Part shown: positions 1 to 64,000 of the stretch, piece by piece
Layout of the letters: the number at the start of each line of letters is the position of its first letter
Numbering within the stretch: the stretch's first letter is position 1
Virus record (IMG/VR): IMGVR_UViG_3300028864_000017
Strand: one strand, 5' to 3'
DNA: 64,000 nt
Origin: a virus
Lineage: Duplodnaviria > Caudoviricetes
The notes under the pieces: model-generated
What the model saw: only the letters and a program-made list of their open reading frames with translations
What the model was told of the DNA's origin: nothing
Databases searched by the model: none
Translations under genes and position numbers: made by a program

Positions 1-1614
1 AATTCTAATTGTGATTATCCTTATAAATTAAACAATTCAATTAATATTGGAGATACTTTTAATTCTACTTGTAATGTGTTTAGTTTAATGCCAACTGAGG
101 TAGAAAAAAACTTAGACTATTTTTATAGAATAGGAAATTTTTTCTCAGGAACTACTGATAATATTGTAAAATATTTAAATCAAACTACTAATATTGAAGT
201 TGATTTTATGGAAATTTATAGTAAAAAATTTAACTTAGAATTATATTTAAATTCTGATATTGACTATTTTGATTATTTTTTCAAAAATAAGTCAAATTTC
301 ACTATTGATGATATTGATTATGTTAAACAAACATTAAAATATTCTACTTTTCAATCTGGTGATAACTATACTGCATCCAATACATTATTTAAAGGATTAA
401 ATATTAATGCGTTAAATGTATCAAATGTATCAAGAGATATCAACGGAAGAATAATAAACATAGTTGCTGATAATAGTAAAAATTTCAATAATTATAAATT
501 TTCAATTATTCTAAATGATGTTTATGAATATTATGTTGATGGATCATATGATTCAACTTATGAAAACGGATTATCTAATAATAAAGTAATAGATAAAACA
601 TCAAATTCCATCCATGTTATTTTAAATGAAAAATTTAAGAATTTTTTAATAGTTATTAATGTTAAAATTCCAATACAAAAAAAATATGTAAATATAAATA
701 ATGTTGCTATTTTTGGAGAAAAATTTGGATTATATAATTCTAAAACATTAGATGGACATAGTTTATCATATCCTGCAACCAATGTTAATGATTTTGATTC
801 ATCTTTAATTGTAGCTTCTAATATATTTGATGCATTTGATGATATGAATACATTATCTGAATTTGATTCTGGTATAACATACTACTATGTTAATTCAATT
901 GGACAATCTGGATATACACATCCAATGAATATCACAGGAGGTACAATGAAAAATGTATCAGATTGGACTAAAAATTATCCACCTTTTATTTTTACATTTA
1001 ATGATCCAAAATTATTAGAAACAAATCAAAACTCTTATATTAAAAGTTCAATAAAAGGACCATCAGTTAATATTTATGATAAATATCAAATTTATTATGA
1101 CAATAATAAAAAACAAAAATATAATGTAACAGATCCTTTAGCAAGATCAATGTATCTAAATAATAATGAAACTATAATGAATACATCAAATGGAGTATCA
1201 TCAACGAATTCAATATATAGATATAACGGATCATACGAACCAATATTCAATAATGTGTCAATATTTAATAATGTATCTTTATATTTATCTGGTGATACTA
1301 TAAAATCATGGAATTCAAATTATAAATTTGATACAACATATGAAAATTTTGGAAGAATAGAAGAGTTGATGTATTCAAAAATAAATCCTATATCATCGCC
1401 ATTAAAATTGAAAAATACTGATACTGATTTATCAATTTACCCAATGGTGGATGAATTCGGTTATGAGTTCAGTTCAAGATTTATATTTAATTCATCTTGG
1501 GATAAAGATTTTTATGTTATTACTAATAGTGATCAAAATATGAATAATAATATATTTTCTAATTATTCTCATGTGGAATATATAATAGATCCTATAAAAA
1601 CTATAAATGATTAA
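1..1614 (+). CDS. Large putative virion structural protein, 5'-truncated by the window edge
   Basis: Frame is open from base 1 into the 76..1614 ORF; N/S/T/Y-rich; lies in a structural-type block. Confidence 0.5.
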   Translation, partial: NSNCDYPYKLNNSINIGDTFNSTCNVFSLMPTEVEKNLDYFYRIGNFFSGTTDNIVKYLNQTTNIEVDFMEIYSKKFNLELYLNSDIDYFDYFFKNKSNFTIDDIDYVKQTLKYSTFQSGDNYTASNTLFKGLNINALNVSNVSRDINGRIINIVADNSKNFNNYKFSIILNDVYEYYVDGSYDSTYENGLSNNKVIDKTSNSIHVILNEKFKNFLIVINVKIPIQKKYVNINNVAIFGEKFGLYNSKTLDGHSLSYPATNVNDFDSSLIVASNIFDAFDDMNTLSEFDSGITYYYVNSIGQSGYTHPMNITGGTMKNVSDWTKNYPPFIFTFNDPKLLETNQNSYIKSSIKGPSVNIYDKYQIYYDNNKKQKYNVTDPLARSMYLNNNETIMNTSNGVSSTNSIYRYNGSYEPIFNNVSIFNNVSLYLSGDTIKSWNSNYKFDTTYENFGRIEELMYSKINPISSPLKLKNTDTDLSIYPMVDEFGYEFSSRFIFNSSWDKDFYVITNSDQNMNNNIFSNYSHVEYIIDPIKTIND

Positions 1615-1940
1615 TGAAAAATATTAAGCAATTCGAATCTTATCTATATGAATCTGAGAGTTATTGGCTTTTACCAACTGATGATAGATTTAAAAAATCT
1701 CTAATTCAAATAAAATGTGATAGAGACAAAATGAAAGAATTTTTGAATAATAGTAGAATACGAAATATGAAATATGTATTTATTTGTTATAAGCCATATT
1801 CACTTAACGAATGGGGTTGGAATCCATATAATGGTAAAATGACTAATGATTCATTTGAATCTGATAATTATCAATTTATGGGCACTGTAAATATAGATTT
1901 AAATGATGTAGAAATAGCAGTAAATAAATTTAACTTATAA
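1614..1940 (+). CDS. Small paralog 1 of tandem array (N-leader + KFNL tag)
   Basis: MKNIKQFE...YWLLPTDDRF...WGWN...AVNKFNL*. Confidence 0.8.
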   Translation: MKNIKQFESYLYESESYWLLPTDDRFKKSLIQIKCDRDKMKEFLNNSRIRNMKYVFICYKPYSLNEWGWNPYNGKMTNDSFESDNYQFMGTVNIDLNDVEIAVNKFNL

Positions 1941-2281
1941 TGAAATATATTAAAAAATTTGAAAAATATAGTCAAAAAATGTATTGGCTAATACCAACAG
2001 ATAAAAGATTTAAAAAATCACTAAAACAATTGAATTTCTCTATTGAAAAAATAAAAGGTTTTTCAAATAGCAAAGAAATAAAAAAACATAATTATATATT
2101 TGTAGGTTATAATCCAAATCTAAATTCAAATAATAATAATAATATTGATGATTATAATTGGGGCTGGAATAGATACAGAGGTAAGCCAACTGAAGATTAT
2201 TATGAAGATAATAATTATAAATTTATGGGTAATATAAACATAGATGAATCTGAATTCGCCGCAAATAAATTTAACTTATAA
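1940..2281 (+). CDS. Small paralog 2 of tandem array (N-leader + KFNL tag)
   Basis: MKYIKKFE...YWLIPTDKRF...WGWN...AANKFNL*. Confidence 0.8.
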   Translation: MKYIKKFEKYSQKMYWLIPTDKRFKKSLKQLNFSIEKIKGFSNSKEIKKHNYIFVGYNPNLNSNNNNNIDDYNWGWNRYRGKPTEDYYEDNNYKFMGNINIDESEFAANKFNL

Positions 2282-2616
2282 TGAAATATATTAAAAAATT
2301 CGAAAATAAAAGAAATTCTAAAAGGAAATATTGGTTACTTCCAACTGATGATAGATTTGTAAAATCATTAAAACAAATAAATTGTACAGATAGAAAAATA
2401 AGGGGATTTTTAGATAGTAGCAGCTTAAAAGAATGTAAATATATATTTGTTGGATATGACAATTCTAATAACAATTTTAATGTGGATGATAAATGGGGTT
2501 GGAATGAATATAAAAATAAATTGACTGATAATTATTATGAAGATAATAATTATAAATTTATGGGTATTGTAAATATAGATGATTCAGAATTAGCAGCAAA
2601 TAAATTTAATATATAA
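2281..2616 (+). CDS. Small paralog 3 of tandem array (N-leader + KFNI tag)
   Basis: MKYIKKFE...YWLLPTDDRF...WGWN...AANKFNI*. Confidence 0.8.
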   Translation: MKYIKKFENKRNSKRKYWLLPTDDRFVKSLKQINCTDRKIRGFLDSSSLKECKYIFVGYDNSNNNFNVDDKWGWNEYKNKLTDNYYEDNNYKFMGIVNIDDSELAANKFNI

Positions 2617-2619
2617 AAT

Positions 2620-2967
2620 ATGAAATATTTAAAATTCTTTGAAGATGATTTATATGATGATACAATATATTGGTTAGTTCCAACAGATAAAAGATTCAAA
2701 AATTCTCTAAAACAAATAAGTTGTCCTAAAGACAGAATTCAAAATTATGTTAAGTATGCATTGGAAAATGTATTAACAATAAAAGATTATAGAAGAAATT
2801 ATATGTATATTGTTTATCATCCAGAATATGAACCTCTTAAAAAATGGGGATATGAGTACTATGATGAAGGTATAAATGACAAATGGATGGATAAAAAAGG
2901 TTATAAATTCGGCGGTATAATAAACATAGATGAATCTGAGTTAGTTGCTAATAAATTCAACATATAA
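2620..2967 (+). CDS. Small paralog 4 of tandem array (N-leader + KFNI tag)
   Basis: MKYLKFFE...YWLVPTDKRF...VANKFNI*. Confidence 0.8.
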   Translation: MKYLKFFEDDLYDDTIYWLVPTDKRFKNSLKQISCPKDRIQNYVKYALENVLTIKDYRRNYMYIVYHPEYEPLKKWGYEYYDEGINDKWMDKKGYKFGGIINIDESELVANKFNI

Positions 2968-2983
2968 AAAAAATTAAAAAATA

Positions 2984-3718
2984 GTGAAAAGTAACTTAAT
3001 ATTAAAAAAATTTTCAGTTAACTCTGTTCCTGGTACAATGAATCAAACAGAATTGAGAACTTTTTTTGGTGGTAAAATAATTTATACAGAAGATAAAATT
3101 TCTATTAATGATGATGCTATAAAATTTAGTCAGATAGTTAATGACACAACCAATGGAAATAATGGTTATCAATACTATGATATTAATACAATACCTGATG
3201 GATGGGAAGTTAATTATAATGAAAATCTATCAGATTTAAAAGAAAATAATCAAATAATATCGCCATATAGTCAAACTGAATCAGATAAGAATAATAATAC
3301 AAGATGGCAGATAAATATAAATGGTTCTCAAATATTAAAAGATTATTTATTTTTTAAAATTAAAGAACAAAGAGTATTTAAAATTATAAGACAAGATGAT
3401 ATATATTCAAATGATATAAATAATGCTATCTATGAATATATAAATAGTAATATTTTTAGTAGATATAGACTAGATACTATACAATTTTACGTTAACTATT
3501 ATAGCATAGCAGATCAAACAATTTATAATAATATCATTTTACAATATAATCCAAAATTTAATCCTGATGTATATAAACCTGAAAATTTGACAAATATAAG
3601 TGTTCAAGGTTATGATCCATATAATTTTAATAATATAACTCTTTTATATAATCAAAATAAAACTTCTAATCAATATAATTTTGAATATTATTTTGATCTT
3701 AATTTCACAAAAATTTAA
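2984..3718 (+). CDS. Hypothetical protein, possibly structural
   Basis: 244-aa ORF, GTG start, co-oriented with neighbours. Confidence 0.55.
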   Translation: MKSNLILKKFSVNSVPGTMNQTELRTFFGGKIIYTEDKISINDDAIKFSQIVNDTTNGNNGYQYYDINTIPDGWEVNYNENLSDLKENNQIISPYSQTESDKNNNTRWQININGSQILKDYLFFKIKEQRVFKIIRQDDIYSNDINNAIYEYINSNIFSRYRLDTIQFYVNYYSIADQTIYNNIILQYNPKFNPDVYKPENLTNISVQGYDPYNFNNITLLYNQNKTSNQYNFEYYFDLNFTKI

Positions 3719-3766
3719 ACTATACTAGTTATTTATAATACATAAAAATAAAATAAAGTAATAACT

Positions 3767-4225
3767 ATGTCTGAAAACGAAGATTTAGATTCACGTCAAA
3801 AGTTACAAAAAAAGATGTTAGAATCTACTAAACAATGGATTGCTATTGTAAATAAATTAACTGGTAGATTAATTCATGATGATTTGAAAAATATTGCAGA
3901 TATTCAAGCTGAAGCAATAAGTCAAAGACAAATGGTAGTTGAAGAAATAAAAAATTATAGTGTTAAAATACATAAACTTGTTCAAAAAACAAAGGTATTA
4001 ACAAAAGCTAAATTTGAATTCTACGCAACATCATATCAAGTTAAAACTTCTGGAACTGAAAAATTGAGATTAATTGAAGCAGATTTATCTGAACATCAAT
4101 GTTTTATAAATGAATTAGATGAACATGTTAATTTTTTAAGAGATACATCTAAAAATTTAGAATCAATAAACTATTCTGTTAAAGCTAAAATTGAACTTGC
4201 AAATATACTAGGAGGATATAAATAA
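3767..4225 (+). CDS. uvsY: UvsY-like recombination mediator protein
   Basis: 152-aa helical protein with FYAT...IEADL...VNFL..T.KNL....YSVK..IE pattern; sits just upstream of uvsW as in T4-like phages. Confidence 0.6.
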   Translation: MSENEDLDSRQKLQKKMLESTKQWIAIVNKLTGRLIHDDLKNIADIQAEAISQRQMVVEEIKNYSVKIHKLVQKTKVLTKAKFEFYATSYQVKTSGTEKLRLIEADLSEHQCFINELDEHVNFLRDTSKNLESINYSVKAKIELANILGGYK

Positions 4226-4464
4226 TGTTAATCAATGAAGAATTAAAAACCTATGGAATTAAATCAGCTTCTATGATATCAGAAGGAATATTTAAACCAA
4301 GAATTATTATAAAACATTTAGATAACTCTGTATATAGTTATTATGTAAATGAAGAAATAATATCTATTGAATTATTAAATGATATAATTAATAAACATAT
4401 TAATACTGTTTGTATAAAAAAAATCAGAATTAATAAATTAAATGAAATAGATGAAAATAGATGA
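4225..4464 (+). CDS. Hypothetical protein with C-terminal RxxKLxxI tag
   Basis: Ends IRINKLNEIDENR; coupled to its neighbours. Confidence 0.6.
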   Translation: MLINEELKTYGIKSASMISEGIFKPRIIIKHLDNSVYSYYVNEEIISIELLNDIINKHINTVCIKKIRINKLNEIDENR

Positions 4465-4636
4465 ATTAGCATATAAAATATTCCTTGATGAATTTTATGC
4501 TAAATTTGATTTCAAATCAAAAATTTATGGGGATTATAATTTTTTTTTAAAAAATAAAAAAAGTTATAAAAAATATTATATAAAAGCAAATTCTATCATA
4601 AGAAAAGAAAAATTAAAGGCACTAAATGAAATTTAA
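4451..4636 (+). CDS. Hypothetical protein with C-terminal RxxKLxxL tag
   Basis: Ends IRKEKLKALNEI. Confidence 0.6.
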   Translation: MKIDELAYKIFLDEFYAKFDFKSKIYGDYNFFLKNKKSYKKYYIKANSIIRKEKLKALNEI

Positions 4637-6182
4637 ACTAAATAAAGATAATTCAAAATTAATTTTAACTGAATCAACCAAAGGAGAATATAATCAACTT
4701 AAACTATATTTAACAAGAAAAGTTAATAATTATCGTTTTATGAAAAGATTCAAACTCGGTGTTTGGAATGGCGATATAAGCTACTTTTCAGACGGAGTAA
4801 TTAACTTTGGCTTATGGGGTGAAATATATAAATGCTGTAAAGAGTATGGTTACAAATTTATAATAGAAAATCAAGACCAATTTCCACGTAATAAAGATAT
4901 ATCAAAAGATAATTTACAAGAATTTATTGAGGATTTTTATAAAGATCATAAAACTCCTGATGGTAAATCATTTATGCCTTATGAGCATCAAGTAGATGCC
5001 ATATATCAATTACTCAAACATCAATATGGGTTAATTGAAATCGCAACTGCTGGAGGTAAATCATTAGTATTTGGTACTCTACTTTTTTATTACTTAAAAA
5101 ACGTAAATCAAAAAGCGAAAGTTCTATTGATTGTTCCAAGTATAAGTTTAGTTACACAATTTTATAATGATTTGAATGACTATAACTACGGTTTCAATAA
5201 TGATAATAAAACTCCATTAGATATTCGTATAGATGAAGTAATGAGTGATAAACCAAGAAAATATAGAGAAGGTGAAAAATTACCTAATGTATATATTGGT
5301 ACTTATCAATCTCTTGAAAAATATCCAAAAGAGTGGTTTTCACAATTTGAAATAGTCGCCTGTGATGAGGCTCATACAGCTAAGGCTGTTACCATTCAAA
5401 CTATTTTAACAAAAACTTTTGGAACTGCTAAATTTAGATTTGGTATGAGTGGTTCTTATCCATCTGATGCTTCAGTTGAAATATTAACTATTCAATCATT
5501 ATTGGGTCCAAAATTATTAAATATTAGTGCAAGAAAGTTAATTGATAAAGGATTAATTTCTGATCTTAAAATAAAAGTTATTATGTTACATCATGATAAT
5601 CATAAGTTTGCAGAAGGAGTTAATAGTATTAAAAAGTCAAATGGACAGCAAGCTTGGACGTTGGAAAGAGAATACATACACAATTCAGCTAAAAGAATGA
5701 CATTCATTAAAAACTTAGTAGATAAATTCAAATCAAATTCACTTATATTATTTCATACTATTGTATATGGTACAGAATTATATAATCACATTAAAGATAA
5801 TTGTATTGGAAAGGATGTATTCTATATGGATGGTGGCACATCTACTGAGAAAAGAGAATATATTAAGAAAAAACTAGAAGATACATCAGGTAATCCTAAA
5901 ATACTCATAGCATCATTCGGTGTATTTTCAACAGGTGTTTCTGTGAAAGCAATTGCTAATATTATCTTTGCAGATTCTTACAAAGAACCTAAAATAATAC
6001 GTCAGGCAATTGGTAGAGGATTGAGATTACATAAAGAAAAGTCAAAACTAATAGTGTTTGATTTGGTTGATATTTTTCATCCTGATTATAAAACAATATT
6101 GTGGAAACAATATGAATCAAGAAGAGATGAAGTATATAAATTACAACAATATCCATATGACGAATTAAAGATTAAACTATAA
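4626..6182 (+). CDS. uvsW: UvsW-like SF2 DNA helicase
   Basis: Walker A ATAGGKS, DEAH box (CDEAH), motif III GMSGS, motif V STGVS, motif VI QAIGRGLR. Confidence 0.9.
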   Translation: MKFKLNKDNSKLILTESTKGEYNQLKLYLTRKVNNYRFMKRFKLGVWNGDISYFSDGVINFGLWGEIYKCCKEYGYKFIIENQDQFPRNKDISKDNLQEFIEDFYKDHKTPDGKSFMPYEHQVDAIYQLLKHQYGLIEIATAGGKSLVFGTLLFYYLKNVNQKAKVLLIVPSISLVTQFYNDLNDYNYGFNNDNKTPLDIRIDEVMSDKPRKYREGEKLPNVYIGTYQSLEKYPKEWFSQFEIVACDEAHTAKAVTIQTILTKTFGTAKFRFGMSGSYPSDASVEILTIQSLLGPKLLNISARKLIDKGLISDLKIKVIMLHHDNHKFAEGVNSIKKSNGQQAWTLEREYIHNSAKRMTFIKNLVDKFKSNSLILFHTIVYGTELYNHIKDNCIGKDVFYMDGGTSTEKREYIKKKLEDTSGNPKILIASFGVFSTGVSVKAIANIIFADSYKEPKIIRQAIGRGLRLHKEKSKLIVFDLVDIFHPDYKTILWKQYESRRDEVYKLQQYPYDELKIKL

Positions 6183-6257
6183 ACTTTATTTAAAAAATTA
6201 TATATATATTACTTATGAAAATTAATTTACATTCTCCGCCAATCATCATCATTAACG

Positions 6258-6479
6258 ATGATGAAAACAATATCTAAAACTCGACTTTGGAGAGTCGAAA
6301 TCGTAAACCGTAATGGTTACGAAGCTCCATCAATATTGATTGAAGCTAAATTAACTGAAGTACACAAAGATGTACAAAAATTAAACTTAAGATTATTAGA
6401 TTTTCCTAACAAATGGAGTTATCATTTGATTGATCTTGAAAAAAGATTTGATGACAGAAAGGGTAAATGGGTAGATTAA
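6258..6479 (+). CDS. Hypothetical protein
   Basis: 73-aa ORF followed by a palindromic terminator. Confidence 0.55.
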   Translation: MMKTISKTRLWRVEIVNRNGYEAPSILIEAKLTEVHKDVQKLNLRLLDFPNKWSYHLIDLEKRFDDRKGKWVD

Positions 6480-6480
6480 A

Positions 6481-6514
6481 ATAAAAAAGACTGTCAATTG
6501 ACAGTCTTTTTTAT
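6481..6514. terminator. Bidirectional intrinsic terminator (perfect 34-bp palindrome)
   Basis: ataaaaaagactgtcaa|ttgacagtcttttttat between convergent genes. Confidence 0.8.
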
Positions 6515-6936
6515 ATATTGAATTTATCAGATGATTTTTTTATTAGGAAGTTATCATAATTTTCTTTTGTTAATTTTTCAATACAATTTGGAATATCTTT
6601 TTCTGTTATATCAAAATAAATATAATTAAGATTAATATCGACATCAAAAATTTCATAAATAAAATCAACAAGATTTTCATTCTCATTTAAATTTGCATGA
6701 TACACATTAATTTTAATAAACTGTAAATTCATAGTTCTCATTTTATATGAATCAATAGTCAATAATCTAAGATTATTGAAATTATTATTTATTGATATAA
6801 ATCTTCCGTTTTTTTCATAATAACATTTTAAATTATAATCAATTGAATTAATAAAATTAACTAATGATTCTGCTAATTTAATAGTAGGACTTGTTTTTTT
6901 ACTAAAAAAATCTAAAAAACTTTCATACATCATCAT
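6511..6936 (-). CDS. Hypothetical protein, KFNI tag; paralog of 6939..7352
   Basis: MMMYESFL...IEKLTKENYD.F..K.SSDKFNI*. Confidence 0.75.
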   Translation of the reverse strand: MMMYESFLDFFSKKTSPTIKLAESLVNFINSIDYNLKCYYEKNGRFISINNNFNNLRLLTIDSYKMRTMNLQFIKINVYHANLNENENLVDFIYEIFDVDINLNYIYFDITEKDIPNCIEKLTKENYDNFLIKKSSDKFNI

Positions 6937-6938
6937 AA

Positions 6939-7352
6939 TTATAAATTAAATTTATTTGCAGTATATTTAATGGAAAAATCATCAAAATTTTCTTTTGTTA
7001 ATTTTTTTATTACATATTTAATATCATCAATTGATACAGTAATATCTAAAATCGTCATATAATCTTTATTAAAAAGATGTAACAAAAATTCAATCACATG
7101 ACCACCTAGTATTGAATAATTCTGATTATAATGAAAATCACAATTGATATTATAGTATGATTTGTGATCACCTTTAACTATTTTAAATACAAATTTGTTC
7201 GAATTTGCATATATCCAAACATCATCATCAAATTTTTTATAACTCCAATTACATTCAGGCTTAACTATATTTAAAAAAATTATAATAGCATCAGCGAATT
7301 TAACTTCAATTGGATTAAATATTGTTTTTAAAAAACTCTCATACATCATCAT
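6939..7352 (-). CDS. Hypothetical protein, KFNL tag; paralog of 6511..6936
   Basis: MMMYESFL...IKKLTKENFD.F..KYTANKFNL*. Confidence 0.75.
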   Translation of the reverse strand: MMMYESFLKTIFNPIEVKFADAIIIFLNIVKPECNWSYKKFDDDVWIYANSNKFVFKIVKGDHKSYYNINCDFHYNQNYSILGGHVIEFLLHLFNKDYMTILDITVSIDDIKYVIKKLTKENFDDFSIKYTANKFNL

Positions 7353-7355
7353 AAT

Positions 7356-8174
7356 TTATAAATTGAATTTTGCCATATCATCGTCCAAATTAAAAACATT
7401 AGTTATCTTACAATAGTATATAGAAGTAAATTTAATTCCTACTATTTCTTTATGCTCTTTTACTTTTGCTGTCATATATACAACATCATTTTTTCTAAGA
7501 GTTCTGCCAATATTATAAGCTATATATCTATTACCATCATCATCTATTAGTTTGCAGGTATATTGTGTTCCAAATGCGCTCTGAGTTGTATTAAAATTAT
7601 AAACAGTTGCTTTTATTTCAATTTTTTTACCAACTTCTCCTATATATTTACTTGTACTTTCTTCTTGGTTTTTCTTTGTCAATGTTTCAAAAAATAATTT
7701 TTTATATTCTTGAATTTCTTTTGCCATATCAGCATTTCCATTAAAATCTTTAGATAACCAAACAACATATTGAGGATCTTCTACAAATACTTCTCCAATT
7801 GTTTGCCCTCTATGTTTTCCAAATGTTAAGATTTTATTTTTTTCTGCTTGAAAAAGTCCAGCATATGTTCCAAATCTATCAATTATTACTTGAATCCTAC
7901 CTGAAGCTTTAGCTGCTTTTTTAACTGCAGTCATAAAGTCAGTACTTAGATTACAAATATAATAACAAGATGCAGATTTTGGATTCCATCTCCAAAATGT
8001 ATAATATACTGAGTATTTACCAGATACATCTATATAAAAACAACCAACATCTTTCATTGAATCTGGATCTTTTCCTTCTGCTAATATTTTTTCAGCTTCT
8101 TCAATTTCTTCATCACTTGGTTGAATGAGTTTAGACATTTTAGCTTCTTTGATGTATTGTAAATAATTTTTCAT
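7356..8174 (-). CDS. Multidomain protein: FGKH-type small domain + C-terminal OB-fold-like domain, tagged at both ends
   Basis: LTFGKHRGQTIGEV...PQYVVWL (exonuclease-X C-terminal/DUF3820-like); YIGEVGKKIEIKATV...DDDGNRY...VKEHKE (OB-like); ends MAKFNL*. Confidence 0.55.
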   Translation of the reverse strand: MKNYLQYIKEAKMSKLIQPSDEEIEEAEKILAEGKDPDSMKDVGCFYIDVSGKYSVYYTFWRWNPKSASCYYICNLSTDFMTAVKKAAKASGRIQVIIDRFGTYAGLFQAEKNKILTFGKHRGQTIGEVFVEDPQYVVWLSKDFNGNADMAKEIQEYKKLFFETLTKKNQEESTSKYIGEVGKKIEIKATVYNFNTTQSAFGTQYTCKLIDDDGNRYIAYNIGRTLRKNDVVYMTAKVKEHKEIVGIKFTSIYYCKITNVFNLDDDMAKFNL

Positions 8175-8178
8175 GTTT

Positions 8179-8949
8179 TTATAAATTAAATTTATTTAAA
8201 TTAAATTCTTTTTCAATATGAGTAATATTCTCTATATTATCATTATGTTCTTTCTGTTTTGATAATAATTTTTCCAATTCTTGATATTTATCAAATCCGA
8301 ATAATTTAGCGTTTTCAATTTCTTTTTTCTGATCAGAATTTAATATTATTCTATTTTTACTAATTATTTTAATTTCACGTAGACTTCCACTACTATATAT
8401 TGATATGTTATATTTATCATTAAGGTTATGTGTATCTATTATGTCATTAATTATGTTTGTTTCTTTTTCTTCTTCTATTTTTTCACTATTATTAAAACTT
8501 CTTGTTCTGAATCTAATGTAATAATATGACTTAAATTTTTCATCATTAACTTCTCTAGAAATTATATCAGACATGTGATTTCCTATTTTGGAAAAATATT
8601 TACCATTTTTCTCGTAAATAATAAATCTATTATAACCTAATTTTCCTGAATTGCAGTCATCATATATATCAATATAATCATTATTAATTATCATATTAAA
8701 CATTTTATGTAATTGAACAGTTACTGTATCTATTATAGGAATAAAGAATGATTCAGATAAATTTGAAAATCCAAAAAATGGCATTTCACATTTCACATTT
8801 AGTTCATTTTCAATATCAGTTTTAAAAATATTAAATATATTATAATCTTCAAAGTGATATGTTATCATTTTTAAATTCGAAAAAAACTCTCTAATATCAG
8901 TTATTTTTTTATTCATATAATTTTCATTGTGATGTTTGATATATTTCAT
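8179..8949 (-). CDS. Hypothetical protein with N-leader and KFNL tag
   Basis: MKYIKHHNE...NLNKFNL*. Confidence 0.7.
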   Translation of the reverse strand: MKYIKHHNENYMNKKITDIREFFSNLKMITYHFEDYNIFNIFKTDIENELNVKCEMPFFGFSNLSESFFIPIIDTVTVQLHKMFNMIINNDYIDIYDDCNSGKLGYNRFIIYEKNGKYFSKIGNHMSDIISREVNDEKFKSYYYIRFRTRSFNNSEKIEEEKETNIINDIIDTHNLNDKYNISIYSSGSLREIKIISKNRIILNSDQKKEIENAKLFGFDKYQELEKLLSKQKEHNDNIENITHIEKEFNLNKFNL

Positions 8950-8985
8950 AATAAGAGAACGATAATATGTTTTTATTAAACATCA

Positions 8986-8993
8986 CAAAGGTA
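8986..8993 (-). promoter_or_regulatory. Bacteroidota-type -7 element TACCTTTG
   Basis: Matches TAnnTTTG, 37 nt upstream of the 8949 start; no clear -33 box. Confidence 0.4.
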
Positions 8994-9016
8994 CTAAAAT
9001 CTTTGATATTTAATCT

Positions 9017-9026
9017 TATATATTAA
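9017..9026 (-). promoter_or_regulatory. Putative phage late promoter TTAATATATA
   Basis: Same motif precedes many structural or leader-tagged genes. Confidence 0.35.
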
Positions 9027-9094
9027 AAAAAAATAAACAAAAAAAAATAATATTAATACAATTTATTAATAACAAAAAAAAAATTCGATATTAT

Positions 9095-9580
9095 ATGATT
9101 ATTACACTAACAATTGATGATATTTTTAGACGTTGCTTATGGTCAGACTACAAGCGATTTGTTCTTAAAGATAAAAATGAGCAAGAAATACAAGCAATTG
9201 TAAAAGAAAATAAACCAATTGTCATTTCAGAGAATGATGCATATGCAATAGGACTTCTTAAAACAATAGAAACAGATAATTTAGTACATAGATTTACTGT
9301 ACATATGAAAGATATGATAAGTATAAAATCAAATATATTTGATAAAAATGTTTATTTATCAGTTAGAATAGTAGAAAATGAATTAGAAAGTTTTAAGAAA
9401 AGATTTCCTGATTATTGGGATTCAGATCCAGTATATACTGAATCAATAGTAGATTTGAATAATTTCATTTGTAATTTGCAACAGCAGATTAAAACATTTG
9501 AAGCTTATGAATTTAAAATTAAAGATAAAAAAATTCGATATTATTTATCTAAAGATATTAAAAAAATGATTGAAAATTAA
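9095..9580 (+). CDS. Hypothetical protein
   Basis: 161-aa ORF followed by a terminator. Confidence 0.65.
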   Translation: MIITLTIDDIFRRCLWSDYKRFVLKDKNEQEIQAIVKENKPIVISENDAYAIGLLKTIETDNLVHRFTVHMKDMISIKSNIFDKNVYLSVRIVENELESFKKRFPDYWDSDPVYTESIVDLNNFICNLQQQIKTFEAYEFKIKDKKIRYYLSKDIKKMIEN

Positions 9581-9584
9581 AATG

Positions 9585-9610
9585 AAAAGAACCTTAATTA
9601 AGGTTCTTTT
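9585..9610. terminator. Bidirectional terminator (perfect 26-bp palindrome)
   Basis: aaaagaaccttaa|ttaaggttctttt with a T-tract, between convergent genes. Confidence 0.8.
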
Positions 9611-9611
9611 T

Positions 9612-10472
9612 TTATTTTCCTTTCCATACTAATTTATATTCATATGTTCCTGGTAGCATTATAATTTCTCTTTGATTAGTATGATAGTATTTCTTTGGTA
9701 ACATCTGTACATCAACTAAAATGTCATCTGGTGAAGTAGTCATAACTGCAACAAATGGAGGTGTTGATGGTTCATCATCAATAAATCTAATAGCTGTTAA
9801 TATGTTAGTAGTCCAAGAAGTTGGATAATTAAAAAATGATTTTATTGTTTGTCCTTTTTTATAAGGAGAATCTACTTCTGATGAATGTACAATTTGAACT
9901 TCTTCTAATCCTTTATATATTTTTATTGATTCAGTTGGTCTAAATTGTTTCAATTCATCTATAATATTTTGTGTCAATTTTGGTAATCTTAATGATCCTG
10001 ATATATATAAGTATAACCATCTATCAGTTTCTTCTGAATATTTTATTTTTAATCTTGATGTCTTATTTTTATCATACATTACAAATCCTCCTACAAGTTT
10101 GAAACTTACTACATCATTAACATCTTCTATATAAATTTGCCAATCATTCATATAATTCTTTAAAAAATATCCAGAATAACCAGAATGTTCATCTTTAATG
10201 TCCTTCTTATCACTAAAAATATCTTCATCATCTATCATATCAATAAGTCTTTTCTTTTTGTATATTGGCTTATTTAATTTAATTTGATAAATATATTCAC
10301 TACCTGTATCTGAAGCATCTGCTCTATTATATGGAAATATTAAAGCTTTACTAAAATTTTTTTTAGTCAAAGGTTTATCAGAGTATGCATATAAAAAACC
10401 GTCATATTCATCTATTTCATCAAAATCAGTTTCTTTATAATCTACTATTTCATATTTCTTAATATATTTCAT
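9612..10472 (-). CDS. Putative ADP-ribosyltransferase-fold protein with N-terminal leader
   Basis: C-terminal IYKG...PTSWTTNILTAIRF...NQREII resembles the R-STS-QxE ART pattern (R replaced by K); starts MKYIKKYE. Confidence 0.55.
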   Translation of the reverse strand: MKYIKKYEIVDYKETDFDEIDEYDGFLYAYSDKPLTKKNFSKALIFPYNRADASDTGSEYIYQIKLNKPIYKKKRLIDMIDDEDIFSDKKDIKDEHSGYSGYFLKNYMNDWQIYIEDVNDVVSFKLVGGFVMYDKNKTSRLKIKYSEETDRWLYLYISGSLRLPKLTQNIIDELKQFRPTESIKIYKGLEEVQIVHSSEVDSPYKKGQTIKSFFNYPTSWTTNILTAIRFIDDEPSTPPFVAVMTTSPDDILVDVQMLPKKYYHTNQREIIMLPGTYEYKLVWKGK

Positions 10473-10822
10473 ATGTTAAACTTATTTGTCTCTTTTTCTA
10501 ATTTGAATTGTTTTATATCTTGTTTTGTGACTTCAATTTCTCCTTGATACTCAAATCTACCTCGTTCTATATTACCTTTAACATATTCATCATAAATACA
10601 CCATTTAAAGTTATTAAAATTTCTATTTGGATCATATGTTATATAAATTTTATTATTCTTTTTTTTGTATGTGTACATTGAAAATGTTTCATCATCTTTA
10701 ATGTTTTTATAACAATTTAATGCATCAATTTTTTTCATACTTATTTCAAAATATGGCTCACGTACATTAACTACCCAATATTTTTTTTCATTAATACCTT
10801 CAAAAAATTTTATGTATTTCAT
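10469..10822 (-). CDS. Distant member of the 1614-2967 paralog family (leader + KFNI tag)
   Basis: Preferred start MKYIKFFE at 10822; KKYWVV...IYITY...W...FEYQGEIEV...TNKFNI*. Confidence 0.7.
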   Translation of the reverse strand: MKYIKFFEGINEKKYWVVNVREPYFEISMKKIDALNCYKNIKDDETFSMYTYKKKNNKIYITYDPNRNFNNFKWCIYDEYVKGNIERGRFEYQGEIEVTKQDIKQFKLEKETNKFNI

Positions 10823-13308
10823 TCCCATCTATCATTATAAATATTTTTAGTGAATAATTTTTTAGTAGCATTATCTGCTAATATCAAATTATTAGAATCT
10901 TGCACAACTCTCTGTAACAATAAATTAGATTTAGATTCATCAGGAATTACATCATCATATATTCTAATATTAGTTAATTTAATATCAGATGAATTTATTG
11001 TTATAGTTTGATCTATATTAAATGTGTTTAATGGAACAACAGAATTATTATATCCATCAACATATTTTATTGATGCAAGTTTATATAAACTAGTATCAGG
11101 TAATCTGGTAGCTATTTCAGTATTTTTAACTGGTCTATATCCATTTGAGTTATAATATGTAATACCAGATGTGTTAGTATTATCTAATATAACACTCTTA
11201 TAATCATGTGTAAACATTGTTATTTTATAATTGTATCTTCTTTTAAATAAATCTAAACTCACTTCTCTTTGTCTATTATCTAAATTTACAGTTAAACCGT
11301 ACCACATATTTGTTGTTAATCCTGTTGCAGTTAAACTATAATCAATATTATTTATAGTTAATGAAATTTTACTATTTTTATATGATAATTTATATCCTTT
11401 GTTATTAATTGAATCATAATTATTTAAAAATTCGAAATTACTAGTACTATTGATATTATATGACCTAAATGTACTTTCATCAATTGCTTTATTTGTATCG
11501 TAAATATTATTAAAATTGAACCAAACATTAAATGATCTATTATCACTAACTTTCAAATTTGAATCTTTGTAAGTATATGACACGGCTGTAATTCCAGATG
11601 GTAAAGAAGATAAATTATAATAACTATCAGCTATTTTTATATCCTTTAAAGAATTATAAATATCCTTTTTAATTATATTTAATTTAGGATTTACATTTAA
11701 TCTATAAACTTCATGTGTAATTGGTTTTAATTGTTTACTTACTATTTTATCTTCTTGCTCTCTTATCTCAACTCCAAATAATGAATCAATAGTATTATTA
11801 TTTGTTAATATATCTATCAAATTTGTTGATTTAGTAGAAAGATTTTTTTCATTTGCAAGTTTTTCATATTTTTCAAGTACAACATTATAATAAATACCCA
11901 TATACATCACATCTCTTTTTACTTGAGCACTTTTTACTCTGTACATACGATTTGCCTGGCAAAAAAATATTATATCTTTTTGTGACGGTCTTTTTTCAAT
12001 TCCAAACGCATTATGAAATTCATCTTTTAGTATTATAACTTGAAAGGTGTCCATCATATCTAGCATATATTCATTCACTTGAACTTGATTATCAGGAAAT
12101 GTATTTTCAGGTACTATTATTTTAATTTTTTGTGTATCTACTATATTATATAATTGATATTCATGAAGAATACTATCAATTCCTTTTCCGTCTGGATCTG
12201 TTAAATGATAATCAACTGTCCATCCGAATATTTTACCTACAGTGTTTGCTAAATATGCATACCAATTACCAATTTTAATAGATCCAGCATATGGATTAAA
12301 AATACCATCTGATGCTGCTGTTTGGGTTGAATTGAATCCAGGATCATTAACTTGTGAGCTTAACTTTGTTACTACATTTCCTGATAAATAACAACTCAAT
12401 CCCTTTGTTATCCAATCTCTATTATAATCAATTGCTCCTCCAGTTTGATAAATTGTTGTTCCACATAAACATATAGCATTTGGATTATCAACATAATCAA
12501 TGGTTGTACCAGTATTTAGGGATGGATATGTCAAAGAGCAATCCTCTCTAACTCCATATCTATTAAGTTTAAGATAATTTTTATTAATATTTTGAAAATC
12601 TCCTAATAATATTATATCGTATATTTTAGATGTAATTCCATTTGTTTTTTTAGAAACAGAATATTCAACTTGAGCAAATCTGATAGGATTTATTTTTACT
12701 GTTGATATATTTTCAGTTGTTAAAGGTTCCCATGGAGTATATGTTCTACCATTATCTTGAGTAAATCTATATTTAATTTGTAAATTATTTGTATTTACAC
12801 CATAAACTTCATATCCTGTTAATTTGAAAACTTTATAAATATTTTTAGGACTAAATATTATAAAATCATCATCTGGTATATCGACAATGGTATCAGTTTC
12901 CTCAATATTATAAGTTCCTTCAATTACAATTGTGTTTATTGCTAATGTAGGTATTGTATCAATATTTTCATCAATTCTATAATATGATAGATTTAAATAT
13001 AAGTCATTCAATGCACAATACACTTGAGTAATTCCTGTAATAGGCATAGATTCACTATAGCTCACTTCACTATAACTTACTCCACTTCTTAAATTACTAT
13101 AAGAAAAATATTTTTTAAAATAATGTTCATCTGTTTCACCTTTTATTACATCTGTGAAATTTGTAATTGATGATATACTTTTTAATGGTACAATTGAAAA
13201 TGTTTTAATATCACGAAGTTGAGTTGAGATTTCATCTGTATACATTGGAGCACCTATCCAACTCATTGTAAATGTACCATCAAATTTAGGCGTATAAATA
13301 TATCTCAT
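10819..13308 (-). CDS. Extended T4 gp14-like neck/head-completion protein with extra N- and C-terminal domains
   Basis: Central FG..VDY..TDP...D.IL.EY.LYN...VPEN.FP...F...FG...RP..KDII.F...RMY.V pattern; C-terminal LamG-like strands (FNVWF, WYGLTVNL, LTNIRIYD). Confidence 0.55.
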   Translation of the reverse strand: MRYIYTPKFDGTFTMSWIGAPMYTDEISTQLRDIKTFSIVPLKSISSITNFTDVIKGETDEHYFKKYFSYSNLRSGVSYSEVSYSESMPITGITQVYCALNDLYLNLSYYRIDENIDTIPTLAINTIVIEGTYNIEETDTIVDIPDDDFIIFSPKNIYKVFKLTGYEVYGVNTNNLQIKYRFTQDNGRTYTPWEPLTTENISTVKINPIRFAQVEYSVSKKTNGITSKIYDIILLGDFQNINKNYLKLNRYGVREDCSLTYPSLNTGTTIDYVDNPNAICLCGTTIYQTGGAIDYNRDWITKGLSCYLSGNVVTKLSSQVNDPGFNSTQTAASDGIFNPYAGSIKIGNWYAYLANTVGKIFGWTVDYHLTDPDGKGIDSILHEYQLYNIVDTQKIKIIVPENTFPDNQVQVNEYMLDMMDTFQVIILKDEFHNAFGIEKRPSQKDIIFFCQANRMYRVKSAQVKRDVMYMGIYYNVVLEKYEKLANEKNLSTKSTNLIDILTNNNTIDSLFGVEIREQEDKIVSKQLKPITHEVYRLNVNPKLNIIKKDIYNSLKDIKIADSYYNLSSLPSGITAVSYTYKDSNLKVSDNRSFNVWFNFNNIYDTNKAIDESTFRSYNINSTSNFEFLNNYDSINNKGYKLSYKNSKISLTINNIDYSLTATGLTTNMWYGLTVNLDNRQREVSLDLFKRRYNYKITMFTHDYKSVILDNTNTSGITYYNSNGYRPVKNTEIATRLPDTSLYKLASIKYVDGYNNSVVPLNTFNIDQTITINSSDIKLTNIRIYDDVIPDESKSNLLLQRVVQDSNNLILADNATKKLFTKNIYNDRWE

Positions 13309-13358
13309 GTTTAATTATTTTATATTTATATTATATATAAATTTTTGGATGCTAAATT

Positions 13359-13368
13359 TTATATATAA
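13359..13368 (+). promoter_or_regulatory. Putative late promoter TTATATATAA
   Basis: 14 nt upstream of the structural operon start at 13383. Confidence 0.4.
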
Positions 13369-13382
13369 GAGAAAACATTAGT

Positions 13383-14156
13383 ATGGCTATAATAACACCT
13401 AATTCTCTTATTAATACAACAGAGAGAACAATAAAAAATTGGAATTGCTCATTTATTGCGGTTGAAGGTCCAAATATAATTAATAAATTAAGTTTAGAGG
13501 ATTTAGCTATTCCATATGAATCACAATACAGATCAAGAATAGTTTTGAAAGCAGGAGAATCCAATAAATTACTTTATGGATTTGTTGGTAAAGCGGTTAC
13601 ATTTTTAATGATAAAAGTAACTTATGATAGTTTAAAAGATCCATATTATATATATGAGCAAATAAAATATAATATAAATTATTACTTCGAAAATGACCCA
13701 ATTTTAAGACCATTGAATAGATTATTGATAATGACAGGATCTTCTGAAGAAAGAATTCCACAAATTTATGTGACTAATCCACTTGATTATGATGTTGTTT
13801 TAGATATATTACATGCTACGGTCGATTCAGAATTTGATGATGAAACAGATGTACCATCTGATTACCAAATACATTATGGAGTAAAAAACATATCAAGCAC
13901 ATACACTGGTACAACAACAGATGAATATATCAGATGTTCTGGTACAACAGATAATTCCTCAACATATTCTTTATATTTACCAATATCAACAGGTTCTGGT
14001 AATGTATTAACAATTAAAAACATATCAGAAGGAGTTATAACTATCATTCCTGAAAGCATTCAAACAATAGATTATTCAACATCATATGAATATATTCATC
14101 AATATGAGGTTTTAAGATTAATTGATGCCAGTGTTGGAAACTGGGATAAAATTTAA
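13383..14156 (+). CDS. Putative structural (tail/baseplate-associated) protein; paralog of the next gene
   Basis: Shares YES.Y..R..L...TFL.IKV.Y...DPYY...YNINYY...RLL...NP.DYDV.LD with 14167..15036. Confidence 0.55.
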   Translation: MAIITPNSLINTTERTIKNWNCSFIAVEGPNIINKLSLEDLAIPYESQYRSRIVLKAGESNKLLYGFVGKAVTFLMIKVTYDSLKDPYYIYEQIKYNINYYFENDPILRPLNRLLIMTGSSEERIPQIYVTNPLDYDVVLDILHATVDSEFDDETDVPSDYQIHYGVKNISSTYTGTTTDEYIRCSGTTDNSSTYSLYLPISTGSGNVLTIKNISEGVITIIPESIQTIDYSTSYEYIHQYEVLRLIDASVGNWDKI

Positions 14157-14166
14157 TATAAATATA

Positions 14167-15036
14167 GTGGCTAAAATAACTAGTAATTCACTTAGTAGTA
14201 AAATAAAAAGAGAAATAAAAAATTGGGATAGAGATTTTAGAACATCTGATGGGCCTCAAACTTCAACATTATTAAGTCTTAGTGATATTGAAATATCATA
14301 TGAATCATGCTACAATGCAAGATTAATACTACCTGCTTACACTGAAAATTTTTTACTAGATTATGGAACATCAGGAGAATCTACTTTTTTATTAATAAAA
14401 GTTATTTATAATGGAAATTATAGTAGTACTAATGAGAGTTCTTATGATCCTTACTATTACTTTGATGAAAGTACATATAATATAAATTATTATTATGATT
14501 CTGATTCAGGTACAACATTTCCAATAGGTAGATTACTACTTTTAAATGGCTCTCTTACAAATAAAATAGGAAAAATTTATTTGAATAATCCTTCTGATTA
14601 CGATGTGGCATTAGATGTTATGCAAGCAAATATTGATTATCCTCCTGCTATTCCTCCAAGTAGTGCTATAACAATATCAAATTTATATTTTAATGACATT
14701 ATTACCAATCAAGTAAATTGTGAATCTATTAGCGGAATTACAACAGGATCAACAGAATTTATTATTAGTGAATATAAACCATCAGGAACAGGTTATACAA
14801 TATTTAAATATTATATTCCATATAATACTATTACATCATTGAGTTTAGATACAACACTAAATTATATATATTTAGGTACTACATCAACTTATTATACTAT
14901 TAAATTTTTAACAAATTTTGATAGTCAACAATCATATAATAGAATAATATTTTCATATTCTTCATATACATCAGATGTTTGTAGATATTTAACTAGTGAT
15001 GTAGCATATGATAATGGAATTATCACTAATTGTTAA
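14167..15036 (+). CDS. Putative structural protein; paralog of 13383..14156
   Basis: GTG start at 14167 gives MAKITSNSL, matching MAIITPNSL of the paralog; the track start at 14122 is probably too early. Confidence 0.55.
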   Translation: MAKITSNSLSSKIKREIKNWDRDFRTSDGPQTSTLLSLSDIEISYESCYNARLILPAYTENFLLDYGTSGESTFLLIKVIYNGNYSSTNESSYDPYYYFDESTYNINYYYDSDSGTTFPIGRLLLLNGSLTNKIGKIYLNNPSDYDVALDVMQANIDYPPAIPPSSAITISNLYFNDIITNQVNCESISGITTGSTEFIISEYKPSGTGYTIFKYYIPYNTITSLSLDTTLNYIYLGTTSTYYTIKFLTNFDSQQSYNRIIFSYSSYTSDVCRYLTSDVAYDNGIITNC

Positions 15037-15054
15037 AATTAAAATATTAAATTA

Positions 15055-16308
15055 ATGAATATTATATATAACCCACATATATTATATAGCGTAACTGACA
15101 CTACTACTGACTATTATAAAGTAAGTTCAGGTATAAGTTCAGGTATTAATATTTATAGCGGATTTACTCTAAATATTGGTGATTTTGATAGAAATATAAT
15201 CAATAGGGTAGATATTATTAGTAATGTTATAAATTATATATCAGATGATGAAAATGAAAATGAAAATATAAATAGATTTCAATTAAATACCTTAATTGTT
15301 GATACTAATCAAATATATGAAAATATAACTAAAACAGGTAATTATTGTATTAAATTTTCATATGATGATAATGATGAAGATGATGATATAGCAGATTATC
15401 TTATTATGAATATAATTGATTTGAAAATAAATACAACAACAACTACAACATTTAGAATAATATCGACAACTACAACAACAAATATTAAAGAATCAGAAGG
15501 ACCAATTATTTATTATAAATATCCTATTAGCGGAACAACTTGGACTGGCGGAGGAACAATAGTACCTCACGATGCAAGGTTGCATTTATCTCATGACGGA
15601 ATAACTGGATGGACATCAGATAGTTTAAAATATTTATTTATTGATAGAATAATAGATTGCTTTAATTTGAATATATCATTAGATAATATTATTTTCTATT
15701 TATATGTAATTGATAAAAATATTATATTACCTGAAATAATTGAATATGGAATTTATAATATTTATATTTCAGTTTCAGATTATGTCGGCAATACTACATC
15801 AAGTTATATTTATAATATTATTGTTAATGATAGTGTTCCTGAAATTGTATTTATACCTAATGTTTTAACAACAGAAATAACAGGTAACACAAGTGATTTT
15901 TCAAATGCATCTGGAATAACTGGTGAAATTTATATTGAGAGTGGATTTACTCTTACTCTTAATCAATTTGATAAAAATATTATTCATACAATTGATATTA
16001 TTAATAATCTTATACTTTACATAGATGATGCTACTGATCCTAATATCAATAAATATTATTCAAATGTTTTAATTGTAGGAGAAAAATTTTCAGATTATGA
16101 AAATATAATATATCCTAATATTCAAAATCCTGGATATTATTGCATAAAAATATCAATAACAAACAATATAGGAAATGAAGGAATTTATTATTTTATTTTA
16201 AAGGTAACATATAATATTAGTATTTTTTCTCAAGGATATTGGCAAGATGGTAAAGTTTGGATAGATTCTTCTATATGGATAGATAATCCTATTATATCTA
16301 AAGTATAA
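15055..16308 (+). CDS. Putative structural protein with an internal domain duplication
   Basis: SGFTL...FD.NII...DII.N.I.YI.D...IN....N.LIV...YENI...G.YCIK occurs twice; poly-Thr linker. Confidence 0.55.
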   Translation: MNIIYNPHILYSVTDTTTDYYKVSSGISSGINIYSGFTLNIGDFDRNIINRVDIISNVINYISDDENENENINRFQLNTLIVDTNQIYENITKTGNYCIKFSYDDNDEDDDIADYLIMNIIDLKINTTTTTTFRIISTTTTTNIKESEGPIIYYKYPISGTTWTGGGTIVPHDARLHLSHDGITGWTSDSLKYLFIDRIIDCFNLNISLDNIIFYLYVIDKNIILPEIIEYGIYNIYISVSDYVGNTTSSYIYNIIVNDSVPEIVFIPNVLTTEITGNTSDFSNASGITGEIYIESGFTLTLNQFDKNIIHTIDIINNLILYIDDATDPNINKYYSNVLIVGEKFSDYENIIYPNIQNPGYYCIKISITNNIGNEGIYYFILKVTYNISIFSQGYWQDGKVWIDSSIWIDNPIISKV

Positions 16309-16352
16309 AGATTAATTTAAATATATACATAAATAAATAAATAAATTATAAT

Positions 16353-18359
16353 ATGAGTGAATGGATATTGGAATATGAAAATGGTGGAAACATAAGAAAA
16401 AAACTAAATGACTTAAAATATACAGTTGATTCAATTGTTGAATCTGGAAGAACATCTACATCAGGAACAGATGGTACAACAGGTATCTCAGGAACAGATG
16501 GAACATCAGGAACATCAGGTAGTTCTGGAACATCAGGAACATCAGGTAGCTCAGGAACATCAGGTTCATCAGGTAGCTCAGGAACATCAGGAAGCTCTGG
16601 CTCATCAGGAACATCAGGTTCATCAGGAAGCTCTGGCTCATCAGGAACTTCAGGTACAGATGGAACATCAGGAAGCTCAGGAACATCAGGAAGCTCTGGT
16701 TCATCAGGTAGCTCAGGATCGTCAGGTACAGATGGAACATCAGGTTCATCAGGTAGCTCAGGATCGTCAGGTACAGATGGAACATCAGGTAGCTCAGGTT
16801 CATCAGGTAGCTCAGGAACATCAGGCACAGATGGTACATCAGGTACATCAGGAAGCTCTGGCTCATCAGGTAGTTCTGGTAGTTCAGGAACATCAGGCAC
16901 AGATGGTACATCAGGCACAGGCTTTGATACAGTAACTAATTACTCAAATAATAGAATATTAAAATCTGATGGTACTACAAACGGCGCATATGCTGATAGT
17001 GGATTAACATATAATGGATTAACATTAGAAGTAAATGGAGGAATTAATTCAACTGAAAATATAATATCAAAAGGAAGCATAATTTCTGCTATTGTATCAG
17101 TAACAGGAGGTACATCAAATCAATTTTTAAAAGCAGATGGTTCTATTGATTCAACATCATATTCTAATACTAATCATAATCATTATCAATTATATCAACC
17201 TAATGGATTAAATCCTTTTGTATATACTGATAACGGAGGATCATTTCATATTGATGGAAATATTATACAGTCAGGAACAACTTATGAAACTCATTCTGAA
17301 CAAATATTTACAACGAAAGATTATATAATATTAAGAAGTGGAGCAACAACAGGATTATCAGAAGGTGAATATACTGGATTTGAATCTGTAAAATATGATG
17401 GATTGAGTAATGGTAGATTAGTTTTTGATAATCATGGTATAGCTAGAGTAGGAGATATTGGATATGAACAACCTCTATCTACAAGAGAAGAAATTCCAAC
17501 AGATAATTATTTGGCTATTTGGAACTCTGGCAAAACAAGATTTGAATCTATAAATCCAATAGATTTACCTGTTTCAACACAGACTATAAATTTAATTAGT
17601 GATGAGACTATTAGTAGAATAAGCGGAGATACTATATTAACTAATTTAATAAGTGATGAAACATTCAATAGACTGTCTGGTGATACTTCATTAACAAGCA
17701 TAATAAGTGATGAAACATCTAATAGAATAAGCGGATATACATCATTAAATAATTTAATAAGTGATGAAACATTCAATAGAATAAGCGGATATACATATTT
17801 AAACAATTTAATTACAGGAGAAACATTTAATAGAATTTCTGGTGAAACATCATTAACAAACTTAATAAGCGATGAGACTATTGACAGAATAAGTGGAGAT
17901 ACACAATTGAATAACTTAATTACAGGAATAACACAAAATATTATTAATTATATTCCTTATACTGGTTCAACTTCAAATGTTGATTTAGGTAATAATAATA
18001 TTTCAGCCAGTTTATTTATTAAATCAGGAGGAACATCATCTCAATTCTTAAAAGCTAACGGTACGGTAGATAGTAATTATTATATAAATGCAACAATAAT
18101 AAATACAATATCTATATTAATTTTAAATTGGTCTAGTTCTGTAAATGCGAACGGTTTTTATTATTATACAATATCAGATACAAATGTATCAATAACATCA
18201 TGGATAGATGCAGTATTTTCAAATTTGAACTCATCTGATGTTTCAAGTTCTGGAATACAACCATCTATAACAACAGCATCAGGAAGTTTTATAATAGAAT
18301 CAACTTCTGTACCAAAAACTGATTTAACATTAACATACAAAATAATAGGAGGAATATAA
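16353..18359 (+). CDS. Tail-fibre-like protein with GTSGSS low-complexity repeats and 18-aa helical repeats
   Basis: About 155 aa of G-[TS]-[SD] triplets; GGTSxQFLKAxG twice; six LISDETxxRISGxTxLxN repeats. Confidence 0.7.
   Translation: MSEWILEYENGGNIRKKLNDLKYTVDSIVESGRTSTSGTDGTTGISGTDGTSGTSGSSGTSGTSGSSGTSGSSGSSGTSGSSGSSGTSGSSGSSGSSGTSGTDGTSGSSGTSGSSGSSGSSGSSGTDGTSGSSGSSGSSGTDGTSGSSGSSGSSGTSGTDGTSGTSGSSGSSGSSGSSGTSGTDGTSGTGFDTVTNYSNNRILKSDGTTNGAYADSGLTYNGLTLEVNGGINSTENIISKGSIISAIVSVTGGTSNQFLKADGSIDSTSYSNTNHNHYQLYQPNGLNPFVYTDNGGSFHIDGNIIQSGTTYETHSEQIFTTKDYIILRSGATTGLSEGEYTGFESVKYDGLSNGRLVFDNHGIARVGDIGYEQPLSTREEIPTDNYLAIWNSGKTRFESINPIDLPVSTQTINLISDETISRISGDTILTNLISDETFNRLSGDTSLTSIISDETSNRISGYTSLNNLISDETFNRISGYTYLNNLITGETFNRISGETSLTNLISDETIDRISGDTQLNNLITGITQNIINYIPYTGSTSNVDLGNNNISASLFIKSGGTSSQFLKANGTVDSNYYINATIINTISILILNWSSSVNANGFYYYTISDTNVSITSWIDAVFSNLNSSDVSSSGIQPSITTASGSFIIESTSVPKTDLTLTYKIIGGI
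16452..16922 (+). repeat. 9-bp-period coding repeat (tcaggaaca/tcaggtagc/gatggaaca...) encoding GTS/GSS/GTD
   Basis: Directly visible tandem 9-mers. Confidence 0.9.
17592..17927 (+). repeat. Six 54-bp (18-aa) tandem repeats
   Basis: LISDETISRISGDTILTN / LISDETFNRLSGDTSLTS / IISDETSNRISGYTSLNN etc. Confidence 0.85.
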
Positions 18360-18360
18360 T

Positions 18361-20484
18361 ATGTCAGGAATAATAAGATTACCAAGTCAAACATCAATAT
18401 CATCATCACCAGTAATAACACCGATAATACCATGGACCCCACAACCAGATTGGATAGATATTTCAGATACTAGTATAAATGAGATTAAATTGCTTGTAGC
18501 TGATGATTGTATCGCATATTGTTTTAACGTTATAACATCAACTGGGTCAGTATATACTATTGATTGGGGTGATGGAATCGTAACAACTAATAATATTAGC
18601 GGAACAAATTATCAGCATAAGTATGTAATTGGTACTGGGCAACCTTGTTCTCTCGGGTATACAACATTTGTGATTAGTATTCGTAGTGTAATTGGGAATC
18701 TTAGTACGTTTGCCATAAAAGCTCATACACTTACTAAATCTACTCAAATACAAAAAATTTTATATGCGAATATTATGAATGCTATTTATTTAACAACTTA
18801 TAATAGTATGTTTTATAGTAACTATTCTTTATTCTCTCTTCCTTTTTTGGAAAGTGTAATCTTTCCGTTAAATTCTACAGGTCTATCAATAAATTCAAGT
18901 TCTATGCTTAATAATAGTGGAGTGATATCAATAGTATTACCATTAGATTTTAATTTAATTACAGATTCAAGTTACATGTTTAATAATTGTACTAAGTTGA
19001 AATCAATAGTTATGCCAGTATCATGGGGTGCAAATAAAAACACCAGTTATATGTTTCAAAATTGCGCAAAATTACAATCAATTACATTACCATCTAGTTT
19101 TAATTTAGTTACAACCTGCACATATATGTTTTCACGCTGTGATATTTTAATTGACGTAAATTTTTCTTATTGGGGTAATGTTACGAATACAAGTTATATG
19201 TTTTACGTTTGCCCTTATATATCTTCAATTATATTACCATTATCTTGGGGTAAAGTAATAACAACTAGTAATATGTTTGCCTTATGCCCAAAATTAAAAA
19301 GCATAAGATTTCCGTCATCTTGGGGAAGTGTAAATACTATTACTTATATGTTCTTTGCGTGTAATTCTTTAGTGTCAGTATACCTACCTGAATGGGGAAG
19401 TGTGACAAATGCTAGTTATTTATTTTATAACTGTGCTTCTTTACAGAATGTAAGCTTTCCAACATCTTGGGGAAACCTTAATACTATAGCATATATGTTT
19501 TATGGATGTACATCTTTAGTGTCAATAAAATTTCCAACATCATTTACAAACGTAACTATCGCTACTTTAATGTTTTATGGATGTACCTCTTTAGTGTCAA
19601 TAATTTTTCCACCATCTTTTGGAAGCCTAACAACAGTTCAAAATATGTTTCAAAGTTGTACATCTTTATCTTCAATTGCTTTCCCAGATTGGGGAAATGT
19701 TACAAACGCAAATGGTATCACTTATGGGTGTTCTTCTTTAGTTTCTGTAACATTTCCACCAACATGGGGTAACGTTACGGATGCGAGTCAAATGTTTTAC
19801 GTGTGTAATAGTTTATCATCAATAATATTGCCATCGTCTTGGGGAAAAGTTACAAATCTTAGTACTATGTTTTGGTATTGTAGTTCTTTAACAAAAATAG
19901 AATTACCAACATCTTGGGATCTAGTTACTAGTATTTCAGTTATGTTTTCACATTCTTCTATTTCTTCATTAGTACTACCGTCTTCATGGGGTGTCGTGAG
20001 TAATATTGGGGGTTTTGCGTCTAACATGCTAAGATTACAATCAATTGTTTTGCCATTAGCATTCGGAAATATAATTGACGCTAGTAATATGTTTTCTGGC
20101 TGTCCTAATTTACCGAATAACCCTGGCTTTGAATATATAGGTAGCTTAACTTCTCAATGTAATTTCAATGGGGCATTTCTTTCTACTGAATATGTTAATG
20201 GTGAAATGATTTTAGATTCTAAAATTTCTTCGATTACGATTGCTGGGACTTCAGGAATTCCAAATCAAGTTACAAGCATAAGGCTAACTAATACTGGTAG
20301 TACATTCACTGGTTCTTCTCCTCAAGTTGATGTTTCTTATTGTAATTTAGATGCGATAGCCTTAAATACATTATTTGGAGACTTACCAACATTATCTGGT
20401 AAAGCAATAAAAATTACAGGTTGTTTAGGATTTTCTACTTGTGATAAAACTATTGCAACAAATAAAGGTTGGACCGTATCCTAA
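18361..20484 (+). CDS. BspA/DUF285-like leucine-rich-repeat protein, probably fibre-associated
   Basis: Many ~25-aa repeats W G x V T N x S x M F x x C x S L x S I x x P x S; N-terminal YTIDWGDG PKD-like motif. Confidence 0.75.
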   Translation: MSGIIRLPSQTSISSSPVITPIIPWTPQPDWIDISDTSINEIKLLVADDCIAYCFNVITSTGSVYTIDWGDGIVTTNNISGTNYQHKYVIGTGQPCSLGYTTFVISIRSVIGNLSTFAIKAHTLTKSTQIQKILYANIMNAIYLTTYNSMFYSNYSLFSLPFLESVIFPLNSTGLSINSSSMLNNSGVISIVLPLDFNLITDSSYMFNNCTKLKSIVMPVSWGANKNTSYMFQNCAKLQSITLPSSFNLVTTCTYMFSRCDILIDVNFSYWGNVTNTSYMFYVCPYISSIILPLSWGKVITTSNMFALCPKLKSIRFPSSWGSVNTITYMFFACNSLVSVYLPEWGSVTNASYLFYNCASLQNVSFPTSWGNLNTIAYMFYGCTSLVSIKFPTSFTNVTIATLMFYGCTSLVSIIFPPSFGSLTTVQNMFQSCTSLSSIAFPDWGNVTNANGITYGCSSLVSVTFPPTWGNVTDASQMFYVCNSLSSIILPSSWGKVTNLSTMFWYCSSLTKIELPTSWDLVTSISVMFSHSSISSLVLPSSWGVVSNIGGFASNMLRLQSIVLPLAFGNIIDASNMFSGCPNLPNNPGFEYIGSLTSQCNFNGAFLSTEYVNGEMILDSKISSITIAGTSGIPNQVTSIRLTNTGSTFTGSSPQVDVSYCNLDAIALNTLFGDLPTLSGKAIKITGCLGFSTCDKTIATNKGWTVS

Positions 20485-20508
20485 TACTTATAAATATTAT
20501 AAATTTAT

Positions 20509-20540
20509 TTTGTATATGTCAATTATTATATGTATTTTTG
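20509..20540 (+). promoter_or_regulatory. Bacteroidota sigma70-type promoter (-33 TTTG / -7 TATTTTTG)
   Basis: TTTG 20509-20512, 20-nt spacer, TATTTTTG 20533-20540, upstream of nadE. Confidence 0.65.
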
Positions 20541-20567
20541 TAGTCAAATTAAAAACATTTACAAATT

Positions 20568-22340
20568 ATGATTGAAAATGCAAATATTTCAGTACATCAA
20601 ATCAATACTGTAACAGGAGATTTAATTGGTAATACTAGAAAAATACTACAATGTTTAAAATTAGATCATAGCTATGACTCTTATGTAGACATATCAGTGT
20701 TTCCAGAAACTTCAATTAGTGGATATTGTTGTGGTTCTCTTTGGGATCGAGAAGATTTCATTCGTGATCAAATAACAAAATTGAAAGATATAGAAAGATA
20801 TAGAAAAGAATTGAATATGTCAGGAATTATCGTGATAGGATTTGTTTCATCTCACGGTAATAACAGAAATGGATTTCCAGTATTAAAAAATTCAGTAGCT
20901 GTTATTGATAATAATGGTATTCGTACATATGATAAACAATTATTAGCTGATACAGATCATCACGAAGATAGAAAATATTTCACAGAAGGAACTGAAACTA
21001 AAGTTTTTGAAGTTTATTTACCAAATGTAGGTAAAACTATAATTGGAACTCCAATATGTGAAGATGCATGGTTTATGAATCATCACAGAGATATTCCTCA
21101 AGAAATGGTTAACATGGGAGCAGAAATTTTGATTATTCCAAATCAATCATATTTTTATTATGGAAAGCAAAAAATTAGAAAAAATCTTTTTTCTAAAATA
21201 GCTAAAAATAATATGGTTCCTGTTGTTTCTGTAAATTCAGTTGGTTGTGGTGACATCGTTAAAAATATTATAATTTATGATGGTGGATCTCTTGTTTATA
21301 ATAGTTATGGAAGATTAATTAAAGAACTACCTAAATTTGAAGATGCAAATTCAAATTTCAAAATATCAGATTGTGATCCAATTATAGGAAGTGATGATAG
21401 TAAATATAAAGAAATAACTGATGCTATTCTATTTGAGCAAAAAGAATTCTTCAAATTGTCAGGAATTAAAAATGCTCAAGTTCATGTATCAGGAGGACTT
21501 GATTCATCTATTGTAGCAGCATTAGTTTATAAAGCTATGGGTAAAGAACATACCATATTTATTTCAAATCCATCATCATTGAATACTAAATCAAGAGATT
21601 ATGTGACTCAATTAGATGAAAAATTAGGAACTACTACCTATTGGCAACCAATTCAATCTACTGTCAATGAAATATTAGAAGTTGATAAAATTCATATGAG
21701 TGATGCTCCTGAATTAAGTGATACAGGTAAAGCATCAATACATGCAGTGTTAAGAACTGTACTAGGATTAGAAGATACTCACAGATTTAAAAGTGGCATT
21801 GTTTCAACAGGTAATCATACTGAGATCGTTTTGGGTTGGGCATCCTTCCATGATATTGGTTCAATTGGTGTTCATGCTATAATTGGAGATTTAACAAAAG
21901 TTGAATTGTATGAATTATCAGATTATATTAACACTGAATTATATAAAGATGAAATTGTGCCTTTTGATTTATATAATGGAAAATTTAAACCTGCCGCAGA
22001 ATTACCTGATGCAAATGAAGATCCAATTGATTATTGGGTACAAAGTGGAATATGTGCATCTTTAATTCGTGATAGAATGACAAGAGATGATTTAATTTTG
22101 AATTATAAAAATCATTCATTGAATATTGACTATTTTCCTAAAATGGAGGAAGTTTATAAATATGATATTAAACAATGGGATGAGCAAGTTAATTTTGCAG
22201 TTAGTAAAATGAAAATATCAGTATATAAAGCTGCTCAAAGTTCTCCAATTGTTATCATGAGTCCAAGGAGCAGAGGATTTAGTAATCGTGAAACATTAAT
22301 TAATAAATATACACCAATTAATACAGTATCTTTAGATTAA
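20568..22340 (+). CDS. nadE: Glutamine-dependent NAD+ synthetase (nitrilase domain + NadE domain)
   Basis: Nitrilase triad motifs FPET / YDKQLL / ICED; PP-loop SGGLDS; TGNHTE; GDLTK; KPAAEL. Confidence 0.85.
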   Translation: MIENANISVHQINTVTGDLIGNTRKILQCLKLDHSYDSYVDISVFPETSISGYCCGSLWDREDFIRDQITKLKDIERYRKELNMSGIIVIGFVSSHGNNRNGFPVLKNSVAVIDNNGIRTYDKQLLADTDHHEDRKYFTEGTETKVFEVYLPNVGKTIIGTPICEDAWFMNHHRDIPQEMVNMGAEILIIPNQSYFYYGKQKIRKNLFSKIAKNNMVPVVSVNSVGCGDIVKNIIIYDGGSLVYNSYGRLIKELPKFEDANSNFKISDCDPIIGSDDSKYKEITDAILFEQKEFFKLSGIKNAQVHVSGGLDSSIVAALVYKAMGKEHTIFISNPSSLNTKSRDYVTQLDEKLGTTTYWQPIQSTVNEILEVDKIHMSDAPELSDTGKASIHAVLRTVLGLEDTHRFKSGIVSTGNHTEIVLGWASFHDIGSIGVHAIIGDLTKVELYELSDYINTELYKDEIVPFDLYNGKFKPAAELPDANEDPIDYWVQSGICASLIRDRMTRDDLILNYKNHSLNIDYFPKMEEVYKYDIKQWDEQVNFAVSKMKISVYKAAQSSPIVIMSPRSRGFSNRETLINKYTPINTVSLD

Positions 22341-22355
22341 TTTATTATTTTTAAT

Positions 22356-22390
22356 AAAAAGCATCATTGATTTTCAATGATGCTTTTTTT
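22356..22390 (+). terminator. Intrinsic terminator
   Basis: aaaaagcatcattg-atttt-caatgatgcttttt followed by T-tract. Confidence 0.8.
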
Positions 22391-22450
22391 TGTTAAAATT
22401 ATAAACTTATCATAAAAGTTAGAATAAAAAATAAAAATAAATAATTTATA

Positions 22451-24916
22451 ATGAAAATATTGATAATTTTGCCACATGCCAGTACTGGCGGACTTCCTTC
22501 TGTGTCATTAAAAAGAGTAGAATCTTTAATAAATACAAATGATGTCTATGTAATTGAATATAGACAAATCTCTTGGAGTTTTGTAGTACAAAGGAATAGA
22601 CTGATTGAATTATTAGGAGATAAATTCATTTCACTTGGAGGAATGGAAGATGAAACAAAACGTGATTTTTTTCAAGAAATAATTAATACTATTAATCCTG
22701 ATATTGTTCATATGGAAGAAATACCAGAATTATTTATTTTTGGAATGAGAAATGATCATGTGAGTTGGTTATATAGAGATGATAGACCATATAAAATAAT
22801 AGAAACAACTCACACTTCAACTTTTGATATTAATAAAAAAATATACTTTCCAGATAAGTTTTTATTTGTATCTAAATATTCACAACTACAATATAGTAAA
22901 TTTGACATACCATCTTCTGTTGTTGAATATCCAGTAGAAAAATTAGCATGTAATAACGGATTAGCAATTGATGTATTGAAATTTGATCCTGAGTATTTTC
23001 ATGTTTTGAATGTTGGATTATTTACATCAGGAAAAAATCAAGGATATGTTTTTGATATAGCAGAAAAATTGATAGATTATAAAATACAATTTCATTTTGT
23101 AGGCAATCAAGCAGAGAATTTTTCTGATTATTGGAGTCCATTATTAAATAAAAAACCAGCCAATTGTATAATTCATGGAGAAAGAAGTGATGTTGATTTA
23201 TTTTATCAAGCATCTGATTTACTAATTCATTCATCTTTACTAGAACTTAATCCATTAGCTATCAAAGAAGCAACATCGTATGATTTGCCTGTTTATTTAA
23301 ACAATCTTAATACATATTTAGATACATATGATTTATATAAAAACATTAAATATTTGACAATGAATGTTGATAAAGATTCTAAAAGAATATTAGATAATTT
23401 CAATATAAAAAGATTAGATGATAATATAACATTTCAAGATATATTATTAAAAGAGTATAATAATACTCTTTATATAAATAAAACAACTCAAAGAATAGTA
23501 GAACCACAATATGATTATAATATTGATTTCATTAAAGGAGCAAAGGTAGAAATTGTTGGTGATTCTCCATCTGAATTTTATGTTGAAATATTAGATAAAA
23601 ATACAAATGAAATTATATACAAAAAAATGTTAAACAACAATAATTGGTGTCGTACTAATTATGAATGTTATAAAGAATACAAAATTAACATATTTAAAAA
23701 TAATAAATTAGTAATTACTCATGATTTTGATTTAACTAATAAAAATGTATTGATAACATTAGAAAGCAAATCAATAGGAGATACATTGGCATGGTTTCCA
23801 TATATTGAAGAATTTAGAAAAAAGCATAATTGTAAAGTTCAGTGCTCAACATTTTGGAATAGTTGGTTCATAAATCAATATTCAGAAATAACTTTTGTTG
23901 AACCAGGACAAGAAAACACTGAAAATTTGTATGCAAAATATAAAATAGGTTGGTATTCTCCATATGACAACAATAGAAATCCTATTGATTATAAAACTAT
24001 TCCTTTGCAAAAAACAGCAAGTGATATACTTGGATTAGAATACGAAGAAATTATACCAAAAATTGAAATTCCTGAAGGAATTAGACCAATCAAAGAGAAA
24101 TATGTTTGCATTGGTCAATTCTCAACAGCTAACTCTAAGCACTGGCATTATCCTTGCAAAGATAGCAATAAAGGCTGGCAAATTTTAGTTGATTGGTTTA
24201 ATACACAAGGATATAAAGTTATGGTAATAAGTAAACAACCAACCAATCTTAAAAATATAATAGATAGAACTGGAAATTTTCCTATTGAACACAGAATCAA
24301 TGAATTAAAATGGTCTGAATTTTATATTGGTATTGGATCAGGATTAAGTTGGTTGGCATGGGCTGTTGGTAAGCAAGTAGTAATGATGTCAGGGTTTTCT
24401 AAACCTTTTTGCGAATTTAAAACTAATAACATAAACATACATAATTTTAAAGTGTGTAATGGATGTTTTAATACACACAAATTTGATCCAGGAGATTGGA
24501 ATTGGTGTCCGATAAATAAAAATACTGATAAGCAATTTGAATGCTCTACTAGCATAACACCAGAAATGATAACTGATAGAATAATAGAGTCAAAATTAAT
24601 TGAAAATCCAAAGAAATTTGATTTTAAAAAATATGATGTTAAATATAACTTAGATAAAAACAATATAAATATAACGTATGATAAAAATGAAAATAAATTG
24701 ATGTTATATTATAATGGAGAAGATATGCAAGCATTAAATATTGATATTAAAGATTTAAAATCAAACAAAATATATTATACTTTATCTGAAACATCATTAA
24801 ATAAAAATAGTGTGATTTGGTGCATACCAAAAATAAATTTAGCTGAAGATACAAATAAGTTGAATATAGTATTTTATGAAAAAAATAAAATATTAGAAAT
24901 ACAATATGGAATTTAA
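22451..24916 (+). CDS. Fused glycosyltransferase: GT4 (GT-B) + Aah/TibC-like autotransporter O-heptosyltransferase domain
   Basis: GT4 motifs NVGLF..GKNQ, HGER.DV, SLLELNPLAIKEA; second domain SKSIGDTLAWFPY...IGIGSGLSWLAWAVGK.VVMMSGFS...VCNGCFN...WCP...FECS. Confidence 0.75.
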   Translation: MKILIILPHASTGGLPSVSLKRVESLINTNDVYVIEYRQISWSFVVQRNRLIELLGDKFISLGGMEDETKRDFFQEIINTINPDIVHMEEIPELFIFGMRNDHVSWLYRDDRPYKIIETTHTSTFDINKKIYFPDKFLFVSKYSQLQYSKFDIPSSVVEYPVEKLACNNGLAIDVLKFDPEYFHVLNVGLFTSGKNQGYVFDIAEKLIDYKIQFHFVGNQAENFSDYWSPLLNKKPANCIIHGERSDVDLFYQASDLLIHSSLLELNPLAIKEATSYDLPVYLNNLNTYLDTYDLYKNIKYLTMNVDKDSKRILDNFNIKRLDDNITFQDILLKEYNNTLYINKTTQRIVEPQYDYNIDFIKGAKVEIVGDSPSEFYVEILDKNTNEIIYKKMLNNNNWCRTNYECYKEYKINIFKNNKLVITHDFDLTNKNVLITLESKSIGDTLAWFPYIEEFRKKHNCKVQCSTFWNSWFINQYSEITFVEPGQENTENLYAKYKIGWYSPYDNNRNPIDYKTIPLQKTASDILGLEYEEIIPKIEIPEGIRPIKEKYVCIGQFSTANSKHWHYPCKDSNKGWQILVDWFNTQGYKVMVISKQPTNLKNIIDRTGNFPIEHRINELKWSEFYIGIGSGLSWLAWAVGKQVVMMSGFSKPFCEFKTNNINIHNFKVCNGCFNTHKFDPGDWNWCPINKNTDKQFECSTSITPEMITDRIIESKLIENPKKFDFKKYDVKYNLDKNNINITYDKNENKLMLYYNGEDMQALNIDIKDLKSNKIYYTLSETSLNKNSVIWCIPKINLAEDTNKLNIVFYEKNKILEIQYGI

Positions 24917-24920
24917 AAAT

Positions 24921-24930
24921 TTATATATAA
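24921..24930 (+). promoter_or_regulatory. Putative late promoter TTATATATAA
   Basis: 21 nt upstream of the 24952 start. Confidence 0.4.
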
Positions 24931-24951
24931 CGAAAAGAAAAATCGTTATAT

Positions 24952-26991
24952 ATGAGTTATATTAAAATTAAAAAAATACTTAAAGATGATGTTGAAACTC
25001 CAGAGAAAGGTTATATTTATTTTGGATATGAAGATACAACAGTAAGTAGTGGAAGTACTAAAGGATTTTGGATAAAAGATGATGATGGTAGTGAAGCATC
25101 ATATATATTGGAAGGATATTCAAATGCCCCAATTATTTCAGATTTTGATCCTACAAGTGCATATAATGGTGATTTGATAACAATATATGGAATAAATTTT
25201 GTTAAAAATACAGTTGCATCTTTTAGCGGAATAACAGGAGTAACAACATTAGTTTCTCCTAATCAATTAAATGTTGTAATACCTGATCTTACTAATTATG
25301 ACAATGAAGTTGAAGTGGTATTAAAATCTCCATTAGCGACAGGTCCATCAGCAAAATATAAAGTATTTAAACAAAATAATAAACCTATAATAACAATAAG
25401 TCCTACTAGCGCAGATATAAATTCTACTATAACAATAGAAGGATTATATTTCATACCTGGAAAAACAGAGTTATTTTTTGTACCAGTAACTCATGCAATT
25501 ACTACTGTTATTAGTTCAACAAAATTAACTGCTATAGTACCATTATTAACACTTGGTCTTACTCAATTATATCTTCAAACAGATCTTGGATTGATAAATC
25601 CTGGACAAAGTTTATTTGCAAACATAATAATTAACAATGGAACAATTCCTTTATTTGAAAGTTTTTATCCATCATCTGCAAGTCAAGGTGGATATGTAGA
25701 TATATTTGGAGCAAATTTTGATGTCTCAACTACATTAGTTCATATTGGTCCTACTCAATCATCAAAAATAACTTTTATAGATTCTGGACATATAAGAGCA
25801 GATATTTCAAATGATACTCCTATTGGAGATACAATAATTAGAGTTGATGAAATATCAAAATCTGGATTTACAGTTTATGGATCTACTAGTACTCTAATTC
25901 CAACTATAACAAATATAAATCCATCAGTTTATCCAGGTAATACAGTAATTCTAACAGGAACTAATTTAAATGTTCCTTTGACTATTACATTTAGTGGAGT
26001 TATATGTAAATCAACACCTATAAATTTCAATTCTTGTTCGATTTATATAGGAACTGATGTTACGCCAGGTATAAATAGCGTTATAGTAATTAACAAATAC
26101 GGATCATCATTACCATATTCATATAATTTACTAACAATTGGAAATTTATCATTAAGTAGTTTTAGTTCTACACATATGAAAAGAGGACAGCATTCAATAG
26201 GTGTATATGGCACTGGATTTATAAACAGTCCATCAATGAGTGTTTATGTAGGAAATGTATTATCAAGGTTTTCATATAATAGTCCAACAGCATTAACAGT
26301 CCAGATATTAAATTCTACATCAACTAATGACACAATACCAACTGGTAATGTTGATATTAGAGTAGAAAGTATAAACGGTAATTATACATTAAATGGTTTC
26401 ACTGTTGATACAACAAATCAACCTATAATATCAAAAATAAGTCCTATATTTGGAAAATATGGTGATTCTATTGATATATATGGTAGTCTATTATCAGGAG
26501 GACTTATTAGTTTTGGAACATCTTATCCAGGTACTTATGGTGTAACATCTACAATAGATAATAGTCATTTAAAAGTAATTGTACCATCTGGACTAACAAC
26601 TTCAGGTATGAATGAAATAATGAATGTTTATGCAACAACATCTAATGGTTCTATAACATATTCACCGTTTGAATCTTATATACAAGCGACATCAGCTCCA
26701 TCTATTTTAAGTTTTACTCCAATGGATGTCACAGGATCTACTTCATCAAAAGGAACATTAATTACCATATCAGGACAAAATTTTTCTAAATATTATACTG
26801 ACGCTTACATTAGTATAGCGCCATCTGGTAATCTTAAATATATATATTTAGATTCACAAGAATATATATCTGACACAGAAATAAGAGGTATTATTCCTAA
26901 AACGTTAGGATATATTGGCTCATCAATTATTAAAGTTGTAACATCTGCAGGTGTTGATCAAGAAGCGAATTTATATATATCAAAACTATAA
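24952..26991 (+). CDS. IPT/TIG repeat protein (Ig-like, putative virion surface or fibre protein)
   Basis: Repeated P.I..F.P.SA..G..ITI.G.NF...V.F...V.VP units (about 7). Confidence 0.75.
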   Translation: MSYIKIKKILKDDVETPEKGYIYFGYEDTTVSSGSTKGFWIKDDDGSEASYILEGYSNAPIISDFDPTSAYNGDLITIYGINFVKNTVASFSGITGVTTLVSPNQLNVVIPDLTNYDNEVEVVLKSPLATGPSAKYKVFKQNNKPIITISPTSADINSTITIEGLYFIPGKTELFFVPVTHAITTVISSTKLTAIVPLLTLGLTQLYLQTDLGLINPGQSLFANIIINNGTIPLFESFYPSSASQGGYVDIFGANFDVSTTLVHIGPTQSSKITFIDSGHIRADISNDTPIGDTIIRVDEISKSGFTVYGSTSTLIPTITNINPSVYPGNTVILTGTNLNVPLTITFSGVICKSTPINFNSCSIYIGTDVTPGINSVIVINKYGSSLPYSYNLLTIGNLSLSSFSSTHMKRGQHSIGVYGTGFINSPSMSVYVGNVLSRFSYNSPTALTVQILNSTSTNDTIPTGNVDIRVESINGNYTLNGFTVDTTNQPIISKISPIFGKYGDSIDIYGSLLSGGLISFGTSYPGTYGVTSTIDNSHLKVIVPSGLTTSGMNEIMNVYATTSNGSITYSPFESYIQATSAPSILSFTPMDVTGSTSSKGTLITISGQNFSKYYTDAYISIAPSGNLKYIYLDSQEYISDTEIRGIIPKTLGYIGSSIIKVVTSAGVDQEANLYISKL

Positions 26992-27009
26992 TAAAAATAT
27001 AAAATAATT

Positions 27010-27051
27010 AAAAAAAATAACTTGTAATATTTATTACAAGTTATTTTTTTT
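27010..27051 (+). terminator. Intrinsic terminator
   Basis: aaaaaaataacttgtaata-tt-tattacaagttattttttt. Confidence 0.8.
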
Positions 27052-27101
27052 AAACATATTAATATTTTTTACATACAATAAATAAATAAATAGAAATAAT
27101 A

Positions 27102-28013
27102 ATGAAAATATTAGTAGCAACTTTTGATCATAATTATTATTTGTGGCAAGTACTTGTACAGATAAATAATTTTATGAAATATGGATATGATAATGATACA
27201 ATTTATGTAGTATCAACTTCAAATCCTAGTCCAATTTTAAAATCATTAATGAATAATGAAAAAATAAAATCTAAATTCTTCATTTATAACGATGAAAGAG
27301 TAAATCCAAAATATCCATCATCATTAAGACCTCACATATTAGAAAAATTATTCATTGAACATCCTGAATATAATAATGAAACATTTTTTTATTGTGATCC
27401 AGATATGATTTTCACAAAAAAATTAGATTTCACGGATATGGTGAATGATAATAAATGGCATTTGAGTGATACTAGGTCTTATATTGATACCATGTATATA
27501 AAAAGTAAGAGTGAACAATTGTTTAATGAAATGTGTGAAATATCTAAAGTAAAACCAGAAGATATTGTAGCAATTGATAATAATGCAGGAGGAGCACAAT
27601 ATTTAATGAAAGGAATAAATTCTGATTATTGGAAAAAGGTGTATGATGATAGTGAAAATTTATATTCTCATATGAAAAACACAGAAAGTATATATAATCC
27701 TGAACATCCTATTCAATCATGGACATCTGATATGTGGGCAGTTTTATGGAATGCCGTTTATTATAATCATGAAGTCGAGATTAATAAAGATTTAGAATTT
27801 AGTTGGGCTACTGATAATATAAAAAGATGGGACGAAACTTATATTTTTCACAATGCTGGAATAGTAGGCAAAAGTGATACACATTTTAGCAAAATTGAAT
27901 ATCAAGTTTCTCCATTCAATAAAGAAATAAAAGTTGATAATGATAATTGTACATATAATTATGTGAAAGAAATAAAAGAAACAGAAGAAAATTTTAAAGA
28001 TATAATCTGGTAA
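27102..28013 (+). CDS. Putative GT-A glycosyltransferase
   Basis: DxD motif (FYCDPD), GGAQY, WTSDMWA, FSWAT, FHNAG; lies in the GT cluster. Confidence 0.55.
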   Translation: MKILVATFDHNYYLWQVLVQINNFMKYGYDNDTIYVVSTSNPSPILKSLMNNEKIKSKFFIYNDERVNPKYPSSLRPHILEKLFIEHPEYNNETFFYCDPDMIFTKKLDFTDMVNDNKWHLSDTRSYIDTMYIKSKSEQLFNEMCEISKVKPEDIVAIDNNAGGAQYLMKGINSDYWKKVYDDSENLYSHMKNTESIYNPEHPIQSWTSDMWAVLWNAVYYNHEVEINKDLEFSWATDNIKRWDETYIFHNAGIVGKSDTHFSKIEYQVSPFNKEIKVDNDNCTYNYVKEIKETEENFKDIIW

Positions 28014-28028
28014 AAAATAAAAAATTAA

Positions 28029-28784
28029 ATGAATATAGGAATAGTTGTATTAGCTACAAATGCTTATTTTGTGTTAGGAATAAGATTTATTAAAAGATTT
28101 ATGAATTTTTACAAAGGTGATAAAAACATCACCTTCTATTTTTTCTCGGATAATAATCCAAAAAATTATATACCTGATAATATTGATGTTGAATATTTTC
28201 ATGTGACTAATAATAATTGGGTAGATGGAACAAACTTAAAATTTACATCTATATTATCAATTAAAGATAAATTAAAAAGTGATTATCTATTTTATTTTGA
28301 TGCTGATACTAATGTAAATAAAGATTTTATTGAAGATTGGTTTATTGGAGATTTAGTTGGTGGTCAGCATTATGGAGATCAAGATTGGATGAAAAATGAA
28401 AAATCATTTGATAGAAATCCATCATCAAAAGCATATGTACCATTTGATACTAAATTATCACAAATGTATTTTTATGGTGCATTTTTTGGAGGTAATTCTA
28501 ACAATATGATAAATTTTTGTGAAACTATGAGATATTATCAATTAGAAGATAAAAAAATACCTTATGAGCCTGGTGTGAATGATGAAAGTTATATCAATAG
28601 ATATTTTCATTTTAATCCACCTACAAAAGTAGTATTATGTCCAGATTTTTCATTTGTAATTAGTGATAAAGGTGGTATTGGTGAAACTAGAGATATAAAT
28701 TTGAATATCGAAGAACTCAAAAAAGAATTATTAATAAATAAAAATAACTCTATTGATATACAGAGTAATAAATTAATTTTATGA
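28029..28784 (+). CDS. GT6-family (ABO/alpha-1,3-Gal(NAc)-transferase-like) glycosyltransferase
   Basis: IGIVVLATNAY, FYFFSD, YLFYFDAD, FYGAFFGG, NDESYINRYF correspond to GT6 conserved blocks. Confidence 0.7.
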   Translation: MNIGIVVLATNAYFVLGIRFIKRFMNFYKGDKNITFYFFSDNNPKNYIPDNIDVEYFHVTNNNWVDGTNLKFTSILSIKDKLKSDYLFYFDADTNVNKDFIEDWFIGDLVGGQHYGDQDWMKNEKSFDRNPSSKAYVPFDTKLSQMYFYGAFFGGNSNNMINFCETMRYYQLEDKKIPYEPGVNDESYINRYFHFNPPTKVVLCPDFSFVISDKGGIGETRDINLNIEELKKELLINKNNSIDIQSNKLIL

Positions 28785-29638
28785 TAAAAATATATTCAAT
28801 TCATTATATTAAGCCAGAATTTGTTGAGTTACAATATCATCAATTCAAAAAAAATTGTAATGATGAATATGAACTAATAATTGTAAATAATGCATTTGAT
28901 GATAACACAAAAAATAGTATTATTGATATTTGTAAAAAATTTAATATAAATAGCATTAAAATAACTGATAATAATAGTGAAAAATTTACATCACAATCTC
29001 ATTTTTTTGCATTAGAATATATTTTACAAAATTACATAAAAATAGATGATACTAATAATATAAGTGTTATTTTAGATTGCGATGTTTTTCCTTTTAAAAA
29101 ATTTAGTTTTATTGATATATTAAATGGTAAAAAAATTTGTGGATTATATCAACAAAGAAATATTAATAATACATCATATGAATATTTATCTGCAATATTT
29201 ACAATATTTCATAATGATATAGATTTATCTAATTTCACTTTTAATGGAATTGCGGATACTGGATCTGGAACAAATATATTAATGAAAAAATATAGCACAG
29301 AGTTAGTTATACACACAGCAGCAATAGATATTGAATCCGATTATATATTTACTAATAATAAATTGGAATATCCATATAAACAAGAATATAGATGTCAATT
29401 TATAAGTAATGAATTCATACACTATTATAGAGGTTCAAATTGGTCAGAATCTGATGAGAATTATCACAATAAAAAAAATTTATTTTTGTTAAATTTTATA
29501 AATAATTATAATATTTACAAATTAAATTTAGATGATGTTGTATTATATGATACTGCTCATAGTGACAAAGGACTTAACGGAGTTGATCACAATTATAATA
29601 ATTACAGATATATCGAAAAAATGAAAAATGAAAAATGA
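28781..29638 (+). CDS. Putative GT-A glycosyltransferase
   Basis: LIIVNN, ILDCDVFP (DxD), DTG, FIHYYRGSNW. Confidence 0.5.
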   Translation: MIKIYSIHYIKPEFVELQYHQFKKNCNDEYELIIVNNAFDDNTKNSIIDICKKFNINSIKITDNNSEKFTSQSHFFALEYILQNYIKIDDTNNISVILDCDVFPFKKFSFIDILNGKKICGLYQQRNINNTSYEYLSAIFTIFHNDIDLSNFTFNGIADTGSGTNILMKKYSTELVIHTAAIDIESDYIFTNNKLEYPYKQEYRCQFISNEFIHYYRGSNWSESDENYHNKKNLFLLNFINNYNIYKLNLDDVVLYDTAHSDKGLNGVDHNYNNYRYIEKMKNEK

Positions 29639-29660
29639 ATTAATTTCATTTTTCATTTTT
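29624..29660. terminator. Bidirectional terminator
   Basis: aaaaatgaaaaatgaa-ttaat-ttcatttttcattttt between convergent genes. Confidence 0.7.
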
Positions 29661-29679
29661 ATTATAAATAGAATGAAAA

Positions 29680-30081
29680 TTATTTATATAATAACTGAAT
29701 TAAATTTTCAGTTAGAAAAGTAATCATTTTTTTACCTGGTTGTACTTCTACATCAGGAATTGATTTTATTATACTAAATTTATCATTTCCTTCAATTTTA
29801 AGCTCATCAATATATTTCTGAATATGTTCATCCTTTTCGTAATATGATTTCATTCCTTCTATTAATACTGTCAAATTTACACCCATCTTATTGTTATATT
29901 TAATGCACTGTAATTCATTCTCATCTTTTTCAATAAGAATGTACCACAATTTACTTTTACTAACCTTTATATTTTCTAAAAATGTATAAGCACTCTTAGC
30001 TTTAGTATTTCTAGGCATTTTAGCAACTTTACCAGTAAATTGTACTATTTTATCTTTATCATTCTCTTGATTATTCTCCAT
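29680..30081 (-). CDS. Hypothetical protein; shares a domain with 39695..40180
   Basis: KYN...N......Y.......I..GNDKFSI present in both. Confidence 0.7.
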   Translation of the reverse strand: MENNQENDKDKIVQFTGKVAKMPRNTKAKSAYTFLENIKVSKSKLWYILIEKDENELQCIKYNNKMGVNLTVLIEGMKSYYEKDEHIQKYIDELKIEGNDKFSIIKSIPDVEVQPGKKMITFLTENLIQLLYK

Positions 30082-30105
30082 TAAATATATTTATTTTTAT
30101 ACATC

Positions 30106-30115
30106 TATATATTAA
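30106..30115 (-). promoter_or_regulatory. Putative late promoter TTAATATATA
   Basis: 24 nt upstream of the 30081 start. Confidence 0.4.
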
Positions 30116-30304
30116 CATTAAAAGGTTCAATTTGTTTCAATTTTTGTTATATAAAAACATTTTTATATAAAATATAAAGATTATTTAATTTAACTATAAA
30201 TACTAAAATGAATCAGTTTTTAAATAAACATTTGGACGAAATTATACTAAATAAATAAAAGTTCGTTGAAACTTTAATTGAAAATAAATTAAAATAAATA
30301 ATAT

Positions 30305-31786
30305 ATGCTTGTAGATTACGAATATAAAAATAACAATTTAATATTAAGTTTTATAAACTCCAAAGGTAATATTGAACTTAAATATTATCCTTGGGCTAGA
30401 CCAACAAAATTCATAAAAACTACTGATGATGATTCAGAAAAAAGTGGTAGATATGTAACCTGGGATGGCTCCTCAGTAAAGGAAATTTATTCAAAATATC
30501 CAAATCGTTATTCAGTTTATGATTTTATTGATAGTTTTGATAAAAAAGAAAGGGATGAAATTTATTCATATAATGAACCTGATATATTCTTTGTAGATAT
30601 AGAAAATGAGATATTAGACAAAAAACCTGAGCCTCATTTAGCTGAAAGTGCAATTCAAACAATTTCAATTGTAAATAAGAATAAAGTGTTAGTAATTGGT
30701 ACAGAACCATTAGATTCCAAACAAATTTTAAGTATAGAATCCGATTTGGTTACATACTTCAAAAAATTTGATATTGATTATAAATTTAAGTATATTCATT
30801 ATAAAACTGAATTTGATATGCTTCATGCATTTTTTAATAAATTAGTTCCAAAGATGGCTGTAATAACTGGTTGGAATTTCATTGGTTATGACTGGACATT
30901 CTTAGTTGCAAGAGCTAGAAAATTAGGACTTGAACCTGAGGTTGCATCATTCACAAGAAAACTTAATAAACCATTCAACCCACCAAATGCAATACATCCA
31001 GATTATTCTGAATTACCTGCTCATAGAGTTATTGTTGATTATATGGAATTATTTAAGAAATGGGATCAATCTGTTAAAGTTAAAGAAAGTTTATCACTTG
31101 ATTTTGCATCTGAAAAAATACTTGGTAAAGAGATTAAGAAAATTAACTATGATGGTGATTTAAAAAGATTACACAGAGAAGATTTTAAAAAATTCGTGTT
31201 TTATAATGCAGTAGATAGTTGTCTTGTACAAAGGATTCATGAAAAAATGAAATATGTAGACATTCTTTATGGTATGGCTGTATTAGGTAAAATTAAGATT
31301 AAAGATGCTATTTCTACTCTTGCTCTAACAGAAGGAATTTTAAGAGAGAAATTAAGAGATCAAAAAAATATTGTACTTGTAAGAAATGAAGATAGTGAAT
31401 ATGGAGACACAGAATCTGAAGCTATAAAAGGAGGATGGGTTAAAGATCCAGTAAGAGGTATGGCAACATGGACATGTTGTTTTGACTTTGCATCTCTATA
31501 TCCTACAACAATGAGGGAATTTAATATATCAGCAGATTCATATAAAGGACAAAAAGTAAAAGGAAAAGACTACTCAATTTTTAATGGACATCAATTAGAA
31601 ATTGATTCTGATGATATTGTTACTCTAAATGGTTCAGTATTTAAGAATGAAGACGGAGTTGTTACTCAAGTAATGGCTGAAGTATATTCAGATAGAAAAA
31701 AATGGAAGAAAGTAATGAATCAAAAGCACGAAGAACTTGAAAAATTAAAAGATGAATTAAAAAAATTAGAAGAAACTGCATTATAA
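30305..31786 (+). CDS. gp43: Family-B DNA polymerase, N-terminal subunit (T4 gp43A-like: 3'-5' exonuclease + motif A); split polymerase
   Basis: ExoI FVDIE, ExoII GWNFIGYDW, ExoIII YNAVD, motif A DFASLYP; ends in the fingers helix; motifs B and C absent. Confidence 0.85.
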   Translation: MLVDYEYKNNNLILSFINSKGNIELKYYPWARPTKFIKTTDDDSEKSGRYVTWDGSSVKEIYSKYPNRYSVYDFIDSFDKKERDEIYSYNEPDIFFVDIENEILDKKPEPHLAESAIQTISIVNKNKVLVIGTEPLDSKQILSIESDLVTYFKKFDIDYKFKYIHYKTEFDMLHAFFNKLVPKMAVITGWNFIGYDWTFLVARARKLGLEPEVASFTRKLNKPFNPPNAIHPDYSELPAHRVIVDYMELFKKWDQSVKVKESLSLDFASEKILGKEIKKINYDGDLKRLHREDFKKFVFYNAVDSCLVQRIHEKMKYVDILYGMAVLGKIKIKDAISTLALTEGILREKLRDQKNIVLVRNEDSEYGDTESEAIKGGWVKDPVRGMATWTCCFDFASLYPTTMREFNISADSYKGQKVKGKDYSIFNGHQLEIDSDDIVTLNGSVFKNEDGVVTQVMAEVYSDRKKWKKVMNQKHEELEKLKDELKKLEETAL

Positions 31787-31800
31787 GTAATAATAAAAAT

Positions 31801-32307
31801 ATGGTAATTCCAATATATTTAAAGCCAAAATTTAAAGTAGGAGATATAATTATATCATTATTTGATATTAATTTAGAATATTATCGTTTCACTCCTTATC
31901 ATGAATTTACAATAATTAGTCATAATGATGAAGATGGTTATACAATTAAAGATAACGAATTAGGAATAGAATTAGTAGTAGATTCACATTATAAAAAAAA
32001 TCCAATTCATGATTTATTAAAAAACTTTACGATAAAAACAGATTTAAATACTGCTAGAAAAAGATCAAATTATTTAAATAGAAAGAAAAATTTTATCGAA
32101 TTTATTAGAACGAATTGTCCAAATCTAAGTTATGGTTATGATGAATATGAAAGATATGAAACTTGTAAAATAAAAAAAGGATATTGTAATTCTTGTAATA
32201 TATCAGAAGATTGTATTTGTCATATTAGTTCTGATGCTGTTAATAAAAATTCAGATGTAATTAAATATATTAGGGATAAAAAATTAAAAAAAATTAAAAA
32301 TATTTGA
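31801..32307 (+). CDS. Hypothetical protein (FKVGD SH3-like N-terminus, Cys cluster, RxxKL tag)
   Basis: PKFKVGDII; CxxKKGYCNSCxxxxxCxC; ends IRDKKLKKIKNI. Confidence 0.65.
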   Translation: MVIPIYLKPKFKVGDIIISLFDINLEYYRFTPYHEFTIISHNDEDGYTIKDNELGIELVVDSHYKKNPIHDLLKNFTIKTDLNTARKRSNYLNRKKNFIEFIRTNCPNLSYGYDEYERYETCKIKKGYCNSCNISEDCICHISSDAVNKNSDVIKYIRDKKLKKIKNI

Positions 32308-32597
32308 TGCCAAAAAATCTTGAATTATATCAAAAAATCTTAGATGCTTCAAATATGATTCACAATAAATCATTGAAAGGAAGCGGAAATTATATCATAT
32401 TGAATTCGAAATGTTCAGAAATATTAGAAAAATACGAAGAACAACGAAAGAAAAAGGAAGATAGAAAGAAAAAATTGAAACAGATAGAAAAATTATCAAC
32501 TAATACAGATGATGAAATTAATAATATCCTATATTTTAGAAAGAATGAATCAGAAAAATATAGGCAAAAAATAGAATTTAAACATAAAAAACATTAA
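32307..32597 (+). CDS. Small protein with a gp23-major-capsid-like segment and RxxKL motif
   Basis: ATG at 32307 overlaps the upstream stop; LYQKILDASNMIHNKSLKGSGNYIILNSKCSEIL then DRKKKLKQI. Confidence 0.6.
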   Translation: MPKNLELYQKILDASNMIHNKSLKGSGNYIILNSKCSEILEKYEEQRKKKEDRKKKLKQIEKLSTNTDDEINNILYFRKNESEKYRQKIEFKHKKH

Positions 32598-32611
32598 ATT
32601 AATAAAAATAT

Positions 32612-32644
32612 AATGAACTACATATTATTGTAGTTCATTTTTTT
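32612..32644 (+). terminator. Intrinsic terminator
   Basis: aatgaactaca-tattat-tgtagttcatt + T-tract. Confidence 0.75.
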
Positions 32645-32646
32645 AT

Positions 32647-32654
32647 TATCTTTG
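32647..32654 (+). promoter_or_regulatory. Bacteroidota -7 element TATCTTTG
   Basis: Directly after a terminator, 29 nt before the 32684 start. Confidence 0.6.
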
Positions 32655-32683
32655 TACATTAATTATAAAAAAACAAATAGGGC

Positions 32684-33010
32684 ATGAAATCAGAATATGG
32701 ATATAGCTTAGAAAATTCTTGGATAAACGAGAATAACATTGAAAATTATAAAGCATTTAACAAATTAATGGAAACATTTGAATTTGTAGGTGTTTTTTCA
32801 GATAAATTGATAATAAAAGTATTTAATCTAGCTTTTAGAATGACTGAAATTAAAAATTATTTGATAGATAATAAAATTTCTAAAATAGAAGCAGACGTCA
32901 AATATAAAGAAGTTACAAATGAATTCGTAGATTTATTGAATGTTTATTGTATTTTCTCAAGTATTTTTAAAAGCAATTGTACAATGTTATTTATAAGTAT
33001 AGGATTATGA
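32684..33010 (+). CDS. Hypothetical protein
   Basis: 108-aa ORF downstream of a host-type promoter. Confidence 0.6.
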   Translation: MKSEYGYSLENSWINENNIENYKAFNKLMETFEFVGVFSDKLIIKVFNLAFRMTEIKNYLIDNKISKIEADVKYKEVTNEFVDLLNVYCIFSSIFKSNCTMLFISIGL

Positions 33011-33210
33011 AAATATTAATGGCTATAATTTTCTTTATCGCTTTTTGCGGAACAGTATTCTTTTTTGGTAAATTAATGGTTTGGATGACATCTAAAATAA
33101 ATCCAAGTTCATTTGAAAATAAAATGACAAATTCTCAAATATTGAGTTATAATATAATTATGACAGTATCAATTTTTTTGTGGACAATTCTCTATTATTT
33201 AAGCTTATAA
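33007..33210 (+). CDS. Small two-TM membrane protein
   Basis: ATGA overlap at 33007; two hydrophobic stretches. Confidence 0.55.
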   Translation: MKILMAIIFFIAFCGTVFFFGKLMVWMTSKINPSSFENKMTNSQILSYNIIMTVSIFLWTILYYLSL

Positions 33211-33222
33211 AAAATAAAAATT

Positions 33223-33660
33223 ATGAAACCAGTAAGAGTTTTTTTTAAATCAGTGAGTAAATATTTTGAAACCTGTTCATTATGGGTTATTTTTGGTGTG
33301 ACATACATATCAGCATTAGTTATTTTTCTATTGATGTTTCGTCTTTTTATTGGTAATAACGATGTTATTATTCTTAATGTTTTTATAAAACTTTCATTCT
33401 TTTTATCTTTTATATTTTCTTGCTTATCAACATTAACAGTTAGTAGTTCAAGAAAAAGTGATGTTTTTTGGAAATATCATAATGAAGTTGAAACTTTGAT
33501 AAATGATTCTGATACAGTTGATTCTTTACACGATATATTTGATAACGAAATACAAAAATTATGGAAAATGTCAATTGGTGGAATACATAATTTAGAAGCA
33601 AATAGATTGGTTTCATTAATTAATATAAAAATAAAAACAATTGAGAAAATAAAGCCATGA
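33223..33660 (+). CDS. Two-TM membrane protein
   Basis: Two hydrophobic segments followed by a helical soluble tail. Confidence 0.6.
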   Translation: MKPVRVFFKSVSKYFETCSLWVIFGVTYISALVIFLLMFRLFIGNNDVIILNVFIKLSFFLSFIFSCLSTLTVSSSRKSDVFWKYHNEVETLINDSDTVDSLHDIFDNEIQKLWKMSIGGIHNLEANRLVSLINIKIKTIEKIKP

Positions 33661-33896
33661 AAAATACAACAGTAGAGAGTTATTTATTATCTATTGAGGC
33701 ATTAGGAGAAAATATTATAAAAAAAATAAAAATTTCTGCATATACAGATGATGTAGCATGTTATAATGTAACTTATTTTGATGTTGAATTAGCAAAAAAT
33801 AGAAAAAAATTAATCACTATTAAATTATCTGAATATCATTTATTTATAAATAAATTGATTCGTAAACAAAAACTTCAAAAACTATCTGAATATTAA
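33657..33896 (+). CDS. Hypothetical protein with RxxKL tag
   Basis: Ends IRKQKLQKLSEY. Confidence 0.6.
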   Translation: MKNTTVESYLLSIEALGENIIKKIKISAYTDDVACYNVTYFDVELAKNRKKLITIKLSEYHLFINKLIRKQKLQKLSEY

Positions 33897-33916
33897 TAAT
33901 ATTTAATAAATAAAAA

Positions 33917-34786
33917 ATGGAAAAAACTTTAGATATTACTGAGAAAAAGAGTGCTGCTTTTTTGTCTGTTATTGCATCAGGAGCATTGACTATATTTAAG
34001 CTAATTGTTGGTTTATTAACAGGTAGTTTAGGAATATTGTCGGAAGCATTACACTCAACTTTGGATATGATAGCTGCTATTATAACATATTTTTCTGTTA
34101 GAATTTCAGATAAGCCTGCAGATAATGAACATAATTATGGACATGGTAAAGTAGAAAATTTGTCAGCATTTGCAGAGGCCATATTATTAGCAATTACAAG
34201 TATTTGGATAATTTATGAATCAATAACAAAGTTAATTTTAAATGATTTTAATGTTGAAGTGACTATATGGAGTTATGTGGTTATTATATCATCTATTGTA
34301 ATTGACATAAATAGATCAAGAATGCTTAAAAAAGTTGCATTAAAATATAATAGTCAAGCATTAGAAGCTGATTCTATTCATTTTAAAACCGATATATGGA
34401 GTTCATGTGTTGTTTTAGTAGGGTTGATTCTTGTTAATTTTAATATACATTGGGCAGATTCAATTGCAGCATTAGGTGTTGCCTTTATCATAATTTTAGT
34501 TTCTTATAGATTAGCTAAAAACGCAATTGATGTTCTGTTAGATAAAGCGCCAGAAGGTGTAAGAGATATTATAATAGAAATATTAAATAATCATGAAGAA
34601 GTTAAAATATACCATGATTTAAAAACCAGAAGTTCAGGAGCAGATACTTTCATTAAATTTGACTTGCATTTGAATCCAGAACTAAGTTTATTAGAAGCTC
34701 ATTCTGTTTGTGACAAAATTGAAATTGAGATTAAAGAAAAAATAAAAAGAAGTGAAATTTATATTCACATAGAACCAAACGAATAA
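33917..34786 (+). CDS. Cation diffusion facilitator (FieF/ZnT-like) metal transporter
   Basis: Six TM helices; ALHSTLD (TM2), HNYGHGKVE, ADSIHFKTD (TM5); C-terminal dimerisation domain with AH..CD and IHIEP. Confidence 0.9.
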   Translation: MEKTLDITEKKSAAFLSVIASGALTIFKLIVGLLTGSLGILSEALHSTLDMIAAIITYFSVRISDKPADNEHNYGHGKVENLSAFAEAILLAITSIWIIYESITKLILNDFNVEVTIWSYVVIISSIVIDINRSRMLKKVALKYNSQALEADSIHFKTDIWSSCVVLVGLILVNFNIHWADSIAALGVAFIIILVSYRLAKNAIDVLLDKAPEGVRDIIIEILNNHEEVKIYHDLKTRSSGADTFIKFDLHLNPELSLLEAHSVCDKIEIEIKEKIKRSEIYIHIEPNE

Positions 34787-34790
34787 ATAA

Positions 34791-34997
34791 ATGATAAAAT
34801 TTGATTTAACTGAAAAAGAAGAACAATCTGCAAATAAGTGGATTGAAAAACAAGAAAAAAAGAAAAAATCTCCTAAAACAGCAATAGGTGGTAGATTTAG
34901 TTACAAATTTACTCCAACAGGAATAGCAACAGCAGTGACTATAATTGATAATTATTTGAAAAAAGAAGAAAATATAACTGATTATGACTGTTGGTAA
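34791..34997 (+). CDS. Small hypothetical phage protein
   Basis: AIGGRFSYKFTPTGIA...ITDYDCW. Confidence 0.65.
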   Translation: MIKFDLTEKEEQSANKWIEKQEKKKKSPKTAIGGRFSYKFTPTGIATAVTIIDNYLKKEENITDYDCW

Positions 34998-35511
34998 AAA
35001 TAAAAAAATGACAAAGGAAGAATTCATTGAACTAAATAATAGCATAAAAAATTCAATAATTGAAAAATATGGCGATATGGCTTACTATGTGATAAATGAT
35101 ATTTTTAATGTTGGATTTATGGAAGATATCTGTATAGAACTCGGATATACAGTAACACGTTGTAATCTTGATTTTACTATTTATTCTAAACTATTTGATG
35201 AGAATGGTAAAGAGATTGGAGTCATTAGTAATCAAGGAACACCTAGTATTGAGATTTATAAAAGACTAAAAAAACATGCTATTAAAATATCAAAAAATGA
35301 AAATGTAATTTCACCTATAGAAGGAATTCATAGAATTTTAGATTGGCATACAGTTGAAGGTAAATTACACAAATTAGCAGGTGGTGAAATAATTTTACAT
35401 TTTAAGCCATTAGAAATTACTGATGAAGAAATTAAAGAATTTGATAATAGAACAAAAATGCTTGATTTATTAAAAACGATGGTGACAAAAAATGATAATG
35501 TTGTGAATTAA
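34984..35511 (+). CDS. Hypothetical protein
   Basis: 175-aa ORF in operon. Confidence 0.6.
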   Translation: MTVGKNKKMTKEEFIELNNSIKNSIIEKYGDMAYYVINDIFNVGFMEDICIELGYTVTRCNLDFTIYSKLFDENGKEIGVISNQGTPSIEIYKRLKKHAIKISKNENVISPIEGIHRILDWHTVEGKLHKLAGGEIILHFKPLEITDEEIKEFDNRTKMLDLLKTMVTKNDNVVN

Positions 35512-35552
35512 TTTTCACAACATTTTTTTATATGAAAAACGGAAAATGTTTT

Positions 35553-35562
35553 TTAATATATA
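35553..35562 (+). promoter_or_regulatory. Putative late promoter TTAATATATA
   Basis: 20 nt upstream of the 35583 start. Confidence 0.45.
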
Positions 35563-35582
35563 CATAAAAATAACAAATTAAT

Positions 35583-36323
35583 ATGTTACCAAGAGATACT
35601 ACTATTAGACAATTAAAAAAGTTAAGAAAGGAAACAAAAGGAAAAGACATTGGAGATTTAACAACTAATGATAGATTGAATAAAGGTATTCCAAATTTAC
35701 AATATATAGGAAATCCTGTTGATAACCATATAAGTAGCTGGGAAGAATTTGCTGCAAAGGATAGTAAACTACAAACAATAGCATTCAAATCTAAATTAGT
35801 AAATAAATCAGTGAAAGAAAATAAATATAGTAATATGAAAGATATAAAAAATGTATTAAAATTTAAAGATTTTGATGAAAACGTTGAAAAAACAGCCCAT
35901 CATGTAACAGAAGGACCAGAAAAAGGTAATAATAAAATTGTAAACTCAGAAACACCAAATGCTGAACCAGATACTAAAAAATCAAAGTCTAATATTGATA
36001 CAATAAAGGAAGCTAATGAAATGCCAAAATATACAATGTTAGGTCAAGAAAAAGATAACAAATCAAATCCTCTTTTTGGTATTGGAGCAGTTAAAGCACA
36101 AGAAATAAAGAAAATAACTGATTTTAATGTTATTGATCCACAAACACCAAAAGAAAGACCAATATTAAATGCTGGAGTATTTATTGATAATGATATAGTT
36201 AAAGGATATGTTAATAGAATAGAAGGTAGAGATGTTTATGTTGAATCTGTTGATGAACCAATGGTAATAAAAAAGTTTAATATTAAAGATGCTGTTAAAA
36301 TAAAAAAAGATAAAAAAGAATAA
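35583..36323 (+). CDS. Hypothetical protein, probably late/head-associated
   Basis: Late-type promoter; internal leader-like segments (VLKFKDFDE, IKKITDF). Confidence 0.6.
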   Translation: MLPRDTTIRQLKKLRKETKGKDIGDLTTNDRLNKGIPNLQYIGNPVDNHISSWEEFAAKDSKLQTIAFKSKLVNKSVKENKYSNMKDIKNVLKFKDFDENVEKTAHHVTEGPEKGNNKIVNSETPNAEPDTKKSKSNIDTIKEANEMPKYTMLGQEKDNKSNPLFGIGAVKAQEIKKITDFNVIDPQTPKERPILNAGVFIDNDIVKGYVNRIEGRDVYVESVDEPMVIKKFNIKDAVKIKKDKKE

Positions 36324-36351
36324 AAAAAGCTACTCATTTGAGTAGCTTTTT
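36324..36351. terminator. Bidirectional terminator
   Basis: aaaaagctactca-tt-tgagtagcttttt between convergent genes. Confidence 0.8.
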
Positions 36352-36353
36352 GT

Positions 36354-37694
36354 TTATAATAATTCATTAGCTATATTTGCTAATTCAGATCTTTCACCTT
36401 TCTCTAATGTTACATGAGCATAAATTGCCTGATTTTTTATCTTTGCTATTAAATGTGATAATCCATTACTTTGTGCATCCAAATATGGAGTATCAATTTG
36501 ATTTATATCACCAGTAAAAATAATTTTAGTTCCTTCTCCTGCTCTTGTTATAATTGTTTTAATTTCATGTGGAGTTAAATTTTGAGCTTCATCAACAATG
36601 AAAAATACATTAGATATACTACGACCACGAATATAAGCTAATGGAGTAATAACTAATTTTTCATCTTTAACGCAATCTTGAATAAATTTATATTCTTTAT
36701 CACTATCTTTGAATTGACTTTGTATAAATTTTAGATTATCCCAAAGTGGAAGCATATATGGACTTATTTTCTCATCAACTGAGCCAGGAAGATAGCCTAA
36801 ATCCTTACCACTCAATGGTATAATTGGTCTAGCTAAAAATATTTGTTTAAAATTTCTCTTCTGACTAAGTGCTGCAGCTAATGCCAATAAAGTTTTTCCT
36901 GTTCCAGCAACTCCTTGTAACGATACTAGTTTGACATCAGGGTTTAGTAATGCATGTAATGCGAATACTTGCTCAGAATTTCTTGGTGTTATTTTATAAC
37001 AAGTTTCTTTATCAATTCTTTCAACCATTTTTTTTGATGCATTGTAATATGCTAATGCAGATGCTGCCGAAATAGTTGATTTAATAATAAGATATTTATT
37101 GTTTAGTAAATTTGTAATTCCAAGTTCTTGAGGAGTACAAACATTATCTTGATATAATTTAGTAATAATGTCATCATTATCTAATTCTATTGTTGATCTA
37201 CCTGTGAATAATTTATCAGTATCTTTAATTTTACCTGTTAAATAATCTTCTGAGTTAACATTTAAAGATTTTGCTTTTAATCTTAAATTTATATCTTTTG
37301 ATACAAGTATAATCTTTTTATCAGGATATTCCTCTACCAATGACAATGCGGTATTTAAAATTAAATGATCTGGTTTTGTTGATTTGAAAACTAAACAAGC
37401 ATCAGTTGTTCCAGTTGTTTCATTCATCACTACTTTTACTCTACCTTTTCCTTTGCCAATAGGAATCCACTCACTTAAATTACATTTTGATGCTAATTTG
37501 TCTGTTTTTCTAATAAATTCTCTTGCTTCATAATTAATTGTATCATTACCTTTTTTGAAATCATCTAATTCTTCGAATACTGTAATAGGAATTGCAACAT
37601 CATTTTCTTCAAAATTGTAAATTGCATTGTGATCGTAAAGTATTACACTTGTGTCAAGTACAAATATTTTATCACTTTTTTCTTTTTTAGCCAT
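36354..37694 (-). CDS. phoH: PIN-domain PhoH-family ATPase (PhoH2/YlaK-like)
   Basis: N-terminal PIN VLDTSV...ELD; Walker A GVAGTGKT; YIRGRS; IVDEAQN; GD..QID; ERSELA. Confidence 0.9.
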   Translation of the reverse strand: MAKKEKSDKIFVLDTSVILYDHNAIYNFEENDVAIPITVFEELDDFKKGNDTINYEAREFIRKTDKLASKCNLSEWIPIGKGKGRVKVVMNETTGTTDACLVFKSTKPDHLILNTALSLVEEYPDKKIILVSKDINLRLKAKSLNVNSEDYLTGKIKDTDKLFTGRSTIELDNDDIITKLYQDNVCTPQELGITNLLNNKYLIIKSTISAASALAYYNASKKMVERIDKETCYKITPRNSEQVFALHALLNPDVKLVSLQGVAGTGKTLLALAAALSQKRNFKQIFLARPIIPLSGKDLGYLPGSVDEKISPYMLPLWDNLKFIQSQFKDSDKEYKFIQDCVKDEKLVITPLAYIRGRSISNVFFIVDEAQNLTPHEIKTIITRAGEGTKIIFTGDINQIDTPYLDAQSNGLSHLIAKIKNQAIYAHVTLEKGERSELANIANELL

Positions 37695-37724
37695 TTATTT
37701 TAATTATTTTTTTGTTTGTTATTA

Positions 37725-38213
37725 TTAATTTTTATTATATATTTTATATGTATGGTCATAATCATTCTTTTCGTCTTTTGATTTAAATTCTTCTGATACA
37801 CAATACCATTTATCGTCAAGTTCTGGAAAAGTTGTATCTCCATCTATAATAGTAAGAACTACAGTCAAATATACAGTATCTGAAATATCTAAAAATTGTT
37901 TGTATATACTACCACCTCCTGTTATAAAAACTTCATCTCCATACATGTTAGCTGTTTCTAATGCATCTTCTATTGAATATACTGGAATAGTATCAGGTTC
38001 ATTAAAACTCTTGTCTAATGTCAATACTATATTTGTTCTATTTGGTAATGCTCCTTTTGGTAAAGAATAAAATGTTTTATCACCCATGATAATAGGTTTA
38101 TTAAGAGTCAATTCTTTGAATTTTTTAAGATCACTGCTTAATCTCCACAATAATTTATTATCTTTTCCTATCACCAAATTTTCTGATACTGCTACAATTA
38201 TATTTACTTTCAT
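37725..38213 (-). CDS. folA: Dihydrofolate reductase
   Basis: IIVAVSEN.VIG.DNKL.W....DLKKFKELT...IIMG.KT..SLP...LPNR.NIVLT; GGGSIY. Confidence 0.95.
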   Translation of the reverse strand: MKVNIIVAVSENLVIGKDNKLLWRLSSDLKKFKELTLNKPIIMGDKTFYSLPKGALPNRTNIVLTLDKSFNEPDTIPVYSIEDALETANMYGDEVFITGGGSIYKQFLDISDTVYLTVVLTIIDGDTTFPELDDKWYCVSEEFKSKDEKNDYDHTYKIYNKN

Positions 38214-38344
38214 TCTTTATTGATTAATTTAAATTATTTATATTATTTTTCATGTAAAGTTTAATAAATAACTATTATCAAAAAAACAAAAATTCATTTT
38301 TTTTATTTAATATATATAATTGAATAAAAATAGACATATGAATT

Positions 38345-38354
38345 TTAATATATA
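38345..38354 (+). promoter_or_regulatory. Putative late promoter TTAATATATA
   Basis: Upstream of 38395; neighbouring ATATA copies in the same intergenic region. Confidence 0.35.
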
Positions 38355-38394
38355 ATATACAAAATTAATATACAAAAAAAATAATATTGAAAAA

Positions 38395-38907
38395 ATGACA
38401 AAAAATATTTTAAGTTTAAATGATTTCAAAGGTAAGAAATCTACTACACAAGAATCTTCAGTAAATGAAATGGTAGACGCAATTGACGATTTCTATCGTG
38501 TTAGTGTCGATGTAGATCTACCAAAATCATTAGTTGGTTCATTTATTAAGAAAGTTAAAGAAAGTTCAGGAAAAGATTTAAGAGCTGAAATGGGTGAAAA
38601 AAGATTAGCTGAAAGATTAGTACAATGGGCTAATGAAAACTATTTGAATATTGAAAATCTTCCAGTTGAAATAGTAACAGGATCTGATAAAGGACCAGTT
38701 CAAGCACAGCCACAAGCACAAGGTGCTCAAGATGAATTTGGAGATGAATCACAAGTTCAACCAGCACAAGGAGCACAAGCACAAGCTCAAGTTCAGCCCG
38801 GAACAGCACAAGCTCAACCTGCAGGTAGTACTCAAGCTCAAGTTCAAGCAACTATTCAACCAAGTGCTCAATCTGCTGCTGCACAAGTTCCAGCACAAGA
38901 AATTTAA
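38395..38907 (+). CDS. Hypothetical protein with Gln/Ala/Pro-rich C-terminal tail
   Basis: ILSLNDFK leader-like start; QAQPQAQ... tail. Confidence 0.7.
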   Translation: MTKNILSLNDFKGKKSTTQESSVNEMVDAIDDFYRVSVDVDLPKSLVGSFIKKVKESSGKDLRAEMGEKRLAERLVQWANENYLNIENLPVEIVTGSDKGPVQAQPQAQGAQDEFGDESQVQPAQGAQAQAQVQPGTAQAQPAGSTQAQVQATIQPSAQSAAAQVPAQEI

Positions 38908-38919
38908 TTAGAATTTAAC

Positions 38920-38961
38920 AAAAAAAAAGATTATTACAATTAAGTAATAATCTTTTTTTTT
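38920..38961. terminator. Bidirectional terminator
   Basis: aaaaaaaaagattattac-aattaa-gtaataatcttttttttt. Confidence 0.8.
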
Positions 38962-38977
38962 ATGTAATTTTTTTTAT

Positions 38978-39286
38978 TTAATCTAAATAATCTGGAGTTT
39001 TCAAAATAAGTCTATCAAATATATTTAAAAGTCTTTCATCTGATAAAAAAGATTCAGCTAATTCATTTTTGTCATCATTATGACTCATATATTTATATCC
39101 ATTATCAAGAATATAAATTATGATAGATTCTTGTTCCTCATCTGTTAAACTAAGAATAAAAATCTTAACTTCATCTTTCTGTTCAGATGTCATTTTCATA
39201 ATGTCAAAATTTTTGATTGAATCATAAAATTTTGAATTTTTGATTACATCAAATTCCTCAATTTGTTTAAATTTAATTTCTTCCAT
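38978..39286 (-). CDS. Hypothetical protein
   Basis: 102-aa acidic ORF. Confidence 0.6.
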   Translation of the reverse strand: MEEIKFKQIEEFDVIKNSKFYDSIKNFDIMKMTSEQKDEVKIFILSLTDEEQESIIIYILDNGYKYMSHNDDKNELAESFLSDERLLNIFDRLILKTPDYLD

Positions 39287-39303
39287 AATTTTTTTATATA
39301 TTT

Positions 39304-39543
39304 TTAAATTTTAAATATTTTAAATGTATAATCTCCATCATCTTGTACTGCAAACTCAGTTTCAACAGACCAATCATTAAATGGAAAATCAAATCCATCA
39401 TCAAAATAAACATAATTATCATCAATAGTATGAACTTTGGTGTTTTCTTTAATACTACCATCTTCATAGTGCTTATATTCAACATAAACTTCATCTCCTA
39501 CTTTAAGGAGTTTTAATTCTGATAATGTATACAATTTTTTCAT
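39304..39543 (-). CDS. Small SH3-like hypothetical protein
   Basis: LKVGDEVYV motif; downstream of a host-type promoter. Confidence 0.6.
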   Translation of the reverse strand: MKKLYTLSELKLLKVGDEVYVEYKHYEDGSIKENTKVHTIDDNYVYFDDGFDFPFNDWSVETEFAVQDDGDYTFKIFKI

Positions 39544-39562
39544 ATTTCAATTATTTATAGTA

Positions 39563-39570
39563 CAAAGATA
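39563..39570 (-). promoter_or_regulatory. Bacteroidota -7 element TATCTTTG
   Basis: 19 nt upstream of the 39543 start. Confidence 0.6.
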
Positions 39571-39665
39571 CAACATTATTAGTAATATACAATACAATAT
39601 AGACAAATAATATTCATTTAATTATAATTAACAATATTAGTTAAAAATTAAATGATATTTAAAAT

Positions 39666-39675
39666 TTAATATATA
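39666..39675 (+). promoter_or_regulatory. Putative late promoter TTAATATATA
   Basis: 19 nt upstream of the 39695 start. Confidence 0.45.
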
Positions 39676-39694
39676 ATAAAAATTAATAAAAAAT

Positions 39695-40180
39695 ATGTCA
39701 ATAAAACGCTATAGTGATTTTGATACATCAAATGTACAAAATATTCCTACTGAATCTAAAATATCAATAGATAATTATTCTAAAGATGAAACTATTAAAG
39801 AAGAAGTGTTATTAACGCCTAAAGATAGCTCTGATTTGACAATTGAAATATTAGAAGAAAAAATAATTAAATTTAATAGCGGGCATATAACTGATATTCT
39901 TGAAACAATAAAAAATAAGTATTCTGATACTGATTACTTCATTAGAAAAAAAGATAATCAATTGCATATTGTTAAGTATAATGAAACATTAAAAATGAAT
40001 ATTAATGAATTTGTTAATAGCTTATTGAAATTCTACTCCACAAAACCTGAATTGAAAAAAATAACAGAAGGAATAAAAGTAAAAGGAAATGATAAATTTT
40101 CAATTGTTGAAAATATGCATCCAAAATATTCTGAAAAGTTTATCAATGATATAACATCTTTACTCTCAAAGAAAAATTAA
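39695..40180 (+). CDS. Hypothetical protein; shares a domain with 29680..30081
   Basis: MSIKRYSDF leader-like start; VKYNE...GNDKFSI. Confidence 0.7.
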   Translation: MSIKRYSDFDTSNVQNIPTESKISIDNYSKDETIKEEVLLTPKDSSDLTIEILEEKIIKFNSGHITDILETIKNKYSDTDYFIRKKDNQLHIVKYNETLKMNINEFVNSLLKFYSTKPELKKITEGIKVKGNDKFSIVENMHPKYSEKFINDITSLLSKKN

Positions 40181-40191
40181 ACAGTTAAATA

Positions 40192-40222
40192 GTTGTATAT
40201 TAGAAATATTTTTGTATCTTTG
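40192..40222 (+). promoter_or_regulatory. Bacteroidota sigma70-type promoter (GTTG / TATCTTTG)
   Basis: GTTG 40192-40195, 19-nt spacer, TATCTTTG 40215-40222. Confidence 0.65.
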
Positions 40223-40248
40223 TAATCTAATTATAAAGATATAAATTT

Positions 40249-42108
40249 ATGGCCGCACCAAAACTTCCAAAAGATATAAATTATTGGTTAAAAAAAGGCA
40301 AATCTGGAAAAGATGTATGCTTAATTACACACGATGACTTAGATGGAATAGTATCAGCAATTATAATGAAAAATTATTTAATTCATCAAGGTTTTACTAT
40401 TAAAAAGTATGGTATTATAAATTATCAAGAAGGAGTTGATGCATTTAAACTTGATAATAGTTTAATTAATATCACATTAGACTTTGCTAATGATGATGAG
40501 ACATTTGATTACTATGTTGATCATCATGGAATTTTTTCAGAGGAGGAAAAAATAAAAGCTCAAAAGAAAGGTAGTATAAAAACTAATACTGGCTCTGCTG
40601 CTGAAGGGTTAGCTATTCAATTAGGCATACCTTTTTCAAATGATACAAAAGATTGGATAGATATGATAGATTCAGCAAAGTATGATGAATATGATGTTGA
40701 TATAAAAGGAATATTAGATTTTGACTTAAATAATATTATCAATAGTCCTAATGCAAAATTAAATTTTGCAGCATCTTTCAATCAAATGCTTAAACGTTCT
40801 GATCACAAAACATTTATTGAAGTTATAAATGCTTCTAATGAGCCATCAATATATAATATATTCAGACTATTCAAAATATTCTATCCTAAAAATAATCCTA
40901 ATTTCAAAAATGGTGATGAGCCTGAATTTGTATCTGATGCATATTCTAGATTATCTCAAATGAAAACAAAAACTAGGGGAATTGGAGATAAATCACAAGG
41001 CTTCACAGAAGATGGTAAAAAAATAATATTTTCATCACAAGATGAATTTTGGAAAAAATTTGCGCAAAACATTCCATATATAAATTATGATGATGATGGT
41101 AATGCTATAAACTCAGATGAATTAAAATGGCAAGTTAAACCTGTGGTGTATCAAATAATTGGAAATTTAATGTATGTACCATCAGGAACTTGGGCTAATG
41201 CATTAAGAGCGAAATCTATTTTTTCACAAGATGTTGAATCAGGAATAATAAAAAATAATCCTAAACTAAACTTCGTTTTACTACAATATGGAAACACTCT
41301 TCAAATTGCAAATTTGACTACTAAAATGTCAGATATGTCAGAAGAAGATTTACCAAAAGACAAAAATGGATTATCAATTGACAATTTAGGATCATATATG
41401 AATGGTTTGTTAAAAAATTTCAATCAATATATGGATTATAATGATGAAAGAACTGTTGCAGGAGGACATCCTGGTATCGGATCAATATCTAATATATTCA
41501 AAAGCTGCAAAAAAGATAATTATAAAAATATAAAATTTTTAGATTTATTAAGAAATAAAATTATTAATGATATTTCAGGAGTTAAATGGGGTATTACAAT
41601 GGCTTGGAATGAATCAGACGAAAAAGGAAAAGTATTTGCTCCTGATGAAGTTAATAAGAAACTAATTGACATTGAAAATATCAGTAGTGAAAATGATATT
41701 AAAACTGAGAATGATGAACTTGAAATATTAAATTATATTGTTATTAACAATATTAAAGATAAAATATTATTTTTTAAAAATGAAACAATTAGAAAAATTT
41801 ACGATATTTGGTTGAGTACAGATTTCTATGAAGTTAAATCTAAAAAAGTAAAGCCAGATGATTTAGAAAAAATATACTTCAAAAAAAATAAAGAAATAGA
41901 AAATAGTATATTATTTAAAGAAATTTACACCAGATTTGAATTAAATGATATTTATAGTGATACTCTAATAGATGCAAGAAAGACACAAAGGAAAGAGCTT
42001 AAAAGGGTATTCAAATACATATTCAATATAATGAATAGTTTTTATATTAAGAATGACATAAAGAAAAAATATGATAATATTATAAAAACAAAAAAGACAC
42101 TTATTTAA
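40249..42108 (+). CDS. DHH-family phosphoesterase
   Basis: THDDLDGIVSA (motif I), TLDF (II), VDHH (III), DMIDSA (IV), GGHPGIG (DHHA1). Confidence 0.8.
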   Translation: MAAPKLPKDINYWLKKGKSGKDVCLITHDDLDGIVSAIIMKNYLIHQGFTIKKYGIINYQEGVDAFKLDNSLINITLDFANDDETFDYYVDHHGIFSEEEKIKAQKKGSIKTNTGSAAEGLAIQLGIPFSNDTKDWIDMIDSAKYDEYDVDIKGILDFDLNNIINSPNAKLNFAASFNQMLKRSDHKTFIEVINASNEPSIYNIFRLFKIFYPKNNPNFKNGDEPEFVSDAYSRLSQMKTKTRGIGDKSQGFTEDGKKIIFSSQDEFWKKFAQNIPYINYDDDGNAINSDELKWQVKPVVYQIIGNLMYVPSGTWANALRAKSIFSQDVESGIIKNNPKLNFVLLQYGNTLQIANLTTKMSDMSEEDLPKDKNGLSIDNLGSYMNGLLKNFNQYMDYNDERTVAGGHPGIGSISNIFKSCKKDNYKNIKFLDLLRNKIINDISGVKWGITMAWNESDEKGKVFAPDEVNKKLIDIENISSENDIKTENDELEILNYIVINNIKDKILFFKNETIRKIYDIWLSTDFYEVKSKKVKPDDLEKIYFKKNKEIENSILFKEIYTRFELNDIYSDTLIDARKTQRKELKRVFKYIFNIMNSFYIKNDIKKKYDNIIKTKKTLI

Positions 42109-42120
42109 GTGTCTTTTTTT
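42091..42120 (+). terminator. Intrinsic terminator
   Basis: aaaaagacactta-tt-taagtgtcttttttt. Confidence 0.8.
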
Positions 42121-42130
42121 ATTATTTTTT

Positions 42131-42140
42131 TTATATATAA
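42131..42140 (+). promoter_or_regulatory. Putative late promoter TTATATATAA
   Basis: 20 nt upstream of 42161, right after a terminator. Confidence 0.45.
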
Positions 42141-42160
42141 TAAAAAATAAAAATAATATA

Positions 42161-42742
42161 ATGAGATATATTAAAAATTATGAGGAAAAAATTAACGAAG
42201 AATTTAAAATACCTCAATTTATTAGAAATTATAAAGAAACAGGAGATTTAATAAAAGATAAAGTATATGAAAATCTTCAAATCGCAAAAGATAAAATAAA
42301 TGATCCCGAAAATATTCGTAAATTAAATGATTTTTTAGATAATGTAGAAGAGACAACTACAAAAATTTCTAATACAATGAAAAATAATAGAAATCTAAAA
42401 ATAATAGAAAATATGTTGACTGGTAGTAAATGGATTGCTATTGTAACATCAGTTTACCAATTAATATTTAATACTACAATATCACTCACTAGTTTTAGTT
42501 TAGGTGGAATAGGGGCAATTAAAATTGCATTGTTTTTATACATATTAAAATTAATAGTTAATATATTTAGGAATTATAATAATTTTATATCCTTGACAAA
42601 AGCAGCTAAAGATTTTGTCATTAATATAACCAAAATATTTAAGACTACTAATAATTCAAACAATCCTGTCATAAATAATAATTCGTCTGATAATATTAGT
42701 GAAAGTTATATTCTATATTTGACAGAAAAAGGAATTATATAA
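42161..42742 (+). CDS. Leader-tagged protein with two hydrophobic helices
   Basis: MRYIKNYEEKINEE start; WIAIVTSVYQLIF...IALFLYILKLIV. Confidence 0.65.
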   Translation: MRYIKNYEEKINEEFKIPQFIRNYKETGDLIKDKVYENLQIAKDKINDPENIRKLNDFLDNVEETTTKISNTMKNNRNLKIIENMLTGSKWIAIVTSVYQLIFNTTISLTSFSLGGIGAIKIALFLYILKLIVNIFRNYNNFISLTKAAKDFVINITKIFKTTNNSNNPVINNNSSDNISESYILYLTEKGII

Positions 42743-42756
42743 AAAAAATTGTTTTA

Positions 42757-43065
42757 ATGAATCACGTAAAATTAATTACAGAGATGTATAATAAAAATCC
42801 AGAGTATGAAACAAACTCATTTGGATGGAAAATTCCAGTAAGAAATTATATTGATGATGTATTTGATCATATATCATACATATATTGTAATGATAAACAT
42901 ATAAGTGAAAAATCATTTAATCAATTAGATGAAGCAGATTCTTATATAAAAAGTATTTTTGATAATAATTCAGAAATATTAGAAGAAATTAATAATCTTA
43001 AAGATAAAAGAATAGAGTATACAGCAGAGTTTATTTATGATAGATATTTTAAAAATGTAAATTGA
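42757..43065 (+). CDS. Hypothetical protein (leader-like start)
   Basis: MNHVKLITE. Confidence 0.6.
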   Translation: MNHVKLITEMYNKNPEYETNSFGWKIPVRNYIDDVFDHISYIYCNDKHISEKSFNQLDEADSYIKSIFDNNSEILEEINNLKDKRIEYTAEFIYDRYFKNVN

Positions 43066-43069
43066 TAAT

Positions 43070-43408
43070 ATGAAAGTAAATAAATATAAAGAATATTTAA
43101 AATTTAAAGATAAGTATGAAATTATTAGACAAGAAATTATGAATCTAATAGAAGAATATTATATTTTTAATGATAATTTCAGAATAGAACATCTTGGAGA
43201 TACAAAGCATAGCTATATGTCAATTACTAATTTAAATAAATCTGATGAAAAAGATTATGAAACTGGAGAATATTGGTATTGGGTTGAATACCACTATCCG
43301 TATGCAGATAAAAATTTTGATAAAATAAGTCAAAGTGAATTTGATGATATTATGAAATTTATAGACAATCCTGAAGTATATAAAAAAGCAAAAAAATTTA
43401 ACTTGTGA
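43070..43408 (+). CDS. Hypothetical protein with leader and KFNL tag
   Basis: MKVNKYKEY...AKKFNL*. Confidence 0.7.
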   Translation: MKVNKYKEYLKFKDKYEIIRQEIMNLIEEYYIFNDNFRIEHLGDTKHSYMSITNLNKSDEKDYETGEYWYWVEYHYPYADKNFDKISQSEFDDIMKFIDNPEVYKKAKKFNL

Positions 43409-43409
43409 T

Positions 43410-43694
43410 ATGAAAGTAAATAAATTTGAAGAAATAAACGAAAGTTCAAGAGTAAGAGGATATTATATTAATTCTGAAAATGGTGAATTAAGAACAGGAT
43501 ATACTCACAATTCTAATATTTTTTTAACTGATGAAGAATATAAAAGAATAAAAGGATTAGCAGATAGTATTAAAGCATCTTGTGAAAATTATAATGATAT
43601 GAAAGAAACTAAAATTTCAATGCTAAGAGCAGCAATACATAAAGTTAAAGATGATTCTGAATTTATGAAGACAACAAATAAATTTAATATTTAA
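43410..43694 (+). CDS. Hypothetical protein with leader and KFNI tag
   Basis: MKVNKFEEINE...TTNKFNI*. Confidence 0.7.
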   Translation: MKVNKFEEINESSRVRGYYINSENGELRTGYTHNSNIFLTDEEYKRIKGLADSIKASCENYNDMKETKISMLRAAIHKVKDDSEFMKTTNKFNI

Positions 43695-43700
43695 TTACAT

Positions 43701-44462
43701 ATGAAAAATGTAATATTATTATTAACTAAATCATCATCACAGGTTATTATTAATCAATACAACAAATTAAAAACAGAATTAAATCCCGAAAAATATGACA
43801 TTTTTATTTTATATCATGATAAAATTAATAATATTCCTAATATAATAAAAAATGAAAATTATTTTTCTTTTAATAACAACATTCTACAAGAATTAAATTT
43901 TAAACCGATTGGTAAATTTTTATTACCAGGTAGTAATCACTTTCCCCTTTTTAAATTTAAAAAAATTCATTCTGAATACAAATATTATTGGATAATTGAA
44001 GATGATGTTAGATTCAATGGTAATTGGAATACATTTTTTGGTGAATTTGAAAATTTTAATTGTGATTTTTTATCATCTAATATGAGAAATTATATAGATG
44101 ATTCATCATGGTGTTATTTTAATTCATTGTCTCACCCTATTATAAAAATAAAAGATGAAAATAAAATAGCATCATTCAACCCAATATACAGAATATCAAA
44201 TAATTCAATTGATTATCTTAGTGATATGTTTTTAGATGGTTGGTCTGGACATCATGAAGTATCAATTTCAACTTTATTAAATTATGGAGGATTTCATATT
44301 GCAGATTTTGGAGGTAACGGAAAATACACTCCAGATGAATTTAAAAATAAAAATTATAATATAAATGATAGTAAAACTCACATTTATAGACAGATTTTCA
44401 CTGAAGTAGGAAATATTCCTGATGTAATTTATCATCCAGTTAAAAATTTTAAAAATAATTAA
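43701..44462 (+). CDS. Glycosyltransferase-like (DUF3405-like) protein
   Basis: YYWIIEDDVRFNGNW, FNPIYRIS, GHHEV, YHPVK. Confidence 0.45.
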   Translation: MKNVILLLTKSSSQVIINQYNKLKTELNPEKYDIFILYHDKINNIPNIIKNENYFSFNNNILQELNFKPIGKFLLPGSNHFPLFKFKKIHSEYKYYWIIEDDVRFNGNWNTFFGEFENFNCDFLSSNMRNYIDDSSWCYFNSLSHPIIKIKDENKIASFNPIYRISNNSIDYLSDMFLDGWSGHHEVSISTLLNYGGFHIADFGGNGKYTPDEFKNKNYNINDSKTHIYRQIFTEVGNIPDVIYHPVKNFKNN

Positions 44463-44465
44463 TAA

Positions 44466-45092
44466 TTATTTTCTTTTAGATGCTAATATAATATCAATTG
44501 ATTTGTTGATGTCTCTATCAGAAATTCTCATATCTTTATACTTATCATGTATTTCTACTTCAGTATCTCCTATATTAATTTCCTTCAATTCTTCTTTAAG
44601 ATCTTTGAAAAACTCTTTCATACTTTTTTGTAATTTATATAGAGTCTCAATACAATCTTTCATTTCTCTTTGAAACATTGATACTGCTTGAAATAAATCT
44701 GCATCAGAACTACCATTATCTATTTGTTTCATTAGATTAATTAATCCTCTTTTAGAACAGGATATAGAGAATTTTAAATCAGAAATTGCAAGAGCATCAT
44801 TTTTAATTATGTTATTTATATTTTTATTTAACATAATATCTTCTGATAAATATAAATTTGCTATACATTCTAATGTTTCTTTTGATTCCTCTCTGATTAC
44901 TTCCAAATCTTTTTCATAATCATGCATTTCAATTTTAAAATTCAAGTCTATGTTATTATTAACTGGAAAAAACTCAGATGGATCAAAATCCAATTCTTCT
45001 TGAGCATCTTCTATTTCAGTTTTTAACTGTTCTATATTTGATTGAAATGATTCTCTGTAGTCTTGTGCGGTTGGTGTTTCACTTTTAGCCAT
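44466..45092 (-). CDS. Acidic coiled-coil hypothetical protein
   Basis: 208-aa ORF, heptad-rich. Confidence 0.65.
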   Translation of the reverse strand: MAKSETPTAQDYRESFQSNIEQLKTEIEDAQEELDFDPSEFFPVNNNIDLNFKIEMHDYEKDLEVIREESKETLECIANLYLSEDIMLNKNINNIIKNDALAISDLKFSISCSKRGLINLMKQIDNGSSDADLFQAVSMFQREMKDCIETLYKLQKSMKEFFKDLKEELKEINIGDTEVEIHDKYKDMRISDRDINKSIDIILASKRK

Positions 45093-45110
45093 AAAAATAA
45101 CTTTAATTTT

Positions 45111-45120
45111 TTAATATATA
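45111..45120 (+). promoter_or_regulatory. Putative late promoter TTAATATATA in a divergent intergenic region
   Basis: 28 nt upstream of 45149. Confidence 0.4.
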
Positions 45121-45148
45121 TAAATAAATATAAGTTAGAATATATAAT

Positions 45149-46093
45149 ATGATAAAAAAATATAACATGTTTCTATTAAATGAAAATATATCTATGTCAA
45201 ATGAAGATATAATTGAAATACTAAAATCATTAGAGACAGAAGACAATAAAAACTCTATTTTAATTAAAAGATTAGTTAATTATACTGATAAAAGTGGTAA
45301 GAATGTACTAATGAGCGTAGTATCATCTAATAATATTGATTTAATAGATTATATTTTGAAATTTGATGTAAATTTAAACCAAGTAGTAACAAGTACTGGA
45401 GAAAACGTATTATTTTTTTGTAAAAACATTAATGTATTTAAAAAATTATATGAATTAGGAGCCAATGCGAATCAAATTACTAAAATTGATCGTACAGTAT
45501 TAAATTCACTATCAAGAAAGAAATTATTTAATGTTGAGTTATATCAAAAAATAATTACAGATGATGTTGATATAAATAAAATTGATATGAATAATGAATC
45601 TGTTCTTACTGGATCTATATTAAATAAAAAAATATTGGAATTATTATTAAATAACAATGTGAATTTGAATGGATTGGATCAATCAAATTTTTTATATAGG
45701 TTATCTTATGAACTAAATTATTATCCTAAAAAACAAAATATAATATTAGACATATTTAAAATCCTATTTAAAAATGGAATGATAATTCAAAACGAGACAA
45801 ATTTTATAAATATATTAAGATTAGATTCAAATAATATAGATATTATATATGATTTCATTGTTCCACTAAATAAATATATAACTGATAATATGATAATATT
45901 AATTTATGATAAATTATGTCATGAATCTGGAATGGATAGAATAAAGATGGCTAATAAATTATTGAGATTAGGCTCATATCCTAAATTCTACAATAAGTTA
46001 AAAAATAGTTTTAGAGAACAATTCTATATCGAATTCGCTGATTATATAAAGGAGAATCCATTTTATGAAGATGCCGAAAAATTTAACTTGTAA
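45149..46093 (+). CDS. Ankyrin-repeat protein with leader and KFNL tag
   Basis: D.SGKNVLM..V..NN.D....IL..DVNLN; GENVL...ELGANAN; DINKID.NNESVL; ends AEKFNL*. Confidence 0.7.
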   Translation: MIKKYNMFLLNENISMSNEDIIEILKSLETEDNKNSILIKRLVNYTDKSGKNVLMSVVSSNNIDLIDYILKFDVNLNQVVTSTGENVLFFCKNINVFKKLYELGANANQITKIDRTVLNSLSRKKLFNVELYQKIITDDVDINKIDMNNESVLTGSILNKKILELLLNNNVNLNGLDQSNFLYRLSYELNYYPKKQNIILDIFKILFKNGMIIQNETNFINILRLDSNNIDIIYDFIVPLNKYITDNMIILIYDKLCHESGMDRIKMANKLLRLGSYPKFYNKLKNSFREQFYIEFADYIKENPFYEDAEKFNL

Positions 46094-46095
46094 TA

Positions 46096-46105
46096 TTAAT
46101 ATATA
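46096..46105 (+). promoter_or_regulatory. Putative late promoter TTAATATATA
   Basis: 7 nt upstream of ATG 46113. Confidence 0.35.
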
Positions 46106-46112
46106 CACAAAT

Positions 46113-46475
46113 ATGAAACATTTAAAAAAATTTGAGACTAATTATAACTATAGTAGCACTGAGCCATATATTATAGAATTTGAAATAGTAAATAAAATAA
46201 TTGAGTTTATTAAAACAAATAAGTTGAAATATATTGACAATATTAAAATATATGATGGTGAATATTATATAACATTAGGAAAAATTGGAAATTATGACAA
46301 TACTTTATTGAAATATAAATATCCAGGTGATGAGCCAATAGAAATTATGATAGGCATACCTAGAAATGAAGGAGTTGATATTAATAATAGTATATTAGAA
46401 CAAATAAGAAAATTAACAGAAGAAGATATTAACGTTCTACATACTAAACAAGCATCATCAAAATTTAACATATAA
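46113..46475 (+). CDS. Hypothetical protein with leader and KFNI tag
   Basis: Preferred start MKHLKKFE at 46113 (track start 46065 overlaps the previous gene); ends IRKLTEE...SSKFNI*. Confidence 0.7.
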   Translation: MKHLKKFETNYNYSSTEPYIIEFEIVNKIIEFIKTNKLKYIDNIKIYDGEYYITLGKIGNYDNTLLKYKYPGDEPIEIMIGIPRNEGVDINNSILEQIRKLTEEDINVLHTKQASSKFNI

Positions 46476-46496
46476 CACAAAAATAACATAAAAATT

Positions 46497-46985
46497 ATGG
46501 AATATTACGATCAATCGTATTTAGACTTATTCAAAAAAGTTAATACCCAAAAAATTGAAACATCAAATCAATCATATGAACAATTAAGAGGAAATGATAA
46601 CTCATTTAATTCTCAAATGTTAAAAGAAACTCCTGATTATACTAATTATAACAAAAATTATAGTAATTTTAATAATCAAAATTTAAATGAAGTAAGAAGA
46701 CAAGAATACTCACAAGATTTCAATATTAATGAATTTAATATTGAAACAAGAGTAAATGGTCAGATTATAAATGAAGTTAAACAAGAGGAAAAAGGAAATA
46801 AGTTAAATGAAGTTATGCAAAAACTTCGTGACGAAAGACTAAATGAAATTAAACAATCACAAGAACTTCAAAGTTTAAATGAAAATATTGATTTTTCAAA
46901 TTCTGATTACATATCAGTAGAAATGTTTGAAAAAGCAAGATACAATTCAATGATGCAAGTCGCTAATAGAATTAATCCAAGATGA
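46497..46985 (+). CDS. Asn/Gln-rich hypothetical protein
   Basis: 162-aa ORF. Confidence 0.6.
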   Translation: MEYYDQSYLDLFKKVNTQKIETSNQSYEQLRGNDNSFNSQMLKETPDYTNYNKNYSNFNNQNLNEVRRQEYSQDFNINEFNIETRVNGQIINEVKQEEKGNKLNEVMQKLRDERLNEIKQSQELQSLNENIDFSNSDYISVEMFEKARYNSMMQVANRINPR

Positions 46986-46997
46986 AATATAATAAAA

Positions 46998-47219
46998 ATG
47001 AAATTGGAAATGTTTAAAGAATATTACATAGGAAGAAAAGGTTTTTATCATAATAAAAATGTAATAATTATATCTAACAGATACGATGAAATCGAGTATC
47101 AAGATTTTGGTTTTATTTTTGACAATTTTGAGATTTCTATTTTTTTTGATGATGGTTCTAAAAAAATAGTTAAATTGAAAGGCAATTTAATAAAAAGACA
47201 AATTAAACTAAAATTTTAA
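46998..47219 (+). CDS. Hypothetical protein
   Basis: 73-aa ORF starting MKLEMFKEY. Confidence 0.5.
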   Translation: MKLEMFKEYYIGRKGFYHNKNVIIISNRYDEIEYQDFGFIFDNFEISIFFDDGSKKIVKLKGNLIKRQIKLKF

Positions 47220-47235
47220 AAATGATTTTTATTAT

Positions 47236-47245
47236 TTAATATATA
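47236..47245 (+). promoter_or_regulatory. Putative late promoter TTAATATATA
   Basis: 21 nt upstream of 47267. Confidence 0.45.
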
Positions 47246-47266
47246 CAAAAAAACAGAAACATACAC

Positions 47267-47533
47267 ATGAATAAGATCAAAGATTTTAAACAATATAATG
47301 AAAGTTTATCTTTAACTGAAAAATTGTCAGATTTACAAATAGAATACAGAGAATATTTCAAATTTATACTTGATTGTTATGATGTAAAATCACCAGCCAA
47401 ATTATCAGATGAAAAGAAAAGTGAATTCTTTGATAACGTAAACAAGTATTGGACTAAAGGAAAAGGTGCAACTAAAGATTTAGATAAAATAAAAATAGAT
47501 ATCTGCGGTGAAGAAAAAGTAATTAAAAAATAA
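47267..47533 (+). CDS. Small putative head-associated protein
   Basis: MNKIKDFKQYNE leader; YREYF...YDVKSPAKLSDEKKSEFF....K.W. Confidence 0.55.
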   Translation: MNKIKDFKQYNESLSLTEKLSDLQIEYREYFKFILDCYDVKSPAKLSDEKKSEFFDNVNKYWTKGKGATKDLDKIKIDICGEEKVIKK

Positions 47534-47567
47534 TATATATACAATATAAAAATAAAATAATAAACAC

Positions 47568-48095
47568 ATGAAAGATAGCAAATTAAATAATCTACTTAGC
47601 ATTGATAATTTCTCTGAAAAAGAAGTTTTCAAAAACGCAAAAGCAACTAAAAGAACTGAAGTAGCAAAAGACATTTTAGAAAGAAAAGAAGAATCTGGTG
47701 AAAACGTATCAGAAAAATCAAAAACCAAAGAAGAACATTCATATGGTAAATTAAACAACCTTTGTGATCTTGAAAATTTTACTGAAAAAGATTTTTTCAA
47801 AAGTTATGGTCCAACTAAACGTACTGATGTAGCAAAAGACATTCTTAAAGAATTCAAAAACATCAAAGCAGATGATGACGAAGATGATGATAAATATGAA
47901 AAGAAAGGTAAAGTCGTAAAAAAACTTAAAGATGACGATAAGAAAGATAAAGACGATAAGAAAAAACCAATGAGCAAATCTAAAAAAGAAGATGAAGATG
48001 AAGATGACAAAGATGGAAAAAAAGAATTGTCAGCAGCTCAAAAGAAATTACCTGAAAGTTTACAAAAGGTTATGCTAAAAAGAATGAACAAATAA
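47568..48095 (+). CDS. Highly charged putative prohead core/scaffold-like protein with an internal duplication
   Basis: LNNL...DNF.EK..FK....TKRT.VAKDIL(K)E twice; K/D/E-rich; C-terminal LSAAQKKLPESLQK. Confidence 0.5.
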   Translation: MKDSKLNNLLSIDNFSEKEVFKNAKATKRTEVAKDILERKEESGENVSEKSKTKEEHSYGKLNNLCDLENFTEKDFFKSYGPTKRTDVAKDILKEFKNIKADDDEDDDKYEKKGKVVKKLKDDDKKDKDDKKKPMSKSKKEDEDEDDKDGKKELSAAQKKLPESLQKVMLKRMNK

Positions 48096-48099
48096 AATT

Positions 48100-48450
48100 A
48101 TGAAAAAAACTTATTTTTTTGGATGGACAAATATTAAAAAATTTATTACTGAAATAATAAAAATGTATTCGAATAAAGATTCTTATTTTTCTAAAAAGAG
48201 AGTAGAATCATCTATTGCATTTATAATTGGACAATGGGGTATGATTTATTTTTTACTTCAATCAATAAGCACATTATCAGCGGGAGATTTCGCAATCTGG
48301 GCTGGTGTAGAATTTGCAGTAGCTGGATATATTGTTCATTATATACAGCAAGAAAAAAAGGTTATAAATACTGTTGATACTACTAAAACTGATTCTAATG
48401 ATAATACAACAGCAATCAATACAGTTAAAACTGACTCTACTGAAAAATAA
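48100..48450 (+). CDS. Two-TM membrane protein (holin-like topology)
   Basis: SKKRVES-TM1...TM2-QQEKK with a charged tail; end of a late-type operon. Confidence 0.4.
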   Translation: MKKTYFFGWTNIKKFITEIIKMYSNKDSYFSKKRVESSIAFIIGQWGMIYFLLQSISTLSAGDFAIWAGVEFAVAGYIVHYIQQEKKVINTVDTTKTDSNDNTTAINTVKTDSTEK

Positions 48451-48466
48451 TTCACAAAATTAAAAC

Positions 48467-48501
48467 AAAAAAAAGCTTCATTTTTTATGAAGCTTTTTTT
48501 T
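48467..48501. terminator. Bidirectional terminator
   Basis: aaaaaaagcttca-tttttta-tgaagcttttttt between convergent genes. Confidence 0.8.
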
Positions 48502-49252
48502 ATTTTGACATTTTTAATTCTTCATCTTTAATTCTATTCTTTGAAACATTAAAATATTTTATATCTAATTCAATTCCTATGAAATTTCTATCATATCTTA
48601 AACATGCAATTCCAGTTGTTCCACTACCCATGCAATTATCTAATACAGTATCACCTTTTTCAGTGTATGTCTTTATTAACTCACTCAGTAAATCTATGGA
48701 TTTTTCTGTTGGATGCTTTACTATACTTGGATGAGGTTTAGGAAATTTCCAAATTGATTTAGGGTATTTTAAAGTTGTTCCTGCTCTTGAATCATCAGTA
48801 CTTTTAAATTTACCATAATTTTGATTCTTAGGAATTTTATTCATATATGTTTTACCTTTAGAATGTAAAGGAACTCCAGTGTCTATCATTTGAGGAAAAT
48901 ACTTAGGTAATTTCTTATAAAATACTGCAATCTGCTCATGTGATCTAAGTGGCATACGTTTAGAATTTAAAAATCCTGTTGTCAATTCTTTGTCCCAAAT
49001 AATATCATATCTAAACATCTTTCTATTGCTATTAACCAAGTCCACATAGAACAATCCTTGAGCAAACAATACAATTGCACCATTAGACTTTATTATTCTC
49101 TTATACTGCTCCCATAAAGGTTCAAATGGTATTTTCAAATCTTTTTTATTTTGGGTAACTCCAAAAGGCAAATCGCACAAAATCAAATCAACAGATTTAT
49201 CTGGAATATCTATCATCATCTCTAAGCAATCACCATTTTTTAAATCATACAT
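48500..49252 (-). CDS. DNA N6-adenine/N4-cytosine methyltransferase (beta class)
   Basis: GDCLE, DLILCDLPFG (motif IV variant), HE.I.VFY, HPTEK, VLDNCMGSGTT (motif I), FIGIE. Confidence 0.9.
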   Translation of the reverse strand: MYDLKNGDCLEMMIDIPDKSVDLILCDLPFGVTQNKKDLKIPFEPLWEQYKRIIKSNGAIVLFAQGLFYVDLVNSNRKMFRYDIIWDKELTTGFLNSKRMPLRSHEQIAVFYKKLPKYFPQMIDTGVPLHSKGKTYMNKIPKNQNYGKFKSTDDSRAGTTLKYPKSIWKFPKPHPSIVKHPTEKSIDLLSELIKTYTEKGDTVLDNCMGSGTTGIACLRYDRNFIGIELDIKYFNVSKNRIKDEELKMSK

Positions 49253-49301
49253 ATTATTTTGTTATTTTATATTATTTTATTTTATATTATTTTATATGTT
49301 A

Positions 49302-49619
49302 TTATTGGTAAAAAGATTTAATTTTTTTGCAATATCCTTTATATTTTGTTGGAATATCACTATCAAAATCACAAATATTCCATTCCTGTTGATTAATCAT
49401 TGAAGATAATGTTCTTTGGGAATTTTCTCCAAACATTATCTTATGAGAAGGATGAGAATCTACCCAAGCTCCATGTAGCATACTCCAATAAACTAATGAT
49501 TCCCATTTAGTTGAAATTTCCATTGGACAAAATAATTCTACAGTATCACCAGCATATATATTTTTACCAAAATCATCTTTGTATATTAAATATTTCTTCT
49601 TATAATTTTGTATTGTCAT
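49302..49619 (-). CDS. YopX-like hypothetical protein
   Basis: KDDFGKNIYAGDTVEL resembles the YopX DxxGxEIYEGDIV motif. Confidence 0.45.
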   Translation of the reverse strand: MTIQNYKKKYLIYKDDFGKNIYAGDTVELFCPMEISTKWESLVYWSMLHGAWVDSHPSHKIMFGENSQRTLSSMINQQEWNICDFDSDIPTKYKGYCKKIKSFYQ

Positions 49620-49818
49620 TTGATTTAGAAATTATTTCATTTAATTTATCAAGTCTTATTTTTATTTTTTCTTTTCTTATTTGTTCAATCTTATATTGTT
49701 GACTTAATATAGTCCACTCCTTTAACATGCTAGTAACTGAATTTGTCTTTATTTGATCAGGTAATTCATCTCGACTGAATTTAACATCAAATTTTGTTTC
49801 GTCTATTGTTATTTTCAT
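49600..49818 (-). CDS. Hypothetical protein with RxxK[LI] tag
   Basis: IRKEKIKIRLDKLNEI near the C-terminus. Confidence 0.6.
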   Translation of the reverse strand: MKITIDETKFDVKFSRDELPDQIKTNSVTSMLKEWTILSQQYKIEQIRKEKIKIRLDKLNEIISKSNDNTKL

Positions 49819-50399
49819 TTTAATTTTTTTAATTTTTTATATCTAATATATGATTTTGTTTCTTGATGTTCATAATAACTCCAAATTTCTTTCAATTGAG
49901 ATTCATCTTTAATACGACTTTCATCATCAATCTCTATAACATTAACATAAAATGTTTTTGGTGTGAAAGGAATTTTTATTGTTTGTTTGCTTGTAATACT
50001 TTCATTCTTATTATTAAGTGCTCCGCCAGTATATGATGAATTATTTTCATCAACAAAAACAATTGCATCCAAATAATATGGACTACCATCAGTTGATACT
50101 TTAAAAACAGCACTACAACGATTATTCTGAAATAACATTTCACTATCATCCATAGTCACATCAATCCATTCATCATCAGTACACATGATAGGTGCAATTG
50201 GCTTAAAATTAGCTAATTTTGTAAAATAACTAATAGCATATGACGCTGAAAACCCAGAATGTCCTTGTTTAGAAAAAACTTCTAGTAACTCTAACACATT
50301 TTCTTGTACCCATTTATCTGGATCATTTTCACATTCTTCAACAGGTTTATAACCTATTTTTAGAAATTCTCTTTTAGCGTGTTCTATTAAATTACTCAT
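49815..50399 (-). CDS. Hypothetical phage protein with RxxKL tag
   Basis: HAKREF...VLELLEVFSKQGHSGFSA...QNNRCSAVFK; ends IRYKKLKKLK. Confidence 0.7.
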   Translation of the reverse strand: MSNLIEHAKREFLKIGYKPVEECENDPDKWVQENVLELLEVFSKQGHSGFSASYAISYFTKLANFKPIAPIMCTDDEWIDVTMDDSEMLFQNNRCSAVFKVSTDGSPYYLDAIVFVDENNSSYTGGALNNKNESITSKQTIKIPFTPKTFYVNVIEIDDESRIKDESQLKEIWSYYEHQETKSYIRYKKLKKLK

Positions 50400-50709
50400 T
50401 TTTATTATCTACTATTTTTCCAAGTTTATTTCTTCTTAATATATTATTAAATACTTTGTATAATTCTGTATCAGATTCTAATTTATTTATGATTTGATTT
50501 GCTTCTAATATCAACAATTTTTCATGCTCATTTTTTTTTTCATCTTCAGTCATATTCAGAAGTCTATCAATTTCACATCTATAAACATCTAATTGATTTT
50601 TTTTTAATTCTTTAAATAATTTATTGATTTGTTCGAACTGTTTATTACTTTCATAAAATGGATTAATTGAATTGATTATAGTTTTTATTATATCTTTAAA
50701 AAGTTTCAT
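50392..50709 (-). CDS. Hypothetical protein with RxxKL tag
   Basis: Preferred start MKLFK at 50709 (ATGA overlap); ends LRRNKLGKIVDNKNE. Confidence 0.6.
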   Translation of the reverse strand: MKLFKDIIKTIINSINPFYESNKQFEQINKLFKELKKNQLDVYRCEIDRLLNMTEDEKKNEHEKLLILEANQIINKLESDTELYKVFNNILRRNKLGKIVDNKNE

Positions 50710-50969
50710 TTTAATTTTTTTAATTTTTTTAATTTTTCTTTTCTTGAATTGTAATTTATATATCTGTGACATCTATTACAAGCCCAACTATCTGGCTCAT
50801 ATTGTTTATCTGGTTGATATGGTTTGTGACCATTTATTTTACAAATCAATGGCATAAATGTATCATCAAAAGTAATTCTATCAAAATTTTTAATTAATTT
50901 CCAAGTTTTATTCCAATTCTTATATTTAATATAATGAAATAAATTTTGTGTTTCTCTACCACATCCCAT
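50706..50969 (-). CDS. Small Cys/His zinc-finger-like protein with RxxKL tag
   Basis: LICKINGHKP...WACNRCH; ends SRKEKLKKLKKLK. Confidence 0.6.
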   Translation of the reverse strand: MGCGRETQNLFHYIKYKNWNKTWKLIKNFDRITFDDTFMPLICKINGHKPYQPDKQYEPDSWACNRCHRYINYNSRKEKLKKLKKLK

Positions 50970-51210
50970 AACTATTCAACATTTTTATTTTTAATTTTCT
51001 ATATTCTTTTATTGACATAAAATCACATTCAAGATACCAACTTTGAATAGTGGTTCCAAATTTTACAGAATATAAAATATCAGATAAATTATCTGAATAT
51101 CGATATGAATATCCATATATTTTATATGTTTTATACTCCTTGAGATTCCATCCATAAATATTTTTAGAATTATTTATGAATATAACGTTATCACCAACAT
51201 GAAACTTCAT
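50956..51210 (-). CDS. SH3-like small protein with RxxK[LI] tag
   Basis: MKFHVGDNVIF...YKI...FMSIKEYRKLKIKML. Confidence 0.65.
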   Translation of the reverse strand: MKFHVGDNVIFINNSKNIYGWNLKEYKTYKIYGYSYRYSDNLSDILYSVKFGTTIQSWYLECDFMSIKEYRKLKIKMLNSYGMW

Positions 51211-51220
51211 ATTTTAGATA

Positions 51221-51409
51221 TTAAAAATTAAATGATTTGTTTTGTGTTTTTGGTTTTTCTGATGTGAATAATGCATCGAATTGTCTCTTGTTAAATTCTG
51301 TGTCTCCATATTGTCCATCAACATGATATTTATTGTCTTTGGTGTGTGAATAATTGTAGGTTTTGTTATTTTCAAACTGCCCGTAATCTAGCTTACATAT
51401 AGCTCTCAT
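51221..51409 (-). CDS. Hypothetical protein
   Basis: 62-aa ORF in operon. Confidence 0.55.
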   Translation of the reverse strand: MRAICKLDYGQFENNKTYNYSHTKDNKYHVDGQYGDTEFNKRQFDALFTSEKPKTQNKSFNF

Positions 51410-51426
51410 TATTATTTATTTATTTT

Positions 51427-51717
51427 TTATAATATATTTATTACTTTACCATATACATTTTTGGTCCAGCCATTTATGTGTCCTTTATTGTTACCGATAA
51501 GAACTCCTTGTTCTAAGTTTTTTGATTTTACTAAGTGAGTATATAATTTTCCGTGATATTTACAATAAACAATATCTCCTACATTTACTGATTCCCAAGT
51601 AGCTGGTTCTAATGTTACAGGTTGTTTTGATTTTATTAATGGAAGCATTGAGTTTCCTGGCTCTTTACTAATAATTGTTTCTCCAGCTAAAAGTCTTTCA
51701 ACTTTATTATTTGTCAT
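51427..51717 (-). CDS. S24/S26 peptidase-like protein
   Basis: GNSMLPLI (catalytic Ser), VGDIVYC, YTHLVK, GNN. Confidence 0.6.
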   Translation of the reverse strand: MTNNKVERLLAGETIISKEPGNSMLPLIKSKQPVTLEPATWESVNVGDIVYCKYHGKLYTHLVKSKNLEQGVLIGNNKGHINGWTKNVYGKVINIL

Positions 51718-51725
51718 ATGATTTT

Positions 51726-52013
51726 TTATTTATAATTATAATTATGATGAACTGATGCAAAAACTCTTCCACTAACTTCTATATTACTATAAATTCCTTC
51801 TGGCGTGTCACATTTTATATCATAATTTACTGTGTAACCATCATTACTCCATTCTGCAGTTATAATTGATCCACAATTATATACTCTATTCCAATCATTA
51901 AATCCTTTACCTCCGTGATCACAAGAAGAACCACAATATGGACATGTTTTATATTCTTTATTGTGATTCCAATCAAAATCACCTTTTTGTCCGTTTAAAA
52001 TGTATTTTGTCAT
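51726..52013 (-). CDS. Zinc-ribbon protein
   Basis: CPYCG..C...CGS. Confidence 0.55.
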   Translation of the reverse strand: MTKYILNGQKGDFDWNHNKEYKTCPYCGSSCDHGGKGFNDWNRVYNCGSIITAEWSNDGYTVNYDIKCDTPEGIYSNIEVSGRVFASVHHNYNYK

Positions 52014-52019
52014 AAAAAG

Positions 52020-52050
52020 TTTGTGTTATTAAATAATTTTGTTATCTTTG
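52020..52050 (+). promoter_or_regulatory. Bacteroidota sigma70-type promoter (TTTG / TATCTTTG)
   Basis: TTTG 52020-52023, 19-nt spacer, TATCTTTG 52043-52050. Confidence 0.65.
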
Positions 52051-52237
52051 CAAAATCTAGTTGAGTCTAGTTCGGTTTAAAATTATATCACTTATATCAC
52101 ATAAATAAAAAAAGTTTTATATTTTTTAAAAACATTCAATTCAAAAAAGTATATATAAAAATTAAAGATAAAATAATACATAAAATGAAGAAAAAATTAG
52201 ATAAATATTAGATTATTAAAAAATAATCTAATAAAAA

Positions 52238-52462
52238 ATGAAAAGAATCAAATGTAAAAAATCAGATGTAGTAACTGACAACAGAACCTACAACATTCTA
52301 AATAATGATAATACAGATCCTTATTGGGACGAAGGATTACACTTTTATCCAGAACAATCAAGAATAACAAGAAAGTTTAAAAAGAAACAATTGCTAATGT
52401 ATCAAATAAGAATGTATAAAACTTGGAAGCACAATAGAAGTAATCAATATAAAGTAAAATAA
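52238..52462 (+). CDS. Small basic hypothetical protein
   Basis: Ends TWKHNRSNQYKVK. Confidence 0.55.
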   Translation: MKRIKCKKSDVVTDNRTYNILNNDNTDPYWDEGLHFYPEQSRITRKFKKKQLLMYQIRMYKTWKHNRSNQYKVK

Positions 52463-52464
52463 TT

Positions 52465-53118
52465 ATGTTTTTTTTTAAAAGTAAAATAAATGAATTGACA
52501 TATTTACGTCAATATACACATCATAGTGATTATGATTCATCAGAAAAAATGAAATATGAATCAATTGATAGTATTATGAAATACTTCAGAAAAATGATTG
52601 ATATTGATGAAAAATGTGGATTATCAATAGAATCAAAATTTAAAGATGTTATTTATCCTGTTTTTGATTTAGATTGTAAATCTAAATATGAATTATTTAA
52701 AACTTTACATGAAGATACTCCATATGTAATATTCATAAGTAGTTGTAACGATGACGATGATGATGAAAAAAAATATCACTATTGGGGAATTATTGGAAAT
52801 TCTAACAAAAAATTCAAAGAATTAATATCAAATCAAAATTGGAAAATCTGCAATGATAATAATTATGTAAAATTTTCAACAGAAATAAGTAAAATTCTAA
52901 TTAGAGGAATATTTGAAAATAAAAATAGAAAGCCAAAATTATTTGAAAAAAATGGTATTCTATCTGAAGATTTTGAAATGTTCATATCTAAATTAGAAAG
53001 TCATTATAATACTAATGGCTTTGAATTGTCAGTATTAAGATATAAGAATACTGAACTATTGATACAATTCAATAGAAAATTAAAATTGAAAAAGATAAAT
53101 TATAGTGAAAAAGAATAA
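52465..53118 (+). CDS. AEP (primase-polymerase) superfamily-like protein with RxxKL tag
   Basis: PVFDLD (DxD), ISS...YHYW (SxxxH-like), CNDNNY (third Asp); ends NRKLKLKKI. Confidence 0.4.
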   Translation: MFFFKSKINELTYLRQYTHHSDYDSSEKMKYESIDSIMKYFRKMIDIDEKCGLSIESKFKDVIYPVFDLDCKSKYELFKTLHEDTPYVIFISSCNDDDDDEKKYHYWGIIGNSNKKFKELISNQNWKICNDNNYVKFSTEISKILIRGIFENKNRKPKLFEKNGILSEDFEMFISKLESHYNTNGFELSVLRYKNTELLIQFNRKLKLKKINYSEKE

Positions 53119-53275
53119 AAAAAATGAAAATATTTTTAATGTAGTTAACTTAGATTTTGCAAGCTTATATCCATCCTCATTTAAAATTGATGAACGATTG
53201 ATTGCTGAGCTAAATAGAAAAAAAACAAATGAAAAAAGACGGCAAAAGCTTGAAAAAATAAATAACTTAAAATGA
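53105..53275 (+). CDS. Unannotated 56-aa ORF carrying PolB motif A and an RxxKL tag
   Basis: GTG start; VKKNKKNENIFNVVNLDFASLYPSSFKIDERLIAELNRKKTNEKRRQKLEKINNLK*; TGA overlaps the next ATG (ATGA at 53272). Confidence 0.65.
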   Translation: MKKNKKNENIFNVVNLDFASLYPSSFKIDERLIAELNRKKTNEKRRQKLEKINNLK

Positions 53276-53781
53276 AAAAAATAGTAAATGGATGTTTAAA
53301 TTGTCCTTTTTGTCATACTGAGTATGATTATGATACAATAGGAAAACCAGACACTGATGTATGTGTATTGTCAAATTATTTAAAATTAAATAATCCTTAT
53401 ATTGATTTGAATGAAAATGAATATAAACCAAAATGGTGTCCTCTTATAAATGATGATTATACTTTTAAATTTAAAGAATTTTCTGATAAAACAAAAAATG
53501 AGATACTAACTTTAAATAAAAAAATATCTGAAAATGAATACCAATATGGACAAGATTATGAAAATGATGAATTTGATTATATTGCGAATAACATAGAAAA
53601 CAAAGAATTATATAAAAAATTAGATGAATTGATGAATAATGATGAATTATCTGATTACAATGAAGACATCAAAGAAGAATTTAATAATAGTATAGATCAA
53701 GTTAAAAATCAATTGAAAAATTTAGAAGCACTTGGTACAAAATTAAACGATGAATTGAACAATTTAGGTAATATACATTAA
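53272..53781 (+). CDS. Cys-rich N-terminal domain + coiled-coil protein
   Basis: CLNCPFC...C...WCPL followed by heptads. Confidence 0.65.
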   Translation: MKKIVNGCLNCPFCHTEYDYDTIGKPDTDVCVLSNYLKLNNPYIDLNENEYKPKWCPLINDDYTFKFKEFSDKTKNEILTLNKKISENEYQYGQDYENDEFDYIANNIENKELYKKLDELMNNDELSDYNEDIKEEFNNSIDQVKNQLKNLEALGTKLNDELNNLGNIH

Positions 53782-53791
53782 TCTAAATATT

Positions 53792-54127
53792 ATGAAAATA
53801 ATACCTATAAAATCAAAAAAACAAGATAATGGTTTGTGGGGTATGCCTAAAAATTGTTATTATATCGAACACTATTTTCAATTAGAAGAAAGAAATGAAT
53901 TTATTTTATCTGCATTAATAAATTGTTTGAATACTAAATTTAATGAGAGATTTGAAATGTCTCTTTTGAGTGAAAAAAAGATTTATTTTAAATTTGAAAA
54001 ACATGGAACTGTGATTCTTTCATTTAATGATTATGAAGTATTTAATGATAAGTTGTATGAATTTGATAATGTTAATGAACATAATATTTTTATGAGAAAA
54101 CAGAAATTAATAGAAATTAATGTATAA
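53792..54127 (+). CDS. Hypothetical protein with RxxKL tag
   Basis: Ends MRKQKLIEINV. Confidence 0.6.
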   Translation: MKIIPIKSKKQDNGLWGMPKNCYYIEHYFQLEERNEFILSALINCLNTKFNERFEMSLLSEKKIYFKFEKHGTVILSFNDYEVFNDKLYEFDNVNEHNIFMRKQKLIEINV

Positions 54128-54410
54128 ATACAACAGCAATTCACCAGAATATCAAAAATTACTTGAAGAATTAAAATTATATTATATAAATATACTTAAA
54201 GAATCAGAGTTCGGATATAATGTATATAGTGTATTAAGATTTATGAAAAGTGATAATAACAATTATGATTATATTGTTTCTGTTAAATTAGAAAAAAAAT
54301 ATAAATTAACAGGATATCATTATGTTATAGAACATCATTATTTATCTGAACTTCAATTAAATAATATAAGCAGAATAAATAAACTGAATAAATTATGTCA
54401 GACAACATAG
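54120..54410 (+). CDS. Hypothetical protein with RxxKL tag; paralog of the next gene
   Basis: Y..LL.ELK.YY...L.ELQ....SRINKLNKL. Confidence 0.65.
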   Translation: MYKYNSNSPEYQKLLEELKLYYINILKESEFGYNVYSVLRFMKSDNNNYDYIVSVKLEKKYKLTGYHYVIEHHYLSELQLNNISRINKLNKLCQTT

Positions 54411-54676
54411 TATCTAATTTAGATACTAAATCATATCTACTGTTATTAAGAGAATTGAAAAAATATTATAACAAAAAATTCAATAATAAATATGATTTTA
54501 GTATTCGTGAAATAGTTAAAGAATTCAATTCATCACTTTATACTGTAGTTATTATATTTCATTATAATAGTAAACATGATAGTTATGAAATTAAAATTTT
54601 AACTGAACTTCAAGTGATTTCAATATTGAGAATATCTAAACTAAATAAAATAAATGAAAGACACAGAATTAACTAA
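54395..54676 (+). CDS. Hypothetical protein with RxxKL tag; paralog of the previous gene
   Basis: YLLLLRELKKYY...LTELQ....LRISKLNKI. Confidence 0.65.
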   Translation: MSDNIVSNLDTKSYLLLLRELKKYYNKKFNNKYDFSIREIVKEFNSSLYTVVIIFHYNSKHDSYEIKILTELQVISILRISKLNKINERHRIN

Positions 54677-54923
54677 CGATGATTTTAAAGTAGGACAAAT
54701 TGTCACTTGTGTAACATTTGATGATAATGATTACTGGGATCAACATTTGACAGTAGGGAAAAAATATAAAATTGAGGATATTGATTGGCATTTTGAAAAT
54801 AAAATTGTGGTAAGAAGTGATAACAAAAAATTGAGTCAATTTGTACCAATACGATTTTTTTCTGATAAAAAAATAATTAGAAAAATGAAATTAGAAAAAC
54901 TGAATAAAATATGTACAAAGTAG
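54654..54923 (+). CDS. SH3-like small protein with RxxKL tag
   Basis: FKVGQIVTC...LTVGKKYKI...RFFS...IRKMKLEKL. Confidence 0.65.
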   Translation: MKDTELTNDDFKVGQIVTCVTFDDNDYWDQHLTVGKKYKIEDIDWHFENKIVVRSDNKKLSQFVPIRFFSDKKIIRKMKLEKLNKICTK

Positions 54924-55243
54924 GAGATATTATGGTTTGTATTGATAATACGCCTAAATCTGATAACATTTTTTATGATTTCATTTCATATTGTTTAAAA
55001 TACAAAAAATCAAATCCTTTAGAAATAAATAAAACATATACCATTAAAAAAATTCAATCATATTGGGATGATGATGGAAATTGCTATGAATTACTTGATG
55101 ATACTAGCAGTAGATATCAAAATACTTCATATATGTTAGAAGAAGTTGAGGAAATATATGGATATACAGTTTTTGATATAAATAGATTTATTGGGTTAAA
55201 AGAATATAGAACATCAAAACTAAAAAAATTAAATGAAATATGA
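54911..55243 (+). CDS. SH3-like small protein with RxxKL tag
   Basis: YKVGDIMVCI...LEINKTYTI...RFIGLKEYRTSKLKKL. Confidence 0.65.
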   Translation: MYKVGDIMVCIDNTPKSDNIFYDFISYCLKYKKSNPLEINKTYTIKKIQSYWDDDGNCYELLDDTSSRYQNTSYMLEEVEEIYGYTVFDINRFIGLKEYRTSKLKKLNEI

Positions 55244-55484
55244 CAAAATTATAGTTGGAGATTTTTTAATTTGCATTAAAAATGATTATACAAATGATAA
55301 CCTCATAACAGTAAATAAAGAATATAAAGTATTAGAAATAGGTAGAAATTATAGTACAATAACAATAATGACAGATGTTGGTATCATATGCGATATAATA
55401 TTTTATTCATTTTTCATTAGTAAAAGAATTTTAAGAAAAAATAAATTGAATAAATTGAATAAAATATTTTGTGAATTGGATTAA
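55233..55484 (+). CDS. SH3-like small protein with RxxKL tag
   Basis: IVGDFLICI...ITVNKEYKV...FFIS...LRKNKLNKL. Confidence 0.65.
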   Translation: MKYDKIIVGDFLICIKNDYTNDNLITVNKEYKVLEIGRNYSTITIMTDVGIICDIIFYSFFISKRILRKNKLNKLNKIFCELD

Positions 55485-55498
55485 TTGTTGTACATTTG
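55468..55498 (+). promoter_or_regulatory. Bacteroidota sigma70-type promoter (TTTG / TACATTTG)
   Basis: TTTG 55468-55471, 19-nt spacer, TACATTTG 55491-55498, upstream of rtcB. Confidence 0.65.
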
Positions 55499-55550
55499 CA
55501 AAAAATATTAAAAAATAGAATTAAATTAATTAAAAAAAGTAGGTAAAATT

Positions 55551-56945
55551 ATGATTGAGTTAAAAGGTAAATATACAGACGCTAAAATATTTATAGATGA
55601 AGTTGAAGAAGGAGTCTATACACAAATATACAATGTCATTAACTCAGAAACATCTAATGGGTTGAAAGTCAGACTAATGCCAGACGTGCATGTTGGCTCA
55701 GATATTTGTATTGGGTTTTCCATGGAATTGGGTAAGTATCTCAAACCAAGCACTATAGGTGTGGATATCGGCTGCGGGATGCTAAGTGCTAGATTTTCAG
55801 GTAGAACCACATTAGATTTAGAAAAAATTGATAATCTGATACGTGAAAATGTTCCTATGGGATTTGGTATGCACGAAGATATCAAATTTAAAAATATCCC
55901 TTTTGGTGATGTTCAAGTAATTGCAGATAACTTCATTGTAAAATTTAACGAAAAATTTGGGACATCTTATGATTCTCCATCATACAATGATAAATGGCTA
56001 ACATCTAAATTGAAAGATATTGGAATTGATGAAGGTAAATTTTACAAATCTATTGGTACATTAGGAGGTGGTAACCACTTTATTGAACTTGGTAAGTCAG
56101 ATAAGACTAATGATTATTGGGTAACAGTCCACTCTGGGTCAAGAAACTTTGGACTTAAAATTGCGGAATACTGGACTAAAGTTGCAAGAGGTAAAGTATT
56201 TGTTGCAACCAAAGAATATAACATGGAATTGGATGACATTACAATGAATACTTATCCTAAATCTGATATTGATAAAAAAATAAAAGAATTAAGGACAAGA
56301 TACAGTCTTAATATTGACAAAGAATATTTAGATGGTGAGTATCTTATTGGATATCTATTTGATATGATTTTTGCTCAACAATATGCTCTATGGAGTAGAA
56401 AAACAATGTTATCATTGATAAAAAAAGCATTGAATATCAAAAAGTTTGATGAAGAAATTCATTCAATACATAACTATGTTGATTTCAAAGATTTTATCAT
56501 AAGAAAAGGTGCAATCTCATCTTATGTTGGTGAAAAAATGATTATACCATTCAATATGAGAGATGGAATACTTATATGCGAAGGTAAATCAAATGAAGAT
56601 TGGAACAACTCAGCACCACATGGGTCTGGTCGTTTGATGTCAAGATCAAAAGCAAAAGAGTCAATTGATTTAAAAGATTTTCAGAAAGTAATGAAAGGTA
56701 TATATTCAACATCTGTATGTAAAAGTACAATTGATGAATCACCATTTGCTTACAAAAACTCTGATATGATTGAAAAAGCTATCGAGCCTACTGCATTAAT
56801 TCTTGATAAAATAAAACCAATCTTAAACATAAAAGATAAATCTGAAGGTACATCTTGGAAAGATAAGAAAGAGCAAAAAAAGAAAGATAAGCAACGTAAC
56901 AACGAAAGAAATGAAGTTTCTTATCAAAAGATGAAAAAATTCTAA
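55551..56945 (+). CDS. rtcB: RtcB RNA 2',3'-cyclic-phosphate/5'-OH ligase
   Basis: MPDVHVG, GVDIGCGM, GTLGGGNHFIE, VHSGSRNFG, HNY, RKGA, IIPFNM, SAPHGSGR, DESPFAYK. Confidence 0.95.
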   Translation: MIELKGKYTDAKIFIDEVEEGVYTQIYNVINSETSNGLKVRLMPDVHVGSDICIGFSMELGKYLKPSTIGVDIGCGMLSARFSGRTTLDLEKIDNLIRENVPMGFGMHEDIKFKNIPFGDVQVIADNFIVKFNEKFGTSYDSPSYNDKWLTSKLKDIGIDEGKFYKSIGTLGGGNHFIELGKSDKTNDYWVTVHSGSRNFGLKIAEYWTKVARGKVFVATKEYNMELDDITMNTYPKSDIDKKIKELRTRYSLNIDKEYLDGEYLIGYLFDMIFAQQYALWSRKTMLSLIKKALNIKKFDEEIHSIHNYVDFKDFIIRKGAISSYVGEKMIIPFNMRDGILICEGKSNEDWNNSAPHGSGRLMSRSKAKESIDLKDFQKVMKGIYSTSVCKSTIDESPFAYKNSDMIEKAIEPTALILDKIKPILNIKDKSEGTSWKDKKEQKKKDKQRNNERNEVSYQKMKKF

Positions 56946-56947
56946 AT

Positions 56948-56985
56948 AAAAAAGGATGAAAAAATTATTTTCATCCTTTTTTTTT
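56948..56985 (+). terminator. Intrinsic terminator
   Basis: aaaaaaggatgaaaa-aatta-ttttcatcctttttt + T-tract. Confidence 0.8.
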
Positions 56986-56992
56986 GCGAAAA

Positions 56993-57024
56993 TTTGTAAG
57001 ATACAAATAATTTTATTATCTTTG
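56993..57024 (+). promoter_or_regulatory. Bacteroidota sigma70-type promoter (TTTG / TATCTTTG)
   Basis: TTTG 56993-56996, 20-nt spacer, TATCTTTG 57017-57024. Confidence 0.7.
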
Positions 57025-57038
57025 CACAAAATATAAAA

Positions 57039-57221
57039 ATGACAGAAGAAGATAGAAAAAAATATGAAGTAACTCTTAGAGAAAATCTATTAAAGCATAT
57101 TGATGATTTAAGAGAAAAAATTTCAAGTAATGAGATTTTTCCACATGGAAGTCAAGATTTAGAATCATTAGTTGAAATTGATGATAATATTGAAGCTTGT
57201 TTAAATTGTTGGTATTATTAA
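57039..57221 (+). CDS. Hypothetical protein
   Basis: 60-aa ORF just downstream of a host-type promoter. Confidence 0.55.
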   Translation: MTEEDRKKYEVTLRENLLKHIDDLREKISSNEIFPHGSQDLESLVEIDDNIEACLNCWYY

Positions 57222-57231
57222 TCTTAAAAAT

Positions 57232-57510
57232 ATGAAACAAGTATTAGATGAAACTAAACAGATTCATTATGTAGATGAATGTGAGATTATAGAATTTATA
57301 ACAATAAATTCTAACATGGAATGGAACGACTGTTGCGATTATATAAGAGAGCATAATATATCATCAGTAGAAGGTATATCTCATTGGATAAAATCTGAAT
57401 TAATTGAAGAAAATAGAGATGATTATGACACAGAAGCATATTATTGGGTATTAGCTTTTTTTGAAGCACATCCTTGGATAAATAAAATGATGATTGTTTT
57501 TGACAGTTAA
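57232..57510 (+). CDS. Hypothetical protein
   Basis: 92-aa acidic ORF. Confidence 0.6.
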   Translation: MKQVLDETKQIHYVDECEIIEFITINSNMEWNDCCDYIREHNISSVEGISHWIKSELIEENRDDYDTEAYYWVLAFFEAHPWINKMMIVFDS

Positions 57511-57606
57511 AAAAATATATAATGTCAATTTGTCATATACTATGACTCATTGTCATTATATTTGTTTTGGCATAAGATTTGAATAATAAGAAGTAATTAA
57601 ATAATA

Positions 57607-57840
57607 ATGTTTAAATTAGGAGAAATTGTAGTTTGTATTGATGATAGTGATGATACTACTACATATGAACCATATAAAAATTTAAAAAAATACTCAACAT
57701 ATGAGGTAAAGAATGACGGATATTATTTTAATACTATTAGTGTTTCATTAACTGATATAAAAGGAAGATTCAGAGTAACAAGATTCATGTCTGTTAAAGA
57801 ATATAGAAAATTAAAATTAGAAAAATTAAATAAAAAATAA
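57607..57840 (+). CDS. SH3-like small protein with RxxKL tag
   Basis: MFKLGEIVVCI...LKKYSTYEV...RFMSVKEYRKLKLEKLNKK. Confidence 0.65.
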   Translation: MFKLGEIVVCIDDSDDTTTYEPYKNLKKYSTYEVKNDGYYFNTISVSLTDIKGRFRVTRFMSVKEYRKLKLEKLNKK

Positions 57841-57851
57841 AAAAGTAAATT

Positions 57852-59738
57852 ATGGGAAAAATTATTGGAATTGACTTGGGTTCATATAACTCAGCAGTAT
57901 CTATTGTAGAAGGTGGACAAACAATTGTCATACCTAATTCAGAAGGATCAGTATCAACACCATCTGTTGTTGCATTTGATGTGAAAACAGGAGAAATTAA
58001 AGTTGGTGATGCAGCTAAAAGGCAAGCAGCATTAAATCCAAAAAACACAATTTTTAATATCAAAAGACTTATTGGTAGAACTTATGACGAAGTTAAACAT
58101 CTAAAACGTCCTTATGACATTGTAGATAATAATGGTAAAGCTGCTGTAAAAATTGGAGATAGAATATATTCACCAGAAGAAATATCTGCAATCATTCTTC
58201 AAAAAATGAAAAAAACAGCAGAGGATTATCTTGGAGCAAATGTAGAAAGTGCTGTAATAACAGTACCAGCGTATTTTAATTCAGATGAAAGAAGTAGCAC
58301 AAAAGTAGCAGGAGAAATTGCTGGATTAAAAGTAGAAAGAATTATATCAGAACCAACTGCTGCTTCATTAAACATAAAAAATGAAACTGATAAATTATAT
58401 TTTATAATAGATAGTGGTGGTTGTACATCAGATTTTAGTTCAATTTCAATTGAAGATGGCTTATTTGAAGTAATAGCAACAGATGGTAGTTTAGATCTTG
58501 GAGGTAATTTAATTGATGATGCACTTGTTAATTACATTTCTGATGATTTTTTAAAAGAATCAGGAGTAGATATAAGAAAAGATCCTATGGCTCTTCAACG
58601 TGTCACAGAAGCAGCAGAAAAAGCAAAAATTGAGTTATCTAATGTTACACAAACAGAAATCAATTTACCTTATATTACTGCAGTTGACGGAACGCCAAAA
58701 CATTTAGTTAAAACTATAACTCGTGCCAAATTTGAACAATTAATTCAATTTTATGTTGACGAAACAATGAAATTAATTAAATCATCAATTAAAAAAAGCA
58801 ATAAGAATATAAGTGATATTGATGAAATTGTTCTTGTAGGAGGTAGCACAAGAATACCATATTTAGTAGATAACATTGAAAAATATTTTGGTAAGAAATC
58901 TAACAAGTCTCTTAACGCTGATACTGCCATAGCATCAGGGGCTGCTATACAAGGATCCGTTCTTGCTGGAGATACAACTGACATATTATTACTTGATGTT
59001 ACAGCGTTGAGCTTCTGTATTGAAACCATGGGTGGTGTATCAACTAAAATGATAGAAGCAAATACTACAATACCGACAAGTAAGTCACAGGTATTCAGTA
59101 CGGCTTCGGATAACCAACCAAGTGTCCAGGTTAATGTTTGTACAGGAGAAAGACCTATGTATGTAAACAACAAACACTTAGGTACATTTTCACTTGATGT
59201 TCCACCTGCTCGTAGAGGTACACCACAAGTAGAAATCACATTCAGCATTGATAGCAATTCTATTCTAACAGTCAAAGCTGTTGATAAAGCAACTGGAAAA
59301 TCCAATGATATTAGAATTGAAGGTAAATCATCGTTAACAAAAGAAGAGATTGAAAGAATGAAGAATGAAGCTGAACAAAATGCTGATTCAGATAAAAAAG
59401 AAAAAGAGAAAGTTGATAAACTTAATCAAGCAGATTCTATGATTTTTCAAACAGAAAAACAAATTGAAGATTTTTCTGATAAGTTAACTGAAGAAAACAA
59501 AACTGAATTGAATTCTAAGCTTGGTAATCTTAAAGAAGCTCACAAAACTCAAAATGTTGATACTATTGATAACTGCATTAAAGAATTGAATGATTCTTGG
59601 CAAAATATTAGTTCTAAGCTTTATGAAAAATCTCAAAATGAGTCAACAAATGATTCTAATCCAACAAATGAAACTCAATCACCTAATAAAGATGATTCTG
59701 AAAATGTGACAGACGTAGATTTTGAGGAAGTAAAATAA
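57852..59738 (+). CDS. dnaK: Hsp70/DnaK chaperone with divergent nucleotide-binding motifs
   Basis: GIDLG, KRLIG, TVPAYF, EPTAA, LVGGSTRIP, linker ILLLDV, NTTIPT, DNQP, C-terminal DFEEVK. Confidence 0.95.
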   Translation: MGKIIGIDLGSYNSAVSIVEGGQTIVIPNSEGSVSTPSVVAFDVKTGEIKVGDAAKRQAALNPKNTIFNIKRLIGRTYDEVKHLKRPYDIVDNNGKAAVKIGDRIYSPEEISAIILQKMKKTAEDYLGANVESAVITVPAYFNSDERSSTKVAGEIAGLKVERIISEPTAASLNIKNETDKLYFIIDSGGCTSDFSSISIEDGLFEVIATDGSLDLGGNLIDDALVNYISDDFLKESGVDIRKDPMALQRVTEAAEKAKIELSNVTQTEINLPYITAVDGTPKHLVKTITRAKFEQLIQFYVDETMKLIKSSIKKSNKNISDIDEIVLVGGSTRIPYLVDNIEKYFGKKSNKSLNADTAIASGAAIQGSVLAGDTTDILLLDVTALSFCIETMGGVSTKMIEANTTIPTSKSQVFSTASDNQPSVQVNVCTGERPMYVNNKHLGTFSLDVPPARRGTPQVEITFSIDSNSILTVKAVDKATGKSNDIRIEGKSSLTKEEIERMKNEAEQNADSDKKEKEKVDKLNQADSMIFQTEKQIEDFSDKLTEENKTELNSKLGNLKEAHKTQNVDTIDNCIKELNDSWQNISSKLYEKSQNESTNDSNPTNETQSPNKDDSENVTDVDFEEVK

Positions 59739-59767
59739 TTTTTTTAAAATAATTTAAAATAAAAAAT

Positions 59768-59793
59768 AAAGTCAGATTAGTTCTGGCTTTTTT
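59768..59793 (+). terminator. Intrinsic terminator
   Basis: aaagtcaga-ttagt-tctggcttt (one G-U pair) + T-tract. Confidence 0.65.
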
Positions 59794-59797
59794 TATA

Positions 59798-59805
59798 TAT
59801 CTTTG
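59798..59805 (+). promoter_or_regulatory. Bacteroidota -7 element TATCTTTG
   Basis: After a terminator, 28 nt before 59834. Confidence 0.6.
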
Positions 59806-59833
59806 TATCACGAATATTAAAAAATTATAAAAC

Positions 59834-60076
59834 ATGTTCAATATAAATAGGAAACATCTTTGTAAGAAAAACTCAAAGTATTGTATTAAAGGTAATATTT
59901 ATGATATTCATATGATATCTTTTAATTGTATTTCAATATATTTGGATAATTATCCTATTTATGAAAATTTTATATTTGAGGAAGGTTATTATACATATTT
60001 AAATTTTTATGATTATTTTTATACTGAGAAGGAAGAAAGGAAATTAAAATTAGAAAATATTAAAAATGTCAGATAA
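59834..60076 (+). CDS. Small protein with RxxKL tag; paralog of the next gene
   Basis: CK....Y.I...F...YDYFYTEKEERKLKLENI. Confidence 0.65.
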   Translation: MFNINRKHLCKKNSKYCIKGNIYDIHMISFNCISIYLDNYPIYENFIFEEGYYTYLNFYDYFYTEKEERKLKLENIKNVR

Positions 60077-60365
60077 TAAAAAAATAAATAAAGAAAGGAA
60101 ATATCGTTGCAAAGAATCAATATATGGTTTTATAATAAATAAATATTATGAAATTAATGAGATATACACATATATGATTGAGATGCGTATTATTGTTAAT
60201 TATCAATATAATTATTATTGTTTCTCATTAGAAGATGATTATGATTCACTTCCTAATTTTAATAGATTTTTTTATTCTGAGAAAGAAGAAAGGAAAGTAA
60301 AATTAAAACAAATAGAAGAATCACAAAAAATCACAAAAAATAATAATATTTTACTTGAAGCATAA
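60066..60365 (+). CDS. Small protein with RxxKL tag; paralog of the previous gene
   Basis: YRCK...YYEI...FNRFFYSEKEERKVKLKQI. Confidence 0.65.
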   Translation: MSDNKKINKERKYRCKESIYGFIINKYYEINEIYTYMIEMRIIVNYQYNYYCFSLEDDYDSLPNFNRFFYSEKEERKVKLKQIEESQKITKNNNILLEA

Positions 60366-60383
60366 AAAATAGTTGTATCTTTG
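60354..60383 (+). promoter_or_regulatory. Bacteroidota sigma70-type promoter (CTTG / TATCTTTG)
   Basis: CTTG 60354-60357, 18-nt spacer, TATCTTTG 60376-60383; the track ORF starting MYLC reads through this promoter. Confidence 0.6.
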
Positions 60384-60408
60384 TATCATAATTATAAAAC
60401 TAAATCAA

Positions 60409-60588
60409 ATGGAAAATCCTTATTATCAAATGATGATTAAAAATGCAAGAGCATTTGTTCGATCAAGCAAAAATCAAGAAGATGTAGAAAATAGAATTTC
60501 TATTTTTGAAATTAGTGAGGTTCTTGCTATTTGCACTGGTAAATTAAAAGAAGATATCGTTATTGAACTCGCTGGATTTGATAAATAA
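60409..60588 (+). CDS. Hypothetical protein
   Basis: Preferred ATG at 60409 (MENPYY), downstream of the promoter. Confidence 0.55.
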   Translation: MENPYYQMMIKNARAFVRSSKNQEDVENRISIFEISEVLAICTGKLKEDIVIELAGFDK

Positions 60589-60603
60589 TCTAAATATATT
60601 TAT

Positions 60604-60831
60604 ATGACGAAAGATGAAATTTTACAGCAAATTAAAAATGAAGCATTAAATAATATTGCTAAAATTTATAATCCAAAATATAAGTTTGATTATTATGAAT
60701 GTGATAATATAGGAGAGTATGGAGGTGAAGATGTAAGTTGTTCTGAACAAAGAGAGAACAAAATCAGTTCTATTATTGAAAAAATGAATAAAGACATTGA
60801 AGAAACTAAGAAAAAATATAAATTTAAATAA
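60604..60831 (+). CDS. Hypothetical protein
   Basis: 75-aa ORF in operon. Confidence 0.55.
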   Translation: MTKDEILQQIKNEALNNIAKIYNPKYKFDYYECDNIGEYGGEDVSCSEQRENKISSIIEKMNKDIEETKKKYKFK

Positions 60832-60834
60832 TTT

Positions 60835-61341
60835 ATGAATATATTAGAAAATTGCAAGAAAAAAATAGAAGAATGTTTTGGTATTATTGATTGGGAGTTT
60901 GTTGTAGTTCAGCCTGACAATGATGTCGTTACACACTATAGATTCAAAAACAAAGATGGTTATAAAGCCTTTGTGACAGTAATTAATGGAACTGAAATAT
61001 GGAGTCCTTTAGTCACTGATGCGAATGATGATGAAGTATTATCAATAAAAGACAATAGGATTGAAGAAAAGTATAAGGGTAGGGACAGAAGTGAAATAAA
61101 TACTGATGAAGCTATATTTTTATGTTATGTTGAAGATGATGTCATTTGTTGTGTTATTGATTATAAAGCAGAAGATGAATCATACGATGATATTGAATGT
61201 GTTAATCATCCAGATTTTAATGAATATTGGGATTGTGTTCAAGAGAATATTTTTGAAACTGATCATTTTACTACTATTGAATCTGCTAATGATTGGTTAA
61301 TATCAATTGGTATGGAATATGATTCAAAACTAAATCATTAA
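60835..61341 (+). CDS. Acidic hypothetical protein
   Basis: 168-aa ORF in operon. Confidence 0.6.
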   Translation: MNILENCKKKIEECFGIIDWEFVVVQPDNDVVTHYRFKNKDGYKAFVTVINGTEIWSPLVTDANDDEVLSIKDNRIEEKYKGRDRSEINTDEAIFLCYVEDDVICCVIDYKAEDESYDDIECVNHPDFNEYWDCVQENIFETDHFTTIESANDWLISIGMEYDSKLNH

Positions 61342-61352
61342 ATACTTCAGAA

Positions 61353-61658
61353 GTGAAAAATATCATATTTATTCTATTTTTATTTATGAGTAGTTATGTT
61401 TCATCTCAGAATAGAGTGACTACATCGGTAGGAGTTACACTTATATCTATTAAAGATACAACTATTAATACAGCCATGATGCTTGAAACCAACAAGACAT
61501 ATACATTATCAAAAGGAATGTCCATTCAATACATGAACAGAACATATGAAAGACCTTTAAATATTGTTAAAATGTCAAATGGTAAAGAAAAATGGACATA
61601 TGATAAAACTGTGGTGTATATGAAAGATGGAAAGATAGATATCATCAGGAATTTATAA
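61353..61658 (+). CDS. Secreted/periplasmic hypothetical protein
   Basis: GTG start; signal-peptide-like MKNIIFILFLFMSSYVSSQ. Confidence 0.55.
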   Translation: MKNIIFILFLFMSSYVSSQNRVTTSVGVTLISIKDTTINTAMMLETNKTYTLSKGMSIQYMNRTYERPLNIVKMSNGKEKWTYDKTVVYMKDGKIDIIRNL

Positions 61659-61674
61659 TAAAAATTAAATAATC

Positions 61675-62049
61675 ATGAAAATAGAAGATATTAAACCACT
61701 TGGAAATTTCAAAGAAGTTTTAGAGAAATTTAGAGAAAAAGCTGACTCTATAATAACAAGATGTCACAAAGAAAAAGTTTATAACTCTGCACTTGCAATA
61801 TTAATAAAGTCAATTTGTGGAGAGTTTTGTGTTATTGATGTATTATCAGATGGAATTAGAAATAATAAAGGGTGGAACATAGAAGAAATGAAAATTGACT
61901 TGTTATATACACACTTGATTATAATGTATTTAAATGATGTCGCTCAACTTTATTTAAATGGATTTAAAATGGACTCAAGAGAAAAACAACTACAAGAAAT
62001 GGTAGATATGGATAATGATATTTTTGGTGAGTTAAAAATAGAACAATGA
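61675..62049 (+). CDS. Hypothetical protein
   Basis: 124-aa ORF in operon. Confidence 0.6.
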   Translation: MKIEDIKPLGNFKEVLEKFREKADSIITRCHKEKVYNSALAILIKSICGEFCVIDVLSDGIRNNKGWNIEEMKIDLLYTHLIIMYLNDVAQLYLNGFKMDSREKQLQEMVDMDNDIFGELKIEQ

Positions 62050-62360
62050 TAAAATCAAGATGCAAAAAATTCATACTGAGAAACTTTGATAAGTTTGAAT
62101 ATGATAGTAAGAATGAACATTTTTTTCTTCATAAGAAAAATGGTTATTATACAGATATAACTATTAATCTATCGACTTGTGGTGATGATGATAGGTTTTA
62201 CACAGTTTGTTATTGGGGTAATAGAGATTCATGGTTATGGATTTTTAGAGAAGATTTTATATTCACAGAAAACATCATCAGAAAAAGTAAGCACACAGAA
62301 ATAGACACTCAGATAATAAATATTCTTAAAGCAAAAAAATATTATTATGAAAACATTTGA
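62046..62360 (+). CDS. Hypothetical protein; paralog of the next gene
   Basis: YYTDITI.L...Y.V.YWGNR.S.LW..R.DF.FT. Confidence 0.65.
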   Translation: MIKSRCKKFILRNFDKFEYDSKNEHFFLHKKNGYYTDITINLSTCGDDDRFYTVCYWGNRDSWLWIFREDFIFTENIIRKSKHTEIDTQIINILKAKKYYYENI

Positions 62361-62772
62361 AAACATTTTATTTATAATTTGGTTCACATTATTATTTACT
62401 GTAATTTCAGGATTAATATATTCTTATTCTGTTAAATTATCAGAAAAATCAGATTTTATCAATTCTAAATATAAAGATTGTATTATTGAAAATGGAGAAC
62501 ACTTAAAATCAGGTGAATATAATAACTTAAAAAACAAAGTATTTCAAATGTATTTCAAAGATAGTTATTATACTGATATGACAATTAAACTTAAATCAGA
62601 TAGCTCATATGTTGTGATATTTTGGGGTAATAGAAAATCAATAATGTGGGATATTAGGAAAGATTACTATTTCACAGTTGAGATACCATATAATAGAAGC
62701 ATAGGTAAAGATGTATCAAAAGACATAACAATACTTGAAATTTGCAAATTAACTCAATTATATGATAATTAA
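62347..62772 (+). CDS. N-terminally membrane-anchored paralog of 62046..62360
   Basis: TM helix, then YYTDMTIKL...YVVIFWGNRKSIMWDIRKDYYFT. Confidence 0.65.
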   Translation: MKTFENILFIIWFTLLFTVISGLIYSYSVKLSEKSDFINSKYKDCIIENGEHLKSGEYNNLKNKVFQMYFKDSYYTDMTIKLKSDSSYVVIFWGNRKSIMWDIRKDYYFTVEIPYNRSIGKDVSKDITILEICKLTQLYDN

Positions 62773-62775
62773 TAT

Positions 62776-63291
62776 ATGAAATCAATTGTAAATAAAGATA
62801 ATGATTTAATTTCAAGATATTTGAAAATTAGGCAAGAACTTATTGAAGAATACAAAAAAACAACGTGTGAAGATGAAGAATTCAGAAAATATTTTTTATC
62901 TAAATTTGTTGAAAAAGACGGTAGTGTTGATTCATTGTTATTTGAATATGATAGAAGTATAATTAAATCTAAATTGACGGAGAAATCATACAATCTAATT
63001 GATGAGAATTATTTAGAATTAGTTGATAATGACTTCATTGCATATGAACACAGATATGGTCACGTATCTTTTAAAACAAAAGAAGAAAGAACTGAATGGT
63101 TAATAAAAAAATCAGATGATGATTATGATGCTTTTAAATTTTTTGATTGTATTGAATTGAAAGAAATAAAAGGCACAATTGAAAATAATTATAATGATTT
63201 TATAAATAAAATTGAAAATGGATATGTGATTTTCATAAAGTCAGATAGTTTATTTAGTGATAATTTAATATGCAATTTCATTGAAGAATAA
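62776..63291 (+). CDS. Hypothetical protein
   Basis: 171-aa ORF in operon. Confidence 0.6.
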   Translation: MKSIVNKDNDLISRYLKIRQELIEEYKKTTCEDEEFRKYFLSKFVEKDGSVDSLLFEYDRSIIKSKLTEKSYNLIDENYLELVDNDFIAYEHRYGHVSFKTKEERTEWLIKKSDDDYDAFKFFDCIELKEIKGTIENNYNDFINKIENGYVIFIKSDSLFSDNLICNFIEE

Positions 63292-63306
63292 TAACACAAT
63301 ATATTT

Positions 63307-63642
63307 ATGAAGCAATTAAGATTTACGACAACAAATCCACATGGTATGTTCTCTTCAAGTGACAGAGAATTATTAATATCTACTGATGATATTAATTTAG
63401 GAGTTCTAAGTAATTACTCAGCAAAAGGAAAAGGTGCATACATACATGGTGATGCTGAAGAATTAGCAGAATTTGATATTCCTGTTTTCTTAGATGGTGA
63501 TTATGAACAACTTGATTTACCTATTGAAGAACAAGACATATTGATGATGTTACCTTCTGGTAATTATCAATGTACTTCTGATTTATCATACAAATCAATG
63601 ATAATTGAAGATGAGTATTATCTAATTACTCTTAAAAAATAA
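63307..63642 (+). CDS. Acidic hypothetical protein
   Basis: 111-aa ORF in operon. Confidence 0.6.
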   Translation: MKQLRFTTTNPHGMFSSSDRELLISTDDINLGVLSNYSAKGKGAYIHGDAEELAEFDIPVFLDGDYEQLDLPIEEQDILMMLPSGNYQCTSDLSYKSMIIEDEYYLITLKK

Positions 63643-63645
63643 ATA

Positions 63646-64000
63646 ATGAACAAAAAAGTATATTATAAAACAGATTGTAAAAAATTGATACAGTATAATG
63701 AAAATACTGATACTTTTTCTATAAGAAATGAAACAAAAAAAGTAGACAAAAGAATATCAATTAATGAATTTCGTCTTCTTAACACTACTATCATAAAATC
63801 TCAAGAGTTCTGTAGATTAATGAATATTCATTTCAATAGTATTAAAGATTCTTGGATGTTTGATGGTACAGAATATCAAAGTTTAGATAACTTTGAATAT
63901 AAGGATTATAATTTATCAGATAATTATAATCTTGGCAAAGAAGTACCATTTCATGAAATTCCAAGTAGGTATAATCCTGATCACAAAAGAAATATGATTC
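63646..64000 (+). CDS. Hypothetical protein, 3'-truncated by the window edge
   Basis: ATG at 63646 (MNKKVYYKTDC...), open to the end of the window. Confidence 0.55.
   Translation, partial: MNKKVYYKTDCKKLIQYNENTDTFSIRNETKKVDKRISINEFRLLNTTIIKSQEFCRLMNIHFNSIKDSWMFDGTEYQSLDNFEYKDYNLSDNYNLGKEVPFHEIPSRYNPDHKRNMI

What the first reader, a model, noticed from the sequence alone, without database searches (positions are those of the whole stretch)
1614..46475. Shared C-terminal K-F-N-[L/I]-stop tag on 13 otherwise diverse proteins
Seen: ORFs at 1614, 1940, 2281, 2620, 6511, 6939, 7356, 8179, 10469, 43070, 43410, 45149 and 46113 all end exactly in KFNL or KFNI. They span several unrelated bodies (YWLxPTD family, MMMYESF pair, OB-like protein, ankyrin protein, orphans), on both strands and in two distant blocks. 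The DNA varies only synonymously or L/I (aaa/aag, ttt/ttc, aat/aac, tta/ttg, ata/att, taa/tga), pointing to selection on the peptide with a free C-terminus. Inference: a C-terminal sorting signal (capsid loading or ejection order, docking to a phage hub or PDZ-like domain, or a degron). I know of no described phage tag of this form.
Basis: partly seen in the sequence, partly recalled or inferred. Interest (0 to 1): 0.85.

Follow-up and report, generated by a model that had tools for sequence, protein, structure and literature searches.

The report
Two-ended peptide label on megaphage proteins
About a sixth of the genes of this uncultivated giant bacterial virus and its relatives encode small, otherwise unrelated proteins that all end in Lys-Phe/Tyr-Asn-Leu/Ile and mostly begin with the same eight residues, which looks like an undescribed address label whose reader is still unknown.

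Summary
All 13 ORFs end in KFN[LI]. The 97-kb record holds 22 such ends where about 0.03-0.06 are expected. A close relative (330 kb) has 104 among 594 genes.

About two thirds of tagged proteins also start M-K-[YH]-[IL]-K-x-[FY]-E, against 4% of untagged ones.

Selection acts on the peptide. Synonymous codons vary freely while K, F/Y and N never change. Both motifs occur only at the very ends. The C-end is a roughly 12-14-residue appended helix that distant homologues of one body lack.

Bodies are truly diverse: an alpha/beta fold, a chromo-barrel, ankyrin, LRR and dozens of orphans. Three expanded families supply much of the count.

F versus Y is uniform within a genome and differs between genomes, which fits one reader per genome.

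The phages have T4-type head genes, and the N-leader fits a pattern that picks out the capsid-targeting leaders in the 70 kb of T4 scanned. My best reading is a two-ended address label, most likely for loading into the prohead. No reader was found and no binding is shown.

This scan already noted the same tag on another genome (e1-5360028). I found no published description.

The parts
1614..1940 (+). Tagged gene, 108 aa, YWLxPTD body; starts MKNIKQFE, ends NKFNL
   Evidence: paralogue of the next three genes
1940..2281 (+). Tagged gene, 113 aa, YWLxPTD body; starts MKYIKKFE, ends NKFNL
2281..2616 (+). Tagged gene, 111 aa, YWLxPTD body; starts MKYIKKFE, ends NKFNI. This one was folded.
   Evidence: AF2 mean pLDDT 84.5: alpha/beta core at 15-96, residues 1-11 under pLDDT 50, C-terminal helix 101-109. 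Its 15 metagenomic homologues keep both ends.
2620..2967 (+). Tagged gene, 115 aa, YWLxPTD body; starts MKYLKFFE, ends NKFNI
6481..6510 (-). Terminator-like hairpin plus T-run directly after the last tagged gene of the minus-strand array
   Evidence: It shows that the tag is kept where no downstream gene is coupled.
6511..6936 (-). Tagged gene, 141 aa, MMMYESF body; ends DKFNI
   Evidence: paralogue of 6939-7352
6939..7352 (-). Tagged gene, 137 aa, MMMYESF body; ends NKFNL
7356..8174 (-). Tagged gene, 272 aa, body with ExoX-like_C motif (PF20600); ends AKFNL
   Evidence: Pfam. About 68 close homologues nearly all end [KN][FY]N[LIM]. Homologues at 30-38% identity stop 12-13 residues earlier and have no tag.
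8179..8949 (-). Tagged gene, 256 aa, orphan body; starts MKYIKHHNE, ends NKFNL
9016..9033 (-). T-run plus AATATATAA promoter-like motif ahead of the minus-strand tagged array. A TACCTTTG element lies at 8986-8993.
9612..10472 (-). 286-aa gene with the N-leader (MKYIKKYE) but no C-tag, directly downstream of 10469-10828
10469..10828 (-). Tagged gene, 119 aa (likely start MKYIKFFE two codons in); ends NKFNI. It overlaps the end of the 829-aa gene at 10819-13308.
   Evidence: The 829-aa neighbour resembles T4 neck-protein clusters by atlas features, score 0.93-0.96, a lead only.
42125..42141 (+). T-run plus ATATATAA promoter-like motif ahead of the operon that holds 43070 and 43410
42161..42742 (+). 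193-aa gene with an N-leader-like start (MRYIKNYE) and no C-tag; first gene of that operon
43070..43408 (+). Tagged gene, 112 aa; ends DNPEVYKKAKKFNL
43410..43694 (+). Tagged gene, 94 aa; starts MKVNKFEE, ends NKFNI
45107..45126 (+). T-run plus AATATATATAAATA promoter-like motif ahead of the ankyrin gene
45149..46093 (+). Tagged gene, 314 aa, ankyrin-repeat body; ends EKFNL
   Evidence: Pfam Ank_2 at 27.3 bits, exactly the curated cut-off; ortholog in G001 is also tagged
46113..46475 (+). Tagged gene, 120 aa from the likely start MKHLKKFE (the ORF opens at 46065); ends SKFNI

Best explanation
K-[FY]-N-[LI]-COOH is the tip of a short appended C-terminal helix, consensus [DE][DE]-h-[DE]-h-x-x-x-[AST]-[KN]-K-[FY]-N-[LI], where h is hydrophobic. 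Together with an unstructured N-terminal leader, M-K-[YH]-[IL]-K-x-[FY]-E, it forms a two-ended peptide label that works only at the termini.

The label sits on a large, fast-diversifying set of small, soluble proteins. In the relative G001 their median pI is mildly acidic (5.3). Many are binder-type modules: chromo-barrel, ankyrin, LRR, an alpha/beta 'YWL' fold and dozens of orphans. They belong to a clade of AT-rich jumbo and mega-phages with T4-type head genes.

I propose that one common partner per phage reads the label. The most likely route is loading into the prohead, as with the T4 capsid-targeting sequence, so that the proteins travel with the DNA into the next cell.

Shown: the motifs, peptide-level selection, terminal-only position, modular addition to pre-existing bodies, diversity of folds, and the genome-specific F/Y flavour.
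Inferred: that a reader exists, what it is, and where the proteins go.

Odds: some common reader about 0.6; prohead loading specifically about 0.3. The confidence given for this entry (0.45) is for the statement as a whole.
For: 1. Scale and non-randomness. 22 tagged ends in 161 ORFs here against 0.03-0.06 expected. In G001, 101 strict K[FY]N[LI] ends against 0.12-0.26 expected, or 104 of 594 genes by the broader [FY]N[LIVM] count. In one relative, 49 of 52 called genes in a 20-kb stretch are tagged.

2. Peptide-level selection. N-leader codon use matches that of the bodies. In the tail, AAC and TAC are over-used, so synonymous sites are not frozen. Asn is 100% and Lys 95% kept in 190 proteins. 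In G000/G001 orthologs the last four residues are 85% identical, with the K-F/Y-N core kept in every pair listed, against 65% for the bodies.

3. Terminal only. There is no internal enrichment. The two-body fusion P0015 carries the tags only at its outer ends.

4. Modular add-on. Tagged members of the PF20600 family extend 12-13 residues beyond their untagged distant homologues.

5. Appendage-like structure on different folds. In both AF2 models the N-leader has pLDDT under 50 and the C-end is a terminal helix. One core is alpha/beta, the other a chromo-barrel. Ankyrin and LRR bodies also occur. With tags removed, 127 tagged proteins fall into 62 phmmer clusters.

6. The two ends are linked. 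A strict N-motif is found on 124 of 190 tagged against 15 of 381 untagged proteins.

7. Genome-specific flavour. F makes up 90% of tags in G000/G001 and Y 100% in L003/L027, although synonymous sites vary and the same body families occur in both.

8. Link to the T4 head. Relatives encode a gp23-type capsid protein next to an ~800-aa ORF with a weak, below-cut-off Peptidase_S77 match. The pattern ^MK.[FYILV][KQR].[FY] picks only ipI, ipII, ipIII and gp61.1 among 130 T4 ORFs, and 70 G001 ORFs, 61 of them C-tagged. T4 internal proteins are described as a diverse set sharing only the targeting sequence (PMC3012670).

9. Context. Tagged arrays are interleaved and translationally coupled with very large genes. 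One neighbour is neck-protein-like, a lead only. The arrays carry the phage T-run/ATATATA upstream motif in 14 of 23 cases and the host-type TAnnTTTG motif in 1 of 23.

10. No tagged protein has a membrane-like segment.
Against: - No reader was identified, and nothing here measures binding, cleavage or virion content.
- The N-leader does not fit the T4 protease rule (L/I at P3, Glu at P1). Here P3 is variable and P2 is F/Y.
- T4 internal proteins have no comparable C-terminal tag, so the feature under study has no T4 precedent.
- The tagged set in G001 is mildly acidic (median pI 5.3 against 7.7), which fits cytoplasmic inhibitors at least as well as proteins packed among DNA.
- More than 100 packaged protein species would be without precedent.
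- The upstream motif also precedes PolB and an exonuclease, so it does not prove late expression.
- In the chromo-barrel model the C-helix has high confidence (pLDDT 82-95) and may be part of the fold rather than a free handle.
- The N-pattern shared with T4 was written after seeing both sets.
- The complete 243-kb relative has only 4 tagged genes, all LRR paralogues.
Confidence: 0.45

Rival explanations
1. Docking tail for use inside the infected cell. The variable bodies (ankyrin, LRR, chromo-barrel) bind host targets. The constant tail, and perhaps the leader, tether them to one machine: a protease, a chaperone such as the phage Hsp70, or a replication or transcription clamp. This would work as SspB's C-terminal peptide tethers it to ClpX, or as T4 gp33, gp55 and gp43 tails dock on the gp45 clamp.
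For: - Bodies are enriched in protein-binding repeats.
- The proteins are soluble, and mildly acidic in G001.
- F/Y-x-L/I-COOH fits the class II PDZ ligand pattern and general clamp or adaptor tail logic (my own knowledge).
- A phage Hsp70 is conserved in G000, G001 and G002.
- The genome-specific F/Y flavour fits any single reader.
Against: - No PDZ or ClpP gene is detectable in five records, one of them complete.
- The gp45-family search was uninformative.
- The arrays lack the host-type promoter motif expected for immediate-early takeover genes.
- This model does not explain the T4 CTS-like leader.
Confidence: 0.2
2. No reader exists. The ends are structural caps inherited through cassette duplication. 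The tail is an ideal helix stop: a Lys near the C-end, an aromatic residue, Asn at the C' position and a hydrophobic C'' residue packing on Ala(-6), i.e. a Schellman-type cap. New bodies would be captured by recombination between the semi-conserved junctions of tandem arrays.
For: - Three expanded families (29 chromo-barrel, 12 ankyrin, 11 YWL) give 52 of the 127 tagged proteins from G000 and G001 pooled.
- Several ~110-aa members are weakly alike end to end.
- The C-helix is confidently modelled in the barrel family.
- The junction DNA is similar enough to be found by an exact 26-nt pattern in 24 viral stretches.
Against: - Proteins in general end in countless ways, so a cap need not be invariant across more than 60 sequence families and four fold types.
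- K, F/Y and N are never replaced although single-base neighbours are one step away.
- The F/Y choice is genome-wide uniform while synonymous sites are not, which argues against simple gene conversion.
- The tail was added to a body that exists without it elsewhere.
- The N-leader is disordered in both models.
Confidence: 0.15
3. Recognition site of a modifying enzyme that acts on many substrates, for example a ligase acting on the free carboxylate or an enzyme acting on the invariant Asn. The precedent in this same genome is the MKIRNGFVSNSSSSSF leader, which earlier work in this scan ties to a radical-SAM enzyme.
For: - The motif needs the free end and an invariant Asn.
- Earlier notes e1-516640 and e1-127136 link another shared tag to an enzyme.
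- The complete relative G002 encodes a RimK-like ATP-grasp protein (phrog_2599, E 1e-9).
Against: - No RimK-like gene was found in G000 or G001, both of which are incomplete.
- No enzyme gene travels with the arrays in the loci examined.
- F and Y alternate, so the aromatic residue is not a hydroxyl acceptor.
Confidence: 0.08
4. C-terminal degron or secretion signal. The tail would time the removal of the proteins by a host protease, or send them out through a host type I-like exporter, as with the ankyrin proteins of some intracellular bacteria.
For: - Free-end dependence.
- A loose likeness of N-x-Y-x-L to the tmRNA tag core (my own knowledge).
- Ankyrin proteins with C-terminal type I secretion signals are known (PMC4315096, title and abstract seen).
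Against: - The end is not LAA-like.
- A signal for degradation or export would not need the N-leader.
- No exporter or protease gene was found.
- A lytic phage exporting 100 or more proteins has no precedent.
Confidence: 0.07
5. A nucleic-acid-level signal at gene junctions (translational coupling, RNA processing or a recombination site), with the peptide as a by-product.
For: - Most junctions are ATGA or TAATG overlaps.
- The last sense codon is biased to A-ending TTA and ATA, and Ala(-6) to GCA.
Against: - The tag is kept at array ends followed by terminators.
- The Leu codon switches between TTA and CTN, and Asn and Tyr third positions are more variable than in bodies.
- N-leader codon use equals the background.
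- The overlap explains only the final A.
Confidence: 0.04

Closest known systems
Capsid-targeting sequence (CTS) of phage T4 internal proteins IPI, IPII and IPIII
   Same: - A short shared terminal peptide is the only common feature of otherwise diverse small proteins (PMC3012670).
- The leaders share a pattern. T4 has MKTYQEF and MKTFKEF; here it is MK[YH][IL]Kx[FY].
- The phage lineage has T4-type gp23 and a weak prohead-protease match.
   Different: - T4 has only an N-terminal signal. Its proteins have no K[FY]N[LI] end.
- T4 uses it on a handful of proteins, not on 100 or more.
- The T4 protease site rule (L/I-x-E) is not met.
- Cleavage and packaging are untested here.
Encapsulin cargo-loading (targeting) peptides
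   Same: A short C-terminal peptide on unrelated cargo proteins docks on the inner face of an HK97-fold shell (my own knowledge). The phage capsid protein has the same fold class.
   Different: The motif differs: encapsulin tags are Gly/Ser/Leu-rich and not helical with an Asn cap. No binding was shown. A second, N-terminal motif is present here.
Shared C-terminal docking tails: SspB XB peptide on ClpX, T4 gp43/gp33/gp55 tails on the gp45 clamp, T7 acidic tails
   Same: The extreme C-terminus of several unlike proteins is read by one hub.
   Different: Those systems tag a few functionally linked proteins. Here the tag covers about 17% of a proteome of unknown function. No hub was found.
Other shared-end tags seen in this scan, e.g. 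the [DN][YNH]-P-E-x-x-L end of T4-like phages (e1-4772764) and the same KFNL tag on another genome (e1-5360028)
   Same: A subset of tails here also carries [DN]PE-x-Y upstream of K[FY]NL.
   Different: These are unchecked AI notes, not publications. The motifs differ, except for e1-5360028.

Membership tests
T4-type capsid-targeting sequence proteins | N-terminal ~10-residue leader of the MKT[YF][QK]EF type at residue 1 | tested here: met
   The pattern ^MK.[FYILV][KQR].[FY] hits ipI, ipII, ipIII and gp61.1 among 130 T4 ORFs. It hits 11 ORFs in G000 (9 tagged) and 70 in G001 (61 tagged). The pattern was chosen after seeing both sets.
T4-type capsid-targeting sequence proteins | Leader ends in a prohead-protease site, (L/I)-x-Glu | tested here: inconclusive
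   Glu8 is kept in 79% of leaders. However, P3 is variable (T/K/L) and P2 is F/Y. The specificity of this clade's protease is unknown.
T4-type capsid-targeting sequence proteins | Phage builds a T4-type prohead (gp23 capsid protein, gp21-family protease and scaffold) | tested here: met
   gp23 family at 80-85 bits in relatives G002 and G004. A weak Peptidase_S77 match (E 6e-5 to 7e-7, below cut-off) lies in the ~800-aa ORF next to it. These genes are not in the 97-kb fragment that holds the window.
T4-type capsid-targeting sequence proteins | Protein is present in the mature head and the leader is removed | not testable with these tools
   The phage is uncultivated and no proteome is available.
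Encapsulin cargo-loading peptide | C-terminal peptide with the Gly-Ser-Leu type core after a flexible linker | tested here: not met
   The tail consensus is [DE][DE]h[DE]hxxx[AST][KN]K[FY]N[LI], modelled as a helix.
Class II PDZ ligand | Hydrophobic-x-hydrophobic at the free carboxyl end | tested here: met
   [FY]-N-[LI]-COOH fits the pattern. This is a sequence pattern only.
Class II PDZ ligand | A PDZ-domain reader is available | tested here: not met
   PDZ_2 and PDZ_6 give no match over cut-off in G000-G004, including the complete G002. Controls matched in 14 of 14 genomes. Host PDZ proteins were not tested.
ssrA-like ClpX degron | Ends in Leu-Ala-Ala or a similar small non-polar end | tested here: not met
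   The end is K-[FY]-N-[LI]. No ClpP gene is present in the phage records.
One divergent paralogue family (no modular tag) | All members share one fold or detectable body homology | tested here: not met
   The alpha/beta model and the chromo-barrel model differ. Ankyrin and LRR bodies also occur. There are 62 phmmer clusters once tags are removed.

The most novel reading that the evidence does not exclude
Mega-phages of this clade load a hundred or more different small binder proteins (ankyrin, LRR, chromo-barrel and orphan folds) into the capsid through a two-ended label. They then inject them with the DNA as a pre-made, rapidly evolving arsenal against host defences. This would be a scaled-up, bipartite version of the T4 internal-protein system.
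Probability: 0.25. Interest if true: 0.9.

Novelty: new variant of a known kind. Interest (0 to 1): 0.72.

Why it matters
If one partner reads this label, a simple sequence rule (start MKYIKxFE, end K[FY]N[LI]) would mark out a functional class covering about a sixth of the genes of some of the largest known phages. Almost all of those genes are currently 'hypothetical'.

If the route is the capsid, it would show that giant phages deliver large protein arsenals along with their DNA. It would also give a portable tag pair for loading foreign proteins into large capsids.

If the route is a cellular hub, it would be a phage counterpart of effector families that share a trafficking motif.

Tried and rejected
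- Complex prediction of two different tagged proteins from this phage (YWL and chromo-barrel), to test head-to-tail pairing of the ends: 'no answer', score 0.00, controls not run. This is no evidence either way.
- RNA evidence: no RNA holder was listed for the window or for the YWL genes. This is no evidence on expression.
- Fold search of the YWL model against PDB and AFDB clusters: nothing below E 0.1.
- Pfam, PHROG, PDB-sequence and atlas searches of the large neighbours (512-aa fragment, 829, 1060, 417, 257 and 304 aa) and of untagged genes embedded in the arrays: no family. The only lead is neck-protein-like atlas features for the 829-aa protein.
- tblastn of a YWL protein against 50,697 deposited phage genomes: no match. 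The blastn hit to a 735-kb phage is only a collagen-repeat stretch.
- Junction pattern in bacterial genomes: 12 hits, nearly all chance. One real tagged gene sits on a 5.7-kb, 25%-GC contig binned with a Muribaculaceae MAG.
- Promoter class as a clock. The T-run/ATATATA motif heads tagged arrays, but it also precedes capsid, protease, tail-fibre, PolB and exonuclease genes, so it does not date them.
- Searches for a reader: PDZ and ClpP families gave nothing, the gp45 family was uninformative, and RimK-like was absent from G000 and G001.
- Co-occurring untagged families in arrays: only a syntenic 232-aa orphan and the 1060- and 1145-aa genes.
- Literature: three full-text searches found no description of this motif.
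- Reading the capsid protein's N-terminus for an 'FE' cleavage site: none obvious.

Full report
**What the window is.** The window is 24.7% G+C and has no tRNA genes. It lies in a 97,084-bp IMG/VR virus record that CheckV rates 14% complete, so the full genome may be around 0.7 Mb. It encodes a UvsW-type helicase, family-B DNA polymerase, PhoH, RtcB and an Hsp70. It also encodes collagen-repeat, BspA-LRR and TIG proteins, an NAD synthase and glycosyltransferases. The DNA is held by many peat metagenomes. Relatives found later carry a T4-type gp23 capsid gene. Next to it lies an ~800-aa ORF with a weak, below-cut-off match to the T4 prohead protease family.

**Checking the observation.** All 13 ORFs end in KFNL or KFNI at the stated places.
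- Over the 97-kb record, 19 ORFs end KFN[LI] and four more end KYNI, KYNL or KFSL.
- Composition predicts 0.03-0.06 such ends and 22 are seen (P about 6e-50). The same four residues are not enriched inside proteins, at 10 seen against 5.4 expected.

**The missed half.** Most tagged proteins also begin M-K-[YH]-[IL]-K-x-[FY]-E. Across 190 tagged proteins from this record and 24 related stretches, 124 have the strict start against 15 of 381 untagged proteins. The leader occurs almost only at residue 1: 60 times there in G001, against 3 times deeper in 101,555 residues.

**How far it extends.**
- Homologues of two tagged proteins in public metagenomes keep both ends down to 43% identity.
- In 20 kb of a 286-kb contig, 49 of 52 called genes end [KNTI]YN[LI] and nearly all start MK[YIH][IL]Kx[FY]E.
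- An exact 26-nt junction pattern found 24 stretches in IMG/VR, all at 21-26% G+C.
- G001 is a close relative of this phage: 131 of 161 proteins are shared, at a median 76% identity. It has 104 tagged genes among 594.
- G002 is a complete 243-kb relative. It has only four tagged genes, all LPx-type LRR proteins.
- No deposited phage genome has a homologue. Bacterial genomes lack the junction, apart from one probably mis-binned contig.

**Peptide or DNA?**
- Codon use in the leader matches that in the bodies.
- In the tail, AAC and TAC are over-represented rather than frozen. Leu uses TTA, TTG, CTA, CTC and CTT.
- The one DNA-level bias with an evident cause is an A at the last sense position, which builds the ATGA overlap with the next start. 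There is also an unexplained preference for GCA at Ala(-6).
- Asn(-2) is 100% and Lys(-4) 95% conserved, although AAT is one step from Lys, Asp, Ser, Ile and Tyr codons.
- The tag is kept at array ends followed by terminators.
- Between G000 and G001 orthologs the last four residues are 85% identical. The K-F/Y-N core is kept in every pair listed and L and I interchange. The leader is 83% identical and the bodies 65%.

**Anatomy of the tail.** The logo extends 14 residues: acidic at -14, -13 and -11, hydrophobic at -12 and -10, small at -6, then [KN]-K-[FY]-N-[LI]. Both AlphaFold models place a helix there and leave the last two residues outside it. I read this as a Schellman-type cap, which is inference. 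In both models the leader has pLDDT under 50.

**Is the tail an add-on?** The 272-aa protein at 7356-8174 belongs to a family with PF20600. About 68 close homologues nearly all end [KN][FY]N[LIM]. Homologues at 30-38% identity stop 12-13 residues earlier, right after the conserved body. One metagenomic protein, P0015, joins a GDYV module to a YWL body and carries the tags only at its outer ends.

**Are the bodies unrelated?** Partly.
- With tags removed, 127 tagged proteins of G000 and G001 form 62 phmmer clusters. Three families dominate: chromo-barrel (29), ankyrin (12) and YWL (11).
- Within the window, the YWL quartet, the MMMYESF pair and 10469 belong to families.
- Still, the YWL model is alpha/beta with no structural match. 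The second family is a chromo- or Tudor-like barrel. Others are ankyrin or LRR solenoids.
- So the label spans at least four fold types and many orphans.
- Tagged proteins never have membrane-like segments, and in G001 they are mildly acidic.

**Flavour.** G000 and G001 use Phe at -3 in 112 of 124 tags. L003 and L027 use Tyr in 65 of 65 and Leu at -1 in 61 of 65. Yet synonymous sites still vary, and the same body families occur in both groups. A genome-wide amino-acid preference without frozen DNA fits one co-evolving reader better than gene conversion does.

**Context and timing.** Two upstream motif classes stand out. One is TATCTTTG-like (TAnnTTTG), enriched 31-fold. From my own knowledge this is the -7 element of Bacteroidota promoters. 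The other is a T-run followed by ATATATA. Of 23 tagged genes with an upstream gap, 14 have the second motif and one has the first. Among 419 untagged genes the figures are 66 and 46. The second motif also precedes capsid, protease, portal-like, tail-fibre, PolB and exonuclease genes. It therefore marks phage-directed transcription but not a time class. Tagged arrays are interleaved and start/stop-coupled with very large genes. One of these, the 829-aa protein, looks like T4 neck-protein clusters by atlas features, which is a lead only. That block is syntenic in four phages.

**Link to T4.** Translating the annotated T4 genes gives MKTYQEFIAE for ipII and ipIII and MKTFKEF for ipI. The pattern ^MK.[FYILV][KQR].[FY] selects only those three and gp61.1 among 130 ORFs in 70 kb of T4. 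It also selects 70 G001 ORFs, 61 of them C-tagged. T4 internal proteins are described as a diverse defence set sharing only the targeting sequence (PMC3012670). However, T4 proteins have no K[FY]N[LI] end, and the leader here does not obey the T4 (L/I)-x-E site rule.

None was found. There is no PDZ or ClpP family gene in five records. The gp45 search was uninformative. No RimK-like gene lies in G000 or G001. No enzyme or hub gene travels with the arrays. The single complex prediction gave no answer and counts for nothing.

**Verdict.** A shared label read by a common partner is the best reading, at about 0.6. Prohead loading is the most specific candidate, at about 0.3. Cellular docking (0.2) and a reader-less structural or cassette origin (0.15) are the main rivals. 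The same tag was already noted by this scan on another genome (e1-5360028) and on this one (e1-5403073). Those notes agree with mine but are not independent evidence. Later checks of similar 'address tag' claims priced the bold readings at 10-33%, which tempers my odds. I found no published description.

Noticed in passing
window ~50,700-55,500 and 57,600-60,400 (e.g. 54911-55243, 57607-57840); also G000 18060-18245: A second shared C-terminal tail, [RK]xxKLxKLN[EK][IL]-like, sits on many small proteins. Several of them have a 'VGDxVxC' barrel-like start. It is a different end from K[FY]N[LI], on possibly similar bodies.
   Followed up: no
L002 (G000 90,197-95,188), outside the window: Seven proteins start with MKIRNGFVSNSSSSSF. 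Earlier notes of this scan (e1-516640, e1-127136) tie this leader to a radical-SAM/SPASM enzyme.
   Followed up: no
window 57852-59738 (+): A phage-encoded Hsp70/DnaK-like protein of 628 aa (phrog_22485, E 4e-196), conserved at 55% identity in the complete relative G002.
   Followed up: partly
upstream regions of G000, G001 and G002, e.g. window 8986-8993 (-): TATCTTTG-type (TAnnTTTG) elements are enriched 31-fold upstream of genes. They match the Bacteroidota -7 promoter consensus, which suggests a Bacteroidota host. A second class, a T-run plus ATATATA, heads about 80 genes.
   Followed up: partly
G002 (L035-L047), e.g. 146470-148532, 205775-206863, 225363-225929: Another short motif, DPYGEE[DN]W, recurs. 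It appears either just after an MIKNF[KR]IFE leader or at the extreme C-terminus of unrelated proteins.
   Followed up: no
L078 (T4 NC_000866) 18966-19130 (-): T4 gp61.1 (54 aa, hypothetical) starts MKTFKEFIKE, the same pattern as the capsid-targeting leaders of ipI-III.
   Followed up: no
G001 (13 copies, e.g. 110442-111431, 150228-151868) and about 12 copies in G002: A large expansion of a ~330-600-aa family that begins MI..K.V.I..... N..YYK.LGY. It sits beside core genes, including both sides of the capsid and protease genes, and looks like homing-endonuclease-type selfish genes.
   Followed up: no
G002 116663-118063 (L040:16663-18063): A RimK-like ATP-grasp protein (phrog_2599, 'ribosomal protein S6 glutaminyl transferase', E 1e-9) in the complete relative. 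Such enzymes extend free protein C-termini.
   Followed up: partly
window 20568-22340 (+): A glutamine-dependent NAD synthase-like gene (CN_hydrolase plus NAD_synthase) preceded by the host-type promoter motif.
   Followed up: no

Follow-up and report, generated by a model that had tools for sequence, protein, structure and literature searches.

The window, a 64,000-nt stretch of Caudoviricetes DNA, is included in a 97-kb contig (CheckV completeness 14%) whose source is an AT-rich huge phage of the Mahaphage clade with a genome of roughly 700 kb. Approximately 17 ORFs in the window begin with a short leader, eight in the canonical form MKY[IL]KxFE and nine in a variant form, on otherwise unrelated small proteins that may also end in a KFN[LI] tag. 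Four tandem paralogues on the plus strand form the first array: 1614..1940 (108 aa; leader MKNIKQFE, 14.2 bits in the leader matrix described below; tag NKFNL), 1940..2281 (113 aa; MKYIKKFE, 28 bits; NKFNL), 2281..2616 (111 aa; MKYIKKFE, 28.4 bits; NKFNI), and the array's final gene, 2620..2967 (115 aa; MKYLKFFE, 24.1 bits; NKFNI). On the minus strand, two paralogues share the variant start MMMYESFL, 6511..6936 (141 aa; tag DKFNI), which has a terminator-like hairpin and no gene 3' of its tag, and 6939..7352 (137 aa; tag NKFNL); they are joined by 7356..8174 (272 aa), which combines the variant, T4-like leader MKNYLQYIKE (Y4, Y7, I8, E10) with an ExoX-like_C domain and the tag AKFNL, and by 8179..8949 (256 aa; variant MKYIKHHNE, 2.6 bits; NKFNL), which heads its array. 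Two further minus-strand genes carry canonical leaders: 9612..10472 (286 aa; MKYIKKYE, 23.5 bits; no tag) and 10469..10822 (117 aa from its true start, the Met at 10822; MKYIKFFE, 23.3 bits; NKFNI), the latter directly downstream of an 829-aa ORF (10819-13308) that itself has a class-B promoter motif.

The remaining leader genes lie on the plus strand. A class-B promoter motif stands upstream of 42161..42742 (193 aa; canonical MRYIKNYEE, 18.8 bits; no tag), which probably encodes a membrane protein because it has two long hydrophobic stretches. The untagged 42757..43065 (102 aa) starts with a doubtful variant, MNHVKLITE, whose counterparts in relatives read MNHLKTFE and MNHIKLFE. Variant leaders are also found on 43070..43408 (112 aa; MKVNKYKE, tag KKFNL), on 43410..43694 (94 aa; MKVNKFEE, tag NKFNI), and, behind class-B promoter motifs, on a 314-aa ankyrin-repeat protein at 45149..46093 (MIKKYNMFLLNE, tag EKFNL) and on 47267..47533 (88 aa; MNKIKDFKQYNE, no tag). 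ORF 46065, read from its true start at Met 46113 (46113..46475, 120 aa), has the canonical leader MKHLKKFE (25.6 bits) and the tag SKFNI.

Every N-terminus quoted by the initial annotation, which had proposed a common leader on many of these proteins, is present at its ORF, and the eight canonical and nine variant ORFs bear the proposal out. A 9-residue leader matrix, trained on C-tagged proteins from the part of a related contig that is not syntenic with the 97-kb contig, gave 14-28 bits for the canonical ORFs (1614, 1940, 2281, 2620, 9612, 10469, 42161, and 46065), as compared to a top score of 1.4 bits among 403 internal Met positions. A DNA pattern for M-K-x-[ILV..]-K-x-[FY]-E has 11 matches in the 97-kb contig, every one at an ORF start, and none in the reversed control of that contig; in proteins without the tag, Lys is enriched at positions 2-5 only to the usual extent and the Y3/F7/E8 pattern is absent. 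The weaker starts at 38395 and 39695, which had also been counted as leaders, gain no support, while four leader proteins (9612, 42161, 42757, and 47267) do lack the C-tag as claimed. The leader pattern occurs at more than 118 loci in IMG/VR, compared to 32 single matches across 185,579 prokaryotic species genomes, and is thus nearly virus-only. The strict pattern is absent from LR756501 and from Tenacibaculum phage PTm1 and Chryseobacterium phage MA9V-2, no cultured relative having the leader; LR756501 has offset leader variants such as MEKFRKLKTFENY. Our literature search found no publication describing the leader in huge phages.

The evidence supports the view that the leader is a protein-level N-terminal label, discrete and portable, that unrelated proteins share. 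BLAST among the cores of the leader proteins found no similarity except in one four-member tandem set and one pair, and the domains found on labelled proteins include ankyrin, ExoX-like_C, and LRR; PHROGs and Pfam returned nothing for most of the large neighbouring ORFs. Two leader proteins look unlikely as cargo of a phage head, the probable membrane protein at 42161 and a NUDIX hydrolase of the sister lineage G007. AlphaFold models of two unrelated folds place the leader at pLDDT 47 and 46 against cores at 90-96, so that the leader appears disordered; for the protein of 1940-2281 the values are 47 for the leader, about 90 for the core, and 44 for the tag, while the C-module of the second model contains a well-predicted helix packed against the core. 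The core of 1940-2281 has a novel alpha/beta fold with no match in the PDB or AFDB clusters, and the fold search with the GDYV family gave only weak SH3/Tudor-like rows. Within the large orthologous family of 7356-8174, leader forms interchange at the same position (MKTYLQYIKE, MKKYKEFINE, MIKKYNQFNE, MKINKFKQYIKE, MKIQKYNQFNE, MKYIKKYEN, and MITKFNLFEN), five orthologues are missing the leader, and homologues at 35-38% identity have neither leader nor tag; the leader is an addition to cores that other lineages have without it. We rejected hypervariability of the leader/tag genes, whose divergence between G000 and the 330-kb relative G001 (73% identity) does not differ significantly from that of other genes (78%, p=0.37), a result that counts against a T4-like reading.

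At the codon level the two ends behave differently. Synonymous codons in the leader follow background usage, TAC being the sole enriched codon; Ile and Leu alternate via unrelated codons, and Ile/Leu, Phe/Tyr, and Glu/Asp swaps keep the chemistry and not the bases. The tags are skewed: AAC is observed 63 times against 16 expected, and the final codon is NTA in 114 of 124. These skews would suit conservation at the nucleic-acid level, in which the gene junction acts as a cassette, be it for translational coupling, transcription initiation, or recombination, and the peptides are its by-products, as would the packed gene arrays, in which 63 of the 124 tags run into the start codon that follows (ATGA or TAATG), and the fact that KFNI-stop can spell TTTAATATATAA, which resembles the class-B promoter. 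We nevertheless regard such a cassette as very improbable, because of the background codon usage and chemistry-preserving swaps of the leader, because leaders are also found where a gene opens an array after an ordinary promoter and 5' UTR, and in a lineage that has no arrays, because the spacing from tag to next ATG differs from promoter spacing, and because the 27 tags that have no ATG within 12 nt downstream, some of them followed by a terminator-like hairpin, retain the AAC skew. The idea that the AAC skew serves a downstream start codon was likewise dropped, since the skew remains where no gene follows. A mobile regulatory cassette of the PeSL type known from T4-type phages, in which intergenic DNA (promoter plus stem-loop) and not a peptide would be conserved, was rejected as well: what is conserved lies in frame at the ends of ORFs, synonymous variation of leader codons is at the background rate, and tags occur at array ends before terminator-like hairpins.

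Leader and tag are strongly linked in this lineage. Among the 596 ORFs of G001, 65 have a strict leader, 103 have a KFN[LI] tag, and 60 have both, whereas G007 has 18 leader genes and no tags, so that the tag is optional, as the initial annotation had it, at the level of the clade. As a set of cargo, 103 of 596 ORFs in half a genome would be without precedent, which speaks against a T4-like reading. A protease site preceding the tag was rejected, [LIM]xE being depleted and not enriched in the last 12 residues. The co-occurrence (60 of 65 strict leaders) could indicate a single, very diverged superfamily whose ends are interfaces for assembly: the N-end of each subunit would bind the C-end of another, giving a mixed polymer (an inner body or core, for example), and the ends would be structural parts, not sorting signals. 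The well-predicted C-module helix packed on the core agrees with this, and giant phages of other clades build inner bodies of paralogous proteins; yet the core folds differ (novel alpha/beta, SH3-like barrel, ankyrin, ExoX-like_C), the sister lineage has the leader without the tag, and the ends are add-ons to cores that also exist without them. We consider a polymer of this kind improbable.

Operons with TATATATA promoters contain 94 leader/tag genes among 219, as compared to 11 among 128 in operons with host-type TAnnTTTG promoters (odds ratio 8, p=1.6e-12). Leader/tag genes are depleted from the host-type operons, which supports the initial annotation's reading. The TATATA promoter class also stands upstream of the protease-scaffold gene, the head-module tag gene, a collagen-like tail-fibre gene, and giant ORFs; it is not purely structural, as it is also carried by polB, topoisomerase, PhoH, and RtcB, which weakens the capsid reading. 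A gp55-like late sigma is located in the head module. The promoter sequences thus indicate that leader/tag genes are probably expressed during prohead building and not only as early genes. The array 8179-6511 departs from this promoter pattern: a host-type TACCTTTG motif precedes 8179..8949.

The clade has a T4-type head, whose capsid protein is of the gp23 family and whose S77 protease is fused to a scaffold with about 12 Y[AST]EY[IL]AE repeats (YSEYIAE type). Low-GC tag-bearing contigs (L282 and L286) encode a portal, a protease-scaffold with YSEYIAE repeats, and a capsid protein, and two related head modules have a leader+tag gene situated between the portal and the protease-scaffold; PHROGs and Pfam returned nothing for this tag protein. 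The 97-kb contig itself has no head module, and tblastn with the head proteins of G007 detected none in G000 or G001; Pfam families for T4 portal, tail sheath, and gp25 have no match in G000, G001, or G005, Pfam S77 and Gp23 matches occur only in G007-type contigs, and phmmer with the G007 capsid protein found nothing in the PDB. Two points here count against the capsid reading: the head module is known only from other contigs of the lineage, and the array 8179-6511 has a host-type promoter.

In the T4 capsid-targeting sequence (CTS) MKTYQEFIAE, residues 4 and 7 direct targeting, and 8 and 10 govern processing. The resemblance to this sequence that the initial annotation proposed is, for some variants, closer than that annotation stated: all four key positions are matched by MKNYLQYIKE in the window and by MKKYKEFINE (from an orthologue of 74% identity) and MKTYLQYIKE in orthologues of its protein, whereas the commonest leader, MKY[IL]K[KT][FY]E, differs in that its aromatic residues occupy positions 3 and 7 and its Glu position 8. 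The further claim that the leader is removed after its Glu fares worse on sequence grounds, since an [LI]xE context lies within the first 10 residues of only 13% of leader/tag proteins, which is background (10% of other small proteins), and is present in about a third of the 7356-8174 family. Unlike the T4 CTS, MKYIKKFE has no such cleavage context, with K or T at P3 in the canonical leader. The scaffold repeats' own [LI]AE suggests that the [LI]xE rule applies in this clade; cleavage after the leader Glu would then be likely only for variants ending in [LI]xE, e.g. MKNYLQYIKE, and the canonical MKYIKKFE may remain uncut. Small, highly basic mature proteins of the T4 type are not what the leader/tag genes encode: their cores have a median pI of 5.1, with 67% below pI 6 and only 17% above pI 8, which speaks against capsid targeting of the T4 kind.

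Taken together, the leader is best explained as a short, unstructured N-terminal address peptide of the same functional class as the T4 CTS, to which it is probably homologous. That its address is the prohead, making it a capsid-targeting signal for packaging, we hold tentatively, at a little less than even confidence. Leader/tag genes would be transcribed from the phage's own promoter of a T-tract plus TATATATA, and the leader would give small ankyrin, LRR, SH3-like, and novel-fold proteins affinity for a scaffolding core of the T4 type, so that the head would close around them and they would later reach the host together with the DNA. In this lineage the leader is joined by a second module of roughly 15 residues at the C-terminus, which ends in K-F/Y-N-L/I and may act as a second contact or a retention signal. 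The fullest version, in which CTS-like leader and KFN[LI] module together form a two-ended code that brings one to two hundred different small binders (ankyrin, LRR, SH3-like barrels, novel folds) inside the capsid of the roughly 700-kb phage, whose virion would inject a ready-made effector library along with its DNA, is possible and distinctly more doubtful; in it, some members may also exist as a second, leaderless isoform that starts at a conserved Met immediately behind the leader.

Somewhat less likely again is that both ends are an address or handle for another phage-encoded machine and not for the prohead: a chaperone, a protease adaptor that sets the time of degradation, or a hub to which many small binders are recruited in the infected cell. 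A label that is protein-level, disordered, and virus-specific suits such a handle; a phage Hsp70 is encoded at 57852-59738; and hydrophobic-x-hydrophobic carboxy-terminal motifs, which the C-end fits, are bound by peptide-binding domains. Acidic cores and the huge membership would be more natural for binders or decoys in the cytoplasm than for internal proteins embedded in DNA, and the leader on a membrane protein and a NUDIX enzyme points the same way. No candidate reader has come to light, however, and this handle leaves unexplained both the near-identity of some variants to the T4 CTS and the leader+tag gene inside the head module. If the leader is a capsid address, the protein cargo that huge phages carry ready-made would far exceed that of any phage studied so far, and part of their "dark" gene content (one gene in six here) would be explained; the T4 CTS principle would also reach a distant clade of uncultivated phages, and large capsids could be loaded with proteins by means of a compact, natural two-ended tag. 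If it has another reader, it is still an undescribed sorting system with over a hundred clients.

Among known systems, the T4 CTS of IPI-III and Alt is likewise a roughly 10-residue N-terminal peptide common to otherwise unrelated proteins, with an MK start, aromatics 3-4 apart, and Glu at the end, and one G001 leader, MKTYQQFNE, resembles MKTYQEFIAE. The head machinery of the clade is homologous to that of T4 (a gp23-like capsid protein and a gp21-like S77 protease with scaffold), and T4 Alt is processed at both of its ends. Carriers here number more than 100 per half genome and are mostly acidic, as compared to a handful in T4, whose internal proteins are highly basic, and the conserved C-terminal KFN[LI] module is additional to the T4 scheme. 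In the phiKZ-like giant phages (SPN3US, phiKZ, and 201phi2-1), N-terminal propeptides are thought to target many head-internal proteins and are removed by a Glu-specific prohead protease, some of the carriers being paralogous; these propeptides differ from the leader in being mostly at least 100 residues long, with no common short peptide and no C-terminal tag, in a different phage clade. Encapsulin cargo-loading peptides, which are short, disordered, and usually C-terminal and load diverse cargo into an HK97-fold shell, would offer the nearest analogy for the KFN[LI] end, with no sequence similarity; encapsulins are non-viral and take one or few cargo proteins per shell, versus the more than 100 carriers here. 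Other portable N-terminal tags of huge phages (MNWYK..., MNRYDIALGKKPPP, and a two-helix form) differ in sequence between clades, and among them only this lineage pairs a leader with a strict C-terminal tag.

A discrete N-terminal leader (canonically MKY[IL]KxFE) is shared by small, otherwise unrelated phage proteins, many of which also end in a C-terminal KFN[LI] tag. The initial annotation, which had proposed T4-like capsid targeting by this leader with the tag as an optional second signal, is confirmed as to the shared leader, and the observation extends to a clade-wide system for which a literature search found no description. All the N termini that it quoted occur at the ORFs it named; its “weaker” starts at 38395 and 39695 gained no support. 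A 9-residue matrix, trained on C-tagged proteins of G001, a 330-kb contig of a relative, taken only from where it lacks synteny with the window contig, scores 14–28 bits at eight window ORFs (1614, 1940, 2281, 2620, 9612, 10469, 42161, and 46065, with real starts at 10822 within ORF 10469 and at 46113 within ORF 46065), and at most 1.4 bits at internal Met positions (n = 403). A degenerate leader DNA pattern matches the 97-kb contig 11 times, always at an ORF start, and its reversed control matches 0 times. Because proteins without the tag have just the usual kind of Lys-rich start and nothing more, we regard the leader as a discrete class rather than a composition effect.

Nine more window ORFs have variant starts (MKNYLQYIKE, MKYIKHHNE, MKVNK[FY].E, MIKKYNMFLLNE, MNKIKDFKQYNE, MNHVKLITE, and MMMYESF, the last twice). 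Their status as true leader variants is best supported by the interchange of such forms within one orthologous family, that of ORF 7356-8174, with 87 homologues at 48–89% identity: its single conserved core is preceded variously by MKTYLQYIKE, MKKYKEFINE, MIKKYNQFNE, MKINKFKQYIKE, MKIQKYNQFNE, MKYIKKYEN, or MITKFNLFEN, and nearly all members end in K[FY]N[LIM]. A Met lying 2–4 residues ahead of the core anchor (...NEAQK-M-SSLxQP) is conserved in 50 of the 78 leader-bearing orthologues, and five database orthologues start exactly at this Met, just after the leader; it could serve as a second start giving a leaderless isoform. Offset variants (MEKFRKLKTFENY, MNKLKTYKTFEN, MEKFNNLKTYEEY, MITKFNKYDKVFE, and others) occur in a six-gene cluster at 14377-18803 of the related LR756501 (35% GC), adjoining two ∼670-aa paralogues and a 2816-aa ORF; the KFN[LI] ending is found in none of the six genes.

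Judged by sequence comparison, the leader is a virus-specific and portable label that belongs to the protein level. BLAST detected similarity among the cores only within two groups, the four tandem genes at 1614-2967 and the pair at 6511-7352. Domains include ankyrin in 45149-46093 and ExoX-like_C in 7356-8174, and ankyrin proteins account for 10, and LRR for 1, of the 31 longest G001 members. Synonymous usage in leader codons follows the genome-wide pattern, with enrichment only for Tyr TAC, and at position 4 Ile (ATT/ATA) alternates with Leu (TTA/TTG/CTT/CTA). Among the matches listed in IMG/VR, the leader pattern occurs at more than 118 loci; 185,579 prokaryotic species genomes yielded only 32 scattered single matches. 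AlphaFold models of two unrelated families, window 1940-2281 (whose fold has no match in PDB or AFDB) and the SH3-like “GDYV” family from G001, combine cores of pLDDT 90–96 with a disordered leader of pLDDT 46–47; the final tag residues are flexible in both, preceded in the GDYV model by a well-predicted helix. That these leader and tag ends form the assembly interface of a mixed polymer seems to us quite unlikely. The leader–core linker is variable, with a 34-residue insert in one homologue, and homologues only 35–38% identical to 7356-8174 have neither leader nor tag and end where the core of the tagged proteins ends; this family and its distant homologues thus indicate that leader and tag are add-ons to the core.

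G001 has synteny and ∼78% protein identity with the window contig. Of its 596 ORFs, the strict leader is found on 65 and a K[FY]N[LIV] ending on 103, with 60 carrying the two together; these genes lie back to back in arrays of as many as 13. The C-terminal module extends beyond four residues and has a consensus of about [IK]-E-[ED]-[LF]-E-[LIFM]-x-x-N-[ATS]-[NK]-K-F-N-[IL]. Unlike those of the leader, its codons are skewed, with AAC observed 63 times versus 16 expected and NTA as the last codon in 114 of 124 tags. A nucleic-acid element behind the conservation of leader and tag is nevertheless a very improbable explanation in our estimate, and we reject a pure junction element for the tag, because the AAC skew is kept in the 27 of 124 tags that have no nearby start codon and because hairpins follow some tags. 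These terminator-like hairpins lie right after the stop of an array's last tagged gene, at window 6483-6510 and at 2220-2252 of the whole contig; hairpin sequences after tagged arrays are GACTGTCAATTGACAGTC and GTTCAGATTTCTCTGAAC, each followed by a T-run. In a sister lineage (G007) the leader occurs on 18 genes and the tag on none; the capsid proteins of G007 and of the 635-kb genome LR745206 share 78% identity.

The window comes from a linear IMG/VR virus record of 97,084 bp (24% GC), of which it covers bases 13610-77609; CheckV rates the record as 14% complete, so that the genome would be ∼700 kb. Its family-B DNA polymerase shares 58% identity with the enzyme of LR756501/LR756503, a genome of 735 kb recorded as “uncultured phage”; a published huge-phage study described a 735-kb genome and assigned its largest genomes to the Mahaphage clade, for which Bacteroidetes hosts are predicted. 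Auxiliary genes with Pfam matches in the window include glutamine-dependent NAD synthetase (NadE, 20568-22340) and an RtcB RNA ligase among 36354-38213, 55551-56945, and 57852-59738, intervals in which we also read PhoH-like (PIN domain), DHFR-like, and Hsp70/DnaK-like ORFs; G001 encodes NAPRTase, isochorismatase, PARG, and Tad4 (anti-Thoeris) families.

Sequences preceding operons are enriched for promoter-like motifs of two classes. The host-type class, TAnnTTTG, which we take to be the Bacteroidota −7 promoter element, lies 14–36 nt before the ATG (e.g. 20541 for NadE, 32655, 39563, and 40222), usually as TATCTTTG, which is 16-fold enriched upstream of operon-first genes; these upstream motifs support a Bacteroidota host. 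The other class, a T-tract and then TATATATA, lies 15–28 nt before the ATG (e.g. 13333-13366, 16328, 24928, 42138, and 45121). Of the 219 genes in TATATATA operons, 94 are leader/tag genes, as compared to 11 of the 128 under TAnnTTTG (odds ratio 8, p = 1.6e-12), and NAD-salvage enzymes, gp32, and similar genes sit in the host-type operons. Since the TATATATA class precedes a collagen-like tail-fibre gene, giant ORFs, and the protease-scaffold gene, and also (by crude gene labelling) polB, topoisomerase, PhoH, and RtcB, it appears to be a phage-specific, not-early class that is not purely structural. Most window leader genes are found directly 3′ of very large ORFs bearing this motif or immediately after such a motif of their own, the exception being array 8179-6511, with a host-type motif.

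Other terminal motifs are shared as well. A second set of small proteins, in window 4225-60365, has a C-terminal motif like R-x-x-K-L-x-K-L-N-x-I (ORF ends e.g. 4464, 4636, 33896, 53118, 54127, 54410, 54676, 54923, 55243, 57840, and 60076); several begin with an SH3-like xVGDxVxC strand, and none of those inspected has the leader or KFN[LI] tag. Eight ORFs at 90197-95188 of the whole contig, ∼12.6–17.6 kb past the window end, share the N-terminal tag MK[IV]R[NST]GFVSNSSSSSF.

The head module of the clade is of T4 type and comprises a gp23-family capsid protein, a T4-type portal, and an S77 (gp21-like) protease fused to scaffold. It is also present on 24–27% GC contigs (L282, L286, and L291) whose IMG sample numbers are shared with tag-bearing contigs, and L282 additionally encodes a gp55-like late sigma (338-712) and a head-closure protein. 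Between portal and protease-scaffold lies a small leader-plus-tag gene (MKIAKFNE...EKYNL in L282, MKVNRFNE...DKYNL in L286), in the position occupied in T4 by prohead-core genes 67 and 68. At G007-type head loci (L293, L300, L303-L306, L308, L311, L320, L321, and L333), in a sub-clade otherwise without the tag, a 174–175-aa protein ending in ...HLKKFN[LV] is conserved; its start resembles the L282 protein matching phrog_218 (head closure), which in that tag-bearing contig ends in ...DLKKYGIIK. The KFN[LI] tag might imitate the native C terminus of a neck or head-completion protein; the 174–175-aa protein offers a lead toward the reader of the tag, though the resemblance may also be due to chance. 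Just beyond the window (65370-65525; 78979-79134 of the whole contig) and far from any head module, a 51-aa ORF (MEVNLRKLFTYDIVANPAFYNC...) is 54% identical to residues 140–163 of the G007 S77 prohead protease and is perhaps a fragment or mini-paralogue of that enzyme.

A simple copy of the T4 internal proteins is disfavoured. The leader/tag cores are acidic (median pI 5.1 versus 6.7 in other small proteins), whereas T4 internal proteins are highly basic; [LI]xE within 10 residues occurs in only 13% of leader/tag proteins, equal to background, and in about one-third of the 7356-8174 family; carriers include ORF 42161, which looks like a membrane protein, and a NUDIX hydrolase in G007; comparison of the window contig with G001 revealed no hypervariability of leader/tag genes; and no cultured relative carries the leader. 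Some other phage-encoded reader of leader and tag is an unlikely though serious candidate, and cleavage at the Glu of the canonical leader is doubtful. We tentatively prefer, at somewhat less than an even chance, the reading that the leader is CTS-like, probably homologous to the CTS, and most likely serves to address proteins to the prohead or capsid, with the head as putative destination. The scaffold of the clade's S77 fusion has ∼12 repeats of Y[AST]EY[IL]AE, each with an [LI]AE that agrees with the T4 cleavage rule, and the repeat is closely similar to the second half of the T4 capsid-targeting sequence, MKTYQEFIAE.

Follow-up and report, generated by a model that had tools for sequence, protein, structure and literature searches.

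A C-terminal helical tag on mostly unrelated small proteins of an uncultured megaphage looks like an undescribed address label

Why should so many otherwise unrelated small proteins of one phage end in the same short peptide? The question is raised by a 64,000-nt stretch of DNA (the window) in which a reading made from the letters alone, hereafter the sequence-only reading, had listed the motif R-x-x-K-[LI]-x-x-[LI] at or near the C-terminus of about 21 proteins. About one-sixth of the genes of this uncultured phage of ~700 kb share the terminal short helix, mostly genes for small, otherwise unrelated early-class proteins, and relatives of 500–640 kb have their own versions. Since otherwise unrelated carriers end alike and relatives have versions of their own, the tag has the look of an address label or handle not described before. 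Among the short portable address peptides familiar from other systems are the T4 capsid-targeting sequence, the peptides of microcompartments and encapsulins, degrons, and F-box-like handles. No account of the tag was found in the literature, and we know of no portable address peptide that labels 10–17% of phage genes, is confined to small early/middle proteins, and shifts flavour between lineages.

Occurrence and residue choice of the tag

The motif lies within the last 32 residues in 21 of the 103 window genes, with one further match being internal. Whole-protein shuffles of the same genes gave a mean of 0.26 matches (maximum 3 in 2000 shuffles), shuffles of the last 40 residues gave 0.38 (maximum 4), and the 119 non-gene ORFs of the window gave none. 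The C-terminal enrichment that the sequence-only reading proposed to check is thus borne out (21 observed against ~0.3), and all 21 of its listed positions carry the motif in frame (Table 1), including a copy in a weakly gp23-like protein that is internal rather than C-terminal, as had been claimed. A weaker 22nd copy, RENKISSI, lies near the end of the window. Genes were simply taken to be the longest ORFs that do not overlap, which makes tag and gene counts approximate. On this basis, the whole 97-kb record has 30 carriers, and the motif occurs in 96 of 616 genes of a 330-kb relative. A position-specific scoring matrix made from the tags (threshold ≥14 bits) found 118 C-terminal and 5 internal matches in these two sequences. 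Carriers are 50–290 aa long, and the motif is followed by 1–20 residues, most often 3–6 in this clade and 1–3 in relative G006.

Table 1. Tag carriers of the window and the adjoining phage dnaK gene
Feature	Coordinates	Strand	Tag	Motif (nt)	Remarks
79-aa carrier	4225..4464	+	IRINKLNEI	4426-4449	4 aa before stop
61-aa carrier	4451..4636	+	IRKEKLKAL	4601-4624	
168-aa carrier	31801..32307	+	IRDKKLKKI	32272-32295	
97-aa protein	32304..32597	+	RKKKLKQI (internal)	32463-32486	after weak gp23-like (major capsid) segment; Pfam Gp23 E 0.002, below cut-off; BLASTP to gp23-type capsid protein E 0.03
79-aa carrier	33657..33896	+	IRKQKLQKL	33861-33884	CGT, CTT, CTA codons
72-aa carrier	49600..49818	-	IRLDKLNEI	49633-49656	
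194-aa Tad3-domain (anti-Thoeris) protein	49815..50399	-	IRYKKLKKL	49821-49844	tag in added tail; Pfam Tad3 E 3e-37, residues 2-125
126-aa carrier	50392..50772	-	LRRNKLGKI	50413-50436	
87-aa carrier	50706..50969	-	SRKEKLKKL	50721-50744	borderline zinc ribbon (DUF1660, Pfam E 4e-4)
84-aa SH3-like-group carrier	50956..51210	-	YRKLKIKML	50977-51000	paralogue of 57607
217-aa carrier	52465..53118	+	NRKLKLKKI	53074-53097	without Pfam family
56-aa carrier	53105..53275	+	KRRQKLEKI	53237-53260	
111-aa carrier	53792..54127	+	MRKQKLIEI	54095-54118	
96-aa carrier	54120..54410	+	SRINKLNKL	54372-54395	paralogue of 54395
93-aa carrier	54395..54676	+	LRISKLNKI	54629-54652	
89-aa SH3-like-group carrier	54654..54923	+	IRKMKLEKL	54879-54902	orthologue in distant G006 (92 aa, 49% identity) keeps own-flavour tag RDLKIDKI
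110-aa SH3-like-group carrier	54911..55243	+	YRTSKLKKL	55208-55231	
83-aa SH3-like-group carrier	55233..55484	+	LRKNKLNKL	55434-55457	next called gene starts 66 nt downstream
77-aa SH3-like carrier	57607..57840	+	YRKLKLEKL	57805-57828	immediately upstream of dnaK
Phage Hsp70/DnaK (context)	57852..59738	+			candidate reader; Pfam HSP70 E 2e-197
80-aa carrier	59834..60076	+	ERKLKLENI	60038-60061	paralogue of 60066
99-aa carrier	60066..60365	+	ERKVKLKQI	60291-60314	16 aa before stop
75-aa protein, doubtful member	60604..60831	+	QRENKISSI (weak variant)	60751-60774	18 aa before stop

Residue choice within the tag is strict. At position 0, R occurs 96 times and K 26 times; at position 3, K occurs 96 times and R twice; and positions 4 and 7 take L or I, with hardly any V, F, or M. 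Every fixed position of the motif is under real selection. Given this preference for R over K at position 0, for K over R at position 3, and for L/I at the two hydrophobic positions, a specific pocket fits better than bulk physicochemistry. Moreover, the synonymous codons within the tag follow genome usage, with varying R, L, and K codons, and of 96 carriers, 60 overlap or directly adjoin the gene that follows while 30 have no downstream gene close by. Both the codon usage and these 30 carriers show that selection works at the peptide level.

The local tag is one version of a broader signal, R-x3-[LI]-x2-[LI] close to the C-terminus. In three lineages the anchored motif was observed 86, 137, and 84 times against 4.1, 6.7, and 7.3 in shuffled sequences, with the 137 and 84 copies belonging to two near-complete megaphages that encode DnaK; a DnaK-less phage of 318 kb (3 against 2.9) and T4 (1 against 2.4) had none above chance. 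The tag occurs with DnaK-encoding megaphages, an association drawn from three tag-bearing genomes, two tag-free genomes, and 20-kb loci, and confounded with phylogeny. A tagged small gene adjoining dnaK is not conserved outside the closest clade. Common to the lineages are K(−4), R(0), [LI](+4), and [LI](+7) near the protein end, with the flanks fixed differently in each; the local consensus is hydrophobic-R-K-x-K-L-x-K-L-N-x-hydrophobic. The G006 tag has D, E, or N at position 1 and is nearly neutral; K at position 3 reaches 55% there and is absent in relative G007. The sequence-only reading had described a basic amphipathic helix, of which the C-terminal helix stands as a prediction, while basic character turns out not to be the conserved property.

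Carrier bodies and operon context

To judge from sequence comparisons, the tag is a portable add-on attached to mostly unrelated bodies. For example, eight Tad3 orthologues of the clade have a tail of 15–18 residues, and eight homologues from outside the clade stop just before it. Only three small paralogue groups were found among 30 carrier bodies (BLASTP without composition correction), so the suggestion that paralogy explains part of the recurrence holds within these limits. One paralogous body family of G007 ends either in the tag or in another C-terminal module, and an ankyrin-repeat protein of G006 and a MKIRNGFVSNSS-family member carry the tag as well. Tiny tagged proteins of the relatives copy conserved capsid and prohead-protease segments; the large prohead-protease-like proteins are without it.

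Structure prediction, another check proposed earlier, places the tag as the terminal helix after the last strand or loop of two different predicted folds. The AlphaFold2 model of carrier 57607 (pLDDT 85) is a beta-barrel with a strand at residues 60–62 and the tag as helix 63–76, and the Tad3-domain protein has a predicted terminal helix at 182–193 after a loop. In the AT-rich clade, a beta-strand and capping box precede the tag helix. As no long flexible linker separates the helix from the body, the helix could pack on the carrier itself. With the 57607 model, Foldseek returned generic SH3-like barrels only, and a sequence search with the same protein returned seven clade homologues only. Two ESM Atlas look-ups gave unnamed viral clusters together with weak leads to sigma-70 region 2/HTH and T4 Y07B, and 20 kb of the window had no megablast match among deposited phages. 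Pfam searches with 20 window carriers, 10 larger carriers of relative G001, and 10 tagged proteins of distant loci found only Tad3, the borderline zinc ribbon, and a weak ResIII just below cut-off. No window carrier matched DnaJ, the family whose J-domain is marked by the HPD motif, in Pfam at E ≤0.05, and no F-box match in Pfam was seen among the carriers scanned. The earlier claim that unrelated bodies of non-virion class share the tag is upheld for most carriers, although its named bodies fared unevenly: the SH3-like body is backed by fold prediction, the zinc finger shrinks to the borderline match, and Pfam offers nothing for the supposed AEP-like enzyme (52465).

The tag had also been called mutually exclusive with a KFN end and with an MK leader. 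The end K[FY]N[LIV] occurs on 0 of 30 carriers in the 97-kb record and on 0 of 101 in the relative, where independence would predict ~17 overlaps; the leader M[KRN][YHKN][IL][KR] is almost never combined with the tag, at 2/101, 0/147, and 0/85 tagged proteins in three lineages. Tagged and KFN genes sit in separate operons, with same-strand neighbour pairs in G001 comprising 42 tag–tag, 71 KFN–KFN, and 2 tag–KFN. Upstream of tagged operons, the Bacteroidota-type TAnnTTTG is enriched and the late-type TATATATA, which precedes KFN operons, is depleted in the three relatives compared, G001, G006, and G007, the contrast being clearest in G006 and not significant in two of six comparisons. Neither promoter-like motif is present at many tagged operons. 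Judged solely by these promoter-like motifs, the carriers would form an early/middle class.

A proposed docking handle and its putative reader

The best reading, with about an even chance of being right, is a docking handle for a single partner that co-evolves with it, and the common docking signal of the sequence-only reading survives in this form. A portable C-terminal alpha-helix of ~12–15 residues, attached to many unrelated small early/middle proteins, would insert one face (R0, L4, L7, and flanks) into a groove of one shared partner, which would couple all carriers to one machine or place. We infer a single reader that acts on its carriers; it is probably phage-encoded, because it would co-evolve with the phage lineage. 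One site shared by ~100–200 different clients would require an abundant partner. A gene-content search for the reader yielded 32 families, mostly orphans, that all three tag-bearing lineages share and that G008 and T4 lack; Pfam, applied to 20 of them, named only a helicase, a PARG, an ankyrin protein and, below cut-off, weak UvsY-like and pentapeptide-repeat matches, with no obvious receptor.

Several carriers are binders, such as the Tad3 inhibitor of the Thoeris sensor ThsB, the SH3-like barrels and, in relatives, the ankyrin protein and the tiny capsid/prohead-protease segment copies. Tad3 binds ThsB directly (PMC13728456), and it and the segment copies fit a design of variable bait plus constant handle. 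Such a design, suggested here by the Tad3 add-on, unrelated bodies, an ankyrin carrier, and module swapping, is that of poxvirus ankyrin/PRANC (F-box-like) proteins and cellular F-box/SOCS-box adaptors, in which variable target-binding bodies are joined by one short C-terminal module to a common machine. The likeness would be one of logic only, however, as there is no sequence similarity, the tag is a single ~12-residue helix in a bacterial host, its partner is putative, and no ubiquitin-like system is implied. Bacterial microcompartment encapsulation peptides and encapsulin cargo-loading peptides are likewise short amphipathic peptides, added to the ends of unrelated proteins and recognised by a single abundant shell protein, but their consensus differs, the carriers here are small orphan binders rather than enzymes, and we know of no shell or compartment in these phages.

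If one reader exists, finding it would give a first functional property to orphan genes that number in the hundreds across the largest known phages, and provide a simple sequence rule for telling early accessory from virion-class proteins in the genome of a megaphage. A new phage way of organising anti-defence proteins could also come to light. The tag itself is a ready experimental handle, as a 15-residue peptide can be used in pull-downs or grafted to reporters.

A bolder and distinctly improbable extension makes the tag the invariant handle of an adaptor repertoire produced by the phage, in which dozens of small early baits are coupled to one phage-encoded hub that sequesters, unfolds, or destroys the catch. 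The baits would include the ThsB-binding Tad3, the SH3-like and ankyrin binders, and the capsid/prohead-protease peptide copies, which could mimic triggers of host sensors, and the Hsp70 that the megaphage encodes might serve as the hub. There is precedent in HscA–IscU (LPPVK), where a specialised Hsp70 paralogue reads one short client motif, and the tag is found in DnaK-encoding megaphages; Hsp70, however, binds extended peptides, in contrast to the predicted helix of the tag. The J-domain PF00226 was absent from five related records, all incomplete. If true, such a repertoire would amount to a programmable system for anti-defence or host takeover that has no described counterpart in phages.

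Alternatives to docking

A reader is also implied by the view, which we consider unlikely, that the tag is a degron or timer sending early proteins to a host or phage AAA+ protease and so clearing the early programme. The C-terminal position, short tail, and early/middle class of the carriers agree with this, and there is precedent in ClpX, which recognises C-terminal motifs (ssrA LAA; the basic MuA-type RRKKAI) and is bound by the XB tail of SspB, short and partly basic peptides that tether an adaptor or substrate to one AAA+ machine. Those peptides nevertheless differ in residue pattern and spacing, and the gap between the tag and the free carboxylate varies rather than being fixed. Moreover, Pfam found no protease or unfoldase among 21 of the 32 tag-specific core families, a change of flavour between phage lineages is unexpected for a host protease, and instability is of no obvious gain to a direct target-binding inhibitor such as Tad3. 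Self-association needs no separate reader, as tags would pair or bundle as coiled coils, leaving small binders bivalent or gathered in one assembly; the amphipathic i, i+4, i+7(, i+8) spacing, the predicted helix, and the activity of Tad3 as a homodimer (PMC13728456) speak for it. Conservation covers just two to three hydrophobic positions, though, an invariant R amid the hydrophobic stripe and K rather than R at position 3 are unusual for a zipper, and homodimers do not require uniformity over ~100 different proteins, making this a rather poor prospect. Very unlikely is virion targeting, in which the helix would bind the inner capsid or scaffold like a scaffolding-protein tail and load carriers for injection. 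The T4 capsid-targeting sequence of IPI–III and Alt is, like the tag, a short terminal peptide common to unrelated phage proteins and acts as a sorting label, but it is N-terminal, late, and cleaved, whereas the tag is C-terminal and excludes the leader of this type in three lineages, that leader marking the KFN class in this phage. In P22, the scaffolding protein gp8 is held to the coat by salt bridges and packing of Y292-R293-x-x-K296, a segment ten residues short of the C-terminus (PMC9965877), and the hydrophobic-R-x-x-K spacing is identical to that of the tag. The R-x-x-K pair is conserved in this clade, with K3 down to 55% in G006. The copied capsid and prohead-protease segments also favour the idea; against it stand the lack of K3 conservation in G007, the untagged large prohead-protease-like proteins, and the placement of carriers in non-late-class operons depleted of the KFN-type late motif and enriched for host-type promoters. 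The P22 element, moreover, is a helix-turn-helix on one late structural protein, not a single helix on ~100 early-class proteins. A search of five related records for the gp23 capsid family PF07068 gave nothing usable.

Two further explanations are highly improbable. The tag could be the remnant of one fast-evolving superfamily, the last helix of a single small ancestral fold alone still being recognisable, as might be suggested by the three paralogue groups, the strand and capping box of the AT-rich clade, and the family expansion with conserved C-terminal modules that does occur in these phages. The Tad3 alignment largely refutes this, the tail being missing outside the clade, and the two different predicted folds, the ankyrin-repeat and MKIRNGFVSNSS-family carriers, the swapping of two modules on one body family, and the spread in carrier size all argue the same way. 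The other explanation invokes charge-driven binding to membranes or nucleic acids, or a DNA- or RNA-level element such as a promoter, recombination boundary, translational coupling, or a nascent-peptide signal at gene junctions. The locally basic flavour (mean tail charge +3.2) and the 60 carriers that overlap or abut the next gene are in its favour. Since basic character is not conserved in G006 and G007, the membrane or DNA docking through generic charge that the sequence-only reading had entertained is unlikely, and a membrane-targeting helix of the MinD or FtsA type would have a broad, F/V/M-tolerant face with K and R interchangeable, whereas the tag admits L/I only at two positions, tolerates no aromatic residue, V, F, or M there, and does not interchange R and K. 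A nucleic-acid element, for its part, is at odds with genome-like codon usage, with the carriers that have no close downstream gene, and with a motif that is always in frame.

Position and residues of the C-terminal motif

In a gene set of the longest non-overlapping ORFs, with the tag (R-x-x-K-[LI]-x-x-[LI]) counted within the last 32 residues, 21 of 103 window genes carry it C-terminally and one internally. The shuffled expectation was 0.26 for whole proteins and 0.38 for the last 40 residues only, with a maximum of 4 in 2000 shuffles, which bears out the C-terminal enrichment proposed in the sequence-only reading; all the coordinates listed there do bear the motif. No matches were found in the 119 window ORFs not chosen as genes. 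Thirty carriers occur in the whole record, while G001, a 330-kb close relative, encodes 96 among 616 genes, with a median length of 92 aa and usually 3-6 residues after the motif. A scoring matrix made from the tags gave 118 C-terminal versus 5 internal matches.

The four fixed positions of the tag are real, as demonstrated by freeing them one at a time. Position 0 is R in 96 cases and K in 26 (R makes up 2.6% and K about 10% of the proteome); position 3 is K in 96 and R in 2; and positions 4 and 7 are L or I, with V, F and M nearly absent. The extended consensus, [YF]-F-Y-[ST]-x-K-E-hydrophobic-R-K-x-K-L-x-K-L-N-x-hydrophobic, reads as a predicted aromatic strand followed, after an S/T-x-x-E capping box, by a helix.

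The evidence points to selection on the peptide rather than on the nucleic acid. Synonymous codons vary within the tag (AGA, AGG or CGT; TTA, TTG, CTT, CTA or CTG), and codon use at the fixed positions matches that of the genome as a whole. Moreover, for 30 of the 96 G001 carriers there is no close same-strand downstream gene, the next gene being on the opposite strand in 14 and more than 30 nt away in 16. The constraint thus does not come from a promoter, a recombination boundary or a coupling element.

Protein bodies joined to the tag

Once the tag had been trimmed off, the carrier bodies gave no related pair in standard BLASTP (E 0.01), and BLASTP without composition correction linked the 30 bodies into no more than three small groups of paralogues: a set of five SH3-like proteins, the pair 54120/54395 and the pair 59834/60066. 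Paralogy therefore explains the tag only in part, as had been claimed. The tag is an add-on in a gene with a Tad3 domain (E 3e-37); phage Tad3 acts as a homodimer that binds ThsB, the Thoeris sensor (PMC13728456). Among 16 aligned homologues, eight clade members have a 15-18-residue tagged tail after ...YY[ED], whereas eight from other phages end at ...YY[ED]. In predicted folds, the tag forms a terminal helix, following the barrel's last strand in an SH3-like carrier (pLDDT 85) and a six-residue loop in the Tad3-type carrier. An ankyrin-repeat protein in a relative also bears the tag, as does a member of the MKIRNGFVSNSS family. Several proteins past the window's end begin with MKIRNGFVSNSS, and in one of these the tag follows a CxxC pair.

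A different C-terminal module occurs in G007, a distant DnaK-encoding megaphage, where loci L194-L223, at about 33-180 kb, include 92 proteins (about 140-350 aa each) that end in the 26 residues E-I-W-N-D-D-L-[ST]-L-N-E-E-N-F-Q-x-L-L-D-E-I-[KE]-D-G-L-[ELQK], the majority starting with MKNLI. Paralogues of one G007 repeat-protein family end in either the tag or this module, which indicates that C-terminal modules are exchangeable.

When the small tagged proteins were compared with large proteins that lack the tag, several tiny carriers turned out to copy conserved segments of the latter. For example, the segment L-[RK]-K-L-F-T-Y-D-I-V-A-[ND]-P-[AG]-F of a 700-760-aa protein, whose G007 version weakly matches Peptidase_S77 (below the Pfam cut-off), is copied in a 51-aa tagged protein of the record and a 65-aa one of G006, another distant DnaK-encoding megaphage; these two copies are conserved between distant lineages. 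Similarly, N-K-N-G-R-I-Y-P-K-E of a gp21-type prohead protease recurs in a tagged 53-aa protein of G001, and in a 63-aa one of G006 the segment copied, W-T-P-E ... I-D ... A-E, is that of a gp23-type capsid protein (E 4e-8). Such bodies look like baits, and the copies could be decoys or assembly regulators.

Coordinates of tagged segment copies and other genes
Feature	Location	Remark
Tagged segment copy, 51 aa	record 78979-79134	1.4 kb past the window's end
Tagged segment copy, 53 aa	G001 239071-239232	
Tagged segment copies, 63 and 65 aa	G006 254059-254250, 354264-354461	
Weak gp23-like segment	window 32304-32597	precedes internal motif; hint only
Tad3-domain gene	window 49815-50399	tagged
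Proteins beginning MKIRNGFVSNSS	record 90197-95188	
MKIRNGFVSNSS protein with tag	record 93760-94398	
PhoH-PIN fusion	window 36354-37694 (-)	auxiliary gene among tagged clusters
RtcB RNA ligase	window 55551-56945	auxiliary gene among tagged clusters
Dihydrofolate reductase	window 37725-38213 (-)	auxiliary gene among tagged clusters
Cation-efflux (CDF) transporter	window 33917-34786	auxiliary gene among tagged clusters
Phage Hsp70/DnaK, full length	window 57852-59738	E 2e-197
Family-B DNA polymerase	window 30305-31786	493 aa
PARG-domain proteins	G006 438604-439350; G001 272224-273027	microbial type

Operons and promoter-like motifs of the tagged class

The claimed exclusivity of the tag towards the K[FY]N[LIV] (KFN) end holds: no protein carries both, against about 17 expected in G001 under independence. 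Carriers, also said to have no clear leader, show the MK-Y/H-[IL]-K leader in 2/101, 0/147 and 0/85 tagged proteins of three lineages. Neighbouring pairs in same-strand runs of G001 are tag-tag in 42 cases, KFN-KFN in 71 and tag-KFN in 2. In G006 (loci L168-L193), 37 proteins have an MK-[YH]-[LI]-K leader and the K-F-N-[LI] end is absent, so the two ends of the clade's "double tag" are separable in evolution.

Intergenic regions of G001, G006 and G007 contain two upstream promoter-like motif classes: TAnnTTTG, often TTATTATCTTTG, which is the Bacteroidota housekeeping -7 box; and (T)TAATATATA / TTAATATATA, a late-type motif resembling T4 late TATAAATA. KFN operons are preceded by (T)TAATATATA. 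Tagged operons show another pattern (table below). Many tagged operons have neither motif, and a third, CGTATAT (TCCGTATAT), is enriched before those of G006 (9/57 vs 5/204). From these frequencies we infer early or middle expression of the tagged operons.

Wider-motif counts and promoter-like motifs (tagged vs other operons) by genome
Genome	Description	Anchored motif, observed / shuffled	TAnnTTTG	Late-type
G000	this record, 97 kb	25 / 0.8		
G001	330 kb	86 / 4.1	12/39 vs 24/144, p 0.07	6/39 vs 55/144, p 0.007
G006	508 kb, 97% complete, DnaK+	137 / 6.7	15/57 vs 21/204, p 0.004	6/57 vs 76/204, p 8e-5
G007	597 kb, 98% complete, DnaK+	84 / 7.3	17/46 vs 69/331, p 0.02	11/46 vs 118/331, p 0.14
G008	318 kb, 96% complete, no DnaK	3 / 2.9		
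T4	169 kb, no DnaK	1 / 2.4		

A wider signal and its possible partner

The local tag is one flavour of a wider signal. Counted as R-x3-[LI]-x2-[LI] followed by 1-6 residues, this anchored motif occurs 194 times in 2003 genes of DnaK-anchored loci from 80 viral contigs (13.5 expected), and 7 times in 1091 genes of loci selected around the Tad3 homologues of other phages (7.8 expected). The flavour of the window's clade is R-K-x-K-L-x-K-L-N, that of G006 is R-[DEN]-x-[KQN]-[LI]-N-x-[LI]-[LIF] with 1-3 residues thereafter, and that of G007 is R-x-x-x-I-N-x-I-L-K. All lie close to the end and keep K(-4), R(0) and [LI] at both +4 and +7, residues on one stripe of a helix. Since the flavours differ, what is conserved is not the positive charge, and the basic character ascribed to the tag is not what the flavours share. 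Each lineage has fixed its own flanks, as would be expected of a tag co-evolving with a receptor.

We give even chances to the tag being a docking handle for one shared partner. The terminal helix would offer R0, L4, L7 and adjoining residues to a groove in this single partner, to which every early small binder would thereby be coupled. As the flavours follow the phage lineages, the partner is probably a phage product. DnaK is the only recognisable protein-handling hub among families specific to tag-bearing genomes, and phage DnaK is a candidate partner, a lead confounded by phylogeny. Among rivals to docking, the weightiest is that the tag acts as a degron or timer, followed by self-association of the carriers. 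Capsid targeting of the P22-scaffold kind, whose R-x-x-K spacing the tag matches (PMC9965877), ranks below these, and the operon class of the carriers does not fit it. Less weight still is given to a remnant of a single superfamily, and least to a charge-driven or nucleic-acid-level role. Portable terminal address peptides are already known as a kind; a literature search found no description of this tag.

The window corresponds to bases 13610-77609 of a 97,084-bp IMG/VR virus record from peat samples (22-30% G+C) that is 14% complete by CheckV, implying a genome near 700 kb. Contigs of 140-330 kb are closely related to it, and one carrier has a homologue on a 711-kb contig. A match to the 642-kb freshwater megaphage LR756502 came from one tagged family of a related contig; LR756502 is grouped with the largest of the non-Lak megaphages (PMC9723777). 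The PARG (poly-ADP-ribose glycohydrolase) family is one of 32 that the tag-bearing megaphages share and that G008 and T4 both lack. The phage DnaK is conserved in 80 viral contigs at 55-83% identity, and a search of five related records for J-domain proteins gave none. Finally, the family-B DNA polymerase gene encodes the exonuclease part but no more than the start of the polymerase domain; it may be split or interrupted, and two small motif-bearing genes come after it.
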